Shown here: piece by piece, positions 1-34,708 of the stretch
How positions within the stretch are numbered: position 1 is the first letter of the stretch
How the letters are laid out: each line of letters opens with the position of its first letter
Source of the DNA: Candidatus Iainarchaeum sp.
GTDB taxonomy: Archaea > Iainarchaeota > Iainarchaeia > Iainarchaeales > JAAZKV01
Direction: 5' to 3'
Assembly: GCA_018691995.1 (NCBI GenBank)
Contig: JABHJM010000046.1
Location: forward strand, 1 to 34,708
DNA: 34,708 bases
Translations under genes and position numbers: made by a program
The notes under the pieces: model-generated
What the model saw: the letters and a program-made list of their open reading frames with translations, nothing else
Told to the model about the DNA's origin: nothing
The model's database searches: none

Positions 1-2399
1 GTGCTAGTAATACAAAATGCTCTCTCTCCACTTTCTTCACAAAGTGTTTCCATTCCAACAGTTGTATAAGCTTCTTTTGTTGATGCATAAAGGGATTGTT
101 TTGTAGAATTACTTGCTGTAGTTCCAAGTACGTCGTCTTGAATGTCTCTCTCATAACTTCCGCCTTCAATTCCCCATGCTCGGTAAGCAATTACTAATTG
201 TTCTTCTACTTGTGCATTATCTCGAATTTTTACTGTGGTGCTTGCCATGATTCTTCCTTGAACAAATCCGCCTTGGCTCCAAATTACTTGTGCCCATTTA
301 CTTTCATCTTGATTCAAATGTTTTTCATCAGTAGAATATCCTTTTGGTGGATTGTAAGTTGATCCTTTTAGAATATCGCTTACTCCAGGAGCTATTATTT
401 CTTCAATATAAATTTTGTCAAGTTCTGTTTTTGTATAATCGTCTCGTCCAACACGAACAAACAATCCTAACTCTTCATAGTCTTTTGGTGCAATTAATTC
501 AAAGAGTGCATCATATTCTTGACCTGCCTCAACTTTAAGTACTTGAGAACCATTTTTGTACAATCCTAAATAGTTTACATATAATTCTTCAATAGGGGGT
601 CTTCTAAGAACAACATCAAATGTAATTGTTCCGTCTCCAATAACATCTTTTGGTAGTGTCATGTGACTTTGGTATCCTGCCTTTTCTACAACTGCATAAA
701 TTCTTCTTCCTGCTTTTGTTATGAAACTAATTGCACCGCTTGGGTCTTCAATAATTTTTTTACCACTAATTGGATTGTTTCCATAATTTTCGTAAAATCG
801 TACGTACACTGGTTCTTGATCAGAGAATGTAATAGGATCTCCGTCTTTATCTTTTACAATAACATTAACTGTTCCTAGTGGAATGTCAAGTTTAACTCTA
901 AAAGGTGTTGTTTGATTTAGTGCACTAAATTCTTGAAGTGGGCTCCATCCAGTATAACTTCCTTTGAATGCAAACACTCTATATTTTTCTCCGCTCTTTG
1001 AATAATTTACTGGTTCCCAGTCTGCTTCTCCATTATAATCAGTTAATTTATCAGTGTGTCCAAGTTTGTAAGAATCAGTTTCATCTTCTCCAAAAATAAT
1101 CGCTCGTGCATATTGTACAGGTTTGTTATCTTGATCAATTACTTTTACAAGTAGCTTTCCTCCACAATTTCCAGTGTCAGTTGATAAGTCAAGAGTAACA
1201 CTATCTCCAACACTAACATCTGCTTTTGTTTCACTACAATATCCTTCTTTTGTTGCAATTACTGTGAAAGGTCCGCTAGTAGCAACTTCAAAATCAACTT
1301 CTCCATCTTCATTAGTATCATTACTATGTATTTCTGTTAATCCATCAAGTAAAGTTACTAATACTTCGTCAAGTTCAATACTTCCTTTTTTGGCGGTTAT
1401 TTTTATTTTTCCAATAACACTTTTTGTTAGTTCAAGTACAACAGGATCCATTCCAGTAGTAATCGCTACGTTTGAAATACTTTCAGATTTATAACCATTT
1501 TCAGTAATAGTTGAGAATTTATAATTTCCTTCGCTAAGAGTAAATGTAGCACTTCCGTTTGATGAAACGGAGGTTTCTGTTGGTAAATATAAATTGTTCA
1601 TTCTAAATGCTTTAACACTAACAGCTTCACTAATTAAGTTTCCATTTGATTTTAATTGTACACTCATTGTTACCATTTTTGCAGGAACTTTTTCGATTAA
1701 ATAAAATGTTTCAGATGATTTTGTAACTGTTTTAGTTGCATCTTCATATTTTTCACTAGTTATAGTTACACTTAATACGCCACATGTGCTTGAAACATTA
1801 ATGTTTGCACTTCCATCATAAATAACATCGTCGCTTGGAGGAGTAATTCCAGAACTACATTGATAGCTTAGAGCTAAACGATCATTTATTCTTTGTCCAG
1901 TTTCTGTTAAGAAAAGGGCAGTCATTGAATCAAAACGAATTTGATCTACTGGTAAAGTAATTTCTGCGATTTTTGGACTTTCATCTAAATATATTTTTTT
2001 GATTTTTGTTTTGTCTCCTTTAGTAGCAGTCACATCAATTGCCCCTCCAGCTACAAGAGTAATATCTTCTACTAATCCAAAATCATTTGAATAATAAGTT
2101 TTGTCGATTCCAGCTAGAACAACTTCTGCTCCGCTGATTCCGTTTCCTTCTGTGTCAACAATTGTTAATTGTAATACTGCTTCGCCACCCATTCCAGTTG
2201 CGATTCCAAATATTCCTATTCCAATTAAAAGCAGTAAAATAATTATTATAATTATAAAAAGAGCAAAGCTTGGTACGACTTGATCAATCTTATCAACAAC
2301 TTTGTAAACAGGAACGTGAGCATCTATTTTATCAAGTGCTTCGTACCATTTTTCTTCTGCAGAAAAATAGATATCCTTTACCTTGTCACCAAAACCCAT
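1..2399 (-). CDS. Giant membrane-anchored surface protein, paralogue A (N-terminal ~799 codons only; the ORF runs off the left edge of the window)
   Basis: Not in the supplied ORF track because it has no in-window stop. I hand-translated the minus strand from ATG 2399..2397: MGFGDKVKDIYFSAEEKWYEALDKIDAHVPVYKVVDKIDQVVPSFALFIIIIIILLLLIGIGIF... I met no stop down to position 3 (last residues ...TVGMETLCEESGERAFCITS). A GTGAT SD-like box lies 3 nt upstream of the ATG. It has the same N-terminal motif plus TM helix as the 2398-aa and 2800-aa ORFs. The downstream motifs occur in the same order: LTIVDTEGNGISGAEVVL-type repeats, then FVRVGRDDY, SKWAQV, IAYRAWG, SLYAST. Confidence 0.85.
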   Translation of the reverse strand, partial: MGFGDKVKDIYFSAEEKWYEALDKIDAHVPVYKVVDKIDQVVPSFALFIIIIIILLLLIGIGIFGIATGMGGEAVLQLTIVDTEGNGISGAEVVLAGIDKTYYSNDFGLVEDITLVAGGAIDVTATKGDKTKIKKIYLDESPKIAEITLPVDQIRFDSMTALFLTETGQRINDRLALSYQCSSGITPPSDDVIYDGSANINVSSTCGVLSVTITSEKYEDATKTVTKSSETFYLIEKVPAKMVTMSVQLKSNGNLISEAVSVKAFRMNNLYLPTETSVSSNGSATFTLSEGNYKFSTITENGYKSESISNVAITTGMDPVVLELTKSVIGKIKITAKKGSIELDEVLVTLLDGLTEIHSNDTNEDGEVDFEVATSGPFTVIATKEGYCSETKADVSVGDSVTLDLSTDTGNCGGKLLVKVIDQDNKPVQYARAIIFGEDETDSYKLGHTDKLTDYNGEADWEPVNYSKSGEKYRVFAFKGSYTGWSPLQEFSALNQTTPFRVKLDIPLGTVNVIVKDKDGDPITFSDQEPVYVRFYENYGNNPISGKKIIEDPSGAISFITKAGRRIYAVVEKAGYQSHMTLPKDVIGDGTITFDVVLRRPPIEELYVNYLGLYKNGSQVLKVEAGQEYDALFELIAPKDYEELGLFVRVGRDDYTKTELDKIYIEEIIAPGVSDILKGSTYNPPKGYSTDEKHLNQDESKWAQVIWSQGGFVQGRIMASTTVKIRDNAQVEEQLVIAYRAWGIEGGSYERDIQDDVLGTTASNSTKQSLYASTKEAYTTVGMETLCEESGERAFCITS

Positions 2400-2540
2400 T
2401 TTATCACTAGCTATAGTTAAACTTAACTTCTCTAGTAAGATTTAATGTTTCCGTTATATATATACTTTACTAATGTGTCCTATTTGGTTGGATAATTATT
2501 CACATAGTAAGGGTTATAAACATATTAGGGGATAAATATA

Positions 2541-2837
2541 TTGGTTGTTATGGGGACTACATTATTAATGCAAAAAAAAATTATTCATTATCCAACTTTG
2601 AAAACAATGTTGGCAATTGAGGGGGTAATAAGAAATTCTGAGTTGGCATTGAGTAGAAATAAAATACTTGATTTGCTTGAAAAAAAGGTTATGCGTTCAA
2701 CATTGAATGTTTCTTTAGAGTATATGCAAAATCGAGGGCTTATTCTTGAAACTAAAAAAGGATTTATTTGGACATTCAACGAAAAAATGGAAAAACTTAT
2801 AAGTTCAAAAAAAGCCAATTTTATTGAGATGAAATGA
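2541..2837 (+). CDS. Small winged-helix-like DNA-binding protein, putative antitoxin/regulator of the downstream RelE-like gene
   Basis: 98-aa ORF. The segment LSRNKILDLLEKKVMRSTLNVSLEYMQNRGLILETKKGFIWTF looks like helix-turn-helix plus beta-wing. Its stop overlaps the next start (ATGA at 2834-2837). The start is uncertain: TTG 2541 (GGGGAT box 7 nt upstream), ATG 2550 or ATG 2568. Confidence 0.5.
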   Translation: MVVMGTTLLMQKKIIHYPTLKTMLAIEGVIRNSELALSRNKILDLLEKKVMRSTLNVSLEYMQNRGLILETKKGFIWTFNEKMEKLISSKKANFIEMK

Positions 2838-3202
2838 AATCAAAAGTAAATGTACTTTTTTTTGATGATGCAAAAGAGGATTATCAAAAATTAAAACAAA
2901 ATTTAAACAACAATTTTCATTTAACTTTGTTTAATTCGATAAATTCAAAAGTTGACCTTTTGAAGGATAATTATGTTGTTGGAAAACAAATTCCAAAGAA
3001 AAGAATTCCTAAAAAATATGTGCAAAAGTATGGTGTGACTAATTTGTGGAAAATCAATCTTTCAGATTATTGGAGAATAATTTATACACTTAGGCAAAAA
3101 CAGAGAAGTAGTGAGGTTGAGATTCTTGAAATATTTTTGGATGTTTTAGATATAATTGATCATAAAAGGTACAATAAAATATTTGGGTATAAAAAGAACT
3201 AA
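2834..3202 (+). CDS. RelE/ParE-superfamily toxin-like protein
   Basis: 122 aa. The family-typical layout is present: an N-terminal 'FFDDAKEDYQKL' segment, then NLWKINLSDYWRIIYTL ... VEILEIFLDVLDIIDHKRY. This matches the consensus L...l..yWRiiY......v.il.v..H. It is translationally coupled to the upstream small ORF. Confidence 0.6.
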   Translation: MKSKVNVLFFDDAKEDYQKLKQNLNNNFHLTLFNSINSKVDLLKDNYVVGKQIPKKRIPKKYVQKYGVTNLWKINLSDYWRIIYTLRQKQRSSEVEILEIFLDVLDIIDHKRYNKIFGYKKN

Positions 3203-3209
3203 TTTTTTT
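3203..3209 (+). terminator. Oligo-T (T7) tract immediately after the RelE-like stop; archaeal-type intrinsic termination signal between convergent genes
   Basis: taa(3200-3202) is followed directly by ttttttt (3203-3209). The tract overlaps the stop of the convergent minus-strand ORF. Confidence 0.35.
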
Positions 3210-3705
3210 ATATTAATGAGGTAAGTTCTCCAATGAAATCTCCAACAGTTCCATTGTCTTTCATTTGCATTCCCCAGTAGTCGTCCATCCATATTATGTC
3301 TATAATAGTTGGCATAAATAGTTCAATTGCAATTCCAAGAACTAATGCAATTATTAGTAATATTAGAATATTTTTTCCTTCTTTTAAAAAATATTTTTTG
3401 TTTAATAAATCGTCCATTAATGCATTTCCAAATTTTACTCCTGCATATGTTGCAATTGCAATTGGTGCGAGAAAAACAAATATTGCGGCGTTACGTTCAC
3501 TTCCAAGTGCCAAACCAAAGAATACGTGTGGGATGAATGCGAAATATCCATACATTGCTGCTCCAAATAAAAAAAATCCTATAATAGCGAGTGAAATTGG
3601 AACGAATGAGAAAAAATTGTTTAATGGGAAAAAGAATCCCACTCCAAAAGCAATGAAGAGTGCAATTAAGCTTACTAAAAATAATGCGATTGTTTTTACT
3701 TCCAT
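3208..3705 (-). CDS. Multi-pass integral membrane protein (about 5 hydrophobic helices); weak resemblance to SpoIIM/DUF95-type proteins
   Basis: 165 aa made almost entirely of hydrophobic helices (IALFLVSLIALFIAFGVGFFF, ISLAIIGFFLFGAAMYGYFAF, AAIFVFLAPIAIATYAGV, ILILLIIALVLGIAIELF). The ATG is preceded by AGTGATAAA, identical to the leader of paralogue A. The IPHVFFGLALGSE segment only faintly recalls the SpoIIM PHGxxE motif. Confidence 0.7.
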   Translation of the reverse strand: MEVKTIALFLVSLIALFIAFGVGFFFPLNNFFSFVPISLAIIGFFLFGAAMYGYFAFIPHVFFGLALGSERNAAIFVFLAPIAIATYAGVKFGNALMDDLLNKKYFLKEGKNILILLIIALVLGIAIELFMPTIIDIIWMDDYWGMQMKDNGTVGDFIGELTSLI

Positions 3706-3755
3706 TTTATCACTATTTATATCAAAGAACTCTTTTAGTTAAAAGCCTTTTCTTT

Positions 3756-3798
3756 CGCCCGCAAAATCGGGCGGCGCTTTGGGCACTTTCAGTAGCCC
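3756..3798. other. GC-rich twin-hairpin element in an otherwise AT-rich intergenic region
   Basis: Hairpin 1: CGCCCG (3756-3761), loop caaaat, CGGGCG (3768-3773). Hairpin 2: GGGC (3781-3784), 10-nt loop, GCCC (3795-3798), extendable by T-A and G-U pairs. On the + strand a T7 run follows at 3809-3815. Confidence 0.3.
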
Positions 3799-3831
3799 AG
3801 CTTTAATATTTTTTTAAGAATTTAATTAGTT

Positions 3832-6800
3832 TTATTTAACAAGTTCTGCTTCGTTCCAGTTAATTGTTTGTCCGTCTGCACTAATACAAGCAACTTTTTG
3901 TTCTTTTGTCCATTCAATTACATTTTTTAGAGTTGGTCCGGTAAGTGTTCCAATGCTTACTTTTGCATGTTTTCCATTATCCATACTTTCTAGTGCACTT
4001 GTTTTATTTGAAAGTATTAATGCTTTTGCACTTACGCTTCCATTTCCTTGATTAAGCATTATTGATAGTGATCCAGCATTTGGATAATAATAAATTCCAT
4101 TGAATGTTTGTTCTTGTAGTGAAACTGGAATAGTTTGTGAGAATGTATTTCCACTTAATTTAGTGTCAGTCATGCTACCATTCCATGTGATTAAATGGTC
4201 TGAAGTTGTAAGTGGTTCTGTTGGATTGTAAACAATTGCTTTTGCTCCGCCACTAGTTGTAACAGTTACTTGCACGGGTGTTCTTTTGTAGAATATTGCT
4301 CCTCCACCAATATCTGCTTCAACTATTACTGCATTAGTTGAGTATTGTAAACTTGTGTCTTCTCCAACTTTAAATCCTTCTTGTAATAGTACATTGTCGC
4401 TTGCTTTGTTTTCTTTTTCATCCATTTCAAGTCTAACAAGTGTTACTTCCATTGTTCTATCTTCTTTACAGTAAGTTGTGTCTAAATTATAATCATATTT
4501 TCCTGGTTCAAGAGTTGTAGTTGCATCGTTTCCTGTAAAGAACTCTGAAGTATGTGTTGCTTTGAATGTTTTGTGGAATTCCTCTGCTGGTTTATCAAAT
4601 GCTTTAATCCCAGTTATGTATACATCTTTGTTTTCTTTTGCAATTTCAAAAATCTTTTCAAGTTTAGGATTTGCATTATAAATTGCTCGAATATCTTTCT
4701 CGTCTGCTTTGTCTTCAATTACTCCACGAACAAGAGCTCCTTTTTCACTTATTGCTTTCATTGTATCCGGAGTAATTGTTTTCTCACTTCCACAAAAAGT
4801 TACAACACAATTTCCGCCAGTATCACATGCATCAGTATCTCCAAGTGCATATATTTCTTTATTCATTTCTTTGTAAGTGCTTAGTGGTAAATAGTAATTA
4901 TCTTCTACTTTACTCATTCCAAGTGCTTTTGCATCATCTTCTTTGAAAGTACTTGTTTCAAGGTTTACTTTATTCACCATGATCATTAATTCATCAGCAC
5001 TTGTTTCTTCTTCTGTCTCAATATCACTTAGTACATCAACCATCCAATTTAATGCAATAATATCGCTAGTTGATGGATCTTCTTTAATTACTTTTACTTC
5101 TCCTTCATTATCGCTTAGTACTTCTTCACTAATTGCATAAGGTAATACAACTAATTCATTATCTGTTCCAGTATAGAATTCAAGTCCTGTATTAGTGCAT
5201 GATTTAATTATGTCAGTATTAGCTTCTTTGTAAAGCTCGCTAATTTTTCTGCTGTTTACTTCTTTCTTTGTATTTCCAGTACAAAATCCAGTCACAGCGC
5301 CACTCTTTGCAACATCAATTGCACTATCAAGTTCAAGGTATTGTCTTTCAAGGTAGTAGTGTAACATATCATTGTTACAGAATTTATCCTCACAATAATC
5401 GCCATACTCTTCTTTGGTAATTTCCTTTGCATTAATCTCATCAATTCTATTAAATCCAAATGTTTCTGCACTTACTTCACATTTTCCAGTGTCAGTTTTA
5501 GCATTATCGATTGCTTTTTGGATTGCTGTTGAACTAAAATCATTACATCCTGCAGCTTTAAGTTCTTTAGTTATGTCATTAACTGCATGCTTATTATCTT
5601 TATACTTTTTAGCTAAATCATCTAATTTTTTCTGACAATCAATTAAAGTTGTATCTCCGACTTTCTTACAATCCTTATCAATATCTTTAATCATATCAGG
5701 AGTAATTTTATCTCTTAGTACAAGTGCAGTTAACATCCAAGTAATTTCTTCATTTTCAAATGTAGCAGCTCTGCTTAATTTTGCTTTAATTGGAATACTA
5801 ATTAATACACATGCATCAGTCATTCCACTACGGTTCAAAGTAACAGCTAAATTAGCTCCTTTTGTTTCTCTTTGATGACTTCCAACTCCAACTGTGCCAA
5901 CTTTAATTCCAACTCCGCCTACACTTGCTGCGTGTGAAATATCGCTTAATTTATCTAAGTATCCACAATTCTTCGATTTAGAACTTGCTCTTTTTGGATC
6001 ATTTTTGTTAAGCATTTGATAATATGAACTTTGTGGATAGAACGAAGTGTTACTTGCTGGACCATATGTTACTGCAGGAGGAGAAGCAATGTAAGTATAA
6101 TTGTCTTCATTATATTCTGTTCCAGGAATAGCTCCGTGTGGATTACTTCCACCTTTACCTTTCCAGTATTCTTTTACATTTAGTGAGTTAGTTCTTTGGT
6201 TTTGACTTACACATTCTCCAGGTGAAGCACTAGTATCTCCCCAGTTTACAAGTGAATCAATACTTTCTCCAATTCTCCACATGTCTTCAATTTCAACAGG
6301 GAATTGTTTACACTGTGTACTTCCATATTGATTTGAGTACTCAACATTTATTCTTCCATAAACTCGTGTTCGTGCATCAGTTTGGGTAGCCCAATCACGG
6401 ATATTTGCAATTGAATTAAACAACCCATATGATTGTGTTCTTGCATCAAATAATTTTCTTTGTGGGATATATTGTGCATTTGGCATTACTTCAAAGATAA
6501 GTGTTTCAGTTGAAGAATCATCACTAACAGTTCTTGAATAAACCCGTGTTCCAGAAACCATTGAACAAGAATTTCCACTACAACTTTGTCCGCCTAAATA
6601 ACTTTGATAATTATTACCAAATCCTCCAGTAGTAGGATATCCTGTTTGGTATAATCCTTGGTATTGTTGTCCTGTTTGGAAATATGGTGCGCTTTGTGTT
6701 GGATTTACTCTACTTGTTTGTGCGTCACATTGTACTGTAACAGCATTAGCTCCTCTTGTTAATTGTAATCCAGAAGAATAACAATAGTTGTATACTTTGT

Positions 6801-9800
6801 ATTTCTTTGATTCATAGATTAATGAATTAAATTCAAGTGTTGAAGTGCTAATTTTGATACAATCATCATCAACATCTCCAAGTCTTCTAACTTGTACACT
6901 TACAGTATCAATTCTTTCTTCGGCCTCTTCACTATCTGCTACTTTTGCATTTATTTTAATATTGTAAGATCCAAGTGTGTATCCAGGTGTTACAGTAATT
7001 GTTTCATCGTCTCCTGCACTTATTTCAAATTCTTCTTCGCTAACATTTAATTTTGAATCAGGGTCAAGATCAATTTCCACATCAAGTGCACAATTGTTTT
7101 TAATTGTAAATGAATTTTCTTCATAAGCAGTACTTCCAGAACCTTGATTCATGAATGGAATAGATGATTGCATTCCATAAGGCATTCTTCCACGATTAAA
7201 TCCTTGATAACCTTGAGCGTAAGAACTCATATTACTATTAACGATTCGATTATATCCAAGGTTCCATCCTGCAATATCAAGTGTCATTCCCCCACTTGGT
7301 TCTTCAATTTCAATACATTCGCTTAAGTCACTCATAGTTAGATCAACATTAACTTTTGCACGAACTTTTTCTTCTTCTCCTTCTTCAGGAACATTTTTTC
7401 CTTCAACGCTAAGTGTTAATTTTTGTGTTCCAGAACTTGCACTAGATGTTGGAACAAAACGAAGAGTTAATTCTTCTTCTTCGTTACTTGCAAGGTATTC
7501 TGCTAGTTCAACAAATCCATCACTTAGTGAAATACTATTGAATCCACTTCCTGAAAGGAAAATGGTTCCAAATTTGCTTGATTCATTTATTTTAGCTTCA
7601 ACATTGTGTAGTGCAACGTCAATTCCTTCTGCTGCACAATTATTCTTAAGTGTAAGTGTTTCGCTCACTTCAGTTGTTGAAGTTGTAAATGTAACTTCGC
7701 CAGGAGTAATGCTCAAACAATTGTCGCTATCAAGGTATCCAGGCATTGATAGTCTGATTTTAATTGGAAGTTCTTGTTCAAACTCTTGTCCTGCACTAAC
7801 AACTTCTACATCAATTTCAACTTCTCCTTCAACTGTTTTTGGAGCAGCTAATTTTTTAGCAGTTTGATTTGGTTTTAATTTAATATTAAAATTAAGATCC
7901 GAATCAGCTGAAATAATTTCTCCAACAATATCATCAATTGTAATTTCTAAATAATCTGCAACTTCTCCTTCAACACTAATATCAGTTATTTTTAGTGATT
8001 CAACAGTTGCGTTTTCAATTAAAATCTTTTGAGTAATGCTTGCAACTTCTCCAATTTTAATTGTTTCATCAATTTCAGTTGGAACAAGTAATATAATTTT
8101 TTCATCTACATCTTTTTCAAATACAACTTCATCATATCCTTCTTTTTGTGCAGTGAATGTAATTACGTCTCCAGCACTTGGTGGTGAAAGATCATAAGTA
8201 GCCATTCCTTGACTGTTTGTTCTAAGTGTTTCTAAAATATCATTATCAGATTTAATTTCAATACTTACGTTGCTAAGTGGAGTGTTTCCATCATTTGCTT
8301 CAAAGAAAAGTGAATTTGTTACATATGGAATAATTTCTTTTGGAATAATGTCAAGTTTGAATGTTTTGTTTGCTTTTACATTAATTGCTATTGTCTCTTC
8401 AAGTTCAGTCTTAGTAGCAGAATTTACTAATAAGTTAATACTTCCGCTTCCACTCTGTGTAGTTGAAAAAGCAATGCTAACTTGGGTAAATGAATCTACG
8501 CTAAGTGTTCCAAGAATAATTTCGTCATCTTCATCATATTCTACTCCATTAACAGTAATTCCGTCAATTGTAATTCCACTTCCATCAATATCAAGTACGC
8601 TTGAGTTTAGTGCTTTTCCACTATAGTTAATTAAGTTAGCCATTAGTACATATGAAGTGTCTTGTTTTGCACTCATTTGATTAGTAATGTATTGTATTTT
8701 TCCAGTGTTGTTTCCTGAAATAGTTTGAACACTATAACTTTTACAAAATGTATCTCCGCAAAGATTAGCTGCTCCGCTTGAGAGTAAATAATTTTTTGCA
8801 CCAAGGTAAAGTTCATGTCCACCAATATTACTTTGTGGATCTTTTAGTAATGAGCTTCCTTTTGCCCAAGCTCTATACCATAAATCAATTCCAACATTTG
8901 GATTAATTTCAGTTACAGTAACATCAACTTCTACTTCATAAACTCCTTCTTTTGGATTTTTAAATATGCTTTCAATCCATTTAGCATTCCCATTTGTATA
9001 ATTTTGTGAATCAACATTATATCCGTCTGGAGGAGTATAAGTTGTCCCTTTTATAATTTTTTTAGCAGAAGTGTATACTTCTCCAATATATGCTGGGTCT
9101 TCTTCCATTAAATTAGTTGTATTATTGCTTGCATTTCCTGTTCGAACATGCACTCCAGCTTCTGAAAAACTTCCTTTTGGAACTTCAAGTAAAAGTTTAG
9201 CAGTGTATGTTCCTTGTGAAACTTCACGATCACTATTACTAACAACTGTGTCTCCAGAGTAAAGTCCAATCATTGTCAAACTCATTTTTCCAGAACTTGC
9301 AACTAAAACAATTTCTTTGTCAATTGTAGAACCTTCATCAGGATAAATAGAAGTTGTAAAATAATCCATGTGTCCACTTAGCTCTATTTCAAAGTAAACT
9401 TTTTTATCAGCTCGAATATCAAAAGTAGCAATTCCTTCTTCATTAGTTGAACTAACTCCTTCATCTGTTCCATCAAAATAATTTATTGCAGTAATGTTAA
9501 CTCCGCGTAAAGCTTCTCTTTGATTATTAATTACATTAAGTTTAATTGTTCCTTTTCCAATATCCATTGTGATTGGTAATTCATTTGCTTCTCTTGGAAG
9601 TAAAGTAATTCTAGTACTTGTTACTCCGTCAAATCCATCTTTGATTGCATAAGCATAGTAGCTTCCTATTTCAAGATTGTAAAAGAATGCTTTTCCATCC
9701 GCTCCAGTATTTTTTTCTCCAACAATAGTTCCGTCCATTGTTTTAAGAGTAATTCGCACATTATTTACTGGATCATTAGTTGGATCTTTTGTAATAACAG

Positions 9801-11028
9801 TAATAGTTCTTGAATTTTCTTGTGTAGCTTCAACAAGAGTTATAACTTTGCTTTCACCAGCACTAATACTTTCTCCGCCAGTAACTAAGTAGTTAGGGTG
9901 TTCTGCACTAATAACATAAGTTTCTCCAGCTGCAACATTAAAATTTGCAGTTCCAGTCATTCCAGTTGTCAGAGTTTCAACCGAAGTTAGTGTTGTTGCA
10001 AGTTCAAGCTTAACCATTGCTCCGCTAATTGGTAATCCCAAAGTGTCTTTAATTGTAATATTAATTGCTGAATTAGTGCTCTTTTCAAGAGTTGCATTAA
10101 AAGTAATTTGTCCATTTTTTGTTAATTCTTTTATTTCTCCAAGTGCTTTTCCATCATATGGTTTATAAGCTCCAAGGGAATCAGTTACAACAATATAATA
10201 TTTTTTTGTTGAAACGTCATTAAACACTACAGTAGTTCCAGTGTTAATAGCAGTTTTTTGTGGGATTCCATCTTCTCCCATTAAATCAATTTTAAGTCCA
10301 TCAGATAAATCTGTAGCAGTTAATACAACAGTTACAGTTCCTACATTGTCTGTTTGATCTCCAACAATAACATTTTCTACTCCAGAAAAACTCACACTTC
10401 CTTGTACAACAGTGTGTCCTGATACAGAAACAATTTCTATATTTTGACAATTGCTAAAATCAGCATTGAATTTTCCATTAGTATAAAGTGCAGTGTAAAT
10501 AGCATTACTTCCGGCACAAGAATAATTTAATGTTCCGTTTCCAGAAATGGTTTGTCCACTAGCAGTTTTTAGTGATACTGCTTTTGTAATTGAAACATCA
10601 TCAAGAGTTAGAGTTAATTCTTCTTTTTCTCCAGTAGAGATAGTTGCAGTGATTGTTCCATAACCATTTTTTTCAACTTTAACATCATAATCTTCTGGTG
10701 CTAAAATAAAATTTGCTTCTCCGTTTGAATTTGTGCTCAAAAAAGAAACTTCGTCTCCGTTAAAAAATACTGTTACTGTTGCACCAACAATTGGATTTCC
10801 ATCTTGATCTTTTATTGTAAGAGAAAGTGGTGCTCCCGAAGTTAATGCAAATGTAAATGCGAGCACGACAATGATTAAAATAATTAGTGCGATAAAAGCA
10901 GGGAATGTTGGAACTCCTTTATTCTCAAGTGAATCAACAGCACTGCTAACTCCCGGTATTTTTTCAGTGAGTGCGAACCATTTATCTTCTAGAGAAAAAT
11001 AAGCATCTTTTATTGCATCCCCAACCAT
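3832..11028 (-). CDS. Giant membrane-anchored surface protein, paralogue B (2398 aa)
   Basis: Uninterrupted 7.2-kb ORF. ATG 11028 has a GTGAT box 5 nt upstream. The N-terminus carries YFSLEDKWF ... VPTFPAF plus a TM helix (IALIILIIVVLAFTFAL). Repeated CarboxypepD_reg/Ig-like beta-sandwich signatures follow: LSLTIKDQDGNPIVGATVTV, INITIKDTLGLPISGAMVKL, ITVITKDPTNDPVNNVRITL, IKLNVINNQREALRGVNITA, NVSIEIKSDNDILETLRTNSQGMATYDL. Then come the family motifs VHVRTGNAS, AKWIES, LWYRAWAKG. Many Cys and N-x-S/T sequons suggest an extracellular location. There is no C-terminal TM or sorting signal. Confidence 0.9.
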   Translation of the reverse strand: MVGDAIKDAYFSLEDKWFALTEKIPGVSSAVDSLENKGVPTFPAFIALIILIIVVLAFTFALTSGAPLSLTIKDQDGNPIVGATVTVFFNGDEVSFLSTNSNGEANFILAPEDYDVKVEKNGYGTITATISTGEKEELTLTLDDVSITKAVSLKTASGQTISGNGTLNYSCAGSNAIYTALYTNGKFNADFSNCQNIEIVSVSGHTVVQGSVSFSGVENVIVGDQTDNVGTVTVVLTATDLSDGLKIDLMGEDGIPQKTAINTGTTVVFNDVSTKKYYIVVTDSLGAYKPYDGKALGEIKELTKNGQITFNATLEKSTNSAINITIKDTLGLPISGAMVKLELATTLTSVETLTTGMTGTANFNVAAGETYVISAEHPNYLVTGGESISAGESKVITLVEATQENSRTITVITKDPTNDPVNNVRITLKTMDGTIVGEKNTGADGKAFFYNLEIGSYYAYAIKDGFDGVTSTRITLLPREANELPITMDIGKGTIKLNVINNQREALRGVNITAINYFDGTDEGVSSTNEEGIATFDIRADKKVYFEIELSGHMDYFTTSIYPDEGSTIDKEIVLVASSGKMSLTMIGLYSGDTVVSNSDREVSQGTYTAKLLLEVPKGSFSEAGVHVRTGNASNNTTNLMEEDPAYIGEVYTSAKKIIKGTTYTPPDGYNVDSQNYTNGNAKWIESIFKNPKEGVYEVEVDVTVTEINPNVGIDLWYRAWAKGSSLLKDPQSNIGGHELYLGAKNYLLSSGAANLCGDTFCKSYSVQTISGNNTGKIQYITNQMSAKQDTSYVLMANLINYSGKALNSSVLDIDGSGITIDGITVNGVEYDEDDEIILGTLSVDSFTQVSIAFSTTQSGSGSINLLVNSATKTELEETIAINVKANKTFKLDIIPKEIIPYVTNSLFFEANDGNTPLSNVSIEIKSDNDILETLRTNSQGMATYDLSPPSAGDVITFTAQKEGYDEVVFEKDVDEKIILLVPTEIDETIKIGEVASITQKILIENATVESLKITDISVEGEVADYLEITIDDIVGEIISADSDLNFNIKLKPNQTAKKLAAPKTVEGEVEIDVEVVSAGQEFEQELPIKIRLSMPGYLDSDNCLSITPGEVTFTTSTTEVSETLTLKNNCAAEGIDVALHNVEAKINESSKFGTIFLSGSGFNSISLSDGFVELAEYLASNEEEELTLRFVPTSSASSGTQKLTLSVEGKNVPEEGEEEKVRAKVNVDLTMSDLSECIEIEEPSGGMTLDIAGWNLGYNRIVNSNMSSYAQGYQGFNRGRMPYGMQSSIPFMNQGSGSTAYEENSFTIKNNCALDVEIDLDPDSKLNVSEEEFEISAGDDETITVTPGYTLGSYNIKINAKVADSEEAEERIDTVSVQVRRLGDVDDDCIKISTSTLEFNSLIYESKKYKVYNYCYSSGLQLTRGANAVTVQCDAQTSRVNPTQSAPYFQTGQQYQGLYQTGYPTTGGFGNNYQSYLGGQSCSGNSCSMVSGTRVYSRTVSDDSSTETLIFEVMPNAQYIPQRKLFDARTQSYGLFNSIANIRDWATQTDARTRVYGRINVEYSNQYGSTQCKQFPVEIEDMWRIGESIDSLVNWGDTSASPGECVSQNQRTNSLNVKEYWKGKGGSNPHGAIPGTEYNEDNYTYIASPPAVTYGPASNTSFYPQSSYYQMLNKNDPKRASSKSKNCGYLDKLSDISHAASVGGVGIKVGTVGVGSHQRETKGANLAVTLNRSGMTDACVLISIPIKAKLSRAATFENEEITWMLTALVLRDKITPDMIKDIDKDCKKVGDTTLIDCQKKLDDLAKKYKDNKHAVNDITKELKAAGCNDFSSTAIQKAIDNAKTDTGKCEVSAETFGFNRIDEINAKEITKEEYGDYCEDKFCNNDMLHYYLERQYLELDSAIDVAKSGAVTGFCTGNTKKEVNSRKISELYKEANTDIIKSCTNTGLEFYTGTDNELVVLPYAISEEVLSDNEGEVKVIKEDPSTSDIIALNWMVDVLSDIETEEETSADELMIMVNKVNLETSTFKEDDAKALGMSKVEDNYYLPLSTYKEMNKEIYALGDTDACDTGGNCVVTFCGSEKTITPDTMKAISEKGALVRGVIEDKADEKDIRAIYNANPKLEKIFEIAKENKDVYITGIKAFDKPAEEFHKTFKATHTSEFFTGNDATTTLEPGKYDYNLDTTYCKEDRTMEVTLVRLEMDEKENKASDNVLLQEGFKVGEDTSLQYSTNAVIVEADIGGGAIFYKRTPVQVTVTTSGGAKAIVYNPTEPLTTSDHLITWNGSMTDTKLSGNTFSQTIPVSLQEQTFNGIYYYPNAGSLSIMLNQGNGSVSAKALILSNKTSALESMDNGKHAKVSIGTLTGPTLKNVIEWTKEQKVACISADGQTINWNEAELVK

Positions 11029-11144
11029 TCAAAATCACTTAACTAATTCACTATATAATATTACTTTTCCTTTCTTTATTAACCTTACGTAATTTATTCA
11101 AAAGGTGAAAAAATAACACATTCTTTCTATATAAACTTTCTCTT

Positions 11145-12554
11145 CTAAGGCTTACAATATTTTGGACTTGCACTACTAGTGCATCGTGCTGTTCCAGAAG
11201 CAGGAGCACTATAAAGTTCTGTTGTTATTCTAATTTTATAACGAATAGTTTTTCCTTTTACAATATAAAGTTCATTTCTTTCTTCAAATGCAACATCAGC
11301 TTCAACCCCTCTCATTTTTCCACAGTAAAGTTTTCCACTTGTTGTTCCTTCAATTATTTTTGTAGCACCACTTTCAACACTTGCAAGGATTGATTTGAAA
11401 GGACATTCATCAATTTTTACTATTCCATCAATATCAGGTTCAAGTCCATTAACTCCCCAAGTAAATTCTCCTGCATAATCAGGTCCATTAATATTAAAAA
11501 ATTCTAAATCATCAGTGTATTGTGCATCAAGTGCGATTGCTTTATCACAAATGGCTTGTTTTGCATGTGCGTTAAGACCAATATTTGCCACAGTTCCTCC
11601 TCCAGCATTATATTCAATTAGTCCTGCAGGACGTGATGAGAGAGTTTGCATTTCATTTTTACTAGGGCTTGCAGGACATTCGTGCCCATCCCACTTTCCG
11701 CCACCACCACCATTAGGGTTAGTTCTTGGAACACACCCTCCATCACAAAAACCAAGTTTTGCATCAACTAGACTACCATTTACATTTTTCATTGCCTCAG
11801 CATTCCTTCTTGCAACAAATATTGCTTTGAAAAAACGAAGAGGAATATAAATCTTAAGTCTTGTTTTTGGCAAGATTGGTAATTTTGTTTCTCCTTTTGT
11901 AATAAGATCTTTTACAACAATTTTTGGTAAGTCTTCATAAGTTTCATCTTTTACACAATCAAGTGGAATGTTAAAGTAAAATGTTCCAAGTTCACATTCT
12001 CCTGCGCCACAATCAACAACTTCTAAAAAATCATCGCCAGTAGTTGCTAAACAATCAATTGCTTCATTAAGTGCTTTTGCAGTATTTTCTCTTGCAGTTT
12101 GATCTTTACTGCTAAGAGAAACGTGATATCTTCCATAACTTCCTTCATTAAATTGAAGTACTGTTCTATTTGCAACAAATTCTATTACTGCATCAAAATC
12201 ATTTGCGCCCCCAGCGTCAGTTAAAAGTATTACTCTTTCAAAATCATTTACAATAGCATCCCAATCATTATAGTTAGTGGTCGTTAAAATATTAAAACCA
12301 GGATCATTATCAATTTCTCCATCGTCAAATGTTAGATAATCTTGCATACTTGAACGAAAATTATAATTAAAACTTTGAATAGCATCGCTTCTTGCAATAG
12401 CAGCTGCATCATTTAATTGAAAAGTGTTTAACATAAAGTAAAGTTGGTTTCCCATTTTGTCTTCTGTTGTTGTCATTGTACTAACAAGAACAACAGCGGT
12501 CATAATCATTATTGCTGCAACAAGTACAGTGAACATGTTGAATCCTTTTTGCAT
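11145..12554 (-). CDS. Large Cys-rich secreted protein with a class III (type IV pilin-like) signal peptide
   Basis: The N-terminus is MQKG|FNMFTVLVAAIMIMTAVVLVSTM: a short basic n-region, Lys-Gly at -2/-1, Phe at +1, then a long hydrophobic helix. This is the prepilin-peptidase (PibD/FlaK-type) substrate pattern. The rest is a ~440-aa globular part with many Cys (DCGAGECELG, FCDGGCVP, ECPASP, YCGKM, RCTSSASPKYCKP) and a GGGGG loop. Confidence 0.7.
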   Translation of the reverse strand: MQKGFNMFTVLVAAIMIMTAVVLVSTMTTTEDKMGNQLYFMLNTFQLNDAAAIARSDAIQSFNYNFRSSMQDYLTFDDGEIDNDPGFNILTTTNYNDWDAIVNDFERVILLTDAGGANDFDAVIEFVANRTVLQFNEGSYGRYHVSLSSKDQTARENTAKALNEAIDCLATTGDDFLEVVDCGAGECELGTFYFNIPLDCVKDETYEDLPKIVVKDLITKGETKLPILPKTRLKIYIPLRFFKAIFVARRNAEAMKNVNGSLVDAKLGFCDGGCVPRTNPNGGGGGKWDGHECPASPSKNEMQTLSSRPAGLIEYNAGGGTVANIGLNAHAKQAICDKAIALDAQYTDDLEFFNINGPDYAGEFTWGVNGLEPDIDGIVKIDECPFKSILASVESGATKIIEGTTSGKLYCGKMRGVEADVAFEERNELYIVKGKTIRYKIRITTELYSAPASGTARCTSSASPKYCKP

Positions 12555-12568
12555 GAAGAAAATATAGT

Positions 12569-12583
12569 TTCTTTCTTAATAAA
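12569..12583 (-). promoter_or_regulatory. TATA-like promoter motif TTTATTAAGAAAGAA upstream of the pilin-like gene
   Basis: It matches the TTTATTAACAAAGAA motif found at 21756-21770 and 21065-21079 at 14 of 15 positions. The TATA centre is about 25 nt upstream of ATG 12554, which implies a leaderless transcript. Confidence 0.4.
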
Positions 12584-12598
12584 GATTTGCTAAAAATT

Positions 12599-15500
12599 TT
12601 ATCCACTTTCTGCGAATGGTTCCCAAGCACTAACTAGTCTGAAAAAGAATTCTGCTTTTTTTGGATCTGTGTTAAATATTTTTTTAGCAATTTCTTTTGT
12701 TAATGAAACATTAGCTTCGCCTTTTACTTCTTGGGTTAATTGAGTAATTTTGTTTTTCAAAAATGTTGATTTTCCAAGTAATTCCTTTTCTTTTTCACTT
12801 TCCTTATAGTCATCGCTAAGTACAACAATTAATGATCCGATCCAATGTTCTCTTGCATAAACAGCATTATCAATACTAATTCTTCGACTACTTTCCTTGT
12901 GTGAATAGGTATAGATTAACTCTTGTGTTGTTGGTGCTTGAACCATTTTTATAATATCTTCAATTTCATCAGAATCATCAAAGAAATCATTGTTTTGACT
13001 CAAAACATCGCGTAATTGACTTGGTTCAATATTTATTAGATATAATCTAAGTTTTCTTTCTTCAGGCATTTTACTATGTAAACTCTTATCCCAAACAAGC
13101 AGTGTTCCGTTTAGATTCTTTTCTTTTCCACTTAATGCTTTTATCATTTCTGCTTTTTCTTCATCAGTGTCAACCATATTATAACTTGGAATAATTCTTT
13201 CTTTTGAATCTTCTTCACTAAGAACCATTTTGTATGTTGCTCCTTTTAGTAAAGGGTCGTCTCCAAGAACAGTAATTTTTTTCTGAAGTTCTTCAGTTGA
13301 TTCTCTTGCACTTCGATTATAAGCATACATTCCAGCATAGTTTGAAACAACTCCACAAACAACTCCTCTTCCAAGTTCTTTCCAAAGTCGACTTGATTTA
13401 ATTAAATTTTTGAATTTAGTGCTTCCCTTTGTAGGTAATTTTACATCTGCTTCTTTTGCAGCTTTTGACATTTGTTTTGTTACTCCTTCATAAATATCAT
13501 CAATTGAACTATCAATACTTCTAATTGCTTCTCCTGCATTCCTTCTTGCTGCAATATTTGCACGAGAACGAATAGTTGATTTTAATTCAGAAACATCAAT
13601 TCTTGTTGCTGCATCTTTTGCTGCAGTATAATCAGCAGCACTACTAAATCTTCTACTAGCTTTTGCTGCATCGGCAAAGTCATCAGTTTTTACTTTGAAT
13701 TGTGAATAAATTTCTTTTCTTACTTCATCTTCCATTGTTGGACTTAATCCAGAAGTACTTAATACGTCGTCCACAACACTCTTTGCTTCACTAATACTCA
13801 TGTCTCCAGTTCCAGCTAGAGAAGGAGTAGCATCAATTTGTGCAGAAACCTTGTCTGAAATAATTTTTGCTGAATTAATTTGTTGTTGTGTAGTACTTCC
13901 AAGTGTATTAAATGCGACTTCGGGATCATCAAGGATTGTTGTCGCCCTAGTTTTAATTCCAGCAATATCGCTTATTGATTCTCCTTTTTCACTTCCAATT
14001 AAAAGTTCCATATTAGTTATTTTTGTACTGCTCTTTGAAGCACTACTATTTTCAAGTAATACTTTTTTGAGTTCAACATCATTAATTCCTTTTTGTATTG
14101 CTTTAGTTGCATCTTTTTCATTGACTACTCCAAAGTCTCTTAGTAATTTGAAATTCTTACGCTTTAATCCAGAAGAATAAGCATCTTTTCCACTTTTTGC
14201 AACTCCATCTTTAAATTTAGTAGCAACGTCACTTGCAACTTTTTCGATTGCATCATCACTTGCATTTGGGAAACTACTTCGTAGTTGAGTTATTAGTTTT
14301 CCTTTAACAATAGTGTCAGTTTCGCCGGCCAAGTAACTTGCCGTTCCAGCATTCCATCCCCAAAGTCTACTTCCAGCCCCATATAATCGTGCTACTCCTC
14401 CAGTACTTCCTCCAGCAACTAATGCAGGCGCATAACTTTTTGGCTCATAAGGTTTAGCTTGTGAAGTTTGAAATGGTATTCCAATGAATGGAATTTCACT
14501 AAGGAAAGCAAATGTTTTCTTAAATGCTGGATAATTGCTTGCAAAATCATCCTTAAACATAAATGCAGCTGGAATAACACAATCAGTAACAGGTGCAATC
14601 ACAGCTCCCCAACCAGTTGTTAGGTTACATGCAGCAGCTGTTGCACTACAAACTCCAAGGTAACTTGTAATTGCTTTTTTCTTTGCTTCTTTTTCATAAT
14701 TAAAAGTTGCTTTATTTGATTTAGTTCCTTCTTTTGTTATTTCGGCAACATCTTCTTCTCGTAATCCTGAATCTGCCATTCCTTTATAATATTCTTTCAA
14801 ACTTGGTATTGGATTAATGCTATTATTCCAACTTATAGTAAAATAATAAGGGTTCTTTTCTCCTTTTTTACTTATTTTATCCTTTTTCTGCATTAGTATT
14901 TCTACTAAATCATCAGGGTGAAGTGTTCCAGAATTAATTTTGATTAATCCATCAGCGTCCTCTGTTCCACGTGCTTCTCCAGCACTTTTGTTCATTGCAG
15001 TAACAACAAATGTTGCTCCATTAGCAGTAGTGTAAGTTGATTCTCCACTATCTTCGACTTTTTCAAGTGAAGGGTATGCACAAATTTTCAGATCTCGCAT
15101 GAATCGTTTGTCTTTACTATTCGCATTTCTTGTTAATTGTAATGGATATGATGTTGGTTTGGTCACATCTCCTCCTTCAAAAATTATTTCATAATAATAT
15201 TTTCTTGATTTTGAATCAACACTAGGATCTGTTTCTTCATCAGTTTTTGTTTCATCTTCACTAGTTTCTTCTGTAACCGTTTTGTTAGGATTTGTTACAT
15301 CTTCAATTGTAATTCTTTTTATTCCTTCAAAATCTTTAATTTCGTTATCTCGTCCAGCAATATCAAATGTTATTGATTCTGGAATAGGTGAACTAATATC
15401 TCCATAAACACATCCTCCTCCTTTAGCAAATAGCATTACTTTGTCTGGAATGTCAAGTTTAAGTCTTCCAACATCGCTTGCTTCACTTAGTCGTACACAG

Positions 15501-18500
15501 TTATGTCCTTCTCCGCTTTTCACAAGACAATTGTTTCCAAACGATCCACTCATTGCATCAGAAATCATTTTTGATAAACTCTTATGGAATGCTTCTTTTT
15601 CTGTATCGCTCATTCCGCTTACTTGTGAATTAACTTTTACTTCAATTGTTTTCTTTTCTCCACCAAGAATACACACTTCAGCCAAAGCATTTGTTAATGC
15701 TCCTTCACTTATTTTAATTTTGTTTCCTTGAGGGGTTGTTGTAACTCTAGTTTTATCTTTAAAGTGTCTTTCTGCAAGTCCTTCTCCAATTGATTTTAAG
15801 TTAGTTTCAGCATTAATTGTTGTAAGCCAAGTTCCCTTATTATCAGTTGCAGTAAATCCTTTGTCAATTGGAGTAAAGTTTGCTAAATTAACAATATCAT
15901 CAACACATTCAGGAGTAGTTAGTCCTCCTTGTTCTGCTAGATCCATTGCTCGAATAATAATTACTGGTGTTTGGAATGATAAAAAGTTTCCAGCTACAGG
16001 GAATGCCCCATCAATTCTAACTTTATAATATCCACAACCTTGCAAATCATTATCAATAAATACTGTTGGGATGGTGTAACCTGAAGCTGCTAAAAATTGT
16101 ATTGTTTCACTACTAACATCACTCACTTCAATTCGATAATCTCCTCCAGAGAGTCCTCCGCGTATTCCACTTGTTTGATTTGAAGTTAATTCACCAAGTG
16201 CTTCACGCAGTGCTCCAACGCTAACAACATCATTTTGTAAATATAATTCGAATGATTCTTGTTTCATTCCAACTTGTGCAAATGTACAGTAACCTTGTGT
16301 TTCACATCCAAATGTTTCCGATTGGCTTTGTTTTGAATAAGCATAAGATTCAGCTTTTCTTATTGCAGTGTCAAGTTTTTTTGCAATATATTCTGTAGCT
16401 TGCATAGCGTCACAATATCCATTAGAACAATCAGTGCTTGAGAGTTTTGGAACATCAATTGTAATTTCAGTATCCTCTCCGCCATCAACACATTCTTTTA
16501 CAGTGAGTCCTTTTGTTGCCTTACTATATTTGCCTGAATGATCTCCAGATGTAACATCAATGTTAATTGCTTCTGATTTAATTGGTGTTTGGCTAATATC
16601 AGTTATTCCTTGAATGAAAATAGGGTAACCCTTAAGGTTCATGTTTGGATTTATACTTCCAACACTAAGTTGAGTATGAACCATTGGTCCAGGAGGAACA
16701 ATTGTTGGTTGTACTCCAAGTAATAATCCTTGTGCTTGTGAAGTTGCACTAATAATTCTTACTGGTTCAGCACAATTGTTTTGTATAGAAATTTTTCTTG
16801 ATTTTGATAATCCTTCAATACTTAAATTAAATGTTGGATCATCAACAATATTTACTTTCAAACAATCAAATCCAGAATGATAAATTGTTGCATTTATTGT
16901 ACAAAGAGTTTCATTGTTACTTGTTGTATAATTTGTTACGCTTGGCCGATAGTTAGTTAGAGAATTGTATGTTCCACTTCCATTGTAGTAATTATTATAT
17001 TGTCCATATAAGTCTCTTTGTCCACTTCGATTGTTTAAGTTGCCCATTCTTCCAGTTACAACAACAGTTTGTTGAATTGGTTCGCTAAGTTTCGAATTTC
17101 CTTGTGCGAAGAGTACTTTTGTTGGAGTAATTGTTTGTCCAGCTTCAAGGTTCACTGCTCCAGAGGGTTCAACACTAAGTTTTGCTCCATTTGCCGTTCC
17201 TTGTATATTAAATCCAATATTTTGGATTGGAAACTGTGAGTTATTAGTAATGTAGAGTGGTTGTGCTGCTGTTGCTTTTTGTCCAACAGAGTTTTGTGTC
17301 ATCCAAAGTGTTACTTGTCCAGGGCATGATAATGCAAAGCTTGGATTGATTAAATTAACTTTAACATTAAGTCGTTTTGTTAAATAATTTGAATCATAAA
17401 TTACTTCAAAATTATAATTTTCGTTTAACCGCATTCCTCTTTCAACCAAGTTTTGTGCTCTTATTGTAATATTTTTTGTTTGTCCTGGTTGTAATGAAAT
17501 ATCATCAGAGTCAACGGCAATGTATGATCGGTTAGATTTTTCTTTTACTCTTTTTGTAAGCATTATTGCTTGGTCACAATTGTTTGTTGCCTCAACAACG
17601 TCAGAATCACTTGATCCAGCATTTCCAATTAAATTAATTGTTAAATTACTTGGTTCAAGTTTTAAACAATCAGAGTCAAGTTGTCTATTGTAAACAATAT
17701 TCATCATTGATGTTGCTTCAACTAAGAATTTTCCTTCAACGTAACCTTTAATTGTAATTTCAACAATTTCATCAATTGTTTCGCTACTTCCAACATATTC
17801 AATGTTAATTTGCACATTGTTCTTTTGTCCAGCGCCAAGAATAGGGGGAACCACAGCACTTATTTCAAAATTGTCTGTGTCGCCAATTTCATAAGAAATT
17901 TGGTTAATACTTAGTTCTGATAAATTTTCAAGTGGTTTTGTAACAATGTCTGTTTTTTGTCCAACCATCATTTTTACATTAATTTCTTCTTTAAAATCAA
18001 GAACCTTTGCTATACTTACAAGTAAAGTAGTAGTACTTGTACTAAACCGGGGGGCAGAAACTTCAACTGTGTAAAGGCCAGCATCTAAATTATTTTCAAT
18101 TCGATAACTTCCACCTCTTCCAGTTCCATCTTCTCCATTTCCACTAACACTCTTTACAACTTCTCCTTGTTTGTTTATAATTTTTACAAATGCATTTTCT
18201 ACTCCGCTAAGTCCTTCATCAAATACTTTCACAGTAAAGTTTTTTCCAAGTGTAACTAAAGTGTCACTAAGTTCAACAAGTAATTTCTTTTCAGTGACAA
18301 CTGTAAATGAAAGATCTTTTTGGATGTAAGCATTTCCTGATGCAATAAAATTAATATTTACTCCACCTGGTTGTTCACCAATAAAATAAAATCTTACTTT
18401 TTGCATAGAATCTTTTGTAACAGAAACTGCGATTGTTGATTCGCTTGTACCTTGTGTTAATAAATTTTCTACAAAGTTAAACGTTCCATTTTGTGTTCCA

Positions 18501-21001
18501 ATAAAAGATAAATTATTGTCAGTAGCAACACTTACTTGTAAGTAATCAGTTTCTTTTGCACTAAATTCTGCTTCAAGTGCATAAATTTTTCCTTGTAGTG
18601 CTTCAAAGCCAGCAGTGTCATAAAATACATCTTCAGCATCAACAAAGTTCATTGCAATACAAACATTGTCATTACATTCTGGTAGTGATTCGTATAAATT
18701 AAATTCTTCTGTTAGTGTACTAGCATATAATGCACTTTTAGTTTCACTATTCAATCCAGTTCCAAGATCCACATCTTCTGGAGTTCTATGATAATCATCT
18801 TGTAAGTTTGACCATGCACGATAATGGATTGGAATTTTCCCAGCAGTAAAATCGGCAACTCGGACTTTTACTTTTACAATATAAGTTCCTTTTGGATTAG
18901 AAATGGTTCCTTCAACCCATTTGCTTTCTTCTCCTTCGCTTGAAGTATTACTTCGATCAACTACTTCGTTTTCACTATAAGAGTATGAATAAACTTTTTC
19001 TGAATTACTCATGTCAAGTTCATAGAGAGCAATGTTTCCAGAATCTACAAAGTTAGTAGTATCATTCCCTACACGAAAGTGTACTCCGCCATTGTCTGCT
19101 GCAAGTGGAAATTTAACACTAAATCTTGCCCAAAAGAATGCTCCAGGAGTAAGTCCTTGTACATTATCTCCATTCTCATTTTCGATTCCTTCGTATTCAA
19201 TTGTTGGTGAAAGATCACTATCTTTGTTATACACAACAACTTCAATTACATCTCTTCCTTTTACATAAACATTTTCAGTAAAAGTATTTCCATCGCATAA
19301 ACTAATTGCTAGTTCAACAACTTCTTTATCTCTTGAGTTAAAAATTATTGTTGAATCAACAATGTTTCCGTCAAAGATAATTTCTCCACTAAGTTCACTA
19401 ATAACTCCTTTTCCACATATGCTTCCTCCAAGAGGGTCAATTAAATTTAGTTCAATAACATTTGGTTTTTTGCTCATTGCAATGTAAACTTTATTATCAA
19501 TTACAACATCTCCAATTTCAACAAGTTTATTTCCTTTGTGTGTTTTTGTTTCTGCCGTTATTTCATAAGTCTTATTTTTTTCTACAACAAAATTTGCATA
19601 TCCTGCAATACTTGTTTCAAGTTCATCAATTCCATATGGGAGTTTGTTTGCATCAGTTATTTCTTCTACTTTTATTTTTGCTCCAGAAATAGGTTTGCTA
19701 TACTTATCAAGAGTATAAAGATCAATTCTTGTTGAATTAACACTATTTATTTTTTCAAGAACAATACTTGCAATTTCTGTTGAACCAACACTAACCTTAA
19801 TTCTTCCTGGTAAGTGTTCATCATGTACTGCAGTAATATAAATATCGTCATTTGGATCCAGTCCACTAAATTCAACCCCATTTATTTTTGAAATCTTTCT
19901 CTCAATTTGATTTCCGTTTAAATAAAATAATTGAACAACTGCATTGTCAAGTCCAAGTCCCAAATCATTTAATACATTAACAAGTAAGCTTTCTCCACCT
20001 TTTGCAATTATAACGTCAATTTTTTCTTCAGCTCTTCGCAGGGTAAAACTAATGTCTTCTGAATCAGAATCATATGTGAGATATCCTTCTGCACTAGCAA
20101 CAATTCTAAGTGGGATTCCTGTTTGGATTTGTGTGGCAATTGCTCCTTGTTCAGTTACTCCATTTGTTATTTCAATTCCTGTTTGTTTGTTATATACAGA
20201 AATTGTTGCCCCGTCGATTGAAGTGGTGCCGTCACTTAGGGTAATTATTACATTTGCTTTTCCAACAAAACCATTTCCGGAAGGAGTAAGGGTTAGGTCT
20301 TCACGAACTCCTGCAATAAAAGTAATTGTTTGTTTTAATTCTGTGTACCCTTCGGCATTTACAGTAATTAGAATAGGAGTGTCTTCAGGTACTCCTCCAA
20401 TTCGAAAGATTCCATTTTGGTCAACGTTCATTGTCCATTCAAGGTCTTCCCAGTTAAGTGTTACTGTTGCATTTGTTACTTTTGAAGAAGTCTCAGAATC
20501 AGCCAGTCCTACAATTGCATTTATTCCAACAAAATCTTTTGTAAAAAGAAGTGCTCCTTTTGCATCACTTTCTCCGACCAAAATTTCTTCTTCTGCATCA
20601 TGATAACCTGTTTTTGATGCTTGTAATAATAATTTTGTTCCTGGGGCTTGTGGAACAAGTTGTATTACTTGTCCATCTCCAACAGTTTTATTTGTAATTA
20701 ACATTTCTCCATTTTGTGATTGTACTGAAAGTGAAACTCCATTCAAACTTTTTCCACCAGTGTCACGAAGAGTTAGTGTAAGTTCATCAACAGTTGTAAT
20801 TGGACTTACAAAAACCAAACTTAAAAGTAAGAGTAACATTACAACAATTGCGATTGTTACAATGAATGATGGGATTCCTTTTTCTTCAAAAAAATCTGAG
20901 TAAGTATAAACAGGGATTCCCTTATGGTCAAGTGCATCAAGAACAGTAAAATATTTGTCTTCAAGATGTGTATAAAAATTTGCTAATTTTTCACTTATCA
21001 A
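12599..21001 (-). CDS. Giant membrane-anchored surface protein, paralogue C (2800 aa, TTG start), with a ~740-aa C-terminal extension relative to paralogue B
   Basis: Uninterrupted 8.4-kb ORF. The start is TTG at 21001..20999, directly preceded by an in-frame TGA and a GTGAT box 4 nt upstream. The TTG start is supported by alignment of MISEKLANFYTHLEDKYF...GIPSF plus TM (IVTIAIVVMLLLLLSLVFV) with the N-termini of paralogues A and B. CarboxypepD_reg-like repeats are present (TLTLRDTGGKSLNGVSLSVQ, ANVIITLSDGTTSIDGATISV, LLVNVLNDLGLGLDNAVVQL, FTVKVFDEGLSGVENAFVKI). Family motifs are VHFRVGNDT, SKWVEG, IHYRAWSN, ALYAST. The body ends at FTISWNNS, which aligns by eye with QTINWNEAE at the C-terminus of B. 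Confidence 0.9.
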   Translation of the reverse strand: MISEKLANFYTHLEDKYFTVLDALDHKGIPVYTYSDFFEEKGIPSFIVTIAIVVMLLLLLSLVFVSPITTVDELTLTLRDTGGKSLNGVSLSVQSQNGEMLITNKTVGDGQVIQLVPQAPGTKLLLQASKTGYHDAEEEILVGESDAKGALLFTKDFVGINAIVGLADSETSSKVTNATVTLNWEDLEWTMNVDQNGIFRIGGVPEDTPILITVNAEGYTELKQTITFIAGVREDLTLTPSGNGFVGKANVIITLSDGTTSIDGATISVYNKQTGIEITNGVTEQGAIATQIQTGIPLRIVASAEGYLTYDSDSEDISFTLRRAEEKIDVIIAKGGESLLVNVLNDLGLGLDNAVVQLFYLNGNQIERKISKINGVEFSGLDPNDDIYITAVHDEHLPGRIKVSVGSTEIASIVLEKINSVNSTRIDLYTLDKYSKPISGAKIKVEEITDANKLPYGIDELETSIAGYANFVVEKNKTYEITAETKTHKGNKLVEIGDVVIDNKVYIAMSKKPNVIELNLIDPLGGSICGKGVISELSGEIIFDGNIVDSTIIFNSRDKEVVELAISLCDGNTFTENVYVKGRDVIEVVVYNKDSDLSPTIEYEGIENENGDNVQGLTPGAFFWARFSVKFPLAADNGGVHFRVGNDTTNFVDSGNIALYELDMSNSEKVYSYSYSENEVVDRSNTSSEGEESKWVEGTISNPKGTYIVKVKVRVADFTAGKIPIHYRAWSNLQDDYHRTPEDVDLGTGLNSETKSALYASTLTEEFNLYESLPECNDNVCIAMNFVDAEDVFYDTAGFEALQGKIYALEAEFSAKETDYLQVSVATDNNLSFIGTQNGTFNFVENLLTQGTSESTIAVSVTKDSMQKVRFYFIGEQPGGVNINFIASGNAYIQKDLSFTVVTEKKLLVELSDTLVTLGKNFTVKVFDEGLSGVENAFVKIINKQGEVVKSVSGNGEDGTGRGGSYRIENNLDAGLYTVEVSAPRFSTSTTTLLVSIAKVLDFKEEINVKMMVGQKTDIVTKPLENLSELSINQISYEIGDTDNFEISAVVPPILGAGQKNNVQINIEYVGSSETIDEIVEITIKGYVEGKFLVEATSMMNIVYNRQLDSDCLKLEPSNLTINLIGNAGSSDSDVVEATNNCDQAIMLTKRVKEKSNRSYIAVDSDDISLQPGQTKNITIRAQNLVERGMRLNENYNFEVIYDSNYLTKRLNVKVNLINPSFALSCPGQVTLWMTQNSVGQKATAAQPLYITNNSQFPIQNIGFNIQGTANGAKLSVEPSGAVNLEAGQTITPTKVLFAQGNSKLSEPIQQTVVVTGRMGNLNNRSGQRDLYGQYNNYYNGSGTYNSLTNYRPSVTNYTTSNNETLCTINATIYHSGFDCLKVNIVDDPTFNLSIEGLSKSRKISIQNNCAEPVRIISATSQAQGLLLGVQPTIVPPGPMVHTQLSVGSINPNMNLKGYPIFIQGITDISQTPIKSEAINIDVTSGDHSGKYSKATKGLTVKECVDGGEDTEITIDVPKLSSTDCSNGYCDAMQATEYIAKKLDTAIRKAESYAYSKQSQSETFGCETQGYCTFAQVGMKQESFELYLQNDVVSVGALREALGELTSNQTSGIRGGLSGGDYRIEVSDVSSETIQFLAASGYTIPTVFIDNDLQGCGYYKVRIDGAFPVAGNFLSFQTPVIIIRAMDLAEQGGLTTPECVDDIVNLANFTPIDKGFTATDNKGTWLTTINAETNLKSIGEGLAERHFKDKTRVTTTPQGNKIKISEGALTNALAEVCILGGEKKTIEVKVNSQVSGMSDTEKEAFHKSLSKMISDAMSGSFGNNCLVKSGEGHNCVRLSEASDVGRLKLDIPDKVMLFAKGGGCVYGDISSPIPESITFDIAGRDNEIKDFEGIKRITIEDVTNPNKTVTEETSEDETKTDEETDPSVDSKSRKYYYEIIFEGGDVTKPTSYPLQLTRNANSKDKRFMRDLKICAYPSLEKVEDSGESTYTTANGATFVVTAMNKSAGEARGTEDADGLIKINSGTLHPDDLVEILMQKKDKISKKGEKNPYYFTISWNNSINPIPSLKEYYKGMADSGLREEDVAEITKEGTKSNKATFNYEKEAKKKAITSYLGVCSATAAACNLTTGWGAVIAPVTDCVIPAAFMFKDDFASNYPAFKKTFAFLSEIPFIGIPFQTSQAKPYEPKSYAPALVAGGSTGGVARLYGAGSRLWGWNAGTASYLAGETDTIVKGKLITQLRSSFPNASDDAIEKVASDVATKFKDGVAKSGKDAYSSGLKRKNFKLLRDFGVVNEKDATKAIQKGINDVELKKVLLENSSASKSSTKITNMELLIGSEKGESISDIAGIKTRATTILDDPEVAFNTLGSTTQQQINSAKIISDKVSAQIDATPSLAGTGDMSISEAKSVVDDVLSTSGLSPTMEDEVRKEIYSQFKVKTDDFADAAKASRRFSSAADYTAAKDAATRIDVSELKSTIRSRANIAARRNAGEAIRSIDSSIDDIYEGVTKQMSKAAKEADVKLPTKGSTKFKNLIKSSRLWKELGRGVVCGVVSNYAGMYAYNRSARESTEELQKKITVLGDDPLLKGATYKMVLSEEDSKERIIPSYNMVDTDEEKAEMIKALSGKEKNLNGTLLVWDKSLHSKMPEERKLRLYLINIEPSQLRDVLSQNNDFFDDSDEIEDIIKMVQAPTTQELIYTYSHKESSRRISIDNAVYAREHWIGSLIVVLSDDYKESEKEKELLGKSTFLKNKITQLTQEVKGEANVSLTKEIAKKIFNTDPKKAEFFFRLVSAWEPFAESG

Positions 21002-21098
21002 TCAAATCACGCCCCCCCGGTTCACTGTGTATAATTATTATATGTAGTTAGTAAATTTAAGCGTTTCTTTGTTAATAAATGTTTTGTAATTTCGAAAT
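21002..21098 (-). promoter_or_regulatory. Leader/promoter region of giant gene C, containing a G7 homopolymer (C7 on + strand, 21012-21018), an SD box and two TATA-like boxes
   Basis: The minus-sense sequence reads ...ACATTTATTAACAAAGAAACGC...CATATAATAATTATACACAGTGAACCGGGGGGGCGTGATTTGA-TTG. The TTTATTAACAAAGAA motif sits at 21079..21065 and GTGAT at 21010..21006. Confidence 0.45.
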
Positions 21099-21743
21099 TC
21101 ATTTCCTAGCCCAAATGAACCACAATACATACACAACGATTATGTATACAAATAAAACTAGTCTAAACAAGGTATCGTGCGCAATTTCAAACACTGCTTC
21201 ATTTTGACTCATAATGATGTTTAGTGTAACAAAAATTCTAAGGAGATTAAATACATAACCAAGTATTACTGCAACAATTGCCCCAATGACTTTTTTTCGC
21301 CACCCTATTCCAAATGAAGCAAGTATTGCACTTACAAGAATAATAATTTCAAGTGCTCCGCTACAAAGCCAAGAAATAAAGATAGTTTGAGAAGTTTGAT
21401 TAATTTCAAATGAATAAGCTGTTTCAAAGTTTTCAAGTTCTACATTTCCATTACTCACTGTTTCTATTCCTTGTGCACTAAGTAGGCCTTGTGCACTTCT
21501 TCCAGTACTCTCTTGAATAGAAGTTGAAAAGGGTATAGTAATTCCACTAAGTATTAAATAAAATATTAAAAATCCTAAAACAAACCAAACAAATTGTTTC
21601 TTTTGATCTTTCACAATTTTCTTTTCTTGTTCAACAAAATAATTTTTTATCTTATTAGTAGTTTCACAAAACATACATTTTTCGTTTTCTTTACAAAATA
21701 AAATTGGCTTTCCTTTTTTAGGGGTAGATTTCTTTTTTACCAT
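21099..21743 (-). CDS. Minimal exosortase/archaeosortase-family protein (putative Cys transpeptidase)
   Basis: 214 aa. The C-terminal ~100 aa show the family-defining order of catalytic residues within TM helices: ISWLCSGALEIIILVSAILA (Cys in a CSG motif), about 40 aa, NLLRIFVTL (NxxR), about 20 aa, AHDTLFRLVLF (His). The N-terminus is basic with a Cys cluster (CKENEKCMFC), followed by one TM helix and a ~60-aa loop. Confidence 0.65.
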   Translation of the reverse strand: MVKKKSTPKKGKPILFCKENEKCMFCETTNKIKNYFVEQEKKIVKDQKKQFVWFVLGFLIFYLILSGITIPFSTSIQESTGRSAQGLLSAQGIETVSNGNVELENFETAYSFEINQTSQTIFISWLCSGALEIIILVSAILASFGIGWRKKVIGAIVAVILGYVFNLLRIFVTLNIIMSQNEAVFEIAHDTLFRLVLFVYIIVVYVLWFIWARK

Positions 21744-21755
21744 TGAGAAAATATG

Positions 21756-21770
21756 TTCTTTGTTAATAAA
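21756..21770 (-). promoter_or_regulatory. TATA-like promoter motif TTTATTAACAAAGAA upstream of the archaeosortase-like gene
   Basis: An identical 15-mer recurs at 21065-21079 upstream of giant gene C. The TATA centre is about 24 nt upstream of ATG 21743, so the transcript is probably leaderless. Confidence 0.4.
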
Positions 21771-21781
21771 AAGAGTTGCTT

Positions 21782-22030
21782 TTACTGTTCGTCTTTATGA
21801 TAAATTTCTATAAAAATTATTTTATTATCCTTTTCAATATAAATGTAGGCTAATCGAAAGGGTGAAATATAAAGTTCTCTTGTTCCTTTTCTACCATATC
21901 TCATGGGTTTTCCAAGGGTTGGATTCTCAATTACTTTTTCAATTTGTTTTTTTATTTTTAGTTTAGTTTCAGAATCTTTCATTTTTTTTATTTGTTTTAA
22001 AAATTGTTTTCTATATCCATAAATTACCAT
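21782..22030 (-). CDS. RelE/ParE-family toxin
   Basis: 82 aa. ...IEKVIENPTLGKPMRYGRKGTRELYISPFRLAYIYIEKDNKIIFIEIYHKDE matches the canonical nP..Gk.l....g.relri.pyRl.Y.i......i.i..i.H pattern. It overlaps the upstream antitoxin gene by 7 nt. Confidence 0.75.
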   Translation of the reverse strand: MVIYGYRKQFLKQIKKMKDSETKLKIKKQIEKVIENPTLGKPMRYGRKGTRELYISPFRLAYIYIEKDNKIIFIEIYHKDEQ

Positions 22031-22290
22031 TTTTTTAGCTCCGCAAGAAAAGCCTCCTTTGTCATGCTAGTATATTTTCCTTTATCATAGTCTTCCCAAG
22101 CTTTGTCTATTCGTTTAATATATTCCAGATCTTCTCCTAGATTGGAAGCTAATGATTTTACATCTTTCATGATTATGTCTTTTTTATTTCGAACAACAAG
22201 AAATTCATCGCCTTTTTTCATGCCTTTTCGCATATGGCTGGGAATTACAATTTGTCCTTTTGTACTCATTTTTGTTATTGCATATTGCAT
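22024..22290 (-). CDS. AbrB/SpoVT-fold antitoxin (MazE-like), cognate of the RelE/ParE toxin
   Basis: MSTKGQIVIPSHMRKGMKKGDEFLV is the swapped-hairpin AbrB/SpoVT signature. The track ORF begins at TTG 22344, but ATG 22290 is preceded by a perfect AGGTGAT box 3 nt upstream. I therefore call the 88-aa product starting MQYAITK. Confidence 0.7.
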   Translation of the reverse strand: MQYAITKMSTKGQIVIPSHMRKGMKKGDEFLVVRNKKDIIMKDVKSLASNLGEDLEYIKRIDKAWEDYDKGKYTSMTKEAFLAELKKW

Positions 22291-22465
22291 CAAATCACCT
22301 AATGTAAGATGTGTCTTACTTTTTATAATACTTTGTTTTGACAAAATTTAACTTTTAAAAAAATATAATTTTTTTTATTTTTAAATCTAATTTAAAGTTC
22401 GTCGATTGCTAAAATTTTATTTAAGAAAGTGGTTAAAAAAAGAAGGGGGTCTAATATTGATTAAG

Positions 22466-22669
22466 ATGGATTATAAAGTAGCTATTTACGAAGATGAGGA
22501 TGGAGTCTTTATTGCAGAATGTTTAGAACTGCCTGGTTGTATTTCTGATGGTAATACAAAAGAAGAAGCTGTTGAAAATATTAAGGAAGCAATAGATGCC
22601 TACTCTGAGAGTATTCTAAAAGAAAAAACTGAAAAATTAAAAGGGAAAATAGTAAATGTTACTGTTTGA
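22466..22669 (+). CDS. hicB: HicB-like (UPF0150) antitoxin-fold protein with no HicA partner visible
   Basis: MDYKVAIYEDEDGVFIAECLELPGCISDGNTKEEAVENIKEAIDAY is the classic HicB N-terminal domain pattern (y.v.i..d.dG.f.a...elpGc.s.G.T.eEA..n..eAi). The track start TTG 22406 adds 20 non-conserved residues, so I prefer ATG 22466. Confidence 0.7.
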   Translation: MDYKVAIYEDEDGVFIAECLELPGCISDGNTKEEAVENIKEAIDAYSESILKEKTEKLKGKIVNVTV

Positions 22670-22744
22670 TAAATTTTCTTTTCAATCACATTTTTATATT
22701 ACAAAAGTATTATCCTAGTAGTAATTTTAGTGTTGTGAGTAAAA

Positions 22745-25051
22745 ATGAAGATTGGTGGAATGCAAGTTGGAGAGTATGTTGTAAAAAGTGTTGGTGGAAA
22801 GAGAGCACTTATTTTTGATTGTAAACATTGTCCATATAGGGCAAGCATTGCAGAAGATCATCATTGTCGTTTTCACGTTTTAAAAATTTTAGGACAACTT
22901 GAAGCAGATACAGTTGTTTTTGCAGAAGTATATGAGAGAGTATATGCAGAAGCACAAACAAAAATGCTAATGGAAGTAGCAAACCTTGCACAAAAGTTTG
23001 TTGTTCAAAGTATTTGGAGTTATAATCATTTAGGACGACCAAAAAAAGAATGCGAACCTTTCTTTCCAGAAAGACACAGAATAATGGTAAAAATTGCACG
23101 GGACCTAATTACATTCGATCCACTCTTAGCGTACCTAACTCTAATGGAGGAACTTAAGAAACAAGAAGTAAAAGTAAAACAAGGAAGTGCTGAATATATT
23201 GATTGTGCAGAACCCTATGTTGCAACTCTTGTTCAAATGAAAAATTCATTTGATATTTTAACACTTACAATAAAAGCAAGAAAATTATTAACAGAATTAA
23301 CCGAAATTCCAAATACAAAAGTAATGTACAAATCAATTTTTGAAGCAGAAATAAAACCTTCATTTATTGGATCAAAATTATCTTTTGAGGGGATGGAAAA
23401 TTTAGAATTAATGGATGAATATAATGTTCGTGAATCAACAGTACAAGTTTTTTCAGATCCAGATAGGGTAGAAAAAATTTATCAAATTAATCCACCTGAA
23501 TATTCACTAGCGCCAGACCAATATTTTATTCTTAGTAAAACTCGTGAAATAGTTGCATCGTATCGTCCAGGAAAAACATCACTTAGTACAGTTGCAACTT
23601 CAAGAAAATATTTTGAACGTTTATATGAAGCAACAATAAAAGAAGTTGCACAATTTCATAAAGTAAGATTAAGTCCGGGGGAAATGTCTTCACTAAGTAA
23701 AGTAGTAGCTCGTTACACAGTAGGTTATGGTATCCTTGAAGTACTTCTTAATGATAGACGTGTAACAGACATTTATCTTGATGCTCCAATTGGAGGAAAA
23801 CCAATTTATGTTGTGCATAGTGATTATGGGCAATGTCAAACAAATGTTACATTCACTGAAAACGAATCAAATTCATTAATTTCAAAACTTCGTGCAATGA
23901 GTGCTCGTCCATTTGATGAAGCACACCCAGTGCTTGATTTTGATTTACAAGATCTTGAAACACGTGTTGCAGTAATTGGGCCACCCCTCTCACCAAGCGG
24001 AGCAGCTTATGCATTTCGTTTACACAAATTAACTCCATGGACACTTGAACAATTTATTGATGTAGATTATCTAAACCCATTAGCGGCCGGAATGATTTCG
24101 TTCTTTATTGATATGCAAAGTACAACTTTAATAGCAGGTTCACGTGGTAGTGGAAAAACATCTTTACTTGGAGCAACTATTCAAGAAATTCCACAAAATT
24201 CTCGTATAATAATTCAAGAAGACACAATGGAACTTCCAGTTGATTATTTGAAAAATATTGGTTTTAATATTCAAAGACTCAAAACAAAAAGTGCAATTAG
24301 TGTAAGTAAAACAGAAACTGAGGTAGCACCAGAAGAAGCACTAAGAACATCACTACGTCTTGGTGACTCTGCACTAATTTTAGGAGAAGTAAGAAGTACT
24401 GAAGCAAAAGTACTTTATGAAGCAATGAGAGTAGGTGCAGCAGGAAATGTTGTAATGGGAACAATCCACGCAGATAGTGCTTATAGTGTATGGGACAGAG
24501 TTGTAAATGATCTTGGAGTTCCAACAACTTCGTTTAAAGCAACTGATATTGTAATAGTTGCTCGTCCAATTCGTTTCAAGGGGTCACTTACAAGACACCG
24601 TAGAGTTGTAGAAATAACAGAGGTAAAAAAGCATTGGGATAAGGATCCAGAAAGAGAAGGTGGCCTATTAAAGTTAATGTCTTATGAAGCAAAGACTGAT
24701 AATTTAGAATTACAAGAAGACAATTTAAAAGAAAGTGATTTGTTAAAAAAGATTCAAAAAACTTCAGGGTTAAGTGTTAATGATATTTGGTCAGAAATAA
24801 GACTTCGTGGAAATGCAAAACTATTTTTAGTAGAACAAAAAAGTGAACTTGATCTTCCAGAACTTTTAGAAGCAATTAACACTTCTAGTGGAAATAATAA
24901 ATTACTTTTAATGAAAGAAAAAATGATTGAAGAAGAAGGTAGTGTTAATTATGATCAACTTTTAGGCCAGTGGAAAAACTGGGTAACAACAAAACTTATT
25001 CCTCGAGTAAAAAGAGCTAGTGTAGCTAATAAGAAGAAAAAGAAAGAATGA
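22745..25051 (+). CDS. Type II/IV secretion-system ATPase family protein (archaeal FlaI/PilB/GspE/VirB11-like), unusually long
   Basis: 768 aa. Motifs seen: Walker A GSRGSGKTS (24137-24163), Asp box IIIQEDTMELP, Walker B-like LILGEVRSTEA, His box MGTIHAD. Upstream lies the N2-type domain VTDIYLDAPIGGKPIYVVHSDYG...VAVIGPPLSPSGAAYAFR. An extra ~330-aa N-terminal region carries a CKHCPY...HHCRFH cluster. A ~130-aa C-terminal extension ends in KKKKKE. A GTGAG SD-like box lies 4 nt upstream of the ATG. Confidence 0.85.
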   Translation: MKIGGMQVGEYVVKSVGGKRALIFDCKHCPYRASIAEDHHCRFHVLKILGQLEADTVVFAEVYERVYAEAQTKMLMEVANLAQKFVVQSIWSYNHLGRPKKECEPFFPERHRIMVKIARDLITFDPLLAYLTLMEELKKQEVKVKQGSAEYIDCAEPYVATLVQMKNSFDILTLTIKARKLLTELTEIPNTKVMYKSIFEAEIKPSFIGSKLSFEGMENLELMDEYNVRESTVQVFSDPDRVEKIYQINPPEYSLAPDQYFILSKTREIVASYRPGKTSLSTVATSRKYFERLYEATIKEVAQFHKVRLSPGEMSSLSKVVARYTVGYGILEVLLNDRRVTDIYLDAPIGGKPIYVVHSDYGQCQTNVTFTENESNSLISKLRAMSARPFDEAHPVLDFDLQDLETRVAVIGPPLSPSGAAYAFRLHKLTPWTLEQFIDVDYLNPLAAGMISFFIDMQSTTLIAGSRGSGKTSLLGATIQEIPQNSRIIIQEDTMELPVDYLKNIGFNIQRLKTKSAISVSKTETEVAPEEALRTSLRLGDSALILGEVRSTEAKVLYEAMRVGAAGNVVMGTIHADSAYSVWDRVVNDLGVPTTSFKATDIVIVARPIRFKGSLTRHRRVVEITEVKKHWDKDPEREGGLLKLMSYEAKTDNLELQEDNLKESDLLKKIQKTSGLSVNDIWSEIRLRGNAKLFLVEQKSELDLPELLEAINTSSGNNKLLLMKEKMIEEEGSVNYDQLLGQWKNWVTTKLIPRVKRASVANKKKKKE

Positions 25052-25124
25052 TTATACTTTTTATTAGATTTATGTACTTCAAGAATAATTAGGAGAATTT
25101 CAATTATTATATTGGTTTTTTGAT

Positions 25125-25424
25125 CTAAAGTTCTTTTTCATTTCTATATTCTTCAGATAATTTGCCATATTGTTTGAGTAATTCTTCTTTTATTTCAAAC
25201 TCTAAGTCATTAAAATTAGCTCTTCTTTCTCTATACTTGGGAAATTTATTAATCTCTGATTTTAAATCCACGTCTACCAAAACCTTGTTTAACGAAGAAT
25301 AAGTAGTGTGTAATAGCTCCGGTCTTACGTAAGCGGTTGTAGTAAATTCAAATTTTATAGTATTTGTAATATCAGGTGATAATACTCTCGATTTGTTTTT
25401 TAAAAGTTTTTTATTTAAGTATTT
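25125..25424 (-). pseudogene. 99-codon open frame lacking any ATG, overlapping the 3' end of the 221-aa gene in another frame. It may be a frameshifted gene remnant or a continuation.
   Basis: Hand translation of the minus strand gives KYLNKKLLKNKSRVLSPDITNTIKFEFTTTAYVRPELLHTTYSSLNKVLVDVDLKSEINKFPKYRERRANFNDLEFEIKEELLKQYGKLSEEYRNEKEL*. It is bounded by TAG (25427..25425) and TAG (25127..25125). The first possible alternative start (TTG) would give only ~51 aa. Confidence 0.25.
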
Positions 25425-26076
25425 CTAGAATTTCATTAATCTCATCAAGAGATGCTTTTTTTAAAAAATCCCTTTTTGATATTTTAAACACACTCTCATA
25501 ACAACTTCTAACAACTTCCATTTTGGAAGGATCTATATTAAAAATTTTAATTAGCAACTCTAAATCTATATTTTCATAGGATATATCAAAAACATTACCC
25601 CTAGTACTTTTTAATATTGAAAGCTGATTACACATATATTTGTTTATTGGCCCAATAACTCTTGCGTGTTGGATTAAACCACCGTCCAAGTTTCTTCTTG
25701 AATCTATGCAATTAAAGATATTTCGTTGTAAATGTATAAATTTCATTTCGCAATACTTGAAAAAAAGTTCATTCAAATAAATAATGTCGTATTGGTCATC
25801 GACAGTTCTAAATTTAGCCCAGGGGTAGGAACAATCAAAAAAGATTATTTTTTCAGTATTCTCTTCAAAAAATTTGGAAATCTTTTCTTCAAATATCTGC
25901 TTACTATACTTTCGTTTGGCAAAAAAATCTTTCAAAATATTTTGAATAGGTGATCTACTAACCAATTTATAATCACCAGCCTTGAAAAGCATAGATTTTA
26001 TTAGAGGTTCTAAACCATGATGTCCTGAACCCTCTAAACCCACAACATGAACACATAATGGTTTTTCACTTACCAT
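25411..26076 (-). CDS. Hypothetical protein, possibly a P-loop/sulfotransferase-like fold
   Basis: 221 aa. The Gly-rich N-terminal loop VHVVGLEGSGHHGL and the later FIHLQRNIFNCIDSRRN loosely resemble sulfotransferase 5'-PSB and 3'-PB PAPS-binding motifs. No stronger signature is visible. Confidence 0.3.
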   Translation of the reverse strand: MVSEKPLCVHVVGLEGSGHHGLEPLIKSMLFKAGDYKLVSRSPIQNILKDFFAKRKYSKQIFEEKISKFFEENTEKIIFFDCSYPWAKFRTVDDQYDIIYLNELFFKYCEMKFIHLQRNIFNCIDSRRNLDGGLIQHARVIGPINKYMCNQLSILKSTRGNVFDISYENIDLELLIKIFNIDPSKMEVVRSCYESVFKISKRDFLKKASLDEINEILEILK

Positions 26077-26171
26077 ATTTTATTAGCGGTTGTCAAACTT
26101 TAATAAACTTTCTTGTAGCATTCGTGTGTTTTAAGCGTAGTTATTACATGATTTATTTCCAGTGTCATTTC

Positions 26172-29100
26172 TTATTGTGCATTTAATTTATTTAACGCCG
26201 CGTTTTTGATTACTGAAAAACCAAGTCGATTTAAGTGATTAGGGCTAGTTACATGTTCTTTTTTTATGATTTTTGATAGATTTAGAAAATCTATATTAAG
26301 CTGGTCACAACACATTGAAAGTTGATCTATAAATTTTTCTCTTTTGATGAAATTAAATGGGTTGATATGAGAAACTATTAGTAAATGTTTATTTGAAGTA
26401 ATTTCTTTTATTATTTTTAAGTCGTTAAATAGTTCATCTTTTGATTGAATACTAGCAATTTTACTAGGTTTTTCAGAATTATTATCACCATCTCCACGGT
26501 CAGCCGCAAGATGATGGATGTAAAAATCACCTTCTTTATATATTTTTTGCGAACAAATCTCAAGGATAATTGAGCTTGAATTAGAGTATTCGTTTAATAA
26601 TTTTTTTTTGTCAATTTGTAATATATCTTTACCTTCATTTACTTGTAAAAACTGAGATCGAAAAACTTTTGCTTCTAAATTATGAGGGATATCTATCTTG
26701 TTTTCTATGTAATTTAAATATTGAATAAACTCTTTAGTATTATGAGTGTGTTGTATAATATGATGATATGGTAGCGGTTTAACTATTGAATCCATTCTAC
26801 AGGAAGAACTAATAAATAAATTATCCTTATTCTTATGGTCTTGAACCCAAATATCGTTCTTATTAGAGATAATTATTTTTCCTTTATGCCTTTTTACAAA
26901 CACACATATATTACGCTTTTTTGATCCTAAACCGAGATTCTTTTCAAATTTAAATCCTGGAAAAATTCTTTCACAATATTCATAAAATTCTTCCCAAGAT
27001 TGAAAATTCCAGGCTGAAGTTCTGACCCAAGAGCCTTCGTGAGGTTGAGCACCGTGTTCTATGAGTTTAGCTTCTATGATAATTCTGTTACAAGCATTTG
27101 CAACTTTTTGTGCATTTTTTACAACATTTCTCGTGTGATGCAAAACAGAAAATAACATGATAGTACCACAATCTTCAATTTCATCGGTTTGATCAATATC
27201 GACATGATAATAGTTAATTTTCTTGTCCAGTATATTAGCAATAATCTTAGCTGCTATAACTACTCTTTTGTCATTATCAATCCCTGTAATGTTACATCCA
27301 CGGTCATACAAATATTGACAAAGAAGGCCCGTATTACAGCCTATATCTAGTACTTTCTCTCCTTTTTCAAACTTAATGGTGTCAAGTAGTTTTCCTCTAA
27401 TATCTATTTTTCTTGAACCATCTGTAAACACATCCTCACTTTTAATTGTGTGATAAATTCCAGTCTCACTATTAGTTGTAATCTGGTTTTTTATAAGCGT
27501 TGTTTCTCCCAAATTAAAACAATTACTCCTAAAAAGTGTTTTAAGATTTGTTTTCGTGTATTTTTCTAGAAGCCTTATCCAGTTTCTTTTGCCGTATTTT
27601 TGTTCATAATAAGAAGAACAAAATTCAAAAAATTTTTCATTTGAAAAATTACTCTGTTCATCAGTTAGATAAATGGCTTGATCGTAATCGATAAGATGGC
27701 ATAAACTTTTCGAGGAATCAAATCGAATATTTTCAATTTTAATGTCTCCCTGAAATATGCCAAGCCTTTTTTGTTCCAAAATTGCCAAAACAATATCTGC
27801 TAATCTTGGCTCACCATCATTTGGGACATACTCTTGTATAATATATTCGTACTTTTCCTTAATAAGGCGATTTATGTTTTCTCTAGAATTAATTATTTTT
27901 AGCAGCTCCTCTTTTGAAATTACTCCATACTCATAAACTTTAGGACAGGTAACGCACTGCTTGTTATTAAGGTGTTTCATAACCTCATACTCGCTCTTGA
28001 TAGTTCTCTCTTTTCCAGGATTTCTTATTAACTCAATCTTGATAATATAATTACTTTTCGTGTCAATACCTATTAAGACGTCTTCTCGTTTATTAAAATA
28101 AAATTTTTTAAAATTTAAGTTCTTATACTCCCCATGGCGAATTACTTTTTTAAGATTATATTTATTACTGTTGATCAGATTCTTTGAAAGAATATTTTGA
28201 TTAATAGTACTGATTAATCTCTTGTCGTTATTTTCTCGGTTCCTTTGTTTAAGAGTTTTTTTGAAATCTTTCTCATAATTAAAGATAGGGTTTAGCCATT
28301 CAAGATCTTCTTTAAATACTTTTTTTACTAGTGTAAATAATTGAGGATACTTTTCATAATATTTGTAATATTCATTTTGATCTACAGTTCCTACATTTCT
28401 TCTTTGTTTTATATTAATATTTAAATCATATGCCTTATTCCAGATACCTAAAAATTCTTCAAGTTTTTCTGTTTGCCATAATAAATCTATTTGTGTATTG
28501 TTGAATGCATTTCGCTTAAATGTTTTTTTTTGAGGATAAAAATGAGAAATTATTCGATTACTTTTCCCATCACATATTTCTTTGTGAAGAAAATTAACAT
28601 ATTGGGCTATGTTCATATTATCCAGATTTATTCCTTTAGCACTATATCTTTTTTTACACTCATTAAACATTTTATGTTTTAGAAATTCGTATGATGATAT
28701 AACTCTTAAAAAAGGAGATCTAACTATGAAAAAGACCTTTCTTTCTTTAGTCTTAACTTCTTCTTCAAGTTTTGCATCTGATTCTTTTTTACTATTTTCT
28801 CCATAGAATTGTCTTAATCCATCCTTTTGTTCGAAAAGACAAGGAAAATCTAATTTATCTAATGATAAATTACGTATGATAGTCGTTCCAACTTTTGATG
28901 AGCCAACAAACACATGTTTATTATTTTTCCAATAGCGAATTACTTTTTTAAGATTATATTTATTACTGTTGATCAGATTCTTTGAAAGAATATTTTTATT
29001 AGGATTAATGCCCTTGTGGGTGTATTGTGCTGGGTTTAGTGCATCAACAGCAATCAATTCTTTATTCCATAGCTTTATGAAATTAGAAACATTTGATTTT

Positions 29101-30050
29101 TGATGAATTAATACATCACATTTTGCTAGAAGAAGCGCTTCAACTAAAACGTCTTCTCCAAGTTTAAAACCTGACACTTTAGGTAATTTATTTTGTTTTT
29201 TTAATAAGTGCATTTCTCCTCCTTTTGTTCTAAATGCAGGATATTCTATTACTCGATCCCCATACCTTAGTTTAATTCTGTTCAAGATAGTTGAATCATC
29301 AGAAGTTACAAATAATTTTGATTCAGGATTCCTTCTAATAAAACGATTAATTAATCGGAAGTATTCTTTATAAGGAACAGCAGTTATTTCTCCTTCTGGG
29401 GAAGAATTTGAATCACAATTATATCCAAGATTTATTAGTTGGCGTTTTATTTCGATATTGTGTCCCGGCCCACGAAAGTGCACACCCATAACTTTTTTTC
29501 CTTTAAAATTTTCTTCTACGAATTTCTCTACTTTTTTTATTATGTGTAATTTAATAGTAAAAAAATCTCTGAAATCAAAATCTGGCGGATTTACTCTAGA
29601 TAATCCAAATCTTTTTTCAGGGATATTAATAAATTTTATATTGTAATCATTATTTTTTATTAGATTATTTTCCAAATCCCGTTTTAGTTCCATTGCGGAC
29701 TTCACATGATCATTTAATACTGGAAAATAGTCTTCAATATGTTCAGTTTTTTTAAGCTGAAAATAATAGTCAAATACATTTCTTTCTCCATTATGCTCCT
29801 CTGGATCCCAATAGCATGTCTTTTTTGTCCAATAGGGTATTACAATATCTGGAGTTTGTTTTTTATTATTTTCATACAAAAATTTTGAAAATTCTATTAG
29901 TAAAGAAAATAATCCTGCATCTCTTCCATAATAGATTGTTAAATTAGGTTTTTTGTCTTTTGTTTCTTTAGTGTTTTTAGTGCTGGCTAAATTACTCCTT
30001 ATTTTTGTAATTTGTCTTGATTTATTGGGAGATATAGGTTCTATATTCAT
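26172..30050 (-). CDS. 1292-aa multidomain glycan-tailoring protein: fucosyltransferase-superfamily (GT23/NodZ-like) domain, carbohydrate sulfotransferase, protein-kinase-like fold, class I SAM methyltransferase, and a C-terminal SSCR-motif domain
   Basis: aa ~1-345: VMGVHFRGPG, LFVTSDDSTILNRIK and LVEALLLAKCDVLIHQKSNVSNF (fucosyltransferase-like layout). aa ~375-615: VFVGSSKVGTTIIRNL (5'-PSB-like) and FFIVRSPFLRVISSYEF (3'-PB-like). aa ~640-830: YIIKIE, EYEVMKHL, QGDIKIENIRF (catalytic-loop D-x-K-x-x-N) and LIDYDQA (DFG-equivalent). aa ~895-1010: VLDIGCNTGLLCQYL...ITGIDND...IMLFSVLHH (SAM motifs I, II, IV). aa ~1075-1292: NLFISSSCRMDS ... SPNHLNRLG. Confidence 0.7.
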   Translation of the reverse strand: MNIEPISPNKSRQITKIRSNLASTKNTKETKDKKPNLTIYYGRDAGLFSLLIEFSKFLYENNKKQTPDIVIPYWTKKTCYWDPEEHNGERNVFDYYFQLKKTEHIEDYFPVLNDHVKSAMELKRDLENNLIKNNDYNIKFINIPEKRFGLSRVNPPDFDFRDFFTIKLHIIKKVEKFVEENFKGKKVMGVHFRGPGHNIEIKRQLINLGYNCDSNSSPEGEITAVPYKEYFRLINRFIRRNPESKLFVTSDDSTILNRIKLRYGDRVIEYPAFRTKGGEMHLLKKQNKLPKVSGFKLGEDVLVEALLLAKCDVLIHQKSNVSNFIKLWNKELIAVDALNPAQYTHKGINPNKNILSKNLINSNKYNLKKVIRYWKNNKHVFVGSSKVGTTIIRNLSLDKLDFPCLFEQKDGLRQFYGENSKKESDAKLEEEVKTKERKVFFIVRSPFLRVISSYEFLKHKMFNECKKRYSAKGINLDNMNIAQYVNFLHKEICDGKSNRIISHFYPQKKTFKRNAFNNTQIDLLWQTEKLEEFLGIWNKAYDLNINIKQRRNVGTVDQNEYYKYYEKYPQLFTLVKKVFKEDLEWLNPIFNYEKDFKKTLKQRNRENNDKRLISTINQNILSKNLINSNKYNLKKVIRHGEYKNLNFKKFYFNKREDVLIGIDTKSNYIIKIELIRNPGKERTIKSEYEVMKHLNNKQCVTCPKVYEYGVISKEELLKIINSRENINRLIKEKYEYIIQEYVPNDGEPRLADIVLAILEQKRLGIFQGDIKIENIRFDSSKSLCHLIDYDQAIYLTDEQSNFSNEKFFEFCSSYYEQKYGKRNWIRLLEKYTKTNLKTLFRSNCFNLGETTLIKNQITTNSETGIYHTIKSEDVFTDGSRKIDIRGKLLDTIKFEKGEKVLDIGCNTGLLCQYLYDRGCNITGIDNDKRVVIAAKIIANILDKKINYYHVDIDQTDEIEDCGTIMLFSVLHHTRNVVKNAQKVANACNRIIIEAKLIEHGAQPHEGSWVRTSAWNFQSWEEFYEYCERIFPGFKFEKNLGLGSKKRNICVFVKRHKGKIIISNKNDIWVQDHKNKDNLFISSSCRMDSIVKPLPYHHIIQHTHNTKEFIQYLNYIENKIDIPHNLEAKVFRSQFLQVNEGKDILQIDKKKLLNEYSNSSSIILEICSQKIYKEGDFYIHHLAADRGDGDNNSEKPSKIASIQSKDELFNDLKIIKEITSNKHLLIVSHINPFNFIKREKFIDQLSMCCDQLNIDFLNLSKIIKKEHVTSPNHLNRLGFSVIKNAALNKLNAQ
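28137..28198. repeat. Copy 1 of a perfect 62-bp direct repeat inside the 1292-aa gene
   Basis: gcgaattacttttttaagattatatttattactgttgatcagattctttgaaagaatatttt is identical to 28935-28996. It encodes (Q/K)NILSKNLINSNKYNLKKVIR on the minus strand. Confidence 0.9.
28935..28996. repeat. Copy 2 of the perfect 62-bp direct repeat inside the 1292-aa gene
   Basis: Same 62-mer as 28137-28198. The offset is 798 nt (266 codons, in frame). The two copies bracket the sulfotransferase module. Confidence 0.9.
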
Positions 30051-30264
30051 TTAGTTATGTTCTGCATAGATAATTTATTAAAATAAGTATATTTGCATTG
30101 ATTTTTGTATTAAACTCAATAATAGTTTACTAATTATGGTTAGTTTATTTTATTAAATAGTAATAAAAATTGTATTTTGTTTATCTAATATAGAGATCTT
30201 GAAGAATATTTTAAAAAATTAAACTTTGAGAAATTTGAATTAATCAACAATTAAAGGTAATAAT

Positions 30265-31350
30265 ATGGAGAAAAATAAATCAAAATTAAGTTTCCCAGGA
30301 AATAGAAAATTTACTATTGGGGGTGCGCCAAGTGGCGTTGGGGATTATTTCATGCGTTGGCTATTTTTTTATACAAATATGCATGAATTGGGCTTATCAT
30401 ATTTACATACGCCCGCAAATTTAACAAAAACTCATACAACTGATGCCTATGATAAATTAACTGAAATTTTAGGATTTGGTATATTTACCAAGATTTCTCA
30501 GACAGATCAAGAGAATATACTAAATCTAAGTTTATTAGAGCTTATTGAAGCTTATGAAAAAGGAGGAAAAGAAGCGTTTAGAGAATATGTCATAAGCCAA
30601 GATTCAAATGAAAATACTATCTTCATGATTGATGTTAATGAAAGGAGAAATATTGGTGGTAAAGCCATGATGGGAAATATCTCTGAATTATTAAAACCAA
30701 CTAGATTCAAAATTAATACGATGCGAGAAGAATATTTAGGAAATATCGAATCTTTAACAGAATCACCTATTCAAAAAAATAAAATTAACATTGCAGTCCA
30801 TGTAAGACGAGGCGATCTTTCATTATTTGCATCTTTTTTCAGACTTGCAAACAATGCTCATTATCCTATTAAATTTTTTAAAGAAAAATTTTTACCCATT
30901 AAATATTATTTAGTTATTTTAGATGAATTAGTTAATATTATAGGTGAAGATAATTGTCATATTAATGTATTTTCTGATGGTAATTATAAGGCAGTAAATA
31001 TAATGATTAATAATAAGCTAAAAGATAATAATAAGGATAAAATAATAGAATCATTAAAAGAAAATGATCTTGATGCTGAATTCCTTGCTTTTAATAAATA
31101 CAAAAATGTTTCTTTATACATCGGAGATGATTTTGACTTATTTAAAAAATCATTCTGCGGTTTGACACATTCTGATGTAGTTATTGGAGCTAAAGAAAGT
31201 TCATTCTTTTTTATATCAAAATATTATAAGAAGTATGGGGATCAAGTAAGAATAGAGTTTTTAGAAACAAGAGAATGCACATTTGATAAAGAAGAGTTAA
31301 TTAGAAACAATAGAATCTCAAAAGCATTATCAAAAAATAGGTTTAATTAG
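30265..31350 (+). CDS. Fucosyltransferase-superfamily glycosyltransferase-like protein (GT11/GT23-type HxRRGD motif)
   Basis: 361 aa. NIAVHVRRGDLS matches the alpha-1,2-fucosyltransferase motif I (HVRRGDY). INVFSDGNYKA and SDVVIGAKESSFFFISKYY occupy the positions of the later family motifs. An AGGTAAT SD-like box lies 3 nt upstream of the ATG. Confidence 0.5.
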   Translation: MEKNKSKLSFPGNRKFTIGGAPSGVGDYFMRWLFFYTNMHELGLSYLHTPANLTKTHTTDAYDKLTEILGFGIFTKISQTDQENILNLSLLELIEAYEKGGKEAFREYVISQDSNENTIFMIDVNERRNIGGKAMMGNISELLKPTRFKINTMREEYLGNIESLTESPIQKNKINIAVHVRRGDLSLFASFFRLANNAHYPIKFFKEKFLPIKYYLVILDELVNIIGEDNCHINVFSDGNYKAVNIMINNKLKDNNKDKIIESLKENDLDAEFLAFNKYKNVSLYIGDDFDLFKKSFCGLTHSDVVIGAKESSFFFISKYYKKYGDQVRIEFLETRECTFDKEELIRNNRISKALSKNRFN

Positions 31351-31391
31351 ACGGGTAAAAGTTTTAATAATTTTATTTATTTACAAAATTT

Positions 31392-33404
31392 TTAATTTTT
31401 TTCAGTTTTTATTTTTGGCGTATACTCTTTATCTTTAATTAATTTTACATATGGTGAAAATAAACAATTATCTTTTAGTTTGTAATTGTTTTCTTTGATT
31501 TCAATTAGTTTAGCTACATAAAAATCAAACAAACCAGTAAATGAAGGATGGTATATTTTGTATTTGTATAATCTATCAGTTAAAATATATTTTTTATAAA
31601 ACTCATAAGTTTTTTTCTTTTTCTCCAAGATTTTATCTTTATTTTGAAGATCCTTTGCTAGAGTTTGATATATTTTTTCTGGAGAATCTTTATCTGTGTC
31701 AAAAAACCAGAATAAATCATCTTTATTAATGCCTATTTTTTCCCACCCAAGTTTGTCATGGGTTGTATCAATACAAGCGATAGCATTAGATGCTCTTAAA
31801 TAATCAAAAAAAGTATGTGTCCATGGGCGATCTCCTCTAATAGAAATTGCAATATCGCTTTCTTTTAATTTGTTAAAAAAAGAAATATACTCTTCTTTAA
31901 CTGGTTTGTTTTCCTTATAAAGCTTTACGGGTTTGTTTGGATCTTTTCCTTTAGGTTTCCAAAAAGATAGTTCAAAATTAGGGTTGTTAAATTTATTAAG
32001 TTCATTTATTATTCCTCGAGAGCTATGAGTTTTTCTTCCAGACCAAAATAGTTTGTTATAATATTTTTTGTGATTATTTTCATCAAAATCTAGCCAATAA
32101 TATTCTTCTTGTGAAATGTTTGAATAAGGAATGTAGGTTCCCATTTTTGAAATTACATTTGGAAAATTTACATCAGCACCGGAAAATATTGTAATGTTGT
32201 AATTCTTTATTTCTGAAACAAAAAAGTTTTGATCAACACATTTTCCATTTCGGATGGAATTAAATTTAGTCCTTTCTTTTCCACCATTTGATAGAAATAA
32301 AATAATTTTTTTCTCATATTTTTTTAGTTTTTTAAGTTCTGGAGAAATCGAGTTTTTTGAACCAAGCATAATAAAATCTGATTCATCAAGACTATTTGTT
32401 GGTTCAAAAAAATCCCCATAGTAGGTTACTAACAAATTGTTTATTTTATTATACACTGCAATTCTTTTTTCAGAACTTTTTCCATTTACAAATAATTTTA
32501 TCTTTTTATTATTAATTGATTTATTCGCATTAGCTGAAATTCTTGAATTCTTATTTTTAAAATGATTATACAATTTGTTTTCAAATTTTACACGTTCATT
32601 GAAAATATCCTGTTCTTCCTTCAATAGTTCTGAGAATTTTGTTTTTTGCGAAGTTTTATTCTCATTTTTTAAATTATCTAGTTGCCCATAAGCAATAAAG
32701 CCAAATTTTTTATTTAGTTTGTTAAAAAATTCACTTAATTTTTCATAGAGCCCAACATCAAATTTAGATAGTATTTGGATTGCTTTTTTATATTCTTTTT
32801 CAGTTAGGGGTTTGTTATTTGAAATCTCTGTTAAATTTCTTATTAACCAACTATCAGAAAGTTTTGTTGATTTAATATATTCTTTGAAAGACATGTTTTC
32901 AAAAGTACCAAAGTTTCTTTCCCATTTTCCAACATCTCTTAAATAATAAAAAAGAGAATTATGCCGACCAAATGGTTCTCGCAAAATTGTAAAGTAACTT
33001 GGCTTGCAAGAGGTAATTTTACAACAATCGTCAATAACTTTAACACTTTGACTAAAACTACCGACAATTGGATTAATTGTTGCTCCATAAATCACTACTT
33101 TTTCTTTTCTTAAATATTCTTTAAAGTTTTCTAATGTAATTGAATTTCTAAGAGAACTACAATAATAATTTTTTTCCACAACTCCAACAATAAATGTAAT
33201 TTTTCCTGGAATCTTAAATGTGCTATCAAGATTTATATTAAACTGAGCAAGGCGTGAAAATTTTTTTGGTTTTTTTTGGCATATTAAAAGACTATTTTCT
33301 TCAGATATTTTTTTTCTTAAGCTTGGAATCATCATTTTAAATTTAAAAAAAGTGCCTGCACACTTTGGAATATGATAAAACACAGGAACTATTCTCTTAC
33401 TCAT
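31392..33404 (-). CDS. Fusion protein: N-terminal carbohydrate sulfotransferase domain plus C-terminal exostosin (GT47)-like domain
   Basis: 670 aa. N-terminus: VFYHIPKCAGTFF (5'-PSB, compare HIPKTGGT) and YFTILREPFGRHNSLFYYL (3'-PB RxPxxRxxS). C-terminus: YISFFNKLKESDIAISIRGDRPWTHTFFDYLRASNAIACIDT resembles the exostosin C-terminal motif (S.F.l.prGd....t.rf.eal.ag.IPV). Confidence 0.55.
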   Translation of the reverse strand: MSKRIVPVFYHIPKCAGTFFKFKMMIPSLRKKISEENSLLICQKKPKKFSRLAQFNINLDSTFKIPGKITFIVGVVEKNYYCSSLRNSITLENFKEYLRKEKVVIYGATINPIVGSFSQSVKVIDDCCKITSCKPSYFTILREPFGRHNSLFYYLRDVGKWERNFGTFENMSFKEYIKSTKLSDSWLIRNLTEISNNKPLTEKEYKKAIQILSKFDVGLYEKLSEFFNKLNKKFGFIAYGQLDNLKNENKTSQKTKFSELLKEEQDIFNERVKFENKLYNHFKNKNSRISANANKSINNKKIKLFVNGKSSEKRIAVYNKINNLLVTYYGDFFEPTNSLDESDFIMLGSKNSISPELKKLKKYEKKIILFLSNGGKERTKFNSIRNGKCVDQNFFVSEIKNYNITIFSGADVNFPNVISKMGTYIPYSNISQEEYYWLDFDENNHKKYYNKLFWSGRKTHSSRGIINELNKFNNPNFELSFWKPKGKDPNKPVKLYKENKPVKEEYISFFNKLKESDIAISIRGDRPWTHTFFDYLRASNAIACIDTTHDKLGWEKIGINKDDLFWFFDTDKDSPEKIYQTLAKDLQNKDKILEKKKKTYEFYKKYILTDRLYKYKIYHPSFTGLFDFYVAKLIEIKENNYKLKDNCLFSPYVKLIKDKEYTPKIKTEKN

Positions 33405-33488
33405 TTTTTATTACACTCCTCATTATCTATTTCTATTTTGCTTCCTGCTAGTACACTCATCCAAGTGATGGAAAAGAAAAAATTGATT

Positions 33489-34700
33489 TTATAAATATTC
33501 ATTTACTGACCCACCAATGGAATAACTCTTCATTCCAGCTCTTCCAAATGCCTGAACTGTTTCTTTTGATACATCTGCAAAGGCAACAGAACCAACTTTT
33601 TTTTCTTTTAATAAATTAATTATTTCATTAATTTCTTTTGGATTTTCTATTACTTCAATAATTTTATTATTATTTATGATTTGCAGGTGGCTAGCTTTTT
33701 CACCATCGGCAGAAATAAGAGCATCTCTTGGTTTATCATCAGTAAAAACAGCAATAATGTCATCTAAATCAAGATCATTTATCTTTTCCAAAAAATAAGT
33801 GGGTATGCCGTGGACTGCTCGATTAAGTTTTTCTAAAGGCATCGCTTCATTTTGTGCATAAACATATCCTAGTTCTTTAACATCAAAATCAGAGTAGCTT
33901 CTTCTTGGATTTATTAATAATTCTCTGTGTGTAAATAACTTTTCCACCCTGCTTAAATCAAACTTCTTTGTGGGCCAATGTTTTTCTAGAACAGATTGCA
34001 ATACTTTATATTGTAATTCGTTGCTTGGGTGATTGCTGTTATAAAACATTCTTTTTTTCTGATAATTGTCTCTAAACCAATTACCCAAACTTGAGAGGTC
34101 GCATTTGTCACAAATTTCACAATATTTTTCAACGCTCCCATCACGAATTAAGGAGGCGTCTTTTACTAAATCGTTATAATATTTATCCATGTTCCTAATG
34201 TATTTTTTATATTTTTCTCTGAATTCCTCGTGATATAAGAGCATAAGATCAAGCGTCATTAAAAGTAGCGGAAGATTTGGAAGAGTAATATCTTTTTCAA
34301 AATCTTTTTTTACCTTGTAAATATTTTTTTCACAATCTGGATCTGTATTCAAATATTCAAAGTTTATTACGTATTCATGAATAAAGATGTCGCTGTTTTT
34401 TATTAGTCCAACTAGGCAAGGATCTGAAAAAATGTTTTCCTGTATTTTTTCATTAAGTCCTTTTTGAGTTCTAATAACTACATAGTTATAATTATCTCCA
34501 AATTCTTTTATTCTCAAAAAAGCATTCAAATGATGTATAACTCTGCAAGATCCCAAAATCAAAATATTTTTTTCAGCAGAATTATTTTTAATTAAGTAAT
34601 CTCCTTGTTCATTTAGGTAAGTAAATTCATTAACTGTTATGGGGGTTAAATCAGGATCGGTTTTGTTTTTAATTGTTTTATTTTGATTAAATTCTTGCAT
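33489..34700 (-). CDS. Hypothetical protein with a GSCR...NHP motif pair (WcbI/GSCFA-like polysaccharide-modification domain?) and an unassigned C-terminal domain
   Basis: 403 aa. NILILGSCRVIHHLNAF lies near the N-terminus and KRMFYNSNHPSNELQYKVLQSVL about 170 aa later. This pattern recalls WcbI-type capsule enzymes (GNCQ ... NHP). The context is a glycan-modification island. Confidence 0.3.
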   Translation of the reverse strand: MQEFNQNKTIKNKTDPDLTPITVNEFTYLNEQGDYLIKNNSAEKNILILGSCRVIHHLNAFLRIKEFGDNYNYVVIRTQKGLNEKIQENIFSDPCLVGLIKNSDIFIHEYVINFEYLNTDPDCEKNIYKVKKDFEKDITLPNLPLLLMTLDLMLLYHEEFREKYKKYIRNMDKYYNDLVKDASLIRDGSVEKYCEICDKCDLSSLGNWFRDNYQKKRMFYNSNHPSNELQYKVLQSVLEKHWPTKKFDLSRVEKLFTHRELLINPRRSYSDFDVKELGYVYAQNEAMPLEKLNRAVHGIPTYFLEKINDLDLDDIIAVFTDDKPRDALISADGEKASHLQIINNNKIIEVIENPKEINEIINLLKEKKVGSVAFADVSKETVQAFGRAGMKSYSIGGSVNEYL

Positions 34701-34708
34701 TGCAAACA

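What the first reader, a model, noticed from the sequence alone, without database searches (positions are those of the whole stretch)
1..25051. Three collinear giant surface-protein paralogues clustered with a pilin-like protein, a minimal archaeosortase-like protein and a long FlaI/PilB-type ATPase: candidate undescribed cell-surface or host-contact system
Seen directly:
- Three minus-strand ORFs (at least 799 codons, 2398 aa, 2800 aa) take up 17,999 of 34,708 nt.
- They share the same architecture: a conserved cytoplasmic N-terminal motif, a single TM helix, CarboxypepD_reg/Ig-like repeats, then an ordered series of family motifs (V-H/F-V/F-R-V/T-G, KW, YRAW, LYAS/LYLG, Cys pairs, and Q/G/Y/N-rich linkers in the two full-length members).
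- Between and beside them on the same strand are a class III signal-peptide protein (11145-12554), an exosortase/archaeosortase-family protein (21099-21743) and a multi-pass membrane protein (3208-3705).
- A T2SSE-family ATPase lies divergently at 22745-25051.
- Four of the minus-strand genes carry related promoter motifs.

Inference: the pilin-type signal and ATPase suggest type IV filament machinery, while the sortase-family enzyme suggests covalent surface anchoring. I am not aware of a described system that pairs either with N-terminally anchored giant proteins. In a small-genome episymbiotic archaeon such a locus would be a prime candidate for host attachment.
Basis: partly seen in the sequence, partly recalled or inferred. 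Interest (0 to 1): 0.85.

Follow-up and report, generated by a model that had tools for sequence, protein, structure and literature searches.

The report
Conserved giant surface-protein cluster, DPANN archaea
A tiny-genome archaeon (Iainarchaeota, DPANN) keeps three or four giant cell-surface proteins carrying a previously undescribed N-terminal tag next to a pilus motor ATPase, a sortase-like membrane enzyme and a large pilin-like protein, and this conserved arrangement is a strong candidate for an undescribed attachment apparatus.

Summary

The order ATPase | sortase-like > giant 1 > pilin-like > giant 2 > 4-TM protein > giant 3 (> giant 4) recurs in Iainarchaeota MAGs and metagenomes:
- ATPase beside the sortase-like gene in 22 of 24 evaluable species genomes.
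- A leader-bearing giant downstream in 22 of 25.
- The sortase-like gene upstream of giant 1 in 22 of 25 metagenome loci.
- A distant locus keeps the trio (ATPase 48%, sortase-like 28% identity).

In about nine relatives the ATPase heads an operon of a polytopic membrane protein plus five or six class III signal-peptide proteins, so it is a type IV pilus motor.

The giants share a roughly 45-residue two-helix leader ending in [IV]PSF just before the single TM helix. It is the best conserved part of giant 1, is absent from Pfam and NCBIfam, and marks 915 protein clusters, always at the N-terminus.

No giant has a C-terminal sorting signal, so the sortase-like enzyme's substrate is unknown.

Verdict: a real, apparently undescribed pilus-linked surface module. 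Its mechanism is inferred, and coupling of the parts rests on synteny alone.

The parts
3..2399 (-). Giant paralogue G3 (N-terminal 799 aa; truncated by the window edge; orthologues are 2721-2757 aa)
   Evidence: Open frame to the window start with the conserved leader MGFGDKVKDIYFSAEEKWY...VVPSF plus one TM. CarboxypepD_reg at 1.2e-11. Aligns to G2 over aa 4-796. Full-length orthologues sit at the same position in L001 and L002.
3208..3705 (-). 165-aa membrane protein with four hydrophobic segments; conserved between G2 and G3
   Evidence: TM segments. 165-169-aa orthologues lie at the same position in L001 and L002. No Pfam or NCBIfam family.
3832..11028 (-). Giant paralogue G2 (2398 aa): leader, single TM, tandem Ig-like/prealbumin-like domains, then an unassigned Cys-containing region
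   Evidence: Three CarboxypepD_reg stretches (2.9e-28) plus Big_1 and SpaA hits. Orthologues of 2339-2478 aa at 41-67% identity. AF2 model of aa 1-850 has pLDDT 79, with helices at 2-23, 27-36 and 41-61, then all-beta. Foldseek matches TIE protein, Gram-positive pilins, SdrD and alpha-2-macroglobulins.
11145..12554 (-). 469-aa pilin-like protein (class III-type signal, long N-terminal helix, novel disulfide-rich globular domain)
   Evidence: Orthologues keep a basic leader followed by [KR]GFN[ML]F[ST]A[IL]VA, and have 10 invariant Cys. AF2 pLDDT 85.7, helix 7-74. No significant PDB fold match. Follows G1 wherever the flank allows.
12599..21001 (-). Giant paralogue G1 (2800 aa, TTG start)
   Evidence: CarboxypepD_reg at 2.3e-14. 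Orthologues of 2752-2984 aa lie directly downstream of the sortase-like gene. The leader (aa 1-50) is 79% conserved against ~45% for the ectodomain and ~25% for the C-terminal 600 aa.
21099..21743 (-). 214-aa minimal exosortase/archaeosortase-family protein
   Evidence: TIGR04178 42.8 bits (cutoff 23) and PF09721 28.2 bits (cutoff 25.7). Four TM segments. C127, R169 and H189 are invariant in 24 homologues. All named Xrt/Art subfamily models score below cutoff.
21782..22669 (.). Inserted toxin-antitoxin genes: ParE 21782-22030 (-), AbrB/MazE-like 22024-22344 (-), HicB-like 22406-22669 (+). Not part of the system.
   Evidence: Pfam hits. Absent from most orthologous loci, where the ATPase-to-sortase gap is 107-800 nt.
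22745..25051 (+). 768-aa FlaI/GspE/CpaF-type ATPase with a conserved ~290-aa N-terminal extension (CxxC...HCxxH)
   Evidence: T2SSE at 8.6e-19. FlaI model 144.9 bits, below its cutoff of 550. PDB matches afGspE 2oap (2.4e-29), CpaF and FlaI over aa 297-690 only. Walker A GSRGSGKT at residue 465, with invariant Cys and His in the extension. 61-88% identical across relatives.
12567..12583 (-). Promoter-like motif TTTATTAAGAAAGAAAC upstream of the 469-aa gene
   Evidence: 1 mismatch.
21063..21079 (-). Promoter-like motif TTTATTAACAAAGAAAC upstream of G1
   Evidence: exact.
21754..21770 (-). Promoter-like motif TTTATTAACAAAGAACA upstream of the sortase-like gene
   Evidence: 2 mismatches.

Best explanation
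This is a lineage-specific cell-surface module of Iainarchaeota (DPANN) that is genetically coupled to a type IV pilus machine.

Shown:
- A pilus-type ATPase is kept back-to-back with an operon for a minimal exosortase-family enzyme, three or four giant paralogues, a large pilin-like protein and a small 4-TM protein.
- Each giant has a conserved ~45-residue two-helix leader, one TM helix and a long array of Ig-like domains of the kind found in bacterial adhesins and pilins.

Inferred:
- The giants are type II (N-in, C-out) anchored stalks or adhesins.
- Their conserved leader stays in the cytoplasm and serves as the docking or recognition element for conserved cytoplasmic machinery. The best candidate is the ATPase's unique N-terminal extension or its membrane platform.
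- The 469-aa protein is processed as a class III substrate and built into or onto the filament as a large minor or tip pilin.
- The exosortase-like enzyme, whose Cys, Arg and His face outward, matures a cluster protein at the outer membrane face by cleavage, shedding or lipid transfer. It does not use a canonical C-terminal signal.
- The assembly mediates contact with surfaces or partner cells.
For: - Conserved order across about 70 loci. Linkage counts are 22/24, 22/25 and 22/25.
- Linkage survives inversion of the ATPase (L022, L048), insertions of 1-9 kb (L028, L036, L039, L041), and different genes on the far side of the ATPase.
- The same trio occurs in a distant locus, L085.
- In relatives the ATPase is co-operonic with a 9-TM protein and class III signal-peptide proteins.
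- The leader is the most conserved part of G1. It is found only at N-termini, in 915 representative clusters, most of them giants or contig-end fragments.
- The ectodomain fold matches surface adhesins and pilins.
- Cys counts are even (6, 30, 26 in the giants, 12 in the pilin-like protein) and the giants are strongly acidic.
- The 469-aa protein has pilin-like N-terminal features.
- The three genes at the head of the operon share a promoter-like motif.
Against: - No biochemical or expression data exist. Functional coupling rests on synteny within one phylum plus one distant locus.
- No PilC/FlaJ gene and no prepilin peptidase lie in the window. The 809-aa candidate platform in relatives matches no T2SSF model.
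- No cluster protein carries the C-terminal tripartite signal that defines exosortase substrates.
- Leader-bearing giants occur without sortase-like or ATPase neighbours in L083, L084 and L086.
- The globular domain of the 469-aa protein has no pilin fold match.
- The topology of the giants is inferred. The leader is net negative and flanking charges are uninformative.
Confidence: 0.5

Rival explanations
1. The parts are neighbours but not one machine. The 214-aa protein is the lineage's general, reduced archaeosortase for ordinary C-terminally anchored proteins encoded elsewhere. The ATPase is the housekeeping pilus motor. The giants are independent adhesins or envelope proteins. The conserved order reflects shared descent and perhaps co-regulation of envelope genes.
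For: - The giants lack any C-terminal signal.
- Proteins with a Sec signal, a C-terminal TM and a basic tail exist in these genomes. Two of them lie directly beside the sortase-like gene, in L060 and L079.
- The ATPase is far more conserved (61-88%) than its neighbours, as expected for a core function.
- Leader giants also occur elsewhere in genomes.
Against: - Adjacency persists through inversion, insertions and rearranged outer flanks, and is seen in a distant lineage at 28-48% identity.
- The sortase-like gene is immediately upstream of giant 1 on the same strand, usually with a gap of 113-540 nt.
- A shared promoter-like motif lies upstream of the first three genes.
Confidence: 0.3
2. A new sorting pathway using an N-terminal signal. 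The leader-[IV]PSF-TM element is the cognate recognition signal of this exosortase subfamily, read in concert with the pilus ATPase, which would extract or orient the helix.
For: - A proline-aromatic motif sits immediately N-terminal to a TM helix, as in PGF/PEP/PEF signals.
- The leader is under the strongest constraint in G1.
- The enzyme and leader giants are linked in two distant lineages.
- Archaeosortase A is reported to process a tripartite signal that is not at the C-terminus (PMC6098224, citing Abdul Halim 2017).
Against: - With the ectodomain outside, the motif is cytoplasmic, while the enzyme's invariant Cys, Arg and His are predicted at the outer face.
- No basic tail follows the TM helix.
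- There is no direct evidence of cleavage.
Confidence: 0.1
3. The giants are giant modular type IV pilins. A long class III leader is cut at KG|[IV]PSF by a prepilin peptidase, and the helix is polymerised into the filament by the ATPase.
For: - G1 and G2 have [KR]G directly before the hydrophobic helix.
- Archaeal pilins are a helix plus an Ig-like domain (own knowledge).
- The ATPase and a bona fide class III protein are neighbours.
Against: - G3 and G4 have V, I or F instead of Gly at position -1.
- Only 64 of 139 family representatives have Gly there.
- The leader is ~45 residues and net acidic, unlike class III leaders.
- The TM helix is only ~21 residues and runs straight into a beta domain.
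Confidence: 0.07
4. The giant ORFs are assembly chimeras, collapsed repeats or pseudogenes.
For: None found. One other assembly (L003) diverges in the last 278 nt of its own contig.
Against: - Identity to independent assemblies is 99.9-99.99%.
- A 44-kb JGI contig carries the same 2800-aa and 469-aa genes.
- Full-length orthologues have matching length and order.
- BLASTP finds no internal self-repeats.
Confidence: 0.01

Closest known systems
Archaeal type IV pili / type IV filament systems (Aap, Ups, Epd pili; Makarova, Koonin & Albers 2016, PMC4858521)
   Same: A FlaI/GspE/CpaF-type ATPase. Class III signal-peptide proteins (the 469-aa protein here, five or six small ones in relatives). In relatives, a polytopic membrane protein follows the ATPase. 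Large accessory surface proteins are known in some archaeal pilus loci.
   Different: The ATPase has a ~290-aa conserved N-terminal extension. No recognisable PilC/TadC/FlaJ or A24 peptidase is present in the window. The constant partner of the ATPase is an exosortase-family gene plus leader-bearing giants, which that survey does not mention.
Archaeosortase/exosortase sorting systems (ArtA/PGF-CTERM, EpsH/PEP-CTERM; minimal forms XrtF, XrtG, XrtH, XrtX, ArtD)
   Same: The signature domain is present, with an invariant Cys and Arg (plus His) at the outer ends of TM helices. The protein is small, like the minimal subfamilies. The gene sits beside large surface proteins.
   Different: It belongs to no named subfamily. 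Neighbouring proteins have an N-terminal anchor and no C-terminal motif-TM-basic tail. It is linked to a pilus ATPase.
Giant surface proteins of other ultrasmall symbionts (nanohaloarchaeal 'SPEARE' proteins, PMC10266531)
   Same: Very large, Ig-rich, membrane-bound ectodomains in DPANN genomes, encoded beside a secretion-type ATPase, and proposed to mediate host contact.
   Different: According to that paper, those proteins have a Sec signal peptide, an internal VirB4/TraG-like ATPase domain and a neighbouring VirB4 ATPase. Here there is a distinct N-terminal leader, no ATPase domain in the giants, and a FlaI/GspE-type ATPase.
Gram-positive sortase-assembled pili and MSCRAMM/TIE adhesins
   Same: The ectodomain fold is a tandem array of CnaB/prealbumin/Ig-like domains. 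Top Foldseek hits are the B. anthracis TIE protein, BcpA, SpaA/SpaD, RrgB, PitA and SdrD.
   Different: The similarity is in fold only (8-15% identity). Those proteins use LPXTG C-terminal signals and unrelated sortases.
Modular type IV pilins (e.g. Streptococcus sanguinis PilB/PilC; own knowledge)
   Same: A pilin-type N-terminus is fused to a large functional module. This is the best analogy for the 469-aa protein.
   Different: The globular domain here has no known fold match. The giants themselves fail the class III site test.

Membership tests
Exosortase/archaeosortase superfamily | Match to the signature domain (TIGR04178 / PF09721) above the curated cutoff | tested here: met
   TIGR04178 42.8 bits against 23; PF09721 28.2 bits against 25.7.
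Exosortase/archaeosortase superfamily | Conserved catalytic-type Cys and Arg (plus His) near the outer ends of TM helices | tested here: met
   C127, R169 and H189 (also N166, D190) are invariant in 24 homologues. Equivalence to the ArtA catalytic residues was not aligned directly.
Exosortase/archaeosortase superfamily | [quoted passage not shown] | tested here: not met
   No C-terminal TM in any giant or in the 469-aa protein, in the window or in 16 orthologues. Two C-terminally anchored proteins lie beside the enzyme gene in L060 and L079, with no shared motif. A genome-wide test was not possible.
Named subfamilies ArtA-ArtG / XrtA-XrtX | Score above the subfamily cutoff | tested here: not met
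   Best scores are XrtX 40.3 against 170, XrtF 36.1 against 90, XrtH 32.9 against 86, ArtD 26.3 against 125.
Type IV pilus / type IV filament system | PilB/FlaI/GspE-family hexameric ATPase with an intact Walker A motif | tested here: met
   T2SSE at 8.6e-19. PDB matches afGspE, CpaF and FlaI. GSRGSGKT at residue 465.
Type IV pilus / type IV filament system | Polytopic platform protein (PilC/TadC/FlaJ, PF00482) next to the ATPase | tested here: inconclusive
   None in the window. In about nine relatives a 777-817-aa, 9-TM protein follows the ATPase, but it matches no Pfam, NCBIfam or PDB sequence.
Type IV pilus / type IV filament system | Substrates with a class III signal peptide (basic leader, [KR]G, hydrophobic helix) | tested here: met
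   The 469-aa protein and its orthologues carry it, and the model has a helix at 7-74. Small proteins with RGQ|AFSVFELMIAAI-type N-termini lie in relatives' ATPase operons.
Type IV pilus / type IV filament system | Prepilin peptidase (A24: PibD/FlaK/EppA) | not testable with these tools
   None among the window proteins. The rest of the genome is not available.
Archaellum motor FlaI (NF058587 equivalog) | Score above the equivalog cutoff | tested here: not met
   144.9 bits against 550.
Class III (prepilin) substrates, applied to the giants | Gly or Ala at position -1 and a short basic leader | tested here: not met
   G3 and G4 lack Gly. Only 64 of 139 representatives have it. The leader is ~45 aa and net -3 to -4.
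Nanohaloarchaeal SPEARE-type giant proteins | Sec signal plus an internal VirB4/TraG-like ATPase domain (PMC10266531) | tested here: not met
   No such domain in G1, G2 or G3. The N-terminus is the leader plus a signal anchor.

The most novel reading that the evidence does not exclude
The exosortase-family enzyme and the pilus ATPase together form a new protein-sorting pathway. It would recognise an N-terminal signal (two-helix leader, [IV]PSF, TM helix) instead of a C-terminal one, and would use it to display, release or polymerise giant adhesins on ultrasmall archaea. The leader, found in 915 protein clusters, would then be the first N-terminal sorting tag for this enzyme superfamily.
Probability: 0.15. 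Interest if true: 0.88.

Novelty: new variant of a known kind. Interest (0 to 1): 0.68.

Why it matters
How DPANN archaea hold on to partner cells or surfaces is largely unknown, and Iainarchaeota have no cultured representative.

This locus takes up more than half of a 35-kb window in a roughly 1-Mb genome and is kept intact across the phylum. It gives three concrete handles:
- A sequence tag (the leader) that finds the whole family of giant proteins in metagenomes.
- A pilus ATPase subfamily with a distinctive N-terminal extension.
- An exosortase subfamily with no canonical substrate.

If the parts work together, this would extend both exosortase biology (substrates without a C-terminal signal) and type IV filament biology (coupling to giant membrane-anchored adhesins). 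It would also provide targets for cryo-ET, proteomics and enrichment studies of DPANN attachment.

Tried and rejected
- Sequence searches of G1 and G2 against PDB chains found nothing.
- Foldseek of the 469-aa model found no significant match.
- The 809-aa putative platform protein matched no Pfam, NCBIfam or PDB sequence. Its identity as PilC/FlaJ therefore remains positional only.
- The 165-aa membrane protein matched nothing even at E = 10. A resemblance to SpoIIM that I suspected was not borne out (E = 9.3 in one orthologue).
- A profile of the sortase-like family found no solved structure.
- A mixed G1-G4 leader alignment was too divergent for the metagenome scan, so a G1-only alignment was used. 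The reverse linkage test therefore covers G1 only.
- N-glycosylation sequon density does not separate the giants from cytoplasmic proteins and was dropped as topology evidence.
- The promoter-like motif is not conserved in distant loci, so it supports co-regulation only in this organism.
- A moderately hydrophobic, Cys-containing stretch in G1 (aa ~2110-2150) was examined as a possible second membrane segment. It does not reach TM level.
- Viral or mobile-element origin was rejected: no relatives of the leader or the sortase-like protein in IMG/VR.
- The secretion system predicted by Makarova 2015 (arCOG01314/arCOG02884) is a different gene set.
Full report
**1. What is in the window**

The window is AT-rich: 30-34% GC over the cluster, falling to 25-27% beyond 25 kb. 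It has no tRNA genes.

- G3', 3-2399 (-), 799 codons, open at the window edge.
- A 165-aa protein with four hydrophobic segments, 3208-3705 (-).
- G2, 3832-11028 (-), 2398 aa.
- A 469-aa protein, 11145-12554 (-).
- G1, 12599-21001 (-), 2800 aa, TTG start.
- A 214-aa protein, 21099-21743 (-).
- A 768-aa ATPase, 22745-25051 (+).

Toxin-antitoxin genes (ParE, AbrB-like, HicB-like) lie between the 214-aa gene and the ATPase.

**2. Identity of the parts**

*The giants.*
- All three carry CarboxypepD_reg domains. G2 also hits Big_1, SpaA, SdrD_B and macroglobulin-type Ig models.
- Each has exactly one strong hydrophobic helix, at aa ~44-65, and none at the C-terminus.
- BLASTP relates the three only over the first ~760 residues, at 23-27% identity.
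- So the paralogy is real, but demonstrable collinearity is limited to the first third.

*The 214-aa protein.*
- It passes the exosortase/archaeosortase signature model (TIGR04178, 42.8 bits against 23) and PF09721. It reaches no named Xrt or Art subfamily cutoff.
- In 24 homologues C127, R169 and H189 are invariant.
- With the K-rich N-terminus inside, these residues fall at the outer ends of TM helices.

*The ATPase.*
- It has T2SSE and an intact Walker A motif.
- It matches A. fulgidus GspE, CpaF and FlaI over aa 297-690 only.
- Residues 1-296 match nothing but are conserved, with invariant CxxC...HCxxH.

*The 469-aa protein.*
- It has no family match.
- Its orthologues show a basic leader followed by [KR]G-FN[ML]F[ST]A[IL]VA, and ten invariant cysteines.
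- The AF2 model (pLDDT 85.7) has a 68-residue N-terminal helix followed by an alpha/beta domain. That domain has no significant PDB neighbour.
- Its N-terminus resembles those of small pilin-like proteins in relatives.

**3. The giant ORFs are real**

- Contigs from an NCBI MAG and two ENA assemblies match the window at 99.9-99.99%.
- A 44-kb JGI contig carries identical 2800-aa and 469-aa genes.
- G2 has full-length orthologues of 2339-2478 aa at 41-67% identity.
- G1 has orthologues of 2752-2984 aa.

**4. Conservation of the neighbourhood**

Look-ups from G2 orthologues give this order in two unrelated assemblies: giant (~2830 aa) > ~480 aa > giant (~2400 aa) > 165-169 aa > giant (~2740 aa) > toxin-antitoxin pair > a fourth giant.

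Look-ups from sortase-like homologues at 46-47% identity give: ATPase (766-767 aa, divergent) | sortase-like > giant (2793-2980 aa) > ~480 aa.

A scan of species-representative genomes with the sortase-like alignment returned 30 loci. Those whose record names a taxon are labelled Iainarchaeum, Forterrea or Diapherotrites; the rest are labelled only 'archaeon'. The lineage is Nanobdellati/DPANN.
- The ATPase is adjacent in 22 of 24 loci with at least 1.5 kb of upstream sequence.
- A leader-bearing giant follows in 22 of 25 loci with at least 1 kb downstream.

The reverse test scanned metagenomes with the G1 leader and gave 38 loci. The sortase-like gene lies upstream in 22 of 25 loci with at least 1.5 kb of flank. 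The 469-aa homologue follows G1 wherever the flank reaches.

The linkage survives several kinds of rearrangement:
- Inversion of the ATPase (L022, L048).
- Insertions of 1-9 kb between the sortase-like gene and G1 (L028, L036, L039, L041).
- Two different arrangements on the far side of the ATPase.

A much more distant locus (L085, GC 42%) again has the ATPase (48% identity, including the N-terminal extension) back-to-back with a 169-aa exosortase-like gene (28% identity). Two secreted proteins and a 2160-aa leader-bearing giant follow.

**5. Link to type IV pili**

In about nine of the genome loci the ATPase is followed on its own strand by a 777-817-aa, 9-TM protein. After that come five or six proteins of 170-260 aa whose N-termini are classic class III signals, for example RGQ|AFSVFELMIAAI and RGQ|VSAPFELMVAVI.

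This is the standard layout of an archaeal type IV pilus operon, so the ATPase is best read as a pilus assembly motor.

The large membrane protein is not recognisable as PilC/TadC/FlaJ by sequence. In the window, and in about half of the relatives, these genes are not adjacent to the ATPase.

**6. The N-terminal leader**

All four paralogue groups share this pattern immediately before the TM helix:

x3-K-phi-x3-Y-x3-E-[DE]-K-[YW]-[FY]-x2-phi-D-x-phi-D-x3-phi-P-phi-Y-x2-phi-D-x-phi-[DE]-x2-(G)-[IV]-P-S-F

- AF2 models it as two helices, 2-23 and 27-36, before the TM helix at 41-61. The chain is all-beta after that.
- In G1 it is the most conserved segment: 79% against ~45% for the ectodomain and ~25% for the C-terminal 600 aa.
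- It is net acidic and absent from Pfam and NCBIfam.
- A three-sequence profile found 915 cluster representatives at E <= 0.001, and 275 at <= 1e-10, among 1.84 billion proteins. Every listed match was at the N-terminus. The proteins are either short contig-end fragments or 1500-3075 aa long.
- Some members stand alone: L083 lies next to housekeeping genes, L084 next to a helicase. Others occur in tandem without a visible sortase-like gene, as in L086.

**7. What the giants look like**

The model of G2 aa 66-850 is a string of beta-sandwich domains. Its best structural neighbours are the B. anthracis TIE protein, sortase-assembled pilins (BcpA, SpaA, SpaD, RrgB, PitA, GBS52), SdrD, alpha-2-macroglobulins and SlaB.

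Together with even cysteine counts, conserved Cys pairs and strong acidity, this points to an extracellular stalk or adhesin held by an N-terminal signal anchor.

**8. Mechanism**

The cluster-level conclusion is well supported: this is a conserved surface module genetically tied to a pilus motor and an exosortase-family enzyme. The mechanism is inferred.

I favour the following model:
- N-in/C-out giants whose cytoplasmic leader docks to conserved cytoplasmic machinery. The ATPase's unique extension is the obvious candidate.
- The 469-aa protein acts as a large minor or tip pilin.
- The enzyme acts at the outer membrane face.

Three observations limit this model:
- No cluster protein has the C-terminal tripartite signal that defines exosortase substrates.
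- The [IV]PSF motif sits on the opposite side of the membrane from the enzyme's conserved residues.
- Leader giants exist outside the cluster.

The main rival is that the enzyme is simply this lineage's reduced general archaeosortase and the order is inherited. Two C-terminally anchored proteins lying directly beside the enzyme gene in L060 and L079 give that rival some support.

The 'giant pilin' reading fails for G3 and G4 and for more than half of the family, because they lack Gly at position -1.

**9. Comparison with what is known**

- The survey of archaeal type IV pilus loci does not mention sortase-family genes or DPANN.
- The predicted secretion system of Makarova 2015 is a different gene set.
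- A review of archaeal surface biogenesis describes archaeosortases only with C-terminal, or exceptionally internal, tripartite signals.
- Nanohaloarchaeal giant proteins differ in having a Sec signal and a VirB4-like domain.
- Five literature searches found no description of this cluster or of the leader. The library searched is incomplete.

**10. Verdict**

A conserved, apparently undescribed, pilus-linked surface system is supported. Covalent anchoring of the giants and host attachment are not shown.
- Novelty: a new variant of known kinds of system (type IV filament plus exosortase plus giant adhesins), with a new N-terminal signature domain.
- Interest: 0.68.

Noticed in passing
window 21782-22669 and 2541-3202; L001 25870-26404; L002 26450-27023: Toxin-antitoxin modules are repeatedly embedded in the cluster. 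In the window these are ParE plus AbrB-like and HicB-like genes between the sortase-like gene and the ATPase, plus two unassigned + strand ORFs in the 808-nt gap between the 165-aa gene and G3. In relatives, RHH+PemK and MazE+PIN pairs lie between G3 and a fourth giant.
   Followed up: partly
window 25411-34700: GC drops to 25-27%. The genes here look like a glycan-modification island: a 1292-aa protein with methyltransferase and weak NodZ-like hits, a weak WcbI-like 403-aa protein, and several ORFs with no match. This flank is not syntenic in relatives.
   Followed up: partly
window 28131-28203 and 28929-29001: A 73-nt direct repeat (96% identity) lies inside the 1292-aa gene. One ENA contig (L004) appears to join across it, which suggests either a deletion variant or an assembly collapse in that other assembly.
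   Followed up: no
L012 454-7053; L030 1-6609 (and L020, L023, L029, L039, L040, L042, L044): In these relatives a conserved 777-817-aa, 9-TM protein with no family match follows the ATPase, then five or six small class III signal-peptide proteins. The large protein may be a highly divergent pilus platform protein.
   Followed up: partly
L085 1-12503: A distant genome (GC 42%) has the same ATPase subfamily (48% identity) back-to-back with a 169-aa exosortase-like gene. Two Sec-signal proteins and a 2160-aa leader-bearing giant follow.
   Followed up: partly
L060 3-2417; L079 4012-7407; L084 6387-8078; L037 3-1766; L010 3-3494: Large proteins with a C-terminal TM helix plus a basic tail occur in these genomes. 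Two lie directly beside the sortase-like gene. They are possible canonical substrates, but the five tails share no clear motif.
   Followed up: partly
L039 11385-19574; L036 4124-8779; L041 2470-5745; L038 6007-9408: Other very large N-terminally anchored proteins without the leader are inserted after the sortase-like gene in some genomes: 2729 aa, 1551 and 1091 aa (one family), and 1134 aa.
   Followed up: no
window 12599-14700 (G1 aa ~2100-2800): The C-terminal ~700 aa of G1 are K/E/A/S-rich and poorly conserved (19-38% identity). They follow a moderately hydrophobic stretch with three conserved cysteines. This region may be a variable distal tip.
   Followed up: partly
L086 1-14923: Three leader-bearing giants lie in tandem, with a Cas12f/TnpB-like gene inserted between the second and third.
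   Followed up: no

What the first reader, a model, noticed from the sequence alone, without database searches (positions are those of the whole stretch)
20792..21001. Conserved N-terminal 'EDKW' head plus V/I-P-S/T-F plus TM signature shared by all three giant proteins (also at 10834-11028 and 2202-2399); it fits no standard signal-peptide class
Alignment by eye:
- A: DKVKDIYFSAEEKWYEALDKID...VPSFALFIIIIIILLLL
- B: DAIKDAYFSLEDKWFALTEKIP...VPTFPAFIALIILIIVV
- C: EKLANFYTHLEDKYFTVLDALD...IPSFIVTIAIVVMLLLL

The consensus is Y-F/T-x-x-E-E/D-K-W/Y-F/Y at residues ~10-20, a variable 20-30-aa spacer, V/I-P-S/T-F, then a ~22-residue hydrophobic helix.

The ~45-residue acidic/aromatic head before the helix argues against several known classes:
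- Sec signal peptide (no short basic n-region and no A-x-A site).
- Tat signal (no RR).
- Lipobox (no Cys).
- Class III signal (no K/R-G-F).

It looks like an N-in signal anchor with a dedicated cytoplasmic handle. Conservation of this short head is much higher than in the adjacent ectodomain sequence, which suggests it is recognised by something: a targeting factor, the ATPase, the sortase-like protein or a cytoskeletal partner.
Basis: seen in the sequence. Interest (0 to 1): 0.7.

Follow-up and report, generated by a model that had tools for sequence, protein, structure and literature searches.

The report
Conserved N-terminal head on archaeal giants
The three giant surface proteins in this window start with the same unannotated ~46-residue acidic domain and a membrane anchor, and this module marks about a thousand protein clusters of giant proteins in tiny DPANN archaea, nearly always beside a pilus-type ATPase and a sortase-like enzyme.

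Summary
All three giants (A, B, C) begin with a 42-46-residue acidic head. It is followed by [IV]P[ST]F and the only membrane-grade hydrophobic segment in each protein. A head-only profile searched against 1.84 billion representative proteins found 984 proteins (463 at E<=1e-10). In the best 150, every match sits at the N-terminus. Proteins that are not obvious fragments are 1,500-3,600 aa long.

- In 155 of 155 cases an unmodelled hydrophobic segment follows the head.
- 23 of 91 long members have ectodomains with no detectable similarity to A, B or C, yet keep the head.
- Pfam, NCBIfam, PDB sequences and Foldseek give no match.
- Sec, Tat, lipobox and class III signal features are not met.

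The head-bearing giants lie in a conserved DPANN gene cluster. Its order is a FlaI/TadA-like ATPase, an exosortase-family protein with intact Cys/Arg/His, giant(s), a pilin-like protein and small membrane proteins. Some relatives also carry a TadC-like platform gene and about seven small pilin genes.

Best reading: an N-in signal anchor whose cytoplasmic helical-hairpin head docks the giants to a cytoplasmic part of this pilus-type machine. The binding partner is inferred, not shown.

The parts
20864..21001 (-). Head of giant C (residues 1-46, MISEKLANFYTHLEDKYFTVLDALDHKGIPVYTYSDFFEEKGIPSF)
   Evidence: Translation. Independent family profile gives 73.2 bits. AF2 predicts helices 2-26 and 31-40 with pLDDT about 80.
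20801..20863 (-). Signal-anchor TM of giant C (residues 47-67)
   Evidence: KD19 3.28, the only TM-grade segment in 2800 aa. AF2 predicts helix 45-64.
12599..21001 (-). Giant C, 2800 aa, single-pass, CarboxypepD_reg/Ig-like ectodomain
   Evidence: ORF. Pfam PF13620. C-type orthologues of 2.7-3.1 kaa in other genomes.
10903..11028 (-). Head of giant B (residues 1-42, divergent: lacks the G-IPVY-K block)
   Evidence: Translation. Independent profile gives 32.3 bits, E 2e-10.
10840..10902 (-). Signal-anchor TM of giant B (residues 43-63)
   Evidence: KD19 3.21, the only TM-grade segment.
3832..11028 (-). Giant B, 2398 aa
   Evidence: ORF. Pfam Ig-like and MG domains. B-type orthologues in L006, L008, L015, L017, L019, L020, L022-L026.
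2265..2399 (-). Head of giant A (residues 1-45)
   Evidence: Translation. Independent profile gives 62.0 bits.
2199..2264 (-). Signal-anchor TM of giant A (residues 46-67)
   Evidence: KD19 3.48.
1..2399 (-). Giant A, N-terminal 799 aa (gene runs off the window)
   Evidence: The A-type orthologue in L026 is 2986 aa.
11145..12554 (-). 469-aa pilin-like protein between giants C and B. Its N-terminus MQKGF|NMFTVLVAAIMIM resembles a class III signal.
   Evidence: Sequence. Orthologues sit in the same position in 10 or more loci.
3208..3705 (-). 165-aa multi-TM protein between giants B and A
   Evidence: Homologues in the same position in L019, L020 and L026. A 201-aa multi-TM protein sits in this position in L006 (no phmmer match to the 165-aa protein).
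21099..21743 (-). 214-aa exosortase/archaeosortase-family protein directly upstream of giant C
   Evidence: TIGR04178 at 42.8 bits (cut-off 23) and PF09721. Cys127/Asn166/Arg169/His189 are invariant in five cluster orthologues. It lies upstream of the first head-bearing giant (directly, or separated only by one or two small genes) in the window, L024, L025, L026, L028 and L030/L031.
22745..25051 (+). 768-aa FlaI/TadA-like secretion ATPase with a ~290-aa N-terminal extension, divergently transcribed
   Evidence: PF00437 at 67.8 bits; the FlaI model aligns to residues 294-711 only. Orthologues are next to head-bearing giants in L025, L026, L028, L030 and L031.

Best explanation
The head plus the hydrophobic segment is an uncleaved N-in/C-out signal anchor. 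Its ~46-residue acidic N-terminal domain is a helix-turn-helix with this consensus: M-G-x-x-[DE]-x-L-K-x-x-Y-x-x-L-E-D-K-[YW]-[YF]-x-x-L-D-x-L-[DE]-x-K-G-[ILV]-P-V-Y-K-V-V-D-x-I-[ED]-x-x-x-[IV]-P-S-F. This domain stays in the cytoplasm. There it acts as a docking module that ties each giant Ig-repeat surface protein to a conserved cytoplasmic component of the type-IV-filament-like machine encoded beside it. The most likely partner is the extended N-terminal domain of the FlaI/TadA-like ATPase, or the TadC-like platform protein.

Shown:
- The head is a discrete module, strictly N-terminal and found only on giants.
- It is always followed by one TM segment.
- It is much more conserved than the TM or the ectodomain.
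- It co-occurs with the ATPase / exosortase-like / pilin-like cluster.

Inferred:
- Cytoplasmic location, from the single TM and the extracellular-type domains.
- That the anchor is not cleaved, from the ~28-residue uncharged stretch.
- Docking as the function, and the identity of the partner.
For: 1. Family size and position. The head-only profile (50 positions, TM excluded) found 984 proteins at E<=1e-3 and 463 at E<=1e-10 among 1.84 billion representatives. All of the best 150 match at the N-terminus. Lengths are either short fragments or 1.5-3.6 kaa.
2. In 155 of 155 cases a KD19>=2.14 segment starts within -4 to +3 residues of the head's end. The uncharged stretch has a median of 28 aa.
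3. Residue-specific conservation: Y11 98%, E15 98%, D23 100%, P31 97%, Y33 98%, D37 93%, P45 98%. The TM shows only 23-28% pairwise identity, against 53-65% for the head.
4. 23 of 91 long members have ectodomains with no phmmer similarity to A, B or C but keep heads scoring 70-80 bits.
5. Conserved synteny of ATPase, Xrt-like protein, giant(s) and pilin-like protein is seen in the window, L024-L026, L028 and L030/L031. This includes clusters with a single giant of an unrelated ectodomain class, which also carry a TadC-like platform gene and 7 small pilin genes.
6. In all 31 loci the head occurs only on the giants.
7. AF2 gives a confident helical hairpin before the TM helix.
8. The ATPase orthologues share a conserved ~290-aa N-terminal extension that the FlaI model does not cover.
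Against: - No interaction was computed or measured.
- The positive-inside signal is weak: 1.4 K/R in the 15 aa before the TM against 0.85 after it, and the head has a net charge of -3.
- One head-bearing giant (P0121, L029) has no ATPase or Xrt-like gene in the 2.3 kb of upstream sequence available. L024 shows the Xrt-like gene but no ATPase within 10 kb.
- The conservation comparison uses sequences selected by head score, which inflates head identity.
- Small residues often follow the hydrophobic segment, so cleavage by signal peptidase cannot be excluded.
- Only the best 150 of the 984 hits could be inspected.
Confidence: 0.42

Rival explanations
1. The head is a targeting or translocation-control extension of a long signal sequence for very large exported proteins. 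It would be the archaeal functional analogue of the bacterial ESPR, YSIRK or KxYKxGKxW extensions. It would tune SRP/Sec engagement or hold the N-terminus at the membrane while thousands of residues are threaded out. It would need no dedicated partner in the gene cluster, and the anchor might be cleaved afterwards.
For: The head is found only on proteins of about 1.5-3.6 kaa, and only at the extreme N-terminus directly before the hydrophobic segment. Small residues (G/A/S/P) commonly lie between the hydrophobic segment and the first Ig strand (sequences). The bacterial precedents also sit on giant surface proteins (own knowledge).
Against: There is no sequence relationship to ESPR, YSIRK or KxYKxGKxW at E<=10. 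The uncharged stretch has a median of 28 aa and a minimum of 20, longer than cleaved h-regions. The tight linkage to one particular gene cluster is not expected for a general export signal. The head keeps type-specific signatures (A, B and C types) across genomes.
Confidence: 0.2
2. The [IV]PSF motif plus the TM is a sorting signal read by the adjacent exosortase-family enzyme. This would be an N-terminal counterpart of the PEP-, PGF- and PEF-CTERM signals. The enzyme would cleave or transfer the giant at its anchor.
For: An exosortase-family gene with intact Cys/Arg/His lies upstream of the first head-bearing giant (directly, or separated only by one or two small genes), on the same strand, in 6 of the 7 distinct clusters where that region is visible. 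The giants have no C-terminal hydrophobic signal (0 of 77). A proline-containing motif abutting a TM is the usual format of exosortase signals. The PEF-CTERM model touches giant B residues 39-58, but only at E=5.
Against: With the ectodomain outside, the PSF motif lies at the cytoplasmic face. By the positive-inside rule, read by eye from the sequence and the alignment, the enzyme's Cys, Arg and His lie at the outer face. There is no basic cluster after the TM (0.85 K/R in 15 aa). The TM itself is poorly conserved. The outer-face segment has no conserved motif. Some clusters contain conventional candidates with a C-terminal TM plus a basic tail (L024 528 aa, L028, L009, L014). The E=5 hit is not significant.
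Confidence: 0.12
3. The heads bind each other. The two or three paralogous giants of one cluster would assemble through their cytoplasmic heads and TM helices into a hetero-oligomeric stalk. The conservation would then reflect self-assembly, not an external partner.
For: Clusters usually carry two or three head-bearing giants in a fixed order (C, B, A), each with a type-specific head signature conserved across genomes. The N-terminal ~770 aa of A, B and C are colinear paralogues.
Against: Clusters with a single head-bearing giant exist and keep an equally conserved head (L028, L030/L031). Residues invariant across all types point to a common partner or fold. The amphipathicity of helix 1 is not significant.
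Confidence: 0.15

Closest known systems
ESPR (extended signal peptide region, Pfam PF13018) of type V-secreted giants, and the YSIRK-G/S and KxYKxGKxW signal-peptide motifs of Gram-positive giant surface proteins
   Same: A conserved block of residues at the extreme N-terminus, directly before the hydrophobic export segment, found on very large surface proteins or adhesins.
   Different: No sequence similarity. Those are bacterial, about 10-25 residues long, basic, and part of cleaved Sec signal peptides. The head here is archaeal, about 46 residues, acidic (net charge -3), predicted to fold as a helical hairpin, and followed by a ~28-residue anchor-length segment.
Cytoplasmic N-terminal peptides of single-pass type IV pilus / type II secretion components that dock to cytoplasmic partners (PilN N-terminus binding PilM; GspL binding the GspE ATPase)
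   Same: Short conserved cytoplasmic N-terminus, then one TM, then an outside domain, encoded in a type-IV-filament gene cluster with a PilB/GspE-family ATPase. This is the working model proposed here.
   Different: No homology. No PilM-like gene was seen. The outside part here is a 1.5-3.6 kaa Ig-repeat protein, not a small alignment-complex domain. The interaction is not shown.
Exosortase/archaeosortase sorting signals (PEP-CTERM, PGF-CTERM, PEF-CTERM)
   Same: A proline-containing short motif abutting a TM helix, carried by several paralogues next to an exosortase-family gene.
   Different: Those signals are C-terminal, end in a basic tail, and put the motif at the outer face. Here the module is N-terminal, has no basic tail, and the motif is at the inner face.
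Archaeal type IV filament loci with large adhesin-like Ig-fold proteins (Makarova et al. 2016, PMC4858521; archaeal TFF census preprint 10.64898/2026.04.22.720090, 'system 2'), and Omnitrophota giant genes next to T2SS/T4P-like clusters (10.1101/2023.11.21.568195)
   Same: Giant or large Ig-rich surface proteins encoded beside an ATPase, a platform protein and class III signal pilins. The ATPase has an extended N-terminus and the platform is a single gene.
   Different: None of these papers describes a conserved N-terminal head on the large proteins, or an exosortase-family gene as a fixed cluster member. The cluster seen here is in DPANN lineages (Iainarchaeum, Micrarchaeota, unclassified archaeon MAGs).

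Membership tests
Sec (class I) signal peptide | Short, positively charged n-region | tested here: not met
   The segment before the hydrophobic stretch is 42-46 aa and acidic (mean 4.9 K/R against 8.0 D/E, net charge -3.1) in 142 members.
Sec (class I) signal peptide | h-region of about 7-15 hydrophobic residues | tested here: not met
   The uncharged stretch after PSF has a median of 28 aa and a minimum of 20.
Sec (class I) signal peptide | Signal peptidase I site (small residues at -3 and -1) that is actually cleaved | not testable with these tools
   Small residues often follow the TM (sequences). No SignalP/DeepTMHMM run or proteomics was available.
Tat signal | Twin-arginine motif in the n-region | tested here: not met
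   RR in the first 55 aa: 0 of 159.
Lipoprotein signal | Lipobox with an invariant Cys at the end of the h-region | tested here: not met
   Lipobox-like pattern in 1 of 159. Any Cys in aa 40-95 in 15 of 140.
Class III (prepilin/archaellin) signal | [KR]-[GA] cleavage dipeptide immediately before the hydrophobic helix, with a short leader | tested here: not met
   [KR][GA] at the relevant columns in 55 of 159, G/A at -1 in 84 of 159, a FlaFind-like core in 1 of 159, and a leader of about 42 aa. By contrast, the neighbouring 469-aa protein does start MQKGF|NMFTVLV.
ESPR / YSIRK / KxYKxGKxW N-terminal motifs | Match to the family profile | tested here: not met
   No Pfam or NCBIfam hit on the heads at E<=10. 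For 16 N-termini the only hits lie in the Ig region from residue 70 onward.
Exosortase/archaeosortase sorting signal | C-terminal position: motif, TM, basic tail, end of protein | tested here: not met
   The module is N-terminal. 0 of 77 long members have a hydrophobic 17-mer in the last 45 aa. K/R after the TM averages 0.85 per 15 aa. TIGR03024 hits only at E=5.
Exosortase/archaeosortase sorting signal | Cognate exosortase-family gene adjacent to the signal-bearing paralogues | tested here: met
   An Xrt-like gene lies upstream of the first head-bearing giant (directly, or separated only by one or two small genes) in the window, L024, L025, L026, L028 and L030/L031. It is not seen in L029, a short contig.
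Exosortase/archaeosortase family (the 214-aa neighbour) | Profile match above cut-off, with conserved Cys/Arg/His | tested here: met
   TIGR04178 at 42.8 bits against a cut-off of 23; PF09721 at 28.2 against 25.7. C127, N166, R169 and H189 are invariant in 5 orthologues.
Type IV filament (TFF) system (the surrounding cluster) | PilB/FlaI-family ATPase, TadC/PilC-like platform, class III signal pilins, prepilin peptidase | tested here: inconclusive
   The ATPase is met (PF00437 at 67.8 bits). A pilin-like protein is present. A platform candidate is seen only in relatives, at a weak T2SSF E-value of 5e-4, below the cut-off, and is not in this window. No prepilin peptidase was seen in the regions held.
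PilN/GspL-type docking anchors | Demonstrated binding of the cytoplasmic N-terminus to PilM or to the ATPase | not testable with these tools
   Multimer prediction with paired alignments and binding assays were not available.

The most novel reading that the evidence does not exclude
The head is the entry ticket to a previously unrecognised archaeal assembly route. In this route a type-IV-filament ATPase/platform, together with an exosortase-family transpeptidase, engages non-pilin substrates through a cytoplasmic N-terminal domain. The machine would then mount or release 1.5-3.6 kaa adhesin- or enzyme-bearing giants on the surface of DPANN cells, plausibly as their host-contact apparatus. One variant of this reading is that the exosortase-family enzyme processes an N-terminally anchored substrate, which would be the first such case.
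Probability: 0.2. Interest if true: 0.85.

Novelty: new variant of a known kind. Interest (0 to 1): 0.62.

Why it matters
DPANN archaea are ultrasmall, mostly host-dependent cells, and their attachment machinery is largely unknown. This work defines a compact sequence signature that finds their giant surface proteins even when the ectodomains have diverged beyond recognition; public records currently label those proteins only as 'carboxypeptidase regulatory-like domain' or 'hypothetical'. It also ties those proteins to one conserved gene cluster with an ATPase, an exosortase-family enzyme and pilin-like proteins.

This gives three things: a family model that could be added to domain databases, a concrete set of candidate partners to test, and a defined target (a 46-residue head) for pull-downs, structure prediction and proteomics in the few cultivated DPANN co-cultures.

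Tried and rejected
- Pfam and NCBIfam scans of the three heads at E<=10 and of 16 N-termini found nothing on the head.
- A profile search of PDB sequences and a Foldseek search of the AF2 model against PDB found nothing meaningful.
- Word-indexed homologue searches were insensitive. The three-head profile found 2 fragments. The 800-aa N-terminal profile found 2 relatives. A seven-head profile found 17 fragments. Only the exhaustive HMM search revealed the family's size.
It was rerun with 8 closer heads, so it samples only members with [IV]PVYKVVD.
- A class III signal was considered because of K-G-[IV]-P in giants B and C, and rejected on family statistics.
- The idea that helix 1 is an in-plane amphipathic membrane helix was not supported. 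Its hydrophobic moment of 0.31-0.48 was reached by 5-35% of shuffles.
- The secretion system of Makarova et al. 2015 (arCOG01314/arCOG02884) was checked and is a different system.
- Papers on archaeal TFF systems, DPANN dark matter, Micrarchaeota evolution, Micrarchaeota and Nanobdella surfaces, and giant genes do not mention this head.
- Multimer prediction of the head with the ATPase was not attempted, because the structure tool takes single window proteins only.

Full report
**What is in the window**

On the minus strand lie three very large genes:
- Giant C, 12599-21001, 2800 aa, TTG start.
- Giant B, 3832-11028, 2398 aa.
- Giant A, N-terminus at 2399, running off the window with at least 799 aa.

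Other genes surround them:
- A 469-aa protein lies between C and B. Its N-terminus (MQKGF|NMFTVLVAAIMIM) looks like a class III pilin signal.
- A 165-aa multi-TM protein lies between B and A.
- A 214-aa exosortase/archaeosortase-family protein lies directly upstream of C. It scores 42.8 bits against TIGR04178.
- A 768-aa FlaI/TadA-like ATPase is transcribed divergently from this gene. Its catalytic part aligns to FlaI only from residue 294 onward.

The window is a contig of NCBI metagenome-assembled genome GCA_018664565.1.

**Checking the observation**

Each giant starts with a 42-46-residue acidic segment, then [IV]P[ST]F. The protein's only membrane-grade hydrophobic segment follows, with Kyte-Doolittle hydropathy averaged over 19 residues (KD19) of 3.2-3.5. 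Nothing elsewhere in the giants exceeds 1.42.

A, B and C are colinear paralogues over their first ~770-800 residues at 21-26% identity. Within the heads the identity is 30-43%. A second conserved block lies near residues 690-775.

I built a profile from 121 heads of other genomes, none more than 60% identical to a window head. It scores C at 73.2 bits, A at 62.0 and B at 32.3, and hits none of the other 73 window ORFs.

**Is it conserved beyond the three paralogues?**

Word-indexed searches were insensitive. They did yield two Diapherotrites homologues (P0004, P0005) whose heads are visibly much closer to giant A than their ectodomains are. A third search yielded 17 metagenomic N-terminal fragments.

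I then made a head-only alignment. It has 18 sequences and 50 profile positions, and ends three residues after PSF, so the TM is not modelled. I searched it exhaustively against 1.84 billion representative proteins:
- 984 proteins at E<=1e-3 and 463 at E<=1e-10.
- In the 150 listed, the match starts at residues 1-11 in nearly all and never later than residue 63.
- Lengths are either short (contig fragments) or 1,500-3,600 aa.

- All 155 with enough sequence have a strongly hydrophobic 19-mer (KD>=2.14) starting within -4 to +3 residues of the head's end. This is an independent confirmation of the architecture.
- Column statistics give the signature: Y11 98%, E15 98%, D16 84%, K17 78%, [YW]18, [YF]19, L22 82%, D23 100%, G29 88%, P31 97%, V32 83%, Y33 98%, D37 93%, [ED]40 99%, P45 98%, S46 81%, F47 83%.

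Among the three, only window giant B has lost it.

**Head versus ectodomain**

I took the 91 head-bearing proteins of >=600 aa, removed the head and TM, and compared the rest with the window giants. 33 resemble B, 29 resemble C and 6 resemble A. 23 show no detectable similarity to any of the three, yet their heads still score 70-80 bits.

Within the B-type and C-type orthologue sets, the head is the most conserved 47-residue window in the first 800 residues. Mean pairwise identity is 0.53 and 0.65, against at most 0.46 and 0.50 elsewhere. The TM is among the least conserved parts, at 0.23-0.28. One caveat applies: these sets were chosen by head score, which favours the head.

**What it is not**

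- Pfam, NCBIfam, PDB sequences and Foldseek give nothing for the head.
- Across 159 members: RR 0, lipobox 1, a FlaFind-like class III core 1, and [KR][GA] before the hydrophobic segment in only 55.
- The pre-TM segment is acidic (net charge -3.1). The uncharged stretch has a median of 28 residues, which is anchor length rather than signal-peptide length.
- No long member has a C-terminal hydrophobic signal (0 of 77).
- Sources name these proteins only 'carboxypeptidase regulatory-like domain-containing' or 'hypothetical'.

**Structure**

AlphaFold2 on giant C residues 1-115, with a 16-sequence alignment, predicts helix 2-26, helix 31-40 and the TM helix 45-64. pLDDT is about 80 over the head. 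The start of an Ig-like domain follows at lower confidence. Helix 1 is only moderately amphipathic, no more so than shuffled sequences.

**Genomic context**

A genome scan returned 16 loci, titled Candidatus Iainarchaeum, Candidatus Micrarchaeota or unclassified archaeon. Exact-protein look-ups added more.

The heads occur only on the giants, usually two or three in tandem. The order is conserved: giant C, pilin-like protein (320-620 aa), giant B, small multi-TM protein, giant A.

Where the region upstream of the first giant is visible, an exosortase-family gene precedes it on the same strand, either directly or separated only by one or two small genes. This holds for six clusters: the window, L024, L025, L026, L028 and L030/L031. 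The orthologous ATPase lies divergently just beyond it in five of these; L024 is the exception. The short contig L029 shows neither gene.

L028 and L030/L031 carry a single giant of an unrelated ectodomain class. They also show the other arm of the cluster: the ATPase, a 679-690-aa TadC-like protein (weak T2SSF hit, E 5e-4) and about seven small pilins with class III signals.

The five Xrt-like proteins keep Cys127, Asn166, Arg169 and His189. The enzyme is therefore probably active.

**Mechanism**

- Shown: a discrete N-terminal module found only on giants, followed by one TM, under much stronger constraint than its surroundings, and genomically coupled to a type-IV-filament-like cluster.
- Inferred with good support: N-in/C-out topology. 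There is a single TM, and the ectodomains are Ig-like, macroglobulin-like and CarboxypepD_reg domains with many sequons and cysteines.
- Inferred with moderate support: the segment is a retained anchor, because of its length.
- Best explanation (confidence about 0.42): the cytoplasmic head docks each giant to a conserved cytoplasmic element of the machine. The most likely element is the ATPase's extended N-domain or the platform protein. This would work the way PilN's N-terminus binds PilM, or GspL binds GspE.

Rival explanations:
- An ESPR/YSIRK-like export-control extension (0.20).
- Self-assembly of the paralogous heads (0.15).
- An N-terminal sorting signal for the exosortase-family enzyme (0.12). 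This is attractive because of the adjacent gene and the proline-motif-plus-TM format. It is disfavoured because the motif would face the cytoplasm while the enzyme's catalytic residues face outward. In addition, no basic tail follows the TM, and some clusters hold conventional C-terminally anchored candidate substrates.

**Comparison with the literature**

Several sources describe large adhesin-like proteins or giant genes beside ATPase/platform/pilin clusters:
- Surveys of archaeal type IV pilus systems (PMC4858521).
- The archaeal TFF census preprint (10.64898/2026.04.22.720090).
- Work on archaeal dark matter (PMC6393860).
- The Omnitrophota giant-gene study (10.1101/2023.11.21.568195).

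None mentions a conserved N-terminal head or a fixed exosortase-family member. Papers on Micrarchaeota evolution and on Micrarchaeota and Nanobdella cell surfaces do not cover it either.

**Verdict**

This is a real, widespread and unannotated domain-plus-anchor signature of DPANN giant surface proteins, embedded in a conserved pilus-type gene cluster. The kind of thing is known from bacteria: a conserved N-terminal module ahead of the export or anchor segment of giant surface proteins, or a cytoplasmic docking peptide on a single-pass component of a type IV filament system. This family, its archaeal setting and its fixed association with an exosortase-family gene are new. Interest 0.62.

**Limits**
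- Only the best 150 of the 984 hits could be inspected.
- The binding partner and the cleavage state are untested.
- The genome scan sampled only members with the [IV]PVYKVVD block.

Noticed in passing
window 11145-12554 (-): The 469-aa protein between giants C and B starts MQKGF|NMFTVLVAAIMIM, a class III (prepilin-like) signal. It ends in a conserved Cys-x-Pro tail (…SPKYCKP). Orthologues of 320-620 aa occupy the same position in 10 or more loci. It is far larger than ordinary pilins.
   Followed up: partly
window 21099-21743 (-): The exosortase-family protein has intact Cys/Arg/His, but no protein in the 34.7-kb window has a conventional C-terminal motif-TM-basic-tail signal. Its substrate is unknown. 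The window copy has a Lys-rich N-terminal tail with a Cys cluster (CKENEKCMFC) that several orthologues lack.
   Followed up: partly
window 12599-14500 (-), giant C residues ~2160-2800: The C-terminal ~640 residues of giant C differ in composition from the ectodomain: 14.7% K+R, 1 Cys and 5 sequons, against 8.9% K+R, 22 Cys and 25 sequons in residues 71-2090. A weakly hydrophobic patch near residue 2127 precedes this region. A C-type orthologue (L025 8565-16760) carries a lytic transglycosylase (SLT) Pfam hit.
   Followed up: partly
window giants A/B/C, residues ~690-775 (e.g. B: window ~8700-8960): A second conserved block is shared by the three paralogues (KW.E.I.NPK.G.Y…YRAW…LYAST). It is the next best conserved stretch after the head and has no Pfam match.
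   Followed up: no
window 21782-22669 and 2541-3202: Small toxin-antitoxin-like genes sit inside the cluster. ParE-like (82 aa), an AbrB/SpoVT-like 106-aa ORF and a HicB-like 87-aa ORF lie between the Xrt-like gene and the ATPase. Two plus-strand ORFs (98 and 122 aa) lie between giants B and A. L025 has a HEPN/nucleotidyltransferase pair at the equivalent place.
   Followed up: no
window 25411-34700: Downstream of the ATPase lies a run of large ORFs with no or few domain hits. They include a 1292-aa protein with methyltransferase hits and proteins of 361, 670 and 403+ aa. This looks like a surface-modification island rather than the TadC-like platform and pilin arm seen beside the ATPase in L028 and L030.
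   Followed up: no
L006 10001-14023 and 14020-17652; L020 10001-12286: The A-type giant is split in some genomes. P0004 (1340 aa) is followed by a 1210-aa ORF that overlaps it by 4 nt in another frame. L020 has a 761-aa version. In L026 the orthologue is one 2986-aa ORF. This may be frameshift, pseudogenisation or assembly error.
   Followed up: no
L006 17700-24023; L030 16366-24573; L031 11104-19311: Downstream of the giants, Iainarchaeum and Micrarchaeota-type loci share a run of 5-8 small multi-TM proteins (about 80-190 aa). After these come a ~180-aa minus-strand gene, a ~500-aa gene and a family B DNA polymerase. This points to one orthologous chromosomal locus across lineages.
   Followed up: no
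cluster 3 (P0160, P0163): Fragments >=90% identical to an archaeal C-type giant are deposited under a 'Candidatus Izemoplasmatales bacterium' MAG on contigs of about 3 kb. This is most likely a binning error, not bacterial occurrence of the head.
   Followed up: no

Follow-up and report, generated by a model that had tools for sequence, protein, structure and literature searches.

A reduced exosortase/archaeosortase-family protein encoded in a conserved pilus-like gene cluster of Iainarchaeota

Exosortases and archaeosortases owe their definition to the C-terminal sorting tags with which they are paired. The locus described here raises the question of what such an enzyme acts on, since its active site appears to be intact and the proteins encoded next to it lack a tag of this kind. 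The window, i.e. the whole stretch of DNA analysed, comprises 34,708 bp and represents an entire contig. It harbours the gene of a small exosortase-like protein, hereafter referred to as Xrt-like protein, and those of three giant paralogues designated A, B and C (Table 1). As noted in the preliminary description, the enzyme gene lies directly upstream of a giant gene, with 97 nt separating it from that of giant C.

Table 1. Position of the features discussed in the text within the 34,708-bp window.
Feature	Position	Strand	Length	Remarks
Giant paralogue A	3..2399	(-)	first 799 aa only	contig ends; ..DQV-VPSF-TM
Polytopic membrane protein between giants B and A	3208..3705	(-)	165 aa	
Giant protein B	3832..11028	(-)	2398 aa	paralogue, ..ENKG-VPTF-TM; CarboxypepD_reg/Big_1 domains
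469-aa protein (p469)	11145..12554	(-)	469 aa	N-terminus resembling class III (prepilin) signals, MQKG/FNMFTVLVAAIMIMTAVVLV; conserved position immediately following giant C
Giant protein C	12599..21001	(-)	2800 aa	TTG start; single TM at residues 47-65; Ig-like-rich ectodomain
N-terminal element of giant C	20804..21001	(-)	residues 1-66	..EDKYF..LD.LD.KGIPVY.YSDFFE.KG-IPSF-TM
Minimal exosortase/archaeosortase-family gene (Xrt-like)	21099..21743	(-)	214 aa	ATG start; 4 predicted TM helices
Type II/IV secretion-family ATPase	22745..25051	(+)	768 aa	divergent from Xrt-like gene; Pfam T2SSE PF00437, 67.8 bits

The Xrt-like protein truly belongs to the exosortase/archaeosortase superfamily, of which it is a reduced member. 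The membership assumed in the preliminary description was borne out by profile HMM searches, in which two general models scored above their curated cutoffs, namely TIGR04178 exo_archaeo of NCBIfam (42.8 bits, cutoff 23, E 4.9e-11) and PF09721 Exosortase_EpsH of Pfam (28.2 bits, gathering score 25.7), the latter match spanning only positions 101-252 of the 254 model positions. Furthermore, 65 homologues were found, and several of those with a source name bear the NCBI or JGI label 'exosortase/archaeosortase family protein'. None of the named Art/Xrt subfamily models of NCBIfam was passed, all of their cutoffs lying far above the scores, the best of which were XrtX 40.3 bits (cutoff 170), XrtF 36.1 (90), XrtH 32.9 (86), XrtG 32.5 (102.75), XrtM 31.1 (125), ArtD 26.3 (125) and ArtF 13.2 (150). 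Since every one of these models failed, the Xrt-like protein represents a new subfamily, the members of which were seen here only in the Iainarchaeota (Diapherotrites) within the DPANN archaea.

It is indeed much shorter than ArtA and EpsH, as had been pointed out before. However, this size is not unprecedented since the best-scoring subfamily models are minimal as well (XrtX 168, XrtF 174, XrtH 158, XrtG 187, XrtM 150, ArtD 150 and ArtF 166 positions). The 22 aligned relatives as well as divergent ones are of similarly minimal size. In the PDB neither a sequence-profile search nor a Foldseek search with the AF2 model (best E 0.57) detected a relative, and no exosortase-like structure is available there for comparison.

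The pattern CSG...NxxR...H, from which a catalytic set had initially been proposed, corresponds to Cys127, Asn166/Arg169 and His189, and it is invariant in an alignment of 23 homologous sequences sharing 45-75% identity. The codons of the three catalytic residues were read directly in the DNA (Cys127, 21363-21365; Arg169, 21237-21239; His189, 21177-21179). Cys127, Asn166, Arg169 and His189/Asp190 are all unchanged over more than 50% sequence divergence, and the cysteine, arginine and histidine are kept in the most divergent members, too (L041, L042, P0143). Judging from this conservation, the protein has presumably retained its catalytic function.

The protein is predicted to consist of a lysine-rich cytoplasmic N-terminus with an amphipathic helix followed by four TM helices, which appear as hydrophobic segments in the hydropathy analysis. 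The AF2 model (pLDDT 82) contains helices at residues 47-90, 130-142, 148-179 and 185-213. Across the family the mean number of lysine and arginine residues amounts to 12.6 in the N-terminus, 2.8 in the loop between TM2 and TM3 and 3.0 in the C-terminal tail. The TM3-TM4 loop is free of them, and the TM1-TM2 loop is acidic and contains cysteines in pairs only (0, 2 or 4). Based on the distribution of the basic residues and on the paired loop cysteines, Cys127, Arg169 and His189 are predicted to be located at the outer, extracytoplasmic membrane face as in canonical exosortases. With respect to the basic, cysteine-containing N-terminal segment mentioned in the preliminary description, the basic character is conserved, but the cysteine stretch (FCKENEKCMFCE) is restricted to the closest relatives P0002 and P0003 and is no family feature. 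A conserved cytoplasmic helix ahead of TM1 (..Y...QEKKI....KKQF), apparent in both the alignment and the AF2 model, is specific to the family.

The gene order in which the divergently oriented ATPase gene is followed by the genes of the Xrt-like protein, giant C and the class-III-signal protein p469 is kept across dozens of loci. It was found in the loci on long contigs and also in the majority of the 29 surveyed GTDB species genomes, which comprise those named Ca. Iainarchaeum, Ca. Forterrea or Diapherotrites. Moreover, the Xrt-like gene was detected upstream in 18 of the 19 metagenome loci that were anchored on the N-terminus of the giant and extend at least 1.5 kb upstream of it.

The most conserved gene of the cluster encodes the ATPase, which consists of a FlaI/TadA/GspE-like core at residues ~300-700 and an extra N-terminal domain. 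Its best solved relatives in the PDB are the A. fulgidus GspE (2oap), CpaF and FlaI, and it scored 144.9 bits against the NCBIfam FlaI model, which is below the cutoff of this model. At the pattern level p469 carries QKG/FNMF and a hydrophobic helix, and its orthologues carry [KR]GFN[ML]F and a hydrophobic helix; profile HMM searches gave no supporting family match for p469. The same searches did not yield a family match for the 165-aa polytopic protein either, and its correspondence with a 201-aa polytopic protein at the equivalent place in locus L039 is positional.

In the divergent locus L042 the genes are arranged in the order T2SSE, T2SSF, pilin, pilin, Xrt, giant, p563 and giant, all of them co-directional with gaps of 13-70 nt. 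In other genomes the ATPase and T2SSF genes are adjoined by those of five to six class-III pilins, and in some genomes large GLUG proteins with QG/TIEYLVILG signals are encoded between the Xrt-like protein and giant C. The class-III-like signals in the clusters of relatives, assigned at the pattern level, include KG/QAFS.FELL and QG/TIEYLVILG; the Pfam model Class_IIIsignal scored 20.3 bits on one relative compared to 23.7 bits required. A T2SSF platform is not encoded in the window. In L042 the candidate platform protein encoded next to the ATPase reached exactly the gathering score of PF00482 (25.2 bits), and its ~800-aa homologues with nine TM helices were identified in L006, L018, L025, L036, L037, L038, L057 and L058. 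Given the predicted T2SSF platform and the several predicted pilins in the clusters of relatives, the Xrt-like gene probably belongs to a type-IV-pilus-like cluster. No candidate prepilin peptidase of the A24 family was detected among the polytopic ORFs of the loci examined; its gene may lie in another part of the genomes. The Xrt-like protein was considered as a substitute for this peptidase and rejected since class III signals are cleaved on the cytoplasmic side, whereas the triad is predicted at the outer face.

A literature search on DPANN archaeosortases, exosortases associated with type IV pili, pili or giant proteins of Iainarchaeota and the GGIII/Heimdall-CTERM signals did not retrieve a description of this cluster. 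The conserved synteny of the genes encoding the ATPase, the Xrt-like protein, giant C and the class-III-signal protein is new here, as is the pilus-like context of the enzyme. The fusion protein P0143, in which an Xrt domain carries a 900-aa tail, was examined as Rosetta-stone evidence and discarded: the tail is homologous neither to p469 nor to giant C, and only the junction is class-III-like (…NSKG/FYAVTPFLGVIIIL). The short duplications in its linker and its occurrence on a single contig render the fusion weak evidence.

A scan of the protein tails in the window was negative, in agreement with the initial statement that no complete neighbour ends in a motif, a TM helix and a basic tail. According to hydropathy scans giants B and C and p469 possess exactly one TM segment each, which is N-terminal, and their C-termini lack a TM segment; a C-terminal TM helix is also absent from the orthologues of giant C. 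Since the contig ends within paralogue A, its C-terminus lies beyond the readable sequence, and a 44-kb sister contig stops even earlier within this gene. The closest available homologue (L039, 29% identical), which is split into two ORFs of 1340 aa and, adjacent to it, 1210 aa ending in ...DATTQACIQ, is devoid of a C-terminal TM helix. Taking into account the precedent of an ArtA substrate with a non-C-terminal signal (PMC6098224), an internal tripartite signal in the giants was also considered and rejected due to the absence of a second TM segment.

Giant C is composed of a conserved 45-aa cytoplasmic N-terminal element, the motif KGIPSF, the TM helix, the ectodomain and, as its C-terminal third, a helical part of low conservation. 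Conservation decreases from 0.78 in residues 1-40 to ~0.5 in the ectodomain and 0.2-0.4 in the C-terminal third, the most conserved stretch being the 45-residue element that includes [VI]P[ST]F. Near residue 2140 a weakly hydrophobic, cysteine-containing stretch with a conserved DCGIPA motif was observed. The [VI]P[ST]F motif with its TM helix, which had been recognised in the preliminary description, proved to be real in the alignment, where its position is the same in each of the three paralogues and in the orthologues of these. An HMM of the N-terminal element run against the ORFs of all loci examined matched the giant paralogues only. Against a set of 5.8 billion proteins the profile retrieved only 11 contig-end fragments, the candidate list being saturated by hydrophobic words. 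Beyond the TM helix of giant C conservation is loose, many orthologues having TY.G.D and others a different sequence, and no cleavage site or recognition motif was identified on the extracellular side of the anchors.

Our preferred reading, which we hold tentatively with a probability of roughly 0.42, is that a lineage-specific minimal Xrt-like enzyme serves as an accessory of the pilus-like cluster and matures one of the membrane-anchored surface proteins of this cluster at the outer face. The Xrt-like protein would be a catalytically intact Cys-Arg-His protease of the intramembrane type, or perhaps a transpeptidase, whose active site would lie in the outer leaflet. It would be a fixed accessory of a surface cluster made up of a FlaI/TadA-type ATPase, a T2SSF platform, class-III pilins, a pilin-like protein of 470-560 aa and two to three giants that are presumably N-terminally anchored and adhesin-like. 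We infer that the substrate is a protein of the cluster, the prime candidate being giant C, which is almost always encoded by the next gene. The likeliest action would be a cut where its membrane anchor ends on the extracellular side, whereupon the ectodomain could be released or passed to the pilus-like apparatus.

Co-occurrence as consecutive genes is accepted as the mark by which a dedicated pair of sorting enzyme and target is recognised (preprint by Haft, 10.1101/2023.06.07.544157). The dependence of rhombosortase and MYXO-CTERM substrates on the type II secretion system (10.1101/2023.06.07.544157) may be taken, by analogy, as an earlier example of a sorting protease that is coupled to a pilus-type machine. 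However, gene neighbourhood shows a shared pathway and not the identity of a substrate. Furthermore, with an N-terminal anchor a sortase-type acyl-enzyme would hold the anchor peptide and not the cargo, so that the outcome would be simple shedding, which departs from the known mode of action of the family and thus counts against the preferred reading. The claim that an archaeal type-IV-pilus-like machine has adopted an exosortase-family enzyme as its dedicated enzyme for maturation or coupling, and that this enzyme acts on N-terminally anchored giants (by a signal-anchor or of class III type) or pilin-like proteins instead of C-terminal tripartite signals, appears rather doubtful.

The main rival, which we consider somewhat unlikely, is that the enzyme cuts ordinary C-terminal tripartite signals on Sec-exported surface proteins scattered throughout the genome and merely resides in this locus, as EpsH does in exopolysaccharide loci. 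In line with such a role, proteins with a C-terminal TM helix and a basic tail are encoded within 10 kb of the Xrt-like gene in four related genomes, and these candidate conventional substrates count against the preferred reading. L041 encodes two of them: a 205-aa protein with a Sec-type signal peptide (9403-10020), which ends in ...KNPSILP-ILLIATLIVAILF-RRELKNEKQKD and whose gene overlaps the start codon of the Xrt-like gene by 20 nt, and a second one (3-2138) ending in ...NLPSLPEE-TM-RIRINKNKN. The others are found in L008 (1552-2637, ...SPNLTIP-TM-...GKK), L004 (3-3497, ...TM-NQIVKKKKNI) and L032 (3-1769, ...TLGGG-IILIIL...-KKRKKNRFEKY), the last scoring 18.9 bits against the GG_III-CTERM model NF041738 (cutoff 22). 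They are unrelated to one another except for the tail, as would be expected of cargo with a common sorting tag. The L037 homologue of the L004 protein is without tail. However, the five tails have no consistent signature motif in common, none of them exceeds the cutoff of a curated sorting-signal model, and C-terminal TM anchors are frequent in archaeal surface proteins without any sortase. In addition, synteny between genomes is seen for the giant, p469 and the ATPase but for none of the tail-bearing proteins, and the 34.7-kb window does not encode any of the latter.

The proposal made in the preliminary description, according to which the N-terminal [VI]P[ST]F motif and TM helix of the giants are recognised and possibly also cleaved by the enzyme, was not supported, and we regard it as improbable. 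It would be a mirror image of the PGF/PEF-CTERM signals and would add a new mode of action to those of the family. The motif is restricted to proteins genetically linked to the enzyme, its position is invariant, and it resembles P-x-F motifs. It abuts the TM helix without a spacer, as is typical of signals that are cut by sorting enzymes embedded deeply in the membrane (10.1101/2023.06.07.544157). However, the Ig-like CarboxypepD_reg ectodomain must be outside, so that the anchor of the giants is oriented N-in. The motif is consequently predicted at the cytoplasmic end of a signal-anchor with an Ig-like ectodomain of ~2,700 residues beyond it, on the membrane face opposite to the triad, and would thus not be the scissile site. 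Moreover, the length of 45 residues and a conservation above that of the mature protein better fit a leader or docking segment for a cytoplasmic partner such as the ATPase than a disposable tag, and in C-type giants the motif is preceded by a KG that is similar to a prepilin-peptidase site. It is more likely that the element is a long leader resembling those of class III or that it mediates docking to the pilus-type ATPase or platform. We likewise see little probability in a non-proteolytic Xrt-like protein that contributes to the pilus-like machine as a small scaffold or assembly factor or that modifies lipids or glycans. The conserved helix ahead of TM1 could contact the ATPase or the platform, the minimal size recurs in aligned and divergent relatives, and a substrate signal was not found in the cluster, but the conservation of the catalytic residues described above speaks against this role.

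The Xrt-like protein has the superfamily signature (TIGR04178/PF09721), the outer-face Cys-Arg-His set embedded in TM helices (here by prediction), the archaeal host and the large surface proteins in common with the ArtA/PGF-CTERM system of Haloferax volcanii. In contrast to ArtA it is ~100 residues (3-4 TM helices) shorter, lacks the N-terminal part of the EpsH model, yielded no score at the ArtA level and is linked, in its type-IV-pilus-like context, to proteins without PGF-CTERM or another C-terminal tripartite signal. It resembles XrtX, XrtF, XrtH, XrtG, XrtM, ArtD and ArtF in length (150-190 model positions) and core, the best specific models scoring 26-40 bits, but it remains far below the cutoffs (86-170 bits) and differs in its DPANN host and in its neighbourhood of pilus ATPase and giants. 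Some of these subfamilies (XrtF, XrtG) are not known to have a cognate sorting signal either.

Consecutive genes for the enzyme and a large surface protein in nearly all genomes examined here are reminiscent of the dedicated pairs described by Haft, in which, however, the known target carries a C-terminal tripartite signal, whereas the giant has an N-terminal anchor only. The rhombosortase/GlyGly-CTERM and myxosortase/MYXO-CTERM systems likewise combine a membrane-embedded sorting protease with a pathway involving a pilus-type (T2SS/T4P-family) ATPase machine. In contrast, they occur in bacteria with two membranes, belong to unrelated protease families and use C-terminal signals, and the coupling is functional there but only genetic here. 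As in archaeal type IV pilus and archaellum-like loci, a FlaI/TadA ATPase, a predicted T2SSF platform and multiple proteins with class-III-like signals surround the Xrt-like gene in relatives. In a look-up of terms in the 2016 census of archaeal type IV pili (PMC4858521), 'sortase', 'DPANN' and 'giant' did not occur, and neither an exosortase-family gene nor an N-anchored protein of 2,400-3,000 aa emerged as a component of such loci; large DUF2341 proteins are mentioned there.

An intact active site next to linked partners without the tag that defines the family implies either a broader recognition by this family or an unrecognised sorting signal in DPANN archaea. The Xrt-like clade appears to comprise real but unusually small membrane proteases of the tiny DPANN archaea of the Iainarchaeota. 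If its substrates were indeed the N-anchored proteins, it would be the first family member to act on a substrate other than a C-terminal one, and the system might represent an archaeal equivalent of sortase-assisted pilus assembly. The phylum consists of ultra-small archaea that have not been cultured and whose cell surface is little charted. In these organisms the cluster as a whole, with its pilus ATPase, predicted platform and pilins and anchored proteins of 2,400-3,000 residues with a variable distal end, plausibly represents a cell-cell attachment apparatus.

According to the profile searches the Xrt-like protein belongs, as the preliminary description proposed, to the exosortase/archaeosortase family, since it matches the TIGR04178 signature with 42.8 bits (cutoff 23, E 4.9e-11) and Pfam Exosortase_EpsH with 28.2 bits (gathering score 25.7). 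The Pfam alignment spans only model positions 101-252 of 254; compared with a full-length EpsH the protein therefore lacks some 100 positions at its start. The reduced length remarked on earlier is nevertheless not unprecedented, because the top-scoring subfamily models (XrtX and others) are themselves those of "mini" exosortases with 150-190 positions each. All subfamily scores were far under their cutoffs (score/cutoff: XrtX 40/170, XrtF 36/90, XrtH 33/86, XrtG 32.5/103, XrtM 31/125, ArtD 26/125, ArtF 13/150). Judged by its sequence, the protein stands outside every described subfamily group and represents a new minimal subfamily of the superfamily, specific to Iainarchaeota as sampled here.

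A search of 5.8 billion proteins revealed 65 relatives (184-257 aa); among those with a name at their source, several are entered as "exosortase/archaeosortase family protein" of "Candidatus Diapherotrites archaeon". In an alignment of 23 homologues (45-75% identity) Cys127, Asn166, Arg169, His189 and Asp190 are invariant; the N-terminal cysteine-containing segment noticed earlier is present but confined to the nearest relatives. When 1.84 billion cluster representatives were searched exhaustively with the profile, 391 clusters passed E<1e-3 and 116 passed E<1e-10; most measure 160-230 aa. Among ten clusters checked all four naming an organism refer to Diapherotrites/Iainarchaeum. Scanning the GTDB species genomes detected 29 loci with an Xrt-like gene, whose genus-naming records are all Ca. 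Iainarchaeum, Ca. Forterrea or Diapherotrites. On a single metagenome contig the homologous protein P0143 combines an Xrt-like domain (residues 1-185; Cys, Arg and His intact) with a basic linker containing short duplications, a class-III-like junction NSKG/FYAVTPFLGVIIIL and a tail of ~860 aa that is related to neither p469 nor giant C; the T2SSE ATPase gene is located divergently upstream here, too.

Hydropathy analysis predicted four transmembrane (TM) segments (residues 52-70, 126-144, 152-170 and 192-210), in agreement with the helices of the AlphaFold2 model (pLDDT 82, pTM 0.72), which also places a small three-stranded sheet within the TM1-TM2 loop. Averaged over the family alignment, lysines and arginines number 12.6 in the N-terminus, 2.4 in the TM1-TM2 loop (~50 aa; 6.2 acidic residues, cysteines only 0, 2 or 4), 2.8 in the TM2-TM3 loop (7 aa), 0 in the TM3-TM4 loop and 3.0 in the C-tail. 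These counts clearly predict an N-in topology, so that the triad would lie at the outer face, with Cys127 where TM2 begins, Arg169 where TM3 ends and His189 where TM4 begins; an outer-face position is the accepted arrangement in this family. Neither sequence nor fold comparison retrieved a solved structure resembling the protein. A conserved cytoplasmic amphipathic helix (..Y...QE[KE]KI....KKQF; residues ~30-50, helix 24-45 of the model) directly precedes TM1 and is the family's own.

Positions of the features discussed, in the window and in related loci (L-numbers)
Locus	Feature	Position	Strand	Length	Remark
Window	Xrt-like protein	21099-21743	minus	214 aa	
Window	Helix before TM1	21590-21650			
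Window	Giant C	12599-21001	minus	2800 aa	downstream of Xrt-like
Window	Cys block of giant C	~14500-14700			residues ~2110-2160
Window	p469	11145-12554	minus	469 aa	downstream; class-III-like N-terminus MQKG/FNMFTVLVAAIMIMTAVVLV
Window	Giant B	3832-11028	minus	2398 aa	downstream
Window	Polytopic protein	3208-3705	minus	165 aa	between giants B and A
Window	Giant A	3-2399	minus	first 799 aa	downstream
Window	ParE toxin, MazE/AbrB-like antitoxin, HicB-like gene	21782-22669			
Window	T2SSE ATPase	22745-25051	plus	768 aa	upstream, divergent, beyond the ParE/MazE-like pair and HicB-like gene
Window	Low-GC island	25411-34700			
L018	94-aa gene, 112-aa zinc-ribbon gene	10643-11250			adjoining Xrt-like
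L041	94-aa gene, 112-aa zinc-ribbon gene	10757-11358			adjoining Xrt-like
L023	HicB/HicA-like pair	1746-2196			adjoining Xrt-like
L039	Small polytopic protein	9328-9933			between giants B and A
L039	Paralogue A homologue	10001-17652		1340 + 1210 aa	stop/start overlap 14020-14023
L039	Five small multi-TM proteins, 503-aa protein	17700-19623			downstream of giant A
L041	Tailed Sec-signal protein	9403-10020		205 aa	
L041	Second tailed protein	3-2138			
L006	Pilin-block protein	454-1059			
L025	Pilin-block protein	625-1314			
L036	Pilin-block protein	1044-1544			
L042	Pilin-block protein	2192-2695			
L043	P0143	7134-10442		1102 aa	

The giants contain Ig-like domains of the CarboxypepD_reg/Big_1 type and, by hydropathy, a single TM segment each (residues ~45-65). 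The nearest solved relatives of the ATPase are A. fulgidus GspE, CpaF and FlaI; FlaI is its top NCBIfam model, with a score below cutoff. On homologue-bearing long contigs the order of divergent ATPase, Xrt-like gene, giant (2,800-3,050 aa) and ~475-490-aa protein is invariant, and tblastn upheld it in 29 genome loci wherever the flanks suffice. Of 29 metagenome loci recovered with the giant's N-terminal 67 residues as anchor, 19 extend 1.5 kb or more upstream, and in 18 of these the Xrt-like gene lies upstream of the giant. In the divergent member L042 tightly packed, co-directional genes encode T2SSE, T2SSF (PF00482 score equal to the gathering score), two small class-III pilins, the Xrt-like protein, a giant, a 563-aa p469 orthologue and a second giant. 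In some loci a 9-TM T2SSF homologue of ~800 aa and five or six class-III pilins come after the ATPase. In others two or three GLUG-repeat proteins (460-680 aa, QG/TIEYLVILG signals) separate the Xrt-like gene from giant C. Of all genes in the cluster the ATPase is conserved best (~1,200-1,300 tblastn bits across loci). As this synteny recurs across loci, the Xrt-like gene is a fixed part of a type-IV-pilus-like supercluster. One pilin-block family (166-229 aa) carries a conserved G(P/A)IGDDLPSL[IV]P motif abutting the N-side of a TM helix, a design resembling KG[IV]PSF plus TM of the giants.

Insertions of toxin-antitoxin-like small gene pairs adjoin the Xrt-like gene in several genomes that are not related to each other, and its flanking intergenic regions look like a repeatedly used landing site. 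In the window, a lower-GC island (25-29% versus ~33%) that may serve glycan modification replaces the T2SSF and pilin genes that trail the ATPase in other genomes. Its products are a WcbI-like protein, several proteins without annotation and a 1292-aa multidomain protein, in which a class I methyltransferase domain accompanies a weak NodZ-like fucosyltransferase region. No family could be assigned to the 165-aa polytopic protein or to the small membrane proteins and the 503-aa protein of L039; all of these may be extra membrane parts of the apparatus.

With regard to the substrate, it had been suggested that the enzyme acts on the N-terminal [VI]P[ST]F motif of the giants. The surrounding element (..Y...E[DE]K[YW][FY]..L..L...KG.PVY...D..E..., then [VI]P[STF][FL] directly abutting the TM helix) is shared by the A, B and C paralogues without exception and by their orthologues, and its HMM matches giants only among all ORFs of all loci examined. 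Conservation of giant C peaks in the first 40 residues (0.78 versus ~0.5 in the ectodomain and 0.2-0.4 in the last 900 residues). Since the Ig-like ectodomain must be outside, the element would be cytoplasmic and the motif would lie at the anchor's inner end, opposite the predicted outer-face triad; direct cleavage is thus topologically disfavoured and this mode of action improbable. A K/R-G ahead of the motif in C-type giants, absent from the A- and B-type paralogues, resembles a prepilin-peptidase site. That the 45-residue segment is so extremely conserved fits docking to a conserved cytoplasmic partner, which we infer to be the ATPase.

The main alternative is that conventional substrates are encoded elsewhere in the genome. 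The observation that no complete neighbour carries a C-terminal sorting signal was confirmed in full, because no ORF of the window ends in a TM helix plus basic tail. The C-terminus of giant C orthologues is an amphipathic stretch of weak conservation (..IF......F..hS.W..) that contains no TM, and the closest homologue of paralogue A, in L039, terminates ...DATTQACIQ; it is annotated as two overlapping ORFs, either a genuine split or a frameshift/assembly error in the MAG. In the flanks of related loci five unrelated proteins do possess a C-terminal TM and basic tail. The most striking, a Sec-signal protein of L041 (KNPSILP-ILLIATLIVAILF-RRELKNEKQKD), is encoded by a gene overlapping the Xrt-like start by 20 nt, and shares the ending P-S-(I)L-P plus TM plus basic tail with a second L041 protein (NLPSLPEE-TM-RIRINKNKN); both are located upstream of the divergent Xrt-like gene and are possible conventional substrates in that lineage. 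The five share no common motif or synteny and pass no sorting-signal model (the L032 tail reaches 18.9 bits on GG_III-CTERM, cutoff 22), and this explanation is possible but unproven.

The Xrt-like protein appears to retain an intact outer-face active site, and a non-catalytic role is unlikely. Genetically it is firmly tied to a pilus-like cluster with giant adhesins, and every exported protein of that cluster lacks a C-terminal sorting signal. We tentatively favour (probability roughly 0.4) that it would mature a surface protein of the cluster at the outer membrane face, most likely giant C. In giant C a conserved Cys block (Y.G.C...S..CN ... DCGIPA.T.F[KR]) borders the conserved 2,100-residue part and the highly variable helical C-terminal ~700 residues, and may represent either a site of processing or a junction of domains. 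The question of the substrate of this minimal enzyme is sharply posed and experimentally tractable.

What the first reader, a model, noticed from the sequence alone, without database searches (positions are those of the whole stretch)
26172..30050. Single 1292-aa polypeptide fusing five glycan-tailoring modules (GT-like, sulfotransferase, kinase-like, SAM methyltransferase, SSCR-motif domain)
Motifs for each module appear in order along one uninterrupted ORF:
- Fucosyltransferase-like: GVHFRG, FVTSDD, LLLAKCDVLI...SNVSNF.
- Sulfotransferase PAPS motifs: SSKVGTT and VRSPFLRVISSY.
- Kinase catalytic loop and metal-binding motif: GDIKIENI and IDYD. Gln replaces the usual His/Arg before the catalytic Asp.
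- SAM motif I: VLDIGCNTG.
- A C-terminal domain resembling the N-domain of the 403-aa neighbour.

Enzymes that glycosylate, sulfate, phosphorylate and methylate are normally separate proteins. I do not recognise this five-way fusion as a described architecture. It would constitute a one-protein tailoring line for a surface glycan.
Basis: partly seen in the sequence, partly recalled or inferred. Interest (0 to 1): 0.65.

Follow-up and report, generated by a model that had tools for sequence, protein, structure and literature searches.

The report
Five-module glycan-tailoring fusion enzyme
One intact 1292-residue gene in a marine DPANN archaeon joins a fucosyltransferase-like, a sulfotransferase-like, a kinase-like, a methyltransferase and a probable acetyltransferase module; this combination was found nowhere else, and it was built recently from genes that are separate in close relatives.

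Summary

Support for the five modules:
- GT23 (NodZ/FUT8-like) glycosyltransferase: strong. The family profile hits NodZ at E=5.6e-25.
- SAM methyltransferase: strong.
- Protein-kinase-like domain: good. The profile hits CK2alpha at about 1e-6, and Lys, Glu, Asp, Asn and Asp all align.
- Sulfotransferase: probable. Pfam gives 21.6 bits against a cut-off of 22, and both PAPS motifs are present.
- C-terminal "SSCR" domain: moderate. It looks like a TviD-type SGNH-fold O-acetyltransferase module with a Cys...His pair.

The fusion is not an assembly artefact. A second public assembly carries the same ORF, and unitigs from four runs cross the junctions.

The fusion is young. A sister population has the kinase-methyltransferase unit as a standalone gene at about 95% nucleotide identity. 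The breakpoints fall exactly on that gene's start and stop codons. A perfect 62-nt duplication brackets the sulfotransferase module.

The exact architecture is a singleton in the databases searched. The design principle is already known, though: WbdD and Klebsiella O7 ORF6 combine methyltransferase, kinase and glycosyltransferase modules. The claimed resemblance to the 403-aa neighbour is not statistically supported. I rate it a new variant of a known kind, of moderate interest.

The parts
26172..30050 (-). Whole ORF: 1292 aa, no predicted transmembrane segment, stop codon at 26172-26174.
   Evidence: The same ORF is present in a second assembly.
29016..29945 (-). Module 1, aa ~36-345: GT23-like (NodZ/FUT8-type) glycosyltransferase. 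It has the motif-I arginine R193 in GVHFRG.
   Evidence: Pfam NodZ scores E=1.7e-5 (24.3 bits, below the cut-off of 28.3). The family profile A3 hits NodZ 2HHC at E=5.6e-25 and FUT8 at about 1e-10. The module is 68% identical to aa 681-1001 of P0002. About 1000 homologues were found.
28935..28996 (.). Repeat copy R1: 62 nt, perfect. It encodes the GT-ST linker and the native N-terminal leader of the sulfotransferase module (NILSKNLINSNKYNLKKVIR, aa 353-372).
   Evidence: Standalone sulfotransferase homologues begin with a similar leader. The 62-nt unitig has twice the depth of its flanks in runs X1 and X2.
28199..28934 (-). Module 2, aa ~373-617: PAPS-type sulfotransferase-like domain. The 5'-PSB motif is SSKVGTT (K386), the 3'-PB motif is VRSPFLRVISSY (R444, S452), and H503 is invariant.
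   Evidence: Pfam Sulfotransfer_2 scores E=2.7e-4 (21.6 bits, cut-off 22). The 44%-identical standalone P0036 scores 24.4 bits, above the cut-off. hhalign against two Sulfotransfer_2 proteins gives E=2.7e-4 and aligns both motifs. The family profile has no PDB sequence hit.
28137..28198 (.). Repeat copy R2: 62 nt, identical to R1. It forms the junction between the end of the sulfotransferase module and the kinase-like module (aa 619-638).
   Evidence: Flank unitigs end 30 nt into the repeat, as expected for k=31.
27441..28130 (-). Module 3, aa ~641-870: protein-kinase-like domain. Its catalytic residues are K671, E687, D769 (in QGD), N774 and D788 (in DYD).
   Evidence: Family profile A1 hits CK2alpha at E about 1.5e-6. 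These residues are invariant in 21 sequences. The AF2 model has pLDDT 91.4.
26892..27440 (-). Module 4, aa ~871-1053: class I SAM-dependent methyltransferase (motif I VLDIGCNTG; D925).
   Evidence: Pfam Methyltransf_23, _11 and _25 score above their cut-offs. Foldseek top hits are methyltransferases at E about 6e-9.
26823..26891 (-). Linker, aa 1054-1076. It begins where the sister population's standalone gene has its stop codon. It keeps a trace (NKNDIWVQDHK) of the tail of an unrelated sulfotransferase domain.
26175..26822 (-). Module 5, aa ~1077-1292: TviD_N-like, SGNH-fold domain. Block I is S-S-C (C1084). Block V is S-P-N-H (H1272), where the homologues have Asp instead of Ser.
   Evidence: Standalone homologues of 211-244 aa are 48-69% identical. 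PF27354 TviD_N is recorded as a faint hit on those homologues. The AF2 model has pLDDT 83.9. Foldseek best hits are SGNH enzymes such as OafB, TesA, CE2 and PatB, at E=3.6e-3 or weaker and TM 0.3-0.4. TviD chemistry is described in PMC8760489.
26059..26133 (-). Conserved 75-nt junction: the 5' region plus the first 5 codons (MVS-E/K-K) of the downstream 221-aa gene. In the sister population it lies 59 nt after the standalone methyltransferase stop codon and leads into a different gene, one carrying a GT23-like module.

Best explanation
The ORF encodes a real, soluble, five-module enzyme that finishes or decorates a cell-surface glycan at the cytoplasmic face. The host is a marine DPANN archaeon, labelled Candidatus Diapherotrites.

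**Modules, in order**
1. A GT23-like, GDP-sugar-dependent (fucosyl-type) glycosyltransferase.
2. A PAPS-type sulfotransferase.
3. A protein-kinase-like sugar kinase.
4. A class I SAM methyltransferase.
5. A TviD-like SGNH-fold O-acetyltransferase with a Cys-His pair.

**Proposed mechanism (inferred, not shown)**
- The glycosyltransferase adds a terminal 6-deoxyhexose.
- The kinase and methyltransferase act as a unit, as in WbdD and Klebsiella O7 ORF6. They install a phosphate, possibly capped as a methyl phosphate, or else a separate phosphate and an O-methyl group.
- The sulfotransferase adds sulfate and the SGNH module adds O-acetyl.
- Tethering the modules in one chain would make all decorations land on the same acceptor.

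**Origin (shown by comparison)**
The protein is a recent mosaic of three units that are separate genes elsewhere:
- a GT-ST pair, as in P0037;
- a kinase-methyltransferase gene of about 414 aa, which exists as a standalone gene at about 95% nucleotide identity in a sister population;
- a TviD_N-like gene of about 212 aa.

The joins fall exactly at the standalone gene's start and stop codons. The ST-kinase join carries a 62-nt duplicated filler.
For: **The ORF is real**
- The ORF is intact.
- A second assembly is 99.98% identical and has the same ORF.
- Unitigs cross position 28128 (X1, 27763-28166) and position 26891 (X3, 26592-26958; X4, 26733-26959), and they cross R1 (X4, 28668-29012).
- The repeat unitig has twice the depth of its flanks, and all four flanks have equal depth.

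**Module identities**
- GT23.
- Sulfotransferase.
- Kinase-like.
- Methyltransferase.
- SGNH/TviD-like.

**Glycan role**
- Three different homologue contexts of the kinase-methyltransferase family all lie inside glycan clusters. These contain GT2/GT4 genes, epimerases, GDP-sugar genes, sulfotransferases, PIG-L and WbqC.
- The GT module is fused in P0002 to a homologue of the window's 670-aa neighbour and to another sulfotransferase.
- The ORF has no transmembrane segment.

**Mosaic origin**
- All kinase-methyltransferase relatives are standalone proteins of about 414 aa.
- All C-terminal-domain relatives are standalone proteins of about 212 aa.
- P0037 is a GT-ST fusion that aligns continuously over aa 170-605.
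- The sister-population contig matches 26891-28128 at about 95%, skips the SGNH module and resumes at 26062-26133.
- L012 has a stop codon after FVKI, where this protein reads FVKR-HKGK.
- The sister gene's ATG coincides with this protein's E641 codon.

**Published precedent for kinase-methyltransferase capping and multi-module glycan enzymes**: PMC3482155 and PMC11231755.
Against: - No biochemical or transcript evidence exists. RNA runs from the source study hold none of the sequence.
- The sulfotransferase sits just under Pfam's cut-off, and its profile hits no solved structure.
- The SGNH assignment rests on weak Foldseek scores (E 3.6e-3 or worse, TM 0.3-0.4) and 'faint' Pfam hits. The block-V Asp is Ser in this protein.
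- The kinase domain shows no detectable similarity to the WbdD kinase. Only the methyltransferase part matched WbdD.
- No Wzm/Wzt-type ABC transporter turned up among the window ORFs scanned with Pfam or among the genes called within 8-10 kb of three family members. The chain-terminator analogy is therefore only an analogy.
- The fusion is very young. dN/dS against the standalone sister gene is about 0.46 over 248 codons, so selection on the fused form is not demonstrated.
- The donor sugars, the acceptor and the order of reactions are unknown.
Confidence: 0.6

Rival explanations
1. Assembly artefact. The 62-nt repeat, or the near-identical kinase-methyltransferase gene of a more abundant sister population, caused the assembler to stitch separate genes into one ORF.
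For: - A 62-nt perfect repeat sits at two module junctions.
- Depth in the source runs is only about 3-6x.
- A sister population with a 95%-identical standalone gene exists at 26-67x depth in other samples.
- Only Logan contigs were available. No raw reads could be inspected.
Against: - Two different public assemblies give the same ORF.
- Unitigs at 100% identity cross the kinase|R2 boundary, the methyltransferase|SGNH boundary and R1.
- The window's kinase-methyltransferase sequence is the low-depth variant, not the sister variant, which differs at 59 positions.
- The repeat unitig has twice the depth of its flanks and all four flanks have equal depth. This fits GT-R-ST-R-kinase.
- The only alternative path through the graph would need a 798-bp circular ST-R element.
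- No joints were seen in X1-X4.
Confidence: 0.05
2. A real but accidental and very recent fusion that is not a coordinated five-activity enzyme. One or more modules may be inactive, misfolded or on the way to loss, and the locus is simply a recombination hotspot that shuffles cassettes.
For: - The breakpoints lie exactly at the start and stop codons of a standalone gene that is 95% identical in a sister population.
- dN/dS is about 0.46.
- The block-V Asp of the SGNH module is replaced by Ser in this protein only.
- A fossil fragment of another sulfotransferase tail lies at 25113-25310.
- The architecture is a singleton.
Against: - All family-invariant catalytic residues of the GT, ST, kinase and methyltransferase modules are kept.
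- Cys1084 and His1272 are kept in the SGNH module, and the Asp is dispensable in TviD.
- The reading frame is kept across four joins and 1292 codons in two assemblies.
- The ST flanks have the same depth as the GT and kinase flanks, so no ST-less subpopulation is seen.
Confidence: 0.2
3. The kinase-methyltransferase unit, and possibly the whole protein, acts on a non-glycan substrate such as a lipid head group, a small metabolite or a protein, rather than capping a glycan.
For: - The kinase-like domain's weak Pfam hits are to small-molecule kinases: fructosamine kinase and APH.
- Phosphoethanolamine N-methyltransferases and UbiG are among the best methyltransferase matches.
- There is no similarity to the WbdD kinase, and no ABC transporter was found nearby.
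Against: - The unit is fused to a GT23-like glycosyltransferase and to carbohydrate-type sulfotransferase and acetyltransferase modules.
- Every homologue context examined is a glycan biosynthesis cluster.
Confidence: 0.12

Closest known systems
Klebsiella pneumoniae O7 ORF6 (PMC11231755)
   Same: One polypeptide of about 1400 aa combines a methyltransferase-kinase pair with glycosyltransferase modules. It is cytoplasmic and acts on the growing end of a surface glycan. The kinase is a divergent domain that ordinary annotation does not recognise.
   Different: - ORF6 runs MT-kinase-CBM-coiled coil-GT2-GT2. This protein runs GT23-ST-kinase-MT-SGNH.
- ORF6 has no sulfotransferase or acetyltransferase module.
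- No coiled-coil ruler, CBM or ABC transporter is evident here.
- No sequence homology between the two proteins was tested or shown.
WbdD of E. coli O9a / K. pneumoniae O3 (PMC3482155; PDB 4AZS, 4AZW, 4UW0)
   Same: It is a bifunctional kinase plus SAM methyltransferase. The family profile of this protein's methyltransferase part matches the WbdD methyltransferase domain at E about 2e-7. WbdD is a plausible chemical model for methyl-phosphate capping.
   Different: - The domain order is reversed (kinase then methyltransferase here).
- The kinase part did not match the WbdD kinase.
- Many other methyltransferases match as well or better.
- There is no coiled coil or membrane-binding helix.
NodZ and FUT8 (GT23 alpha-1,6-fucosyltransferases; PDB 2HHC, 2DE0)
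   Same: The family profile aligns over almost the whole NodZ chain (E=5.6e-25). The motif-I HxR arginine and the C-terminal conserved Gly/Glu and Ser motifs are present.
   Different: The ORF alone is below Pfam's NodZ cut-off. The donor and acceptor are unknown. Here the domain is the N-terminal module of a larger protein.
TviD, the Vi-antigen O-acetyltransferase (PMC8760489), and other SGNH-fold glycan O-acetyltransferases (OafB, PatB)
   Same: - It has an atypical block I with Ser-Cys in place of GDS, and TviD's Cys18 is the nucleophile.
- It has a C-terminal block V His.
- Its predicted alpha/beta/alpha fold best matches SGNH enzymes, including OafB.
- Its homologues carry Pfam TviD_N hits.
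   Different: - The Pfam hits are only 'faint' and the Foldseek scores are weak.
- The block V Asp is Ser here.
- There is no TPR domain.
- The acyl donor and the direction of the reaction (transferase or esterase) are unknown.
Other multi-module glycan-tailoring proteins, recalled from my own knowledge and not tested here: chlorovirus PBCV-1 A064R (two rhamnosyltransferase domains plus a methyltransferase) and Geobacillus WsaE (methyltransferase plus two rhamnosyltransferase domains)
   Same: Glycosyltransferase and methyltransferase activities are fused in one chain that builds and caps a surface glycan.
   Different: These have fewer kinds of chemistry, with no kinase, sulfotransferase or acetyltransferase module, and their GT families are unrelated.

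Membership tests
GT23 (NodZ/FUT8-like glycosyltransferases) | Profile-level sequence homology across the catalytic domain. | tested here: met
   A profile of this module plus 24 homologues hits NodZ 2HHC at E=5.6e-25 (profile positions 7-271) and FUT8 at about 1e-10. The single sequence scores 24.3 bits against the Pfam NodZ cut-off of 28.3. Homologues P0042, P0044, P0049 and P0051 exceed the cut-off.
GT23 (NodZ/FUT8-like glycosyltransferases) | Conserved motif-I arginine (HxR) and C-terminal conserved acidic and Ser motifs. | tested here: met
   R193 in GVHFRG is invariant in 25 sequences. D251, the Gly/Glu in LGEDVL and the Ser in SNVS are invariant or nearly invariant.
GT23 (NodZ/FUT8-like glycosyltransferases) | GDP-fucose donor and alpha-1,6 linkage to GlcNAc. 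| not testable with these tools
   This needs an enzyme assay.
PAPS-dependent sulfotransferases (Pfam Sulfotransfer_2, PF03567) | Profile match at the curated threshold. | tested here: inconclusive
   The module scores 21.6 bits against a cut-off of 22, at E=2.7e-4. The 44%-identical P0036 scores 24.4 bits, P0038 scores 20.1, and P0040 and P0043 have no hit. The family profile has no PDB hit.
PAPS-dependent sulfotransferases (Pfam Sulfotransfer_2, PF03567) | 5'-PSB (P-loop-like, with Lys) and 3'-PB (R...S) PAPS-binding motifs, in the correct order and spacing. | tested here: met
   SSKVGTT (K386) and VRSPFLRVISSY (R444, S452) align to IAKNAGTS and IREPLSRFMSAF of two Pfam-recognised Sulfotransfer_2 proteins. 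hhalign gives E=2.7e-4 and probability 41%.
Protein-kinase-like (PKL/ePK) fold | Profile homology to solved protein kinases. | tested here: met
   The 21-sequence profile hits CK2alpha at E about 1.5e-6 (profile 16-157). A trimmed 12-sequence profile gives E about 2e-3, with only kinases as hits. Pfam alone gives weak fructosamine-kinase and APH hits.
Protein-kinase-like (PKL/ePK) fold | Catalytic residues: beta3 Lys, alphaC Glu, catalytic-loop D-x-K-x-x-N and the metal-binding Asp (DFG equivalent). | tested here: met
K671, E687, D769/K771/N774 and D788 align with CK2alpha K68, E81, D156/K158/N161 and D175 (my own numbering of CK2alpha). They are invariant in the family.
Class I SAM-dependent methyltransferases | Pfam domain above the cut-off, motif I (GxGxG-like), an acidic residue at the end of beta2, and a Rossmann-like fold. 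| tested here: met
   Methyltransf_23, _11, _25 and _12 score above their cut-offs. The AF2 model has pLDDT 91.4, and the top Foldseek hits are all SAM methyltransferases at E about 6e-9. D902, G904 and D925 are invariant.
TviD_N-like / SGNH-fold O-acetyltransferases | Profile match to Pfam TviD_N (PF27354). | tested here: inconclusive
   Only precomputed hits on standalone homologues are available, and they are marked 'faint'. The local Pfam scan of this domain returned nothing.
TviD_N-like / SGNH-fold O-acetyltransferases | SGNH-like alpha/beta/alpha fold. | tested here: inconclusive
   The AF2 model has pLDDT 83.9. Most of the best Foldseek PDB hits are SGNH enzymes: OafB 6se1 at E=3.6e-3, then TesA, CE2, Est24, MsAcT and PatB. 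However, TM-scores are only 0.3-0.4 and no hit has E below 1e-3.
TviD_N-like / SGNH-fold O-acetyltransferases | Block I Ser-Cys nucleophile and block V DxxH. | tested here: inconclusive
   S1083, C1084 and R1085 are nearly invariant and H1272 is invariant in the family. The block V Asp present in the homologues is Ser1269 here. In TviD the Cys and His are required and the Asp is dispensable (PMC8760489).
WbdD / ORF6-O7-type methyl-phosphate chain terminators | Kinase and methyltransferase in one polypeptide. | tested here: met
   The kinase-like and methyltransferase domains are contiguous here and in about 20 standalone 414-aa relatives, though in the reverse order to WbdD.
WbdD / ORF6-O7-type methyl-phosphate chain terminators | Homology of the kinase domain to the WbdD kinase. 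| tested here: not met
   WbdD chains matched only through their methyltransferase region (profile 237-353 to WbdD 41-173), as a single stretch.
WbdD / ORF6-O7-type methyl-phosphate chain terminators | Coiled-coil molecular ruler and a partner Wzm/Wzt ABC transporter with a CBM. | tested here: not met
   The AF2 model of aa 639-1292 has no long helix. No ABC-2 transporter turned up among the eight window ORFs scanned or among the called genes within 8-10 kb of three family members, going by the Pfam hits on record. aa 1-638 was not modelled.

The most novel reading that the evidence does not exclude
The locus is a working 'cassette' system for module-level variation of surface-glycan chemistry. 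Whole catalytic modules are swapped in and out in frame at conserved junction sequences, namely start codons, stop codons and a portable 20-residue leader. The sulfotransferase module, flanked by perfect 62-nt direct repeats, would then be an excisable in-frame switch that lets the population turn sulfation on or off by homologous recombination.
Probability: 0.1. Interest if true: 0.7.

Novelty: new variant of a known kind. Interest (0 to 1): 0.5.

Why it matters
**If all five modules are active**
- This would be the most chemically diverse single-chain glycan-tailoring enzyme described so far. It would combine glycosyl, sulfo, phospho, methyl and probably acetyl transfer.
- It would be a compact reagent for glycoengineering.
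- It would give a direct handle on the unknown surface-glycan chemistry of DPANN archaea, which cannot yet be cultured alone.

**Independent of this one protein**
- The analysis uncovers a widespread, unannotated family of about 414 aa that pairs a protein-kinase-like domain with a methyltransferase. It occurs in marine glycan clusters. Databases label it only as 'methyltransferase'. It is a candidate new type of phospho/methyl-phosphate glycan-modifying enzyme.
- The fused gene and its 95%-identical unfused sister gene form a rare natural before-and-after pair. The breakpoints are at the start and stop codons, and a 62-nt templated duplication marks one join. This pair could be used to study how multidomain enzymes arise.

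Tried and rejected
**Leads that did not hold up**
- C-terminal domain compared with the 403-aa neighbour: BLASTP E=0.29 and hhalign probability 0.5%. Homology was rejected beyond the short motif.
- I expected the 209-aa gene that follows the 414-aa family member in L001 to be the SGNH partner (a Rosetta-stone link). There is no similarity.
- This protein's sulfotransferase module compared with the Sulfotransfer_2 protein of L001 by BLASTP: no hit. Only the profile-profile comparison worked.
- The 1-nt 'left out' variant at 26370 comes from contigs of other, more abundant organisms. They match only about 30 nt of the conserved SHINPF region. It is not a frameshift in this genome.

**Searches that found nothing useful**
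- The family profiles of the sulfotransferase and the C-terminal domain hit no solved structure by sequence.
- The Foldseek search with the two-domain kinase-methyltransferase model returned only methyltransferases in the top 50, so it says nothing about the kinase fold.
- Exact-pattern scans for the 62-nt repeat core in JGI metagenome contigs (two patterns) and in GTDB genomes returned nothing.
- RNA runs from the source study hold none of the sequence.
- PHROGs gave only generic methyltransferase hits.

**Neighbour ORFs**
- The 670-aa, 361-aa and 221-aa neighbours have no Pfam hits, and the 670-aa and 361-aa ones (the two searched) no PDB hits. hhalign to the GT23 and sulfotransferase profiles is not significant.
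- Their sulfotransferase-like and fucosyltransferase-like motifs are seen by eye only.

Full report
**Observation**

The window has one uninterrupted ORF at 26172-30050 on the minus strand: ATG start, 1292 codons. The protein has no hydrophobic segment long enough to span a membrane. The identical protein apart from one residue (T858I) is in NCBI as 'MAG: methyltransferase domain-containing protein [Candidatus Diapherotrites archaeon]'. The window averages about 31% G+C.

**Is the ORF an assembly product?**

The evidence says no.
- The NCBI contig (GCA_018664565.1, JABJNZ010000030.1, 29,166 bp) has a different length from the window. It is 99.98% identical over 9,879 nt, with two substitutions and no gaps, so a second assembly gives the same ORF.
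- Logan unitigs from four separate marine metagenome runs tile the ORF at 99% identity or more. They show no joints and no indels of their own.
- Unitigs cross the critical boundaries. X1 27763-28166 crosses the kinase N-terminal boundary. X3 26592-26958 and X4 26733-26959 cross the methyltransferase/C-terminal-domain boundary. X4 28668-29012 crosses the GT/ST repeat.
- Depth is low, about 3-6x, and only contigs were available, not raw reads. Direct read-pair confirmation is still desirable.

A perfect 62-nt direct repeat (28137-28198 and 28935-28996) lies in frame with 798-nt spacing. It is the only repeat of 40 nt or more in the whole window. It encodes NILSKNLINSNKYNLKKVIR at aa 353-372 and again at aa 619-638, which brackets the sulfotransferase module exactly.

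In runs X1 and X2 the 62-nt repeat is its own unitig at about twice the depth of its four flanks, and the flanks have equal depth. That is what GT-R-ST-R-kinase predicts. It also argues against a sizeable subpopulation that lacks the ST module.

Standalone sulfotransferase homologues start with a similar leader; P0040, for example, begins NLIQKNVITSQNYSKSDFVEY. The first copy is therefore the native leader of the ST module. The second copy is a duplicate that serves as the ST-kinase linker.

**Module 1 (aa ~36-345): GT23-like glycosyltransferase**

- Pfam gives only a sub-threshold NodZ hit (24.3 bits against 28.3).
- An exhaustive search with aa 1-640 found about 1000 relatives.
- A profile of this module with 24 of them hits the NodZ crystal structure at E=5.6e-25 over nearly the whole chain, and FUT8 at about 1e-10.
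- The motif-I arginine (R193 in GVHFRG) is invariant.
- I take the GT23-like assignment as established. The donor and acceptor are unknown.

**Module 2 (aa ~373-617): probable sulfotransferase**

- Pfam Sulfotransfer_2 scores 21.6 bits against a cut-off of 22, at E=2.7e-4.
- A 44%-identical standalone relative of 255 aa (P0036) passes the cut-off.
- A profile-profile comparison with two Pfam-recognised Sulfotransfer_2 proteins gives E=2.7e-4. It aligns both PAPS-binding motifs: SSKVGTT with K386, and VRSPFLRVISSY with R444 and S452.
- The assignment is probable but not proven.

**Modules 3 and 4 (aa ~641-1053): kinase-like domain plus methyltransferase**

- These two modules together correspond to a conserved standalone family of about 414 aa. 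About 20 members were found at 35-57% identity, each covering 97-99% of the query. Databases label them only as methyltransferases.
- The methyltransferase half passes several Pfam cut-offs. The AF2 model (pLDDT 91.4) finds only SAM methyltransferases as top fold matches.
- The N-terminal half is protein-kinase-like. The family profile hits CK2alpha at about 1.5e-6.
- The alignment places K671, E687, D769-x-K-x-x-N774 and D788 on the kinase beta3 Lys, alphaC Glu, catalytic loop and DFG-equivalent Asp. All of these residues are invariant in the family.

**Module 5 (aa ~1077-1292): TviD-like SGNH domain**

- This domain matches standalone proteins of 211-244 aa at 48-69% identity. Their precomputed Pfam label is TviD_N (PF27354), flagged as faint.
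- TviD is the Vi-antigen O-acetyltransferase, an atypical SGNH-family enzyme. Its block I is Gly-Ser-Cys with Cys18 as the required residue. Its block V is DxxH with a required His and a dispensable Asp (PMC8760489).
- This domain family has a nearly invariant S-S-C-R near its N-terminus (C1084 here) and an invariant N-H-L near its C-terminus (H1272 here). The Asp that precedes it in the relatives is Ser1269 in this protein.
- Most of the best PDB matches of the AF2 model (pLDDT 83.9) are SGNH enzymes, led by the O-antigen acetyltransferase OafB. The scores are weak: E 3.6e-3 or worse, TM 0.3-0.4.
- The 'SSCR domain' is therefore best read as a TviD-like acyltransferase or esterase module, with moderate confidence.
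That neighbour does have a weak WcbI hit and a G-S-C-R motif.

**How the protein was assembled**

The units exist separately elsewhere.
- P0037 (597 aa) is a GT-ST fusion that aligns continuously with aa 170-605.
- All kinase-methyltransferase relatives and all C-terminal-domain relatives that I found are standalone proteins.
- No other protein shares more than the GT, or GT+ST, part with this one.

The most telling evidence comes from a sister population.
- Three runs from other studies hold a 1714-nt contig at 26-67x depth. It matches 26891-28128, exactly the kinase-methyltransferase unit, at about 95% nucleotide identity.
- That contig then skips the 757 nt of the C-terminal module and resumes at 26062-26133.
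- An independently assembled ENA contig (L012) shows the same arrangement. The methyltransferase ends ...RNICVFVKI-stop, where this protein reads ...RNICVFVKR-HKGK.
- The sister sequence upstream of 28128 supplies an ATG exactly at this protein's E641 codon.
- The complete standalone CDS, minus its start and stop codons, is therefore embedded in the fusion.

Other traces of rearrangement:
- The sister gene is followed by a gene that carries a GT23-like module 48% identical to module 1. That gene shares only its 5' region and first five codons with the window's 221-aa gene.
- The linker before module 5 keeps a trace of the tail of an unrelated sulfotransferase domain. A 66-residue fossil of that same tail lies at about 25113-25310.
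- The locus is therefore a hotspot of module-level rearrangement, and the fusion is young.
- dN/dS against the sister gene is about 0.46 over 248 codons. This neither proves nor excludes selection on the fused form.

**Function**

Three kinds of evidence point to a glycan substrate.
- The fusion partners are themselves glycan enzymes.
- The GT module is fused in P0002 to a homologue of the window's 670-aa neighbour and to a Sulfotransfer_1 domain.
- All three genomic contexts of the 414-aa family that I examined are glycan clusters. They contain GT2/GT4 genes, epimerases, GDP-sugar genes, PIG-L, WbqC, other methyltransferases and sulfotransferases.

The closest published designs are WbdD, a methyltransferase-kinase that caps O9a/O3 polymannose with methyl phosphate (PMC3482155), and K. 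pneumoniae O7 ORF6, which has a methyltransferase-kinase terminator, a CBM, a coiled coil and two GT2 modules in one chain (PMC11231755).

I propose that this protein works like those enzymes, as a cytoplasmic, tethered set of finishing activities. I do not file it as a member of their family, for three reasons:
- the kinase part does not match the WbdD kinase;
- the domain order is reversed;
- no coiled coil or ABC transporter is evident nearby.

The modules, their order, their conserved catalytic residues and their origin are shown by the evidence. The substrates, the products and any cooperation between modules are inferred.

**Verdict**

The exact five-module architecture is a singleton in the protein collections searched. 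It is a new variant of the known multi-module glycan-enzyme theme, with an unusually clear record of how it formed. Interest is moderate, at 0.5.

Noticed in passing
window 28137-28198 and 28935-28996: A perfect 62-nt direct repeat (93 nt at 88%) lies in frame, 798 nt apart, and brackets the sulfotransferase module. It is the only repeat of 40 nt or more in the window. Its unitig has twice the depth of its flanks. Recombination between the copies would delete the module in frame.
   Followed up: yes
window 26891-28128; runs X6-X8; locus L012: A sister population reaches 26-67x depth in other seawater metagenomes. It carries the kinase-methyltransferase unit as a standalone gene at about 95% nucleotide identity. 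The breakpoints relative to the window fall at that gene's ATG and stop codon. The gene is followed by another gene that carries a GT23-like module, 48% identical to module 1.
   Followed up: yes
window ~25113-25310 (minus strand), between the 221-aa gene and the FlaI-like ATPase gene: This is a fossil fragment of about 66 residues. It is 53% identical to the C-terminal tail of the Sulfotransfer_1-like domain of P0002 (E=4e-19) and contains an in-frame stop. NCBI calls part of it a 48-aa gene. The same tail is fused in frame to the TviD_N-like domain in L013.
   Followed up: partly
window 31392-33404 (minus strand, 670 aa): This ORF has no Pfam or PDB hit. It is 45% identical to aa ~9-670 of P0002, where it is fused to the GT23-like module and a sulfotransferase domain (a Rosetta-stone link to module 1). 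By eye it carries sulfotransferase-like motifs (HIPKCAGTF, ILREPFGRHNSLFYY). hhalign support is not significant.
   Followed up: partly
window 30265-31350 (+, 361 aa), 25411-26076 (-, 221 aa), 33489-34700 (-, 403 aa): - The 361-aa ORF has an HVRRGD motif typical of fucosyltransferase motif I.
- The 221-aa ORF has a GLEGSGHH P-loop-like motif.
- The 403-aa ORF has a weak WcbI hit (E=2.7e-4) and a G-S-C-R motif.

Together with the fusion these look like a glycan-tailoring gene cluster, but none of the three passes a profile threshold.
   Followed up: partly
window 3832-11028 and 12599-21001 (minus strand): Two giant ORFs of 2398 and 2800 aa have a hydrophobic segment at about aa 42-65. They are rich in Ser and Thr and 23% identical to each other over their first ~730 aa. 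They are probably surface proteins and possible carriers of the glycan.
   Followed up: no
window 21099-21743 (minus strand) and 22745-25051 (plus strand): A small exosortase/archaeosortase-family protein of 214 aa (TIGR04178, E=5e-11) lies next to a FlaI/TadA-like secretion ATPase of 768 aa. The ATPase carries an N-terminal extension of about 290 residues.
   Followed up: no
loci L006 and L007 (homologues of the C-terminal domain): Standalone TviD_N-like genes sit in contigs packed with many small same-strand ORFs (MazE-like, UvdE, DUF6899, an epimerase, a UDP-glucose dehydrogenase). These contigs look phage-like. The family had no PHROGs hit.
   Followed up: partly
window 26354-26384: Contigs from other, more abundant organisms match only this 31-nt stretch, which encodes the conserved SHINPF motif, and they do so with a 1-nt gap. 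It is not a frameshift in this genome.
   Followed up: yes
window 28146 / 28944: One contig in X3 and one in X7 match the repeat only from its 10th base onward and then continue with unrelated sequence. Read on the coding strand, that sequence gives ...NLKK-LQKEWKQIEP. It is a third context for the leader, probably another sulfotransferase gene in the same or a related genome.
   Followed up: no
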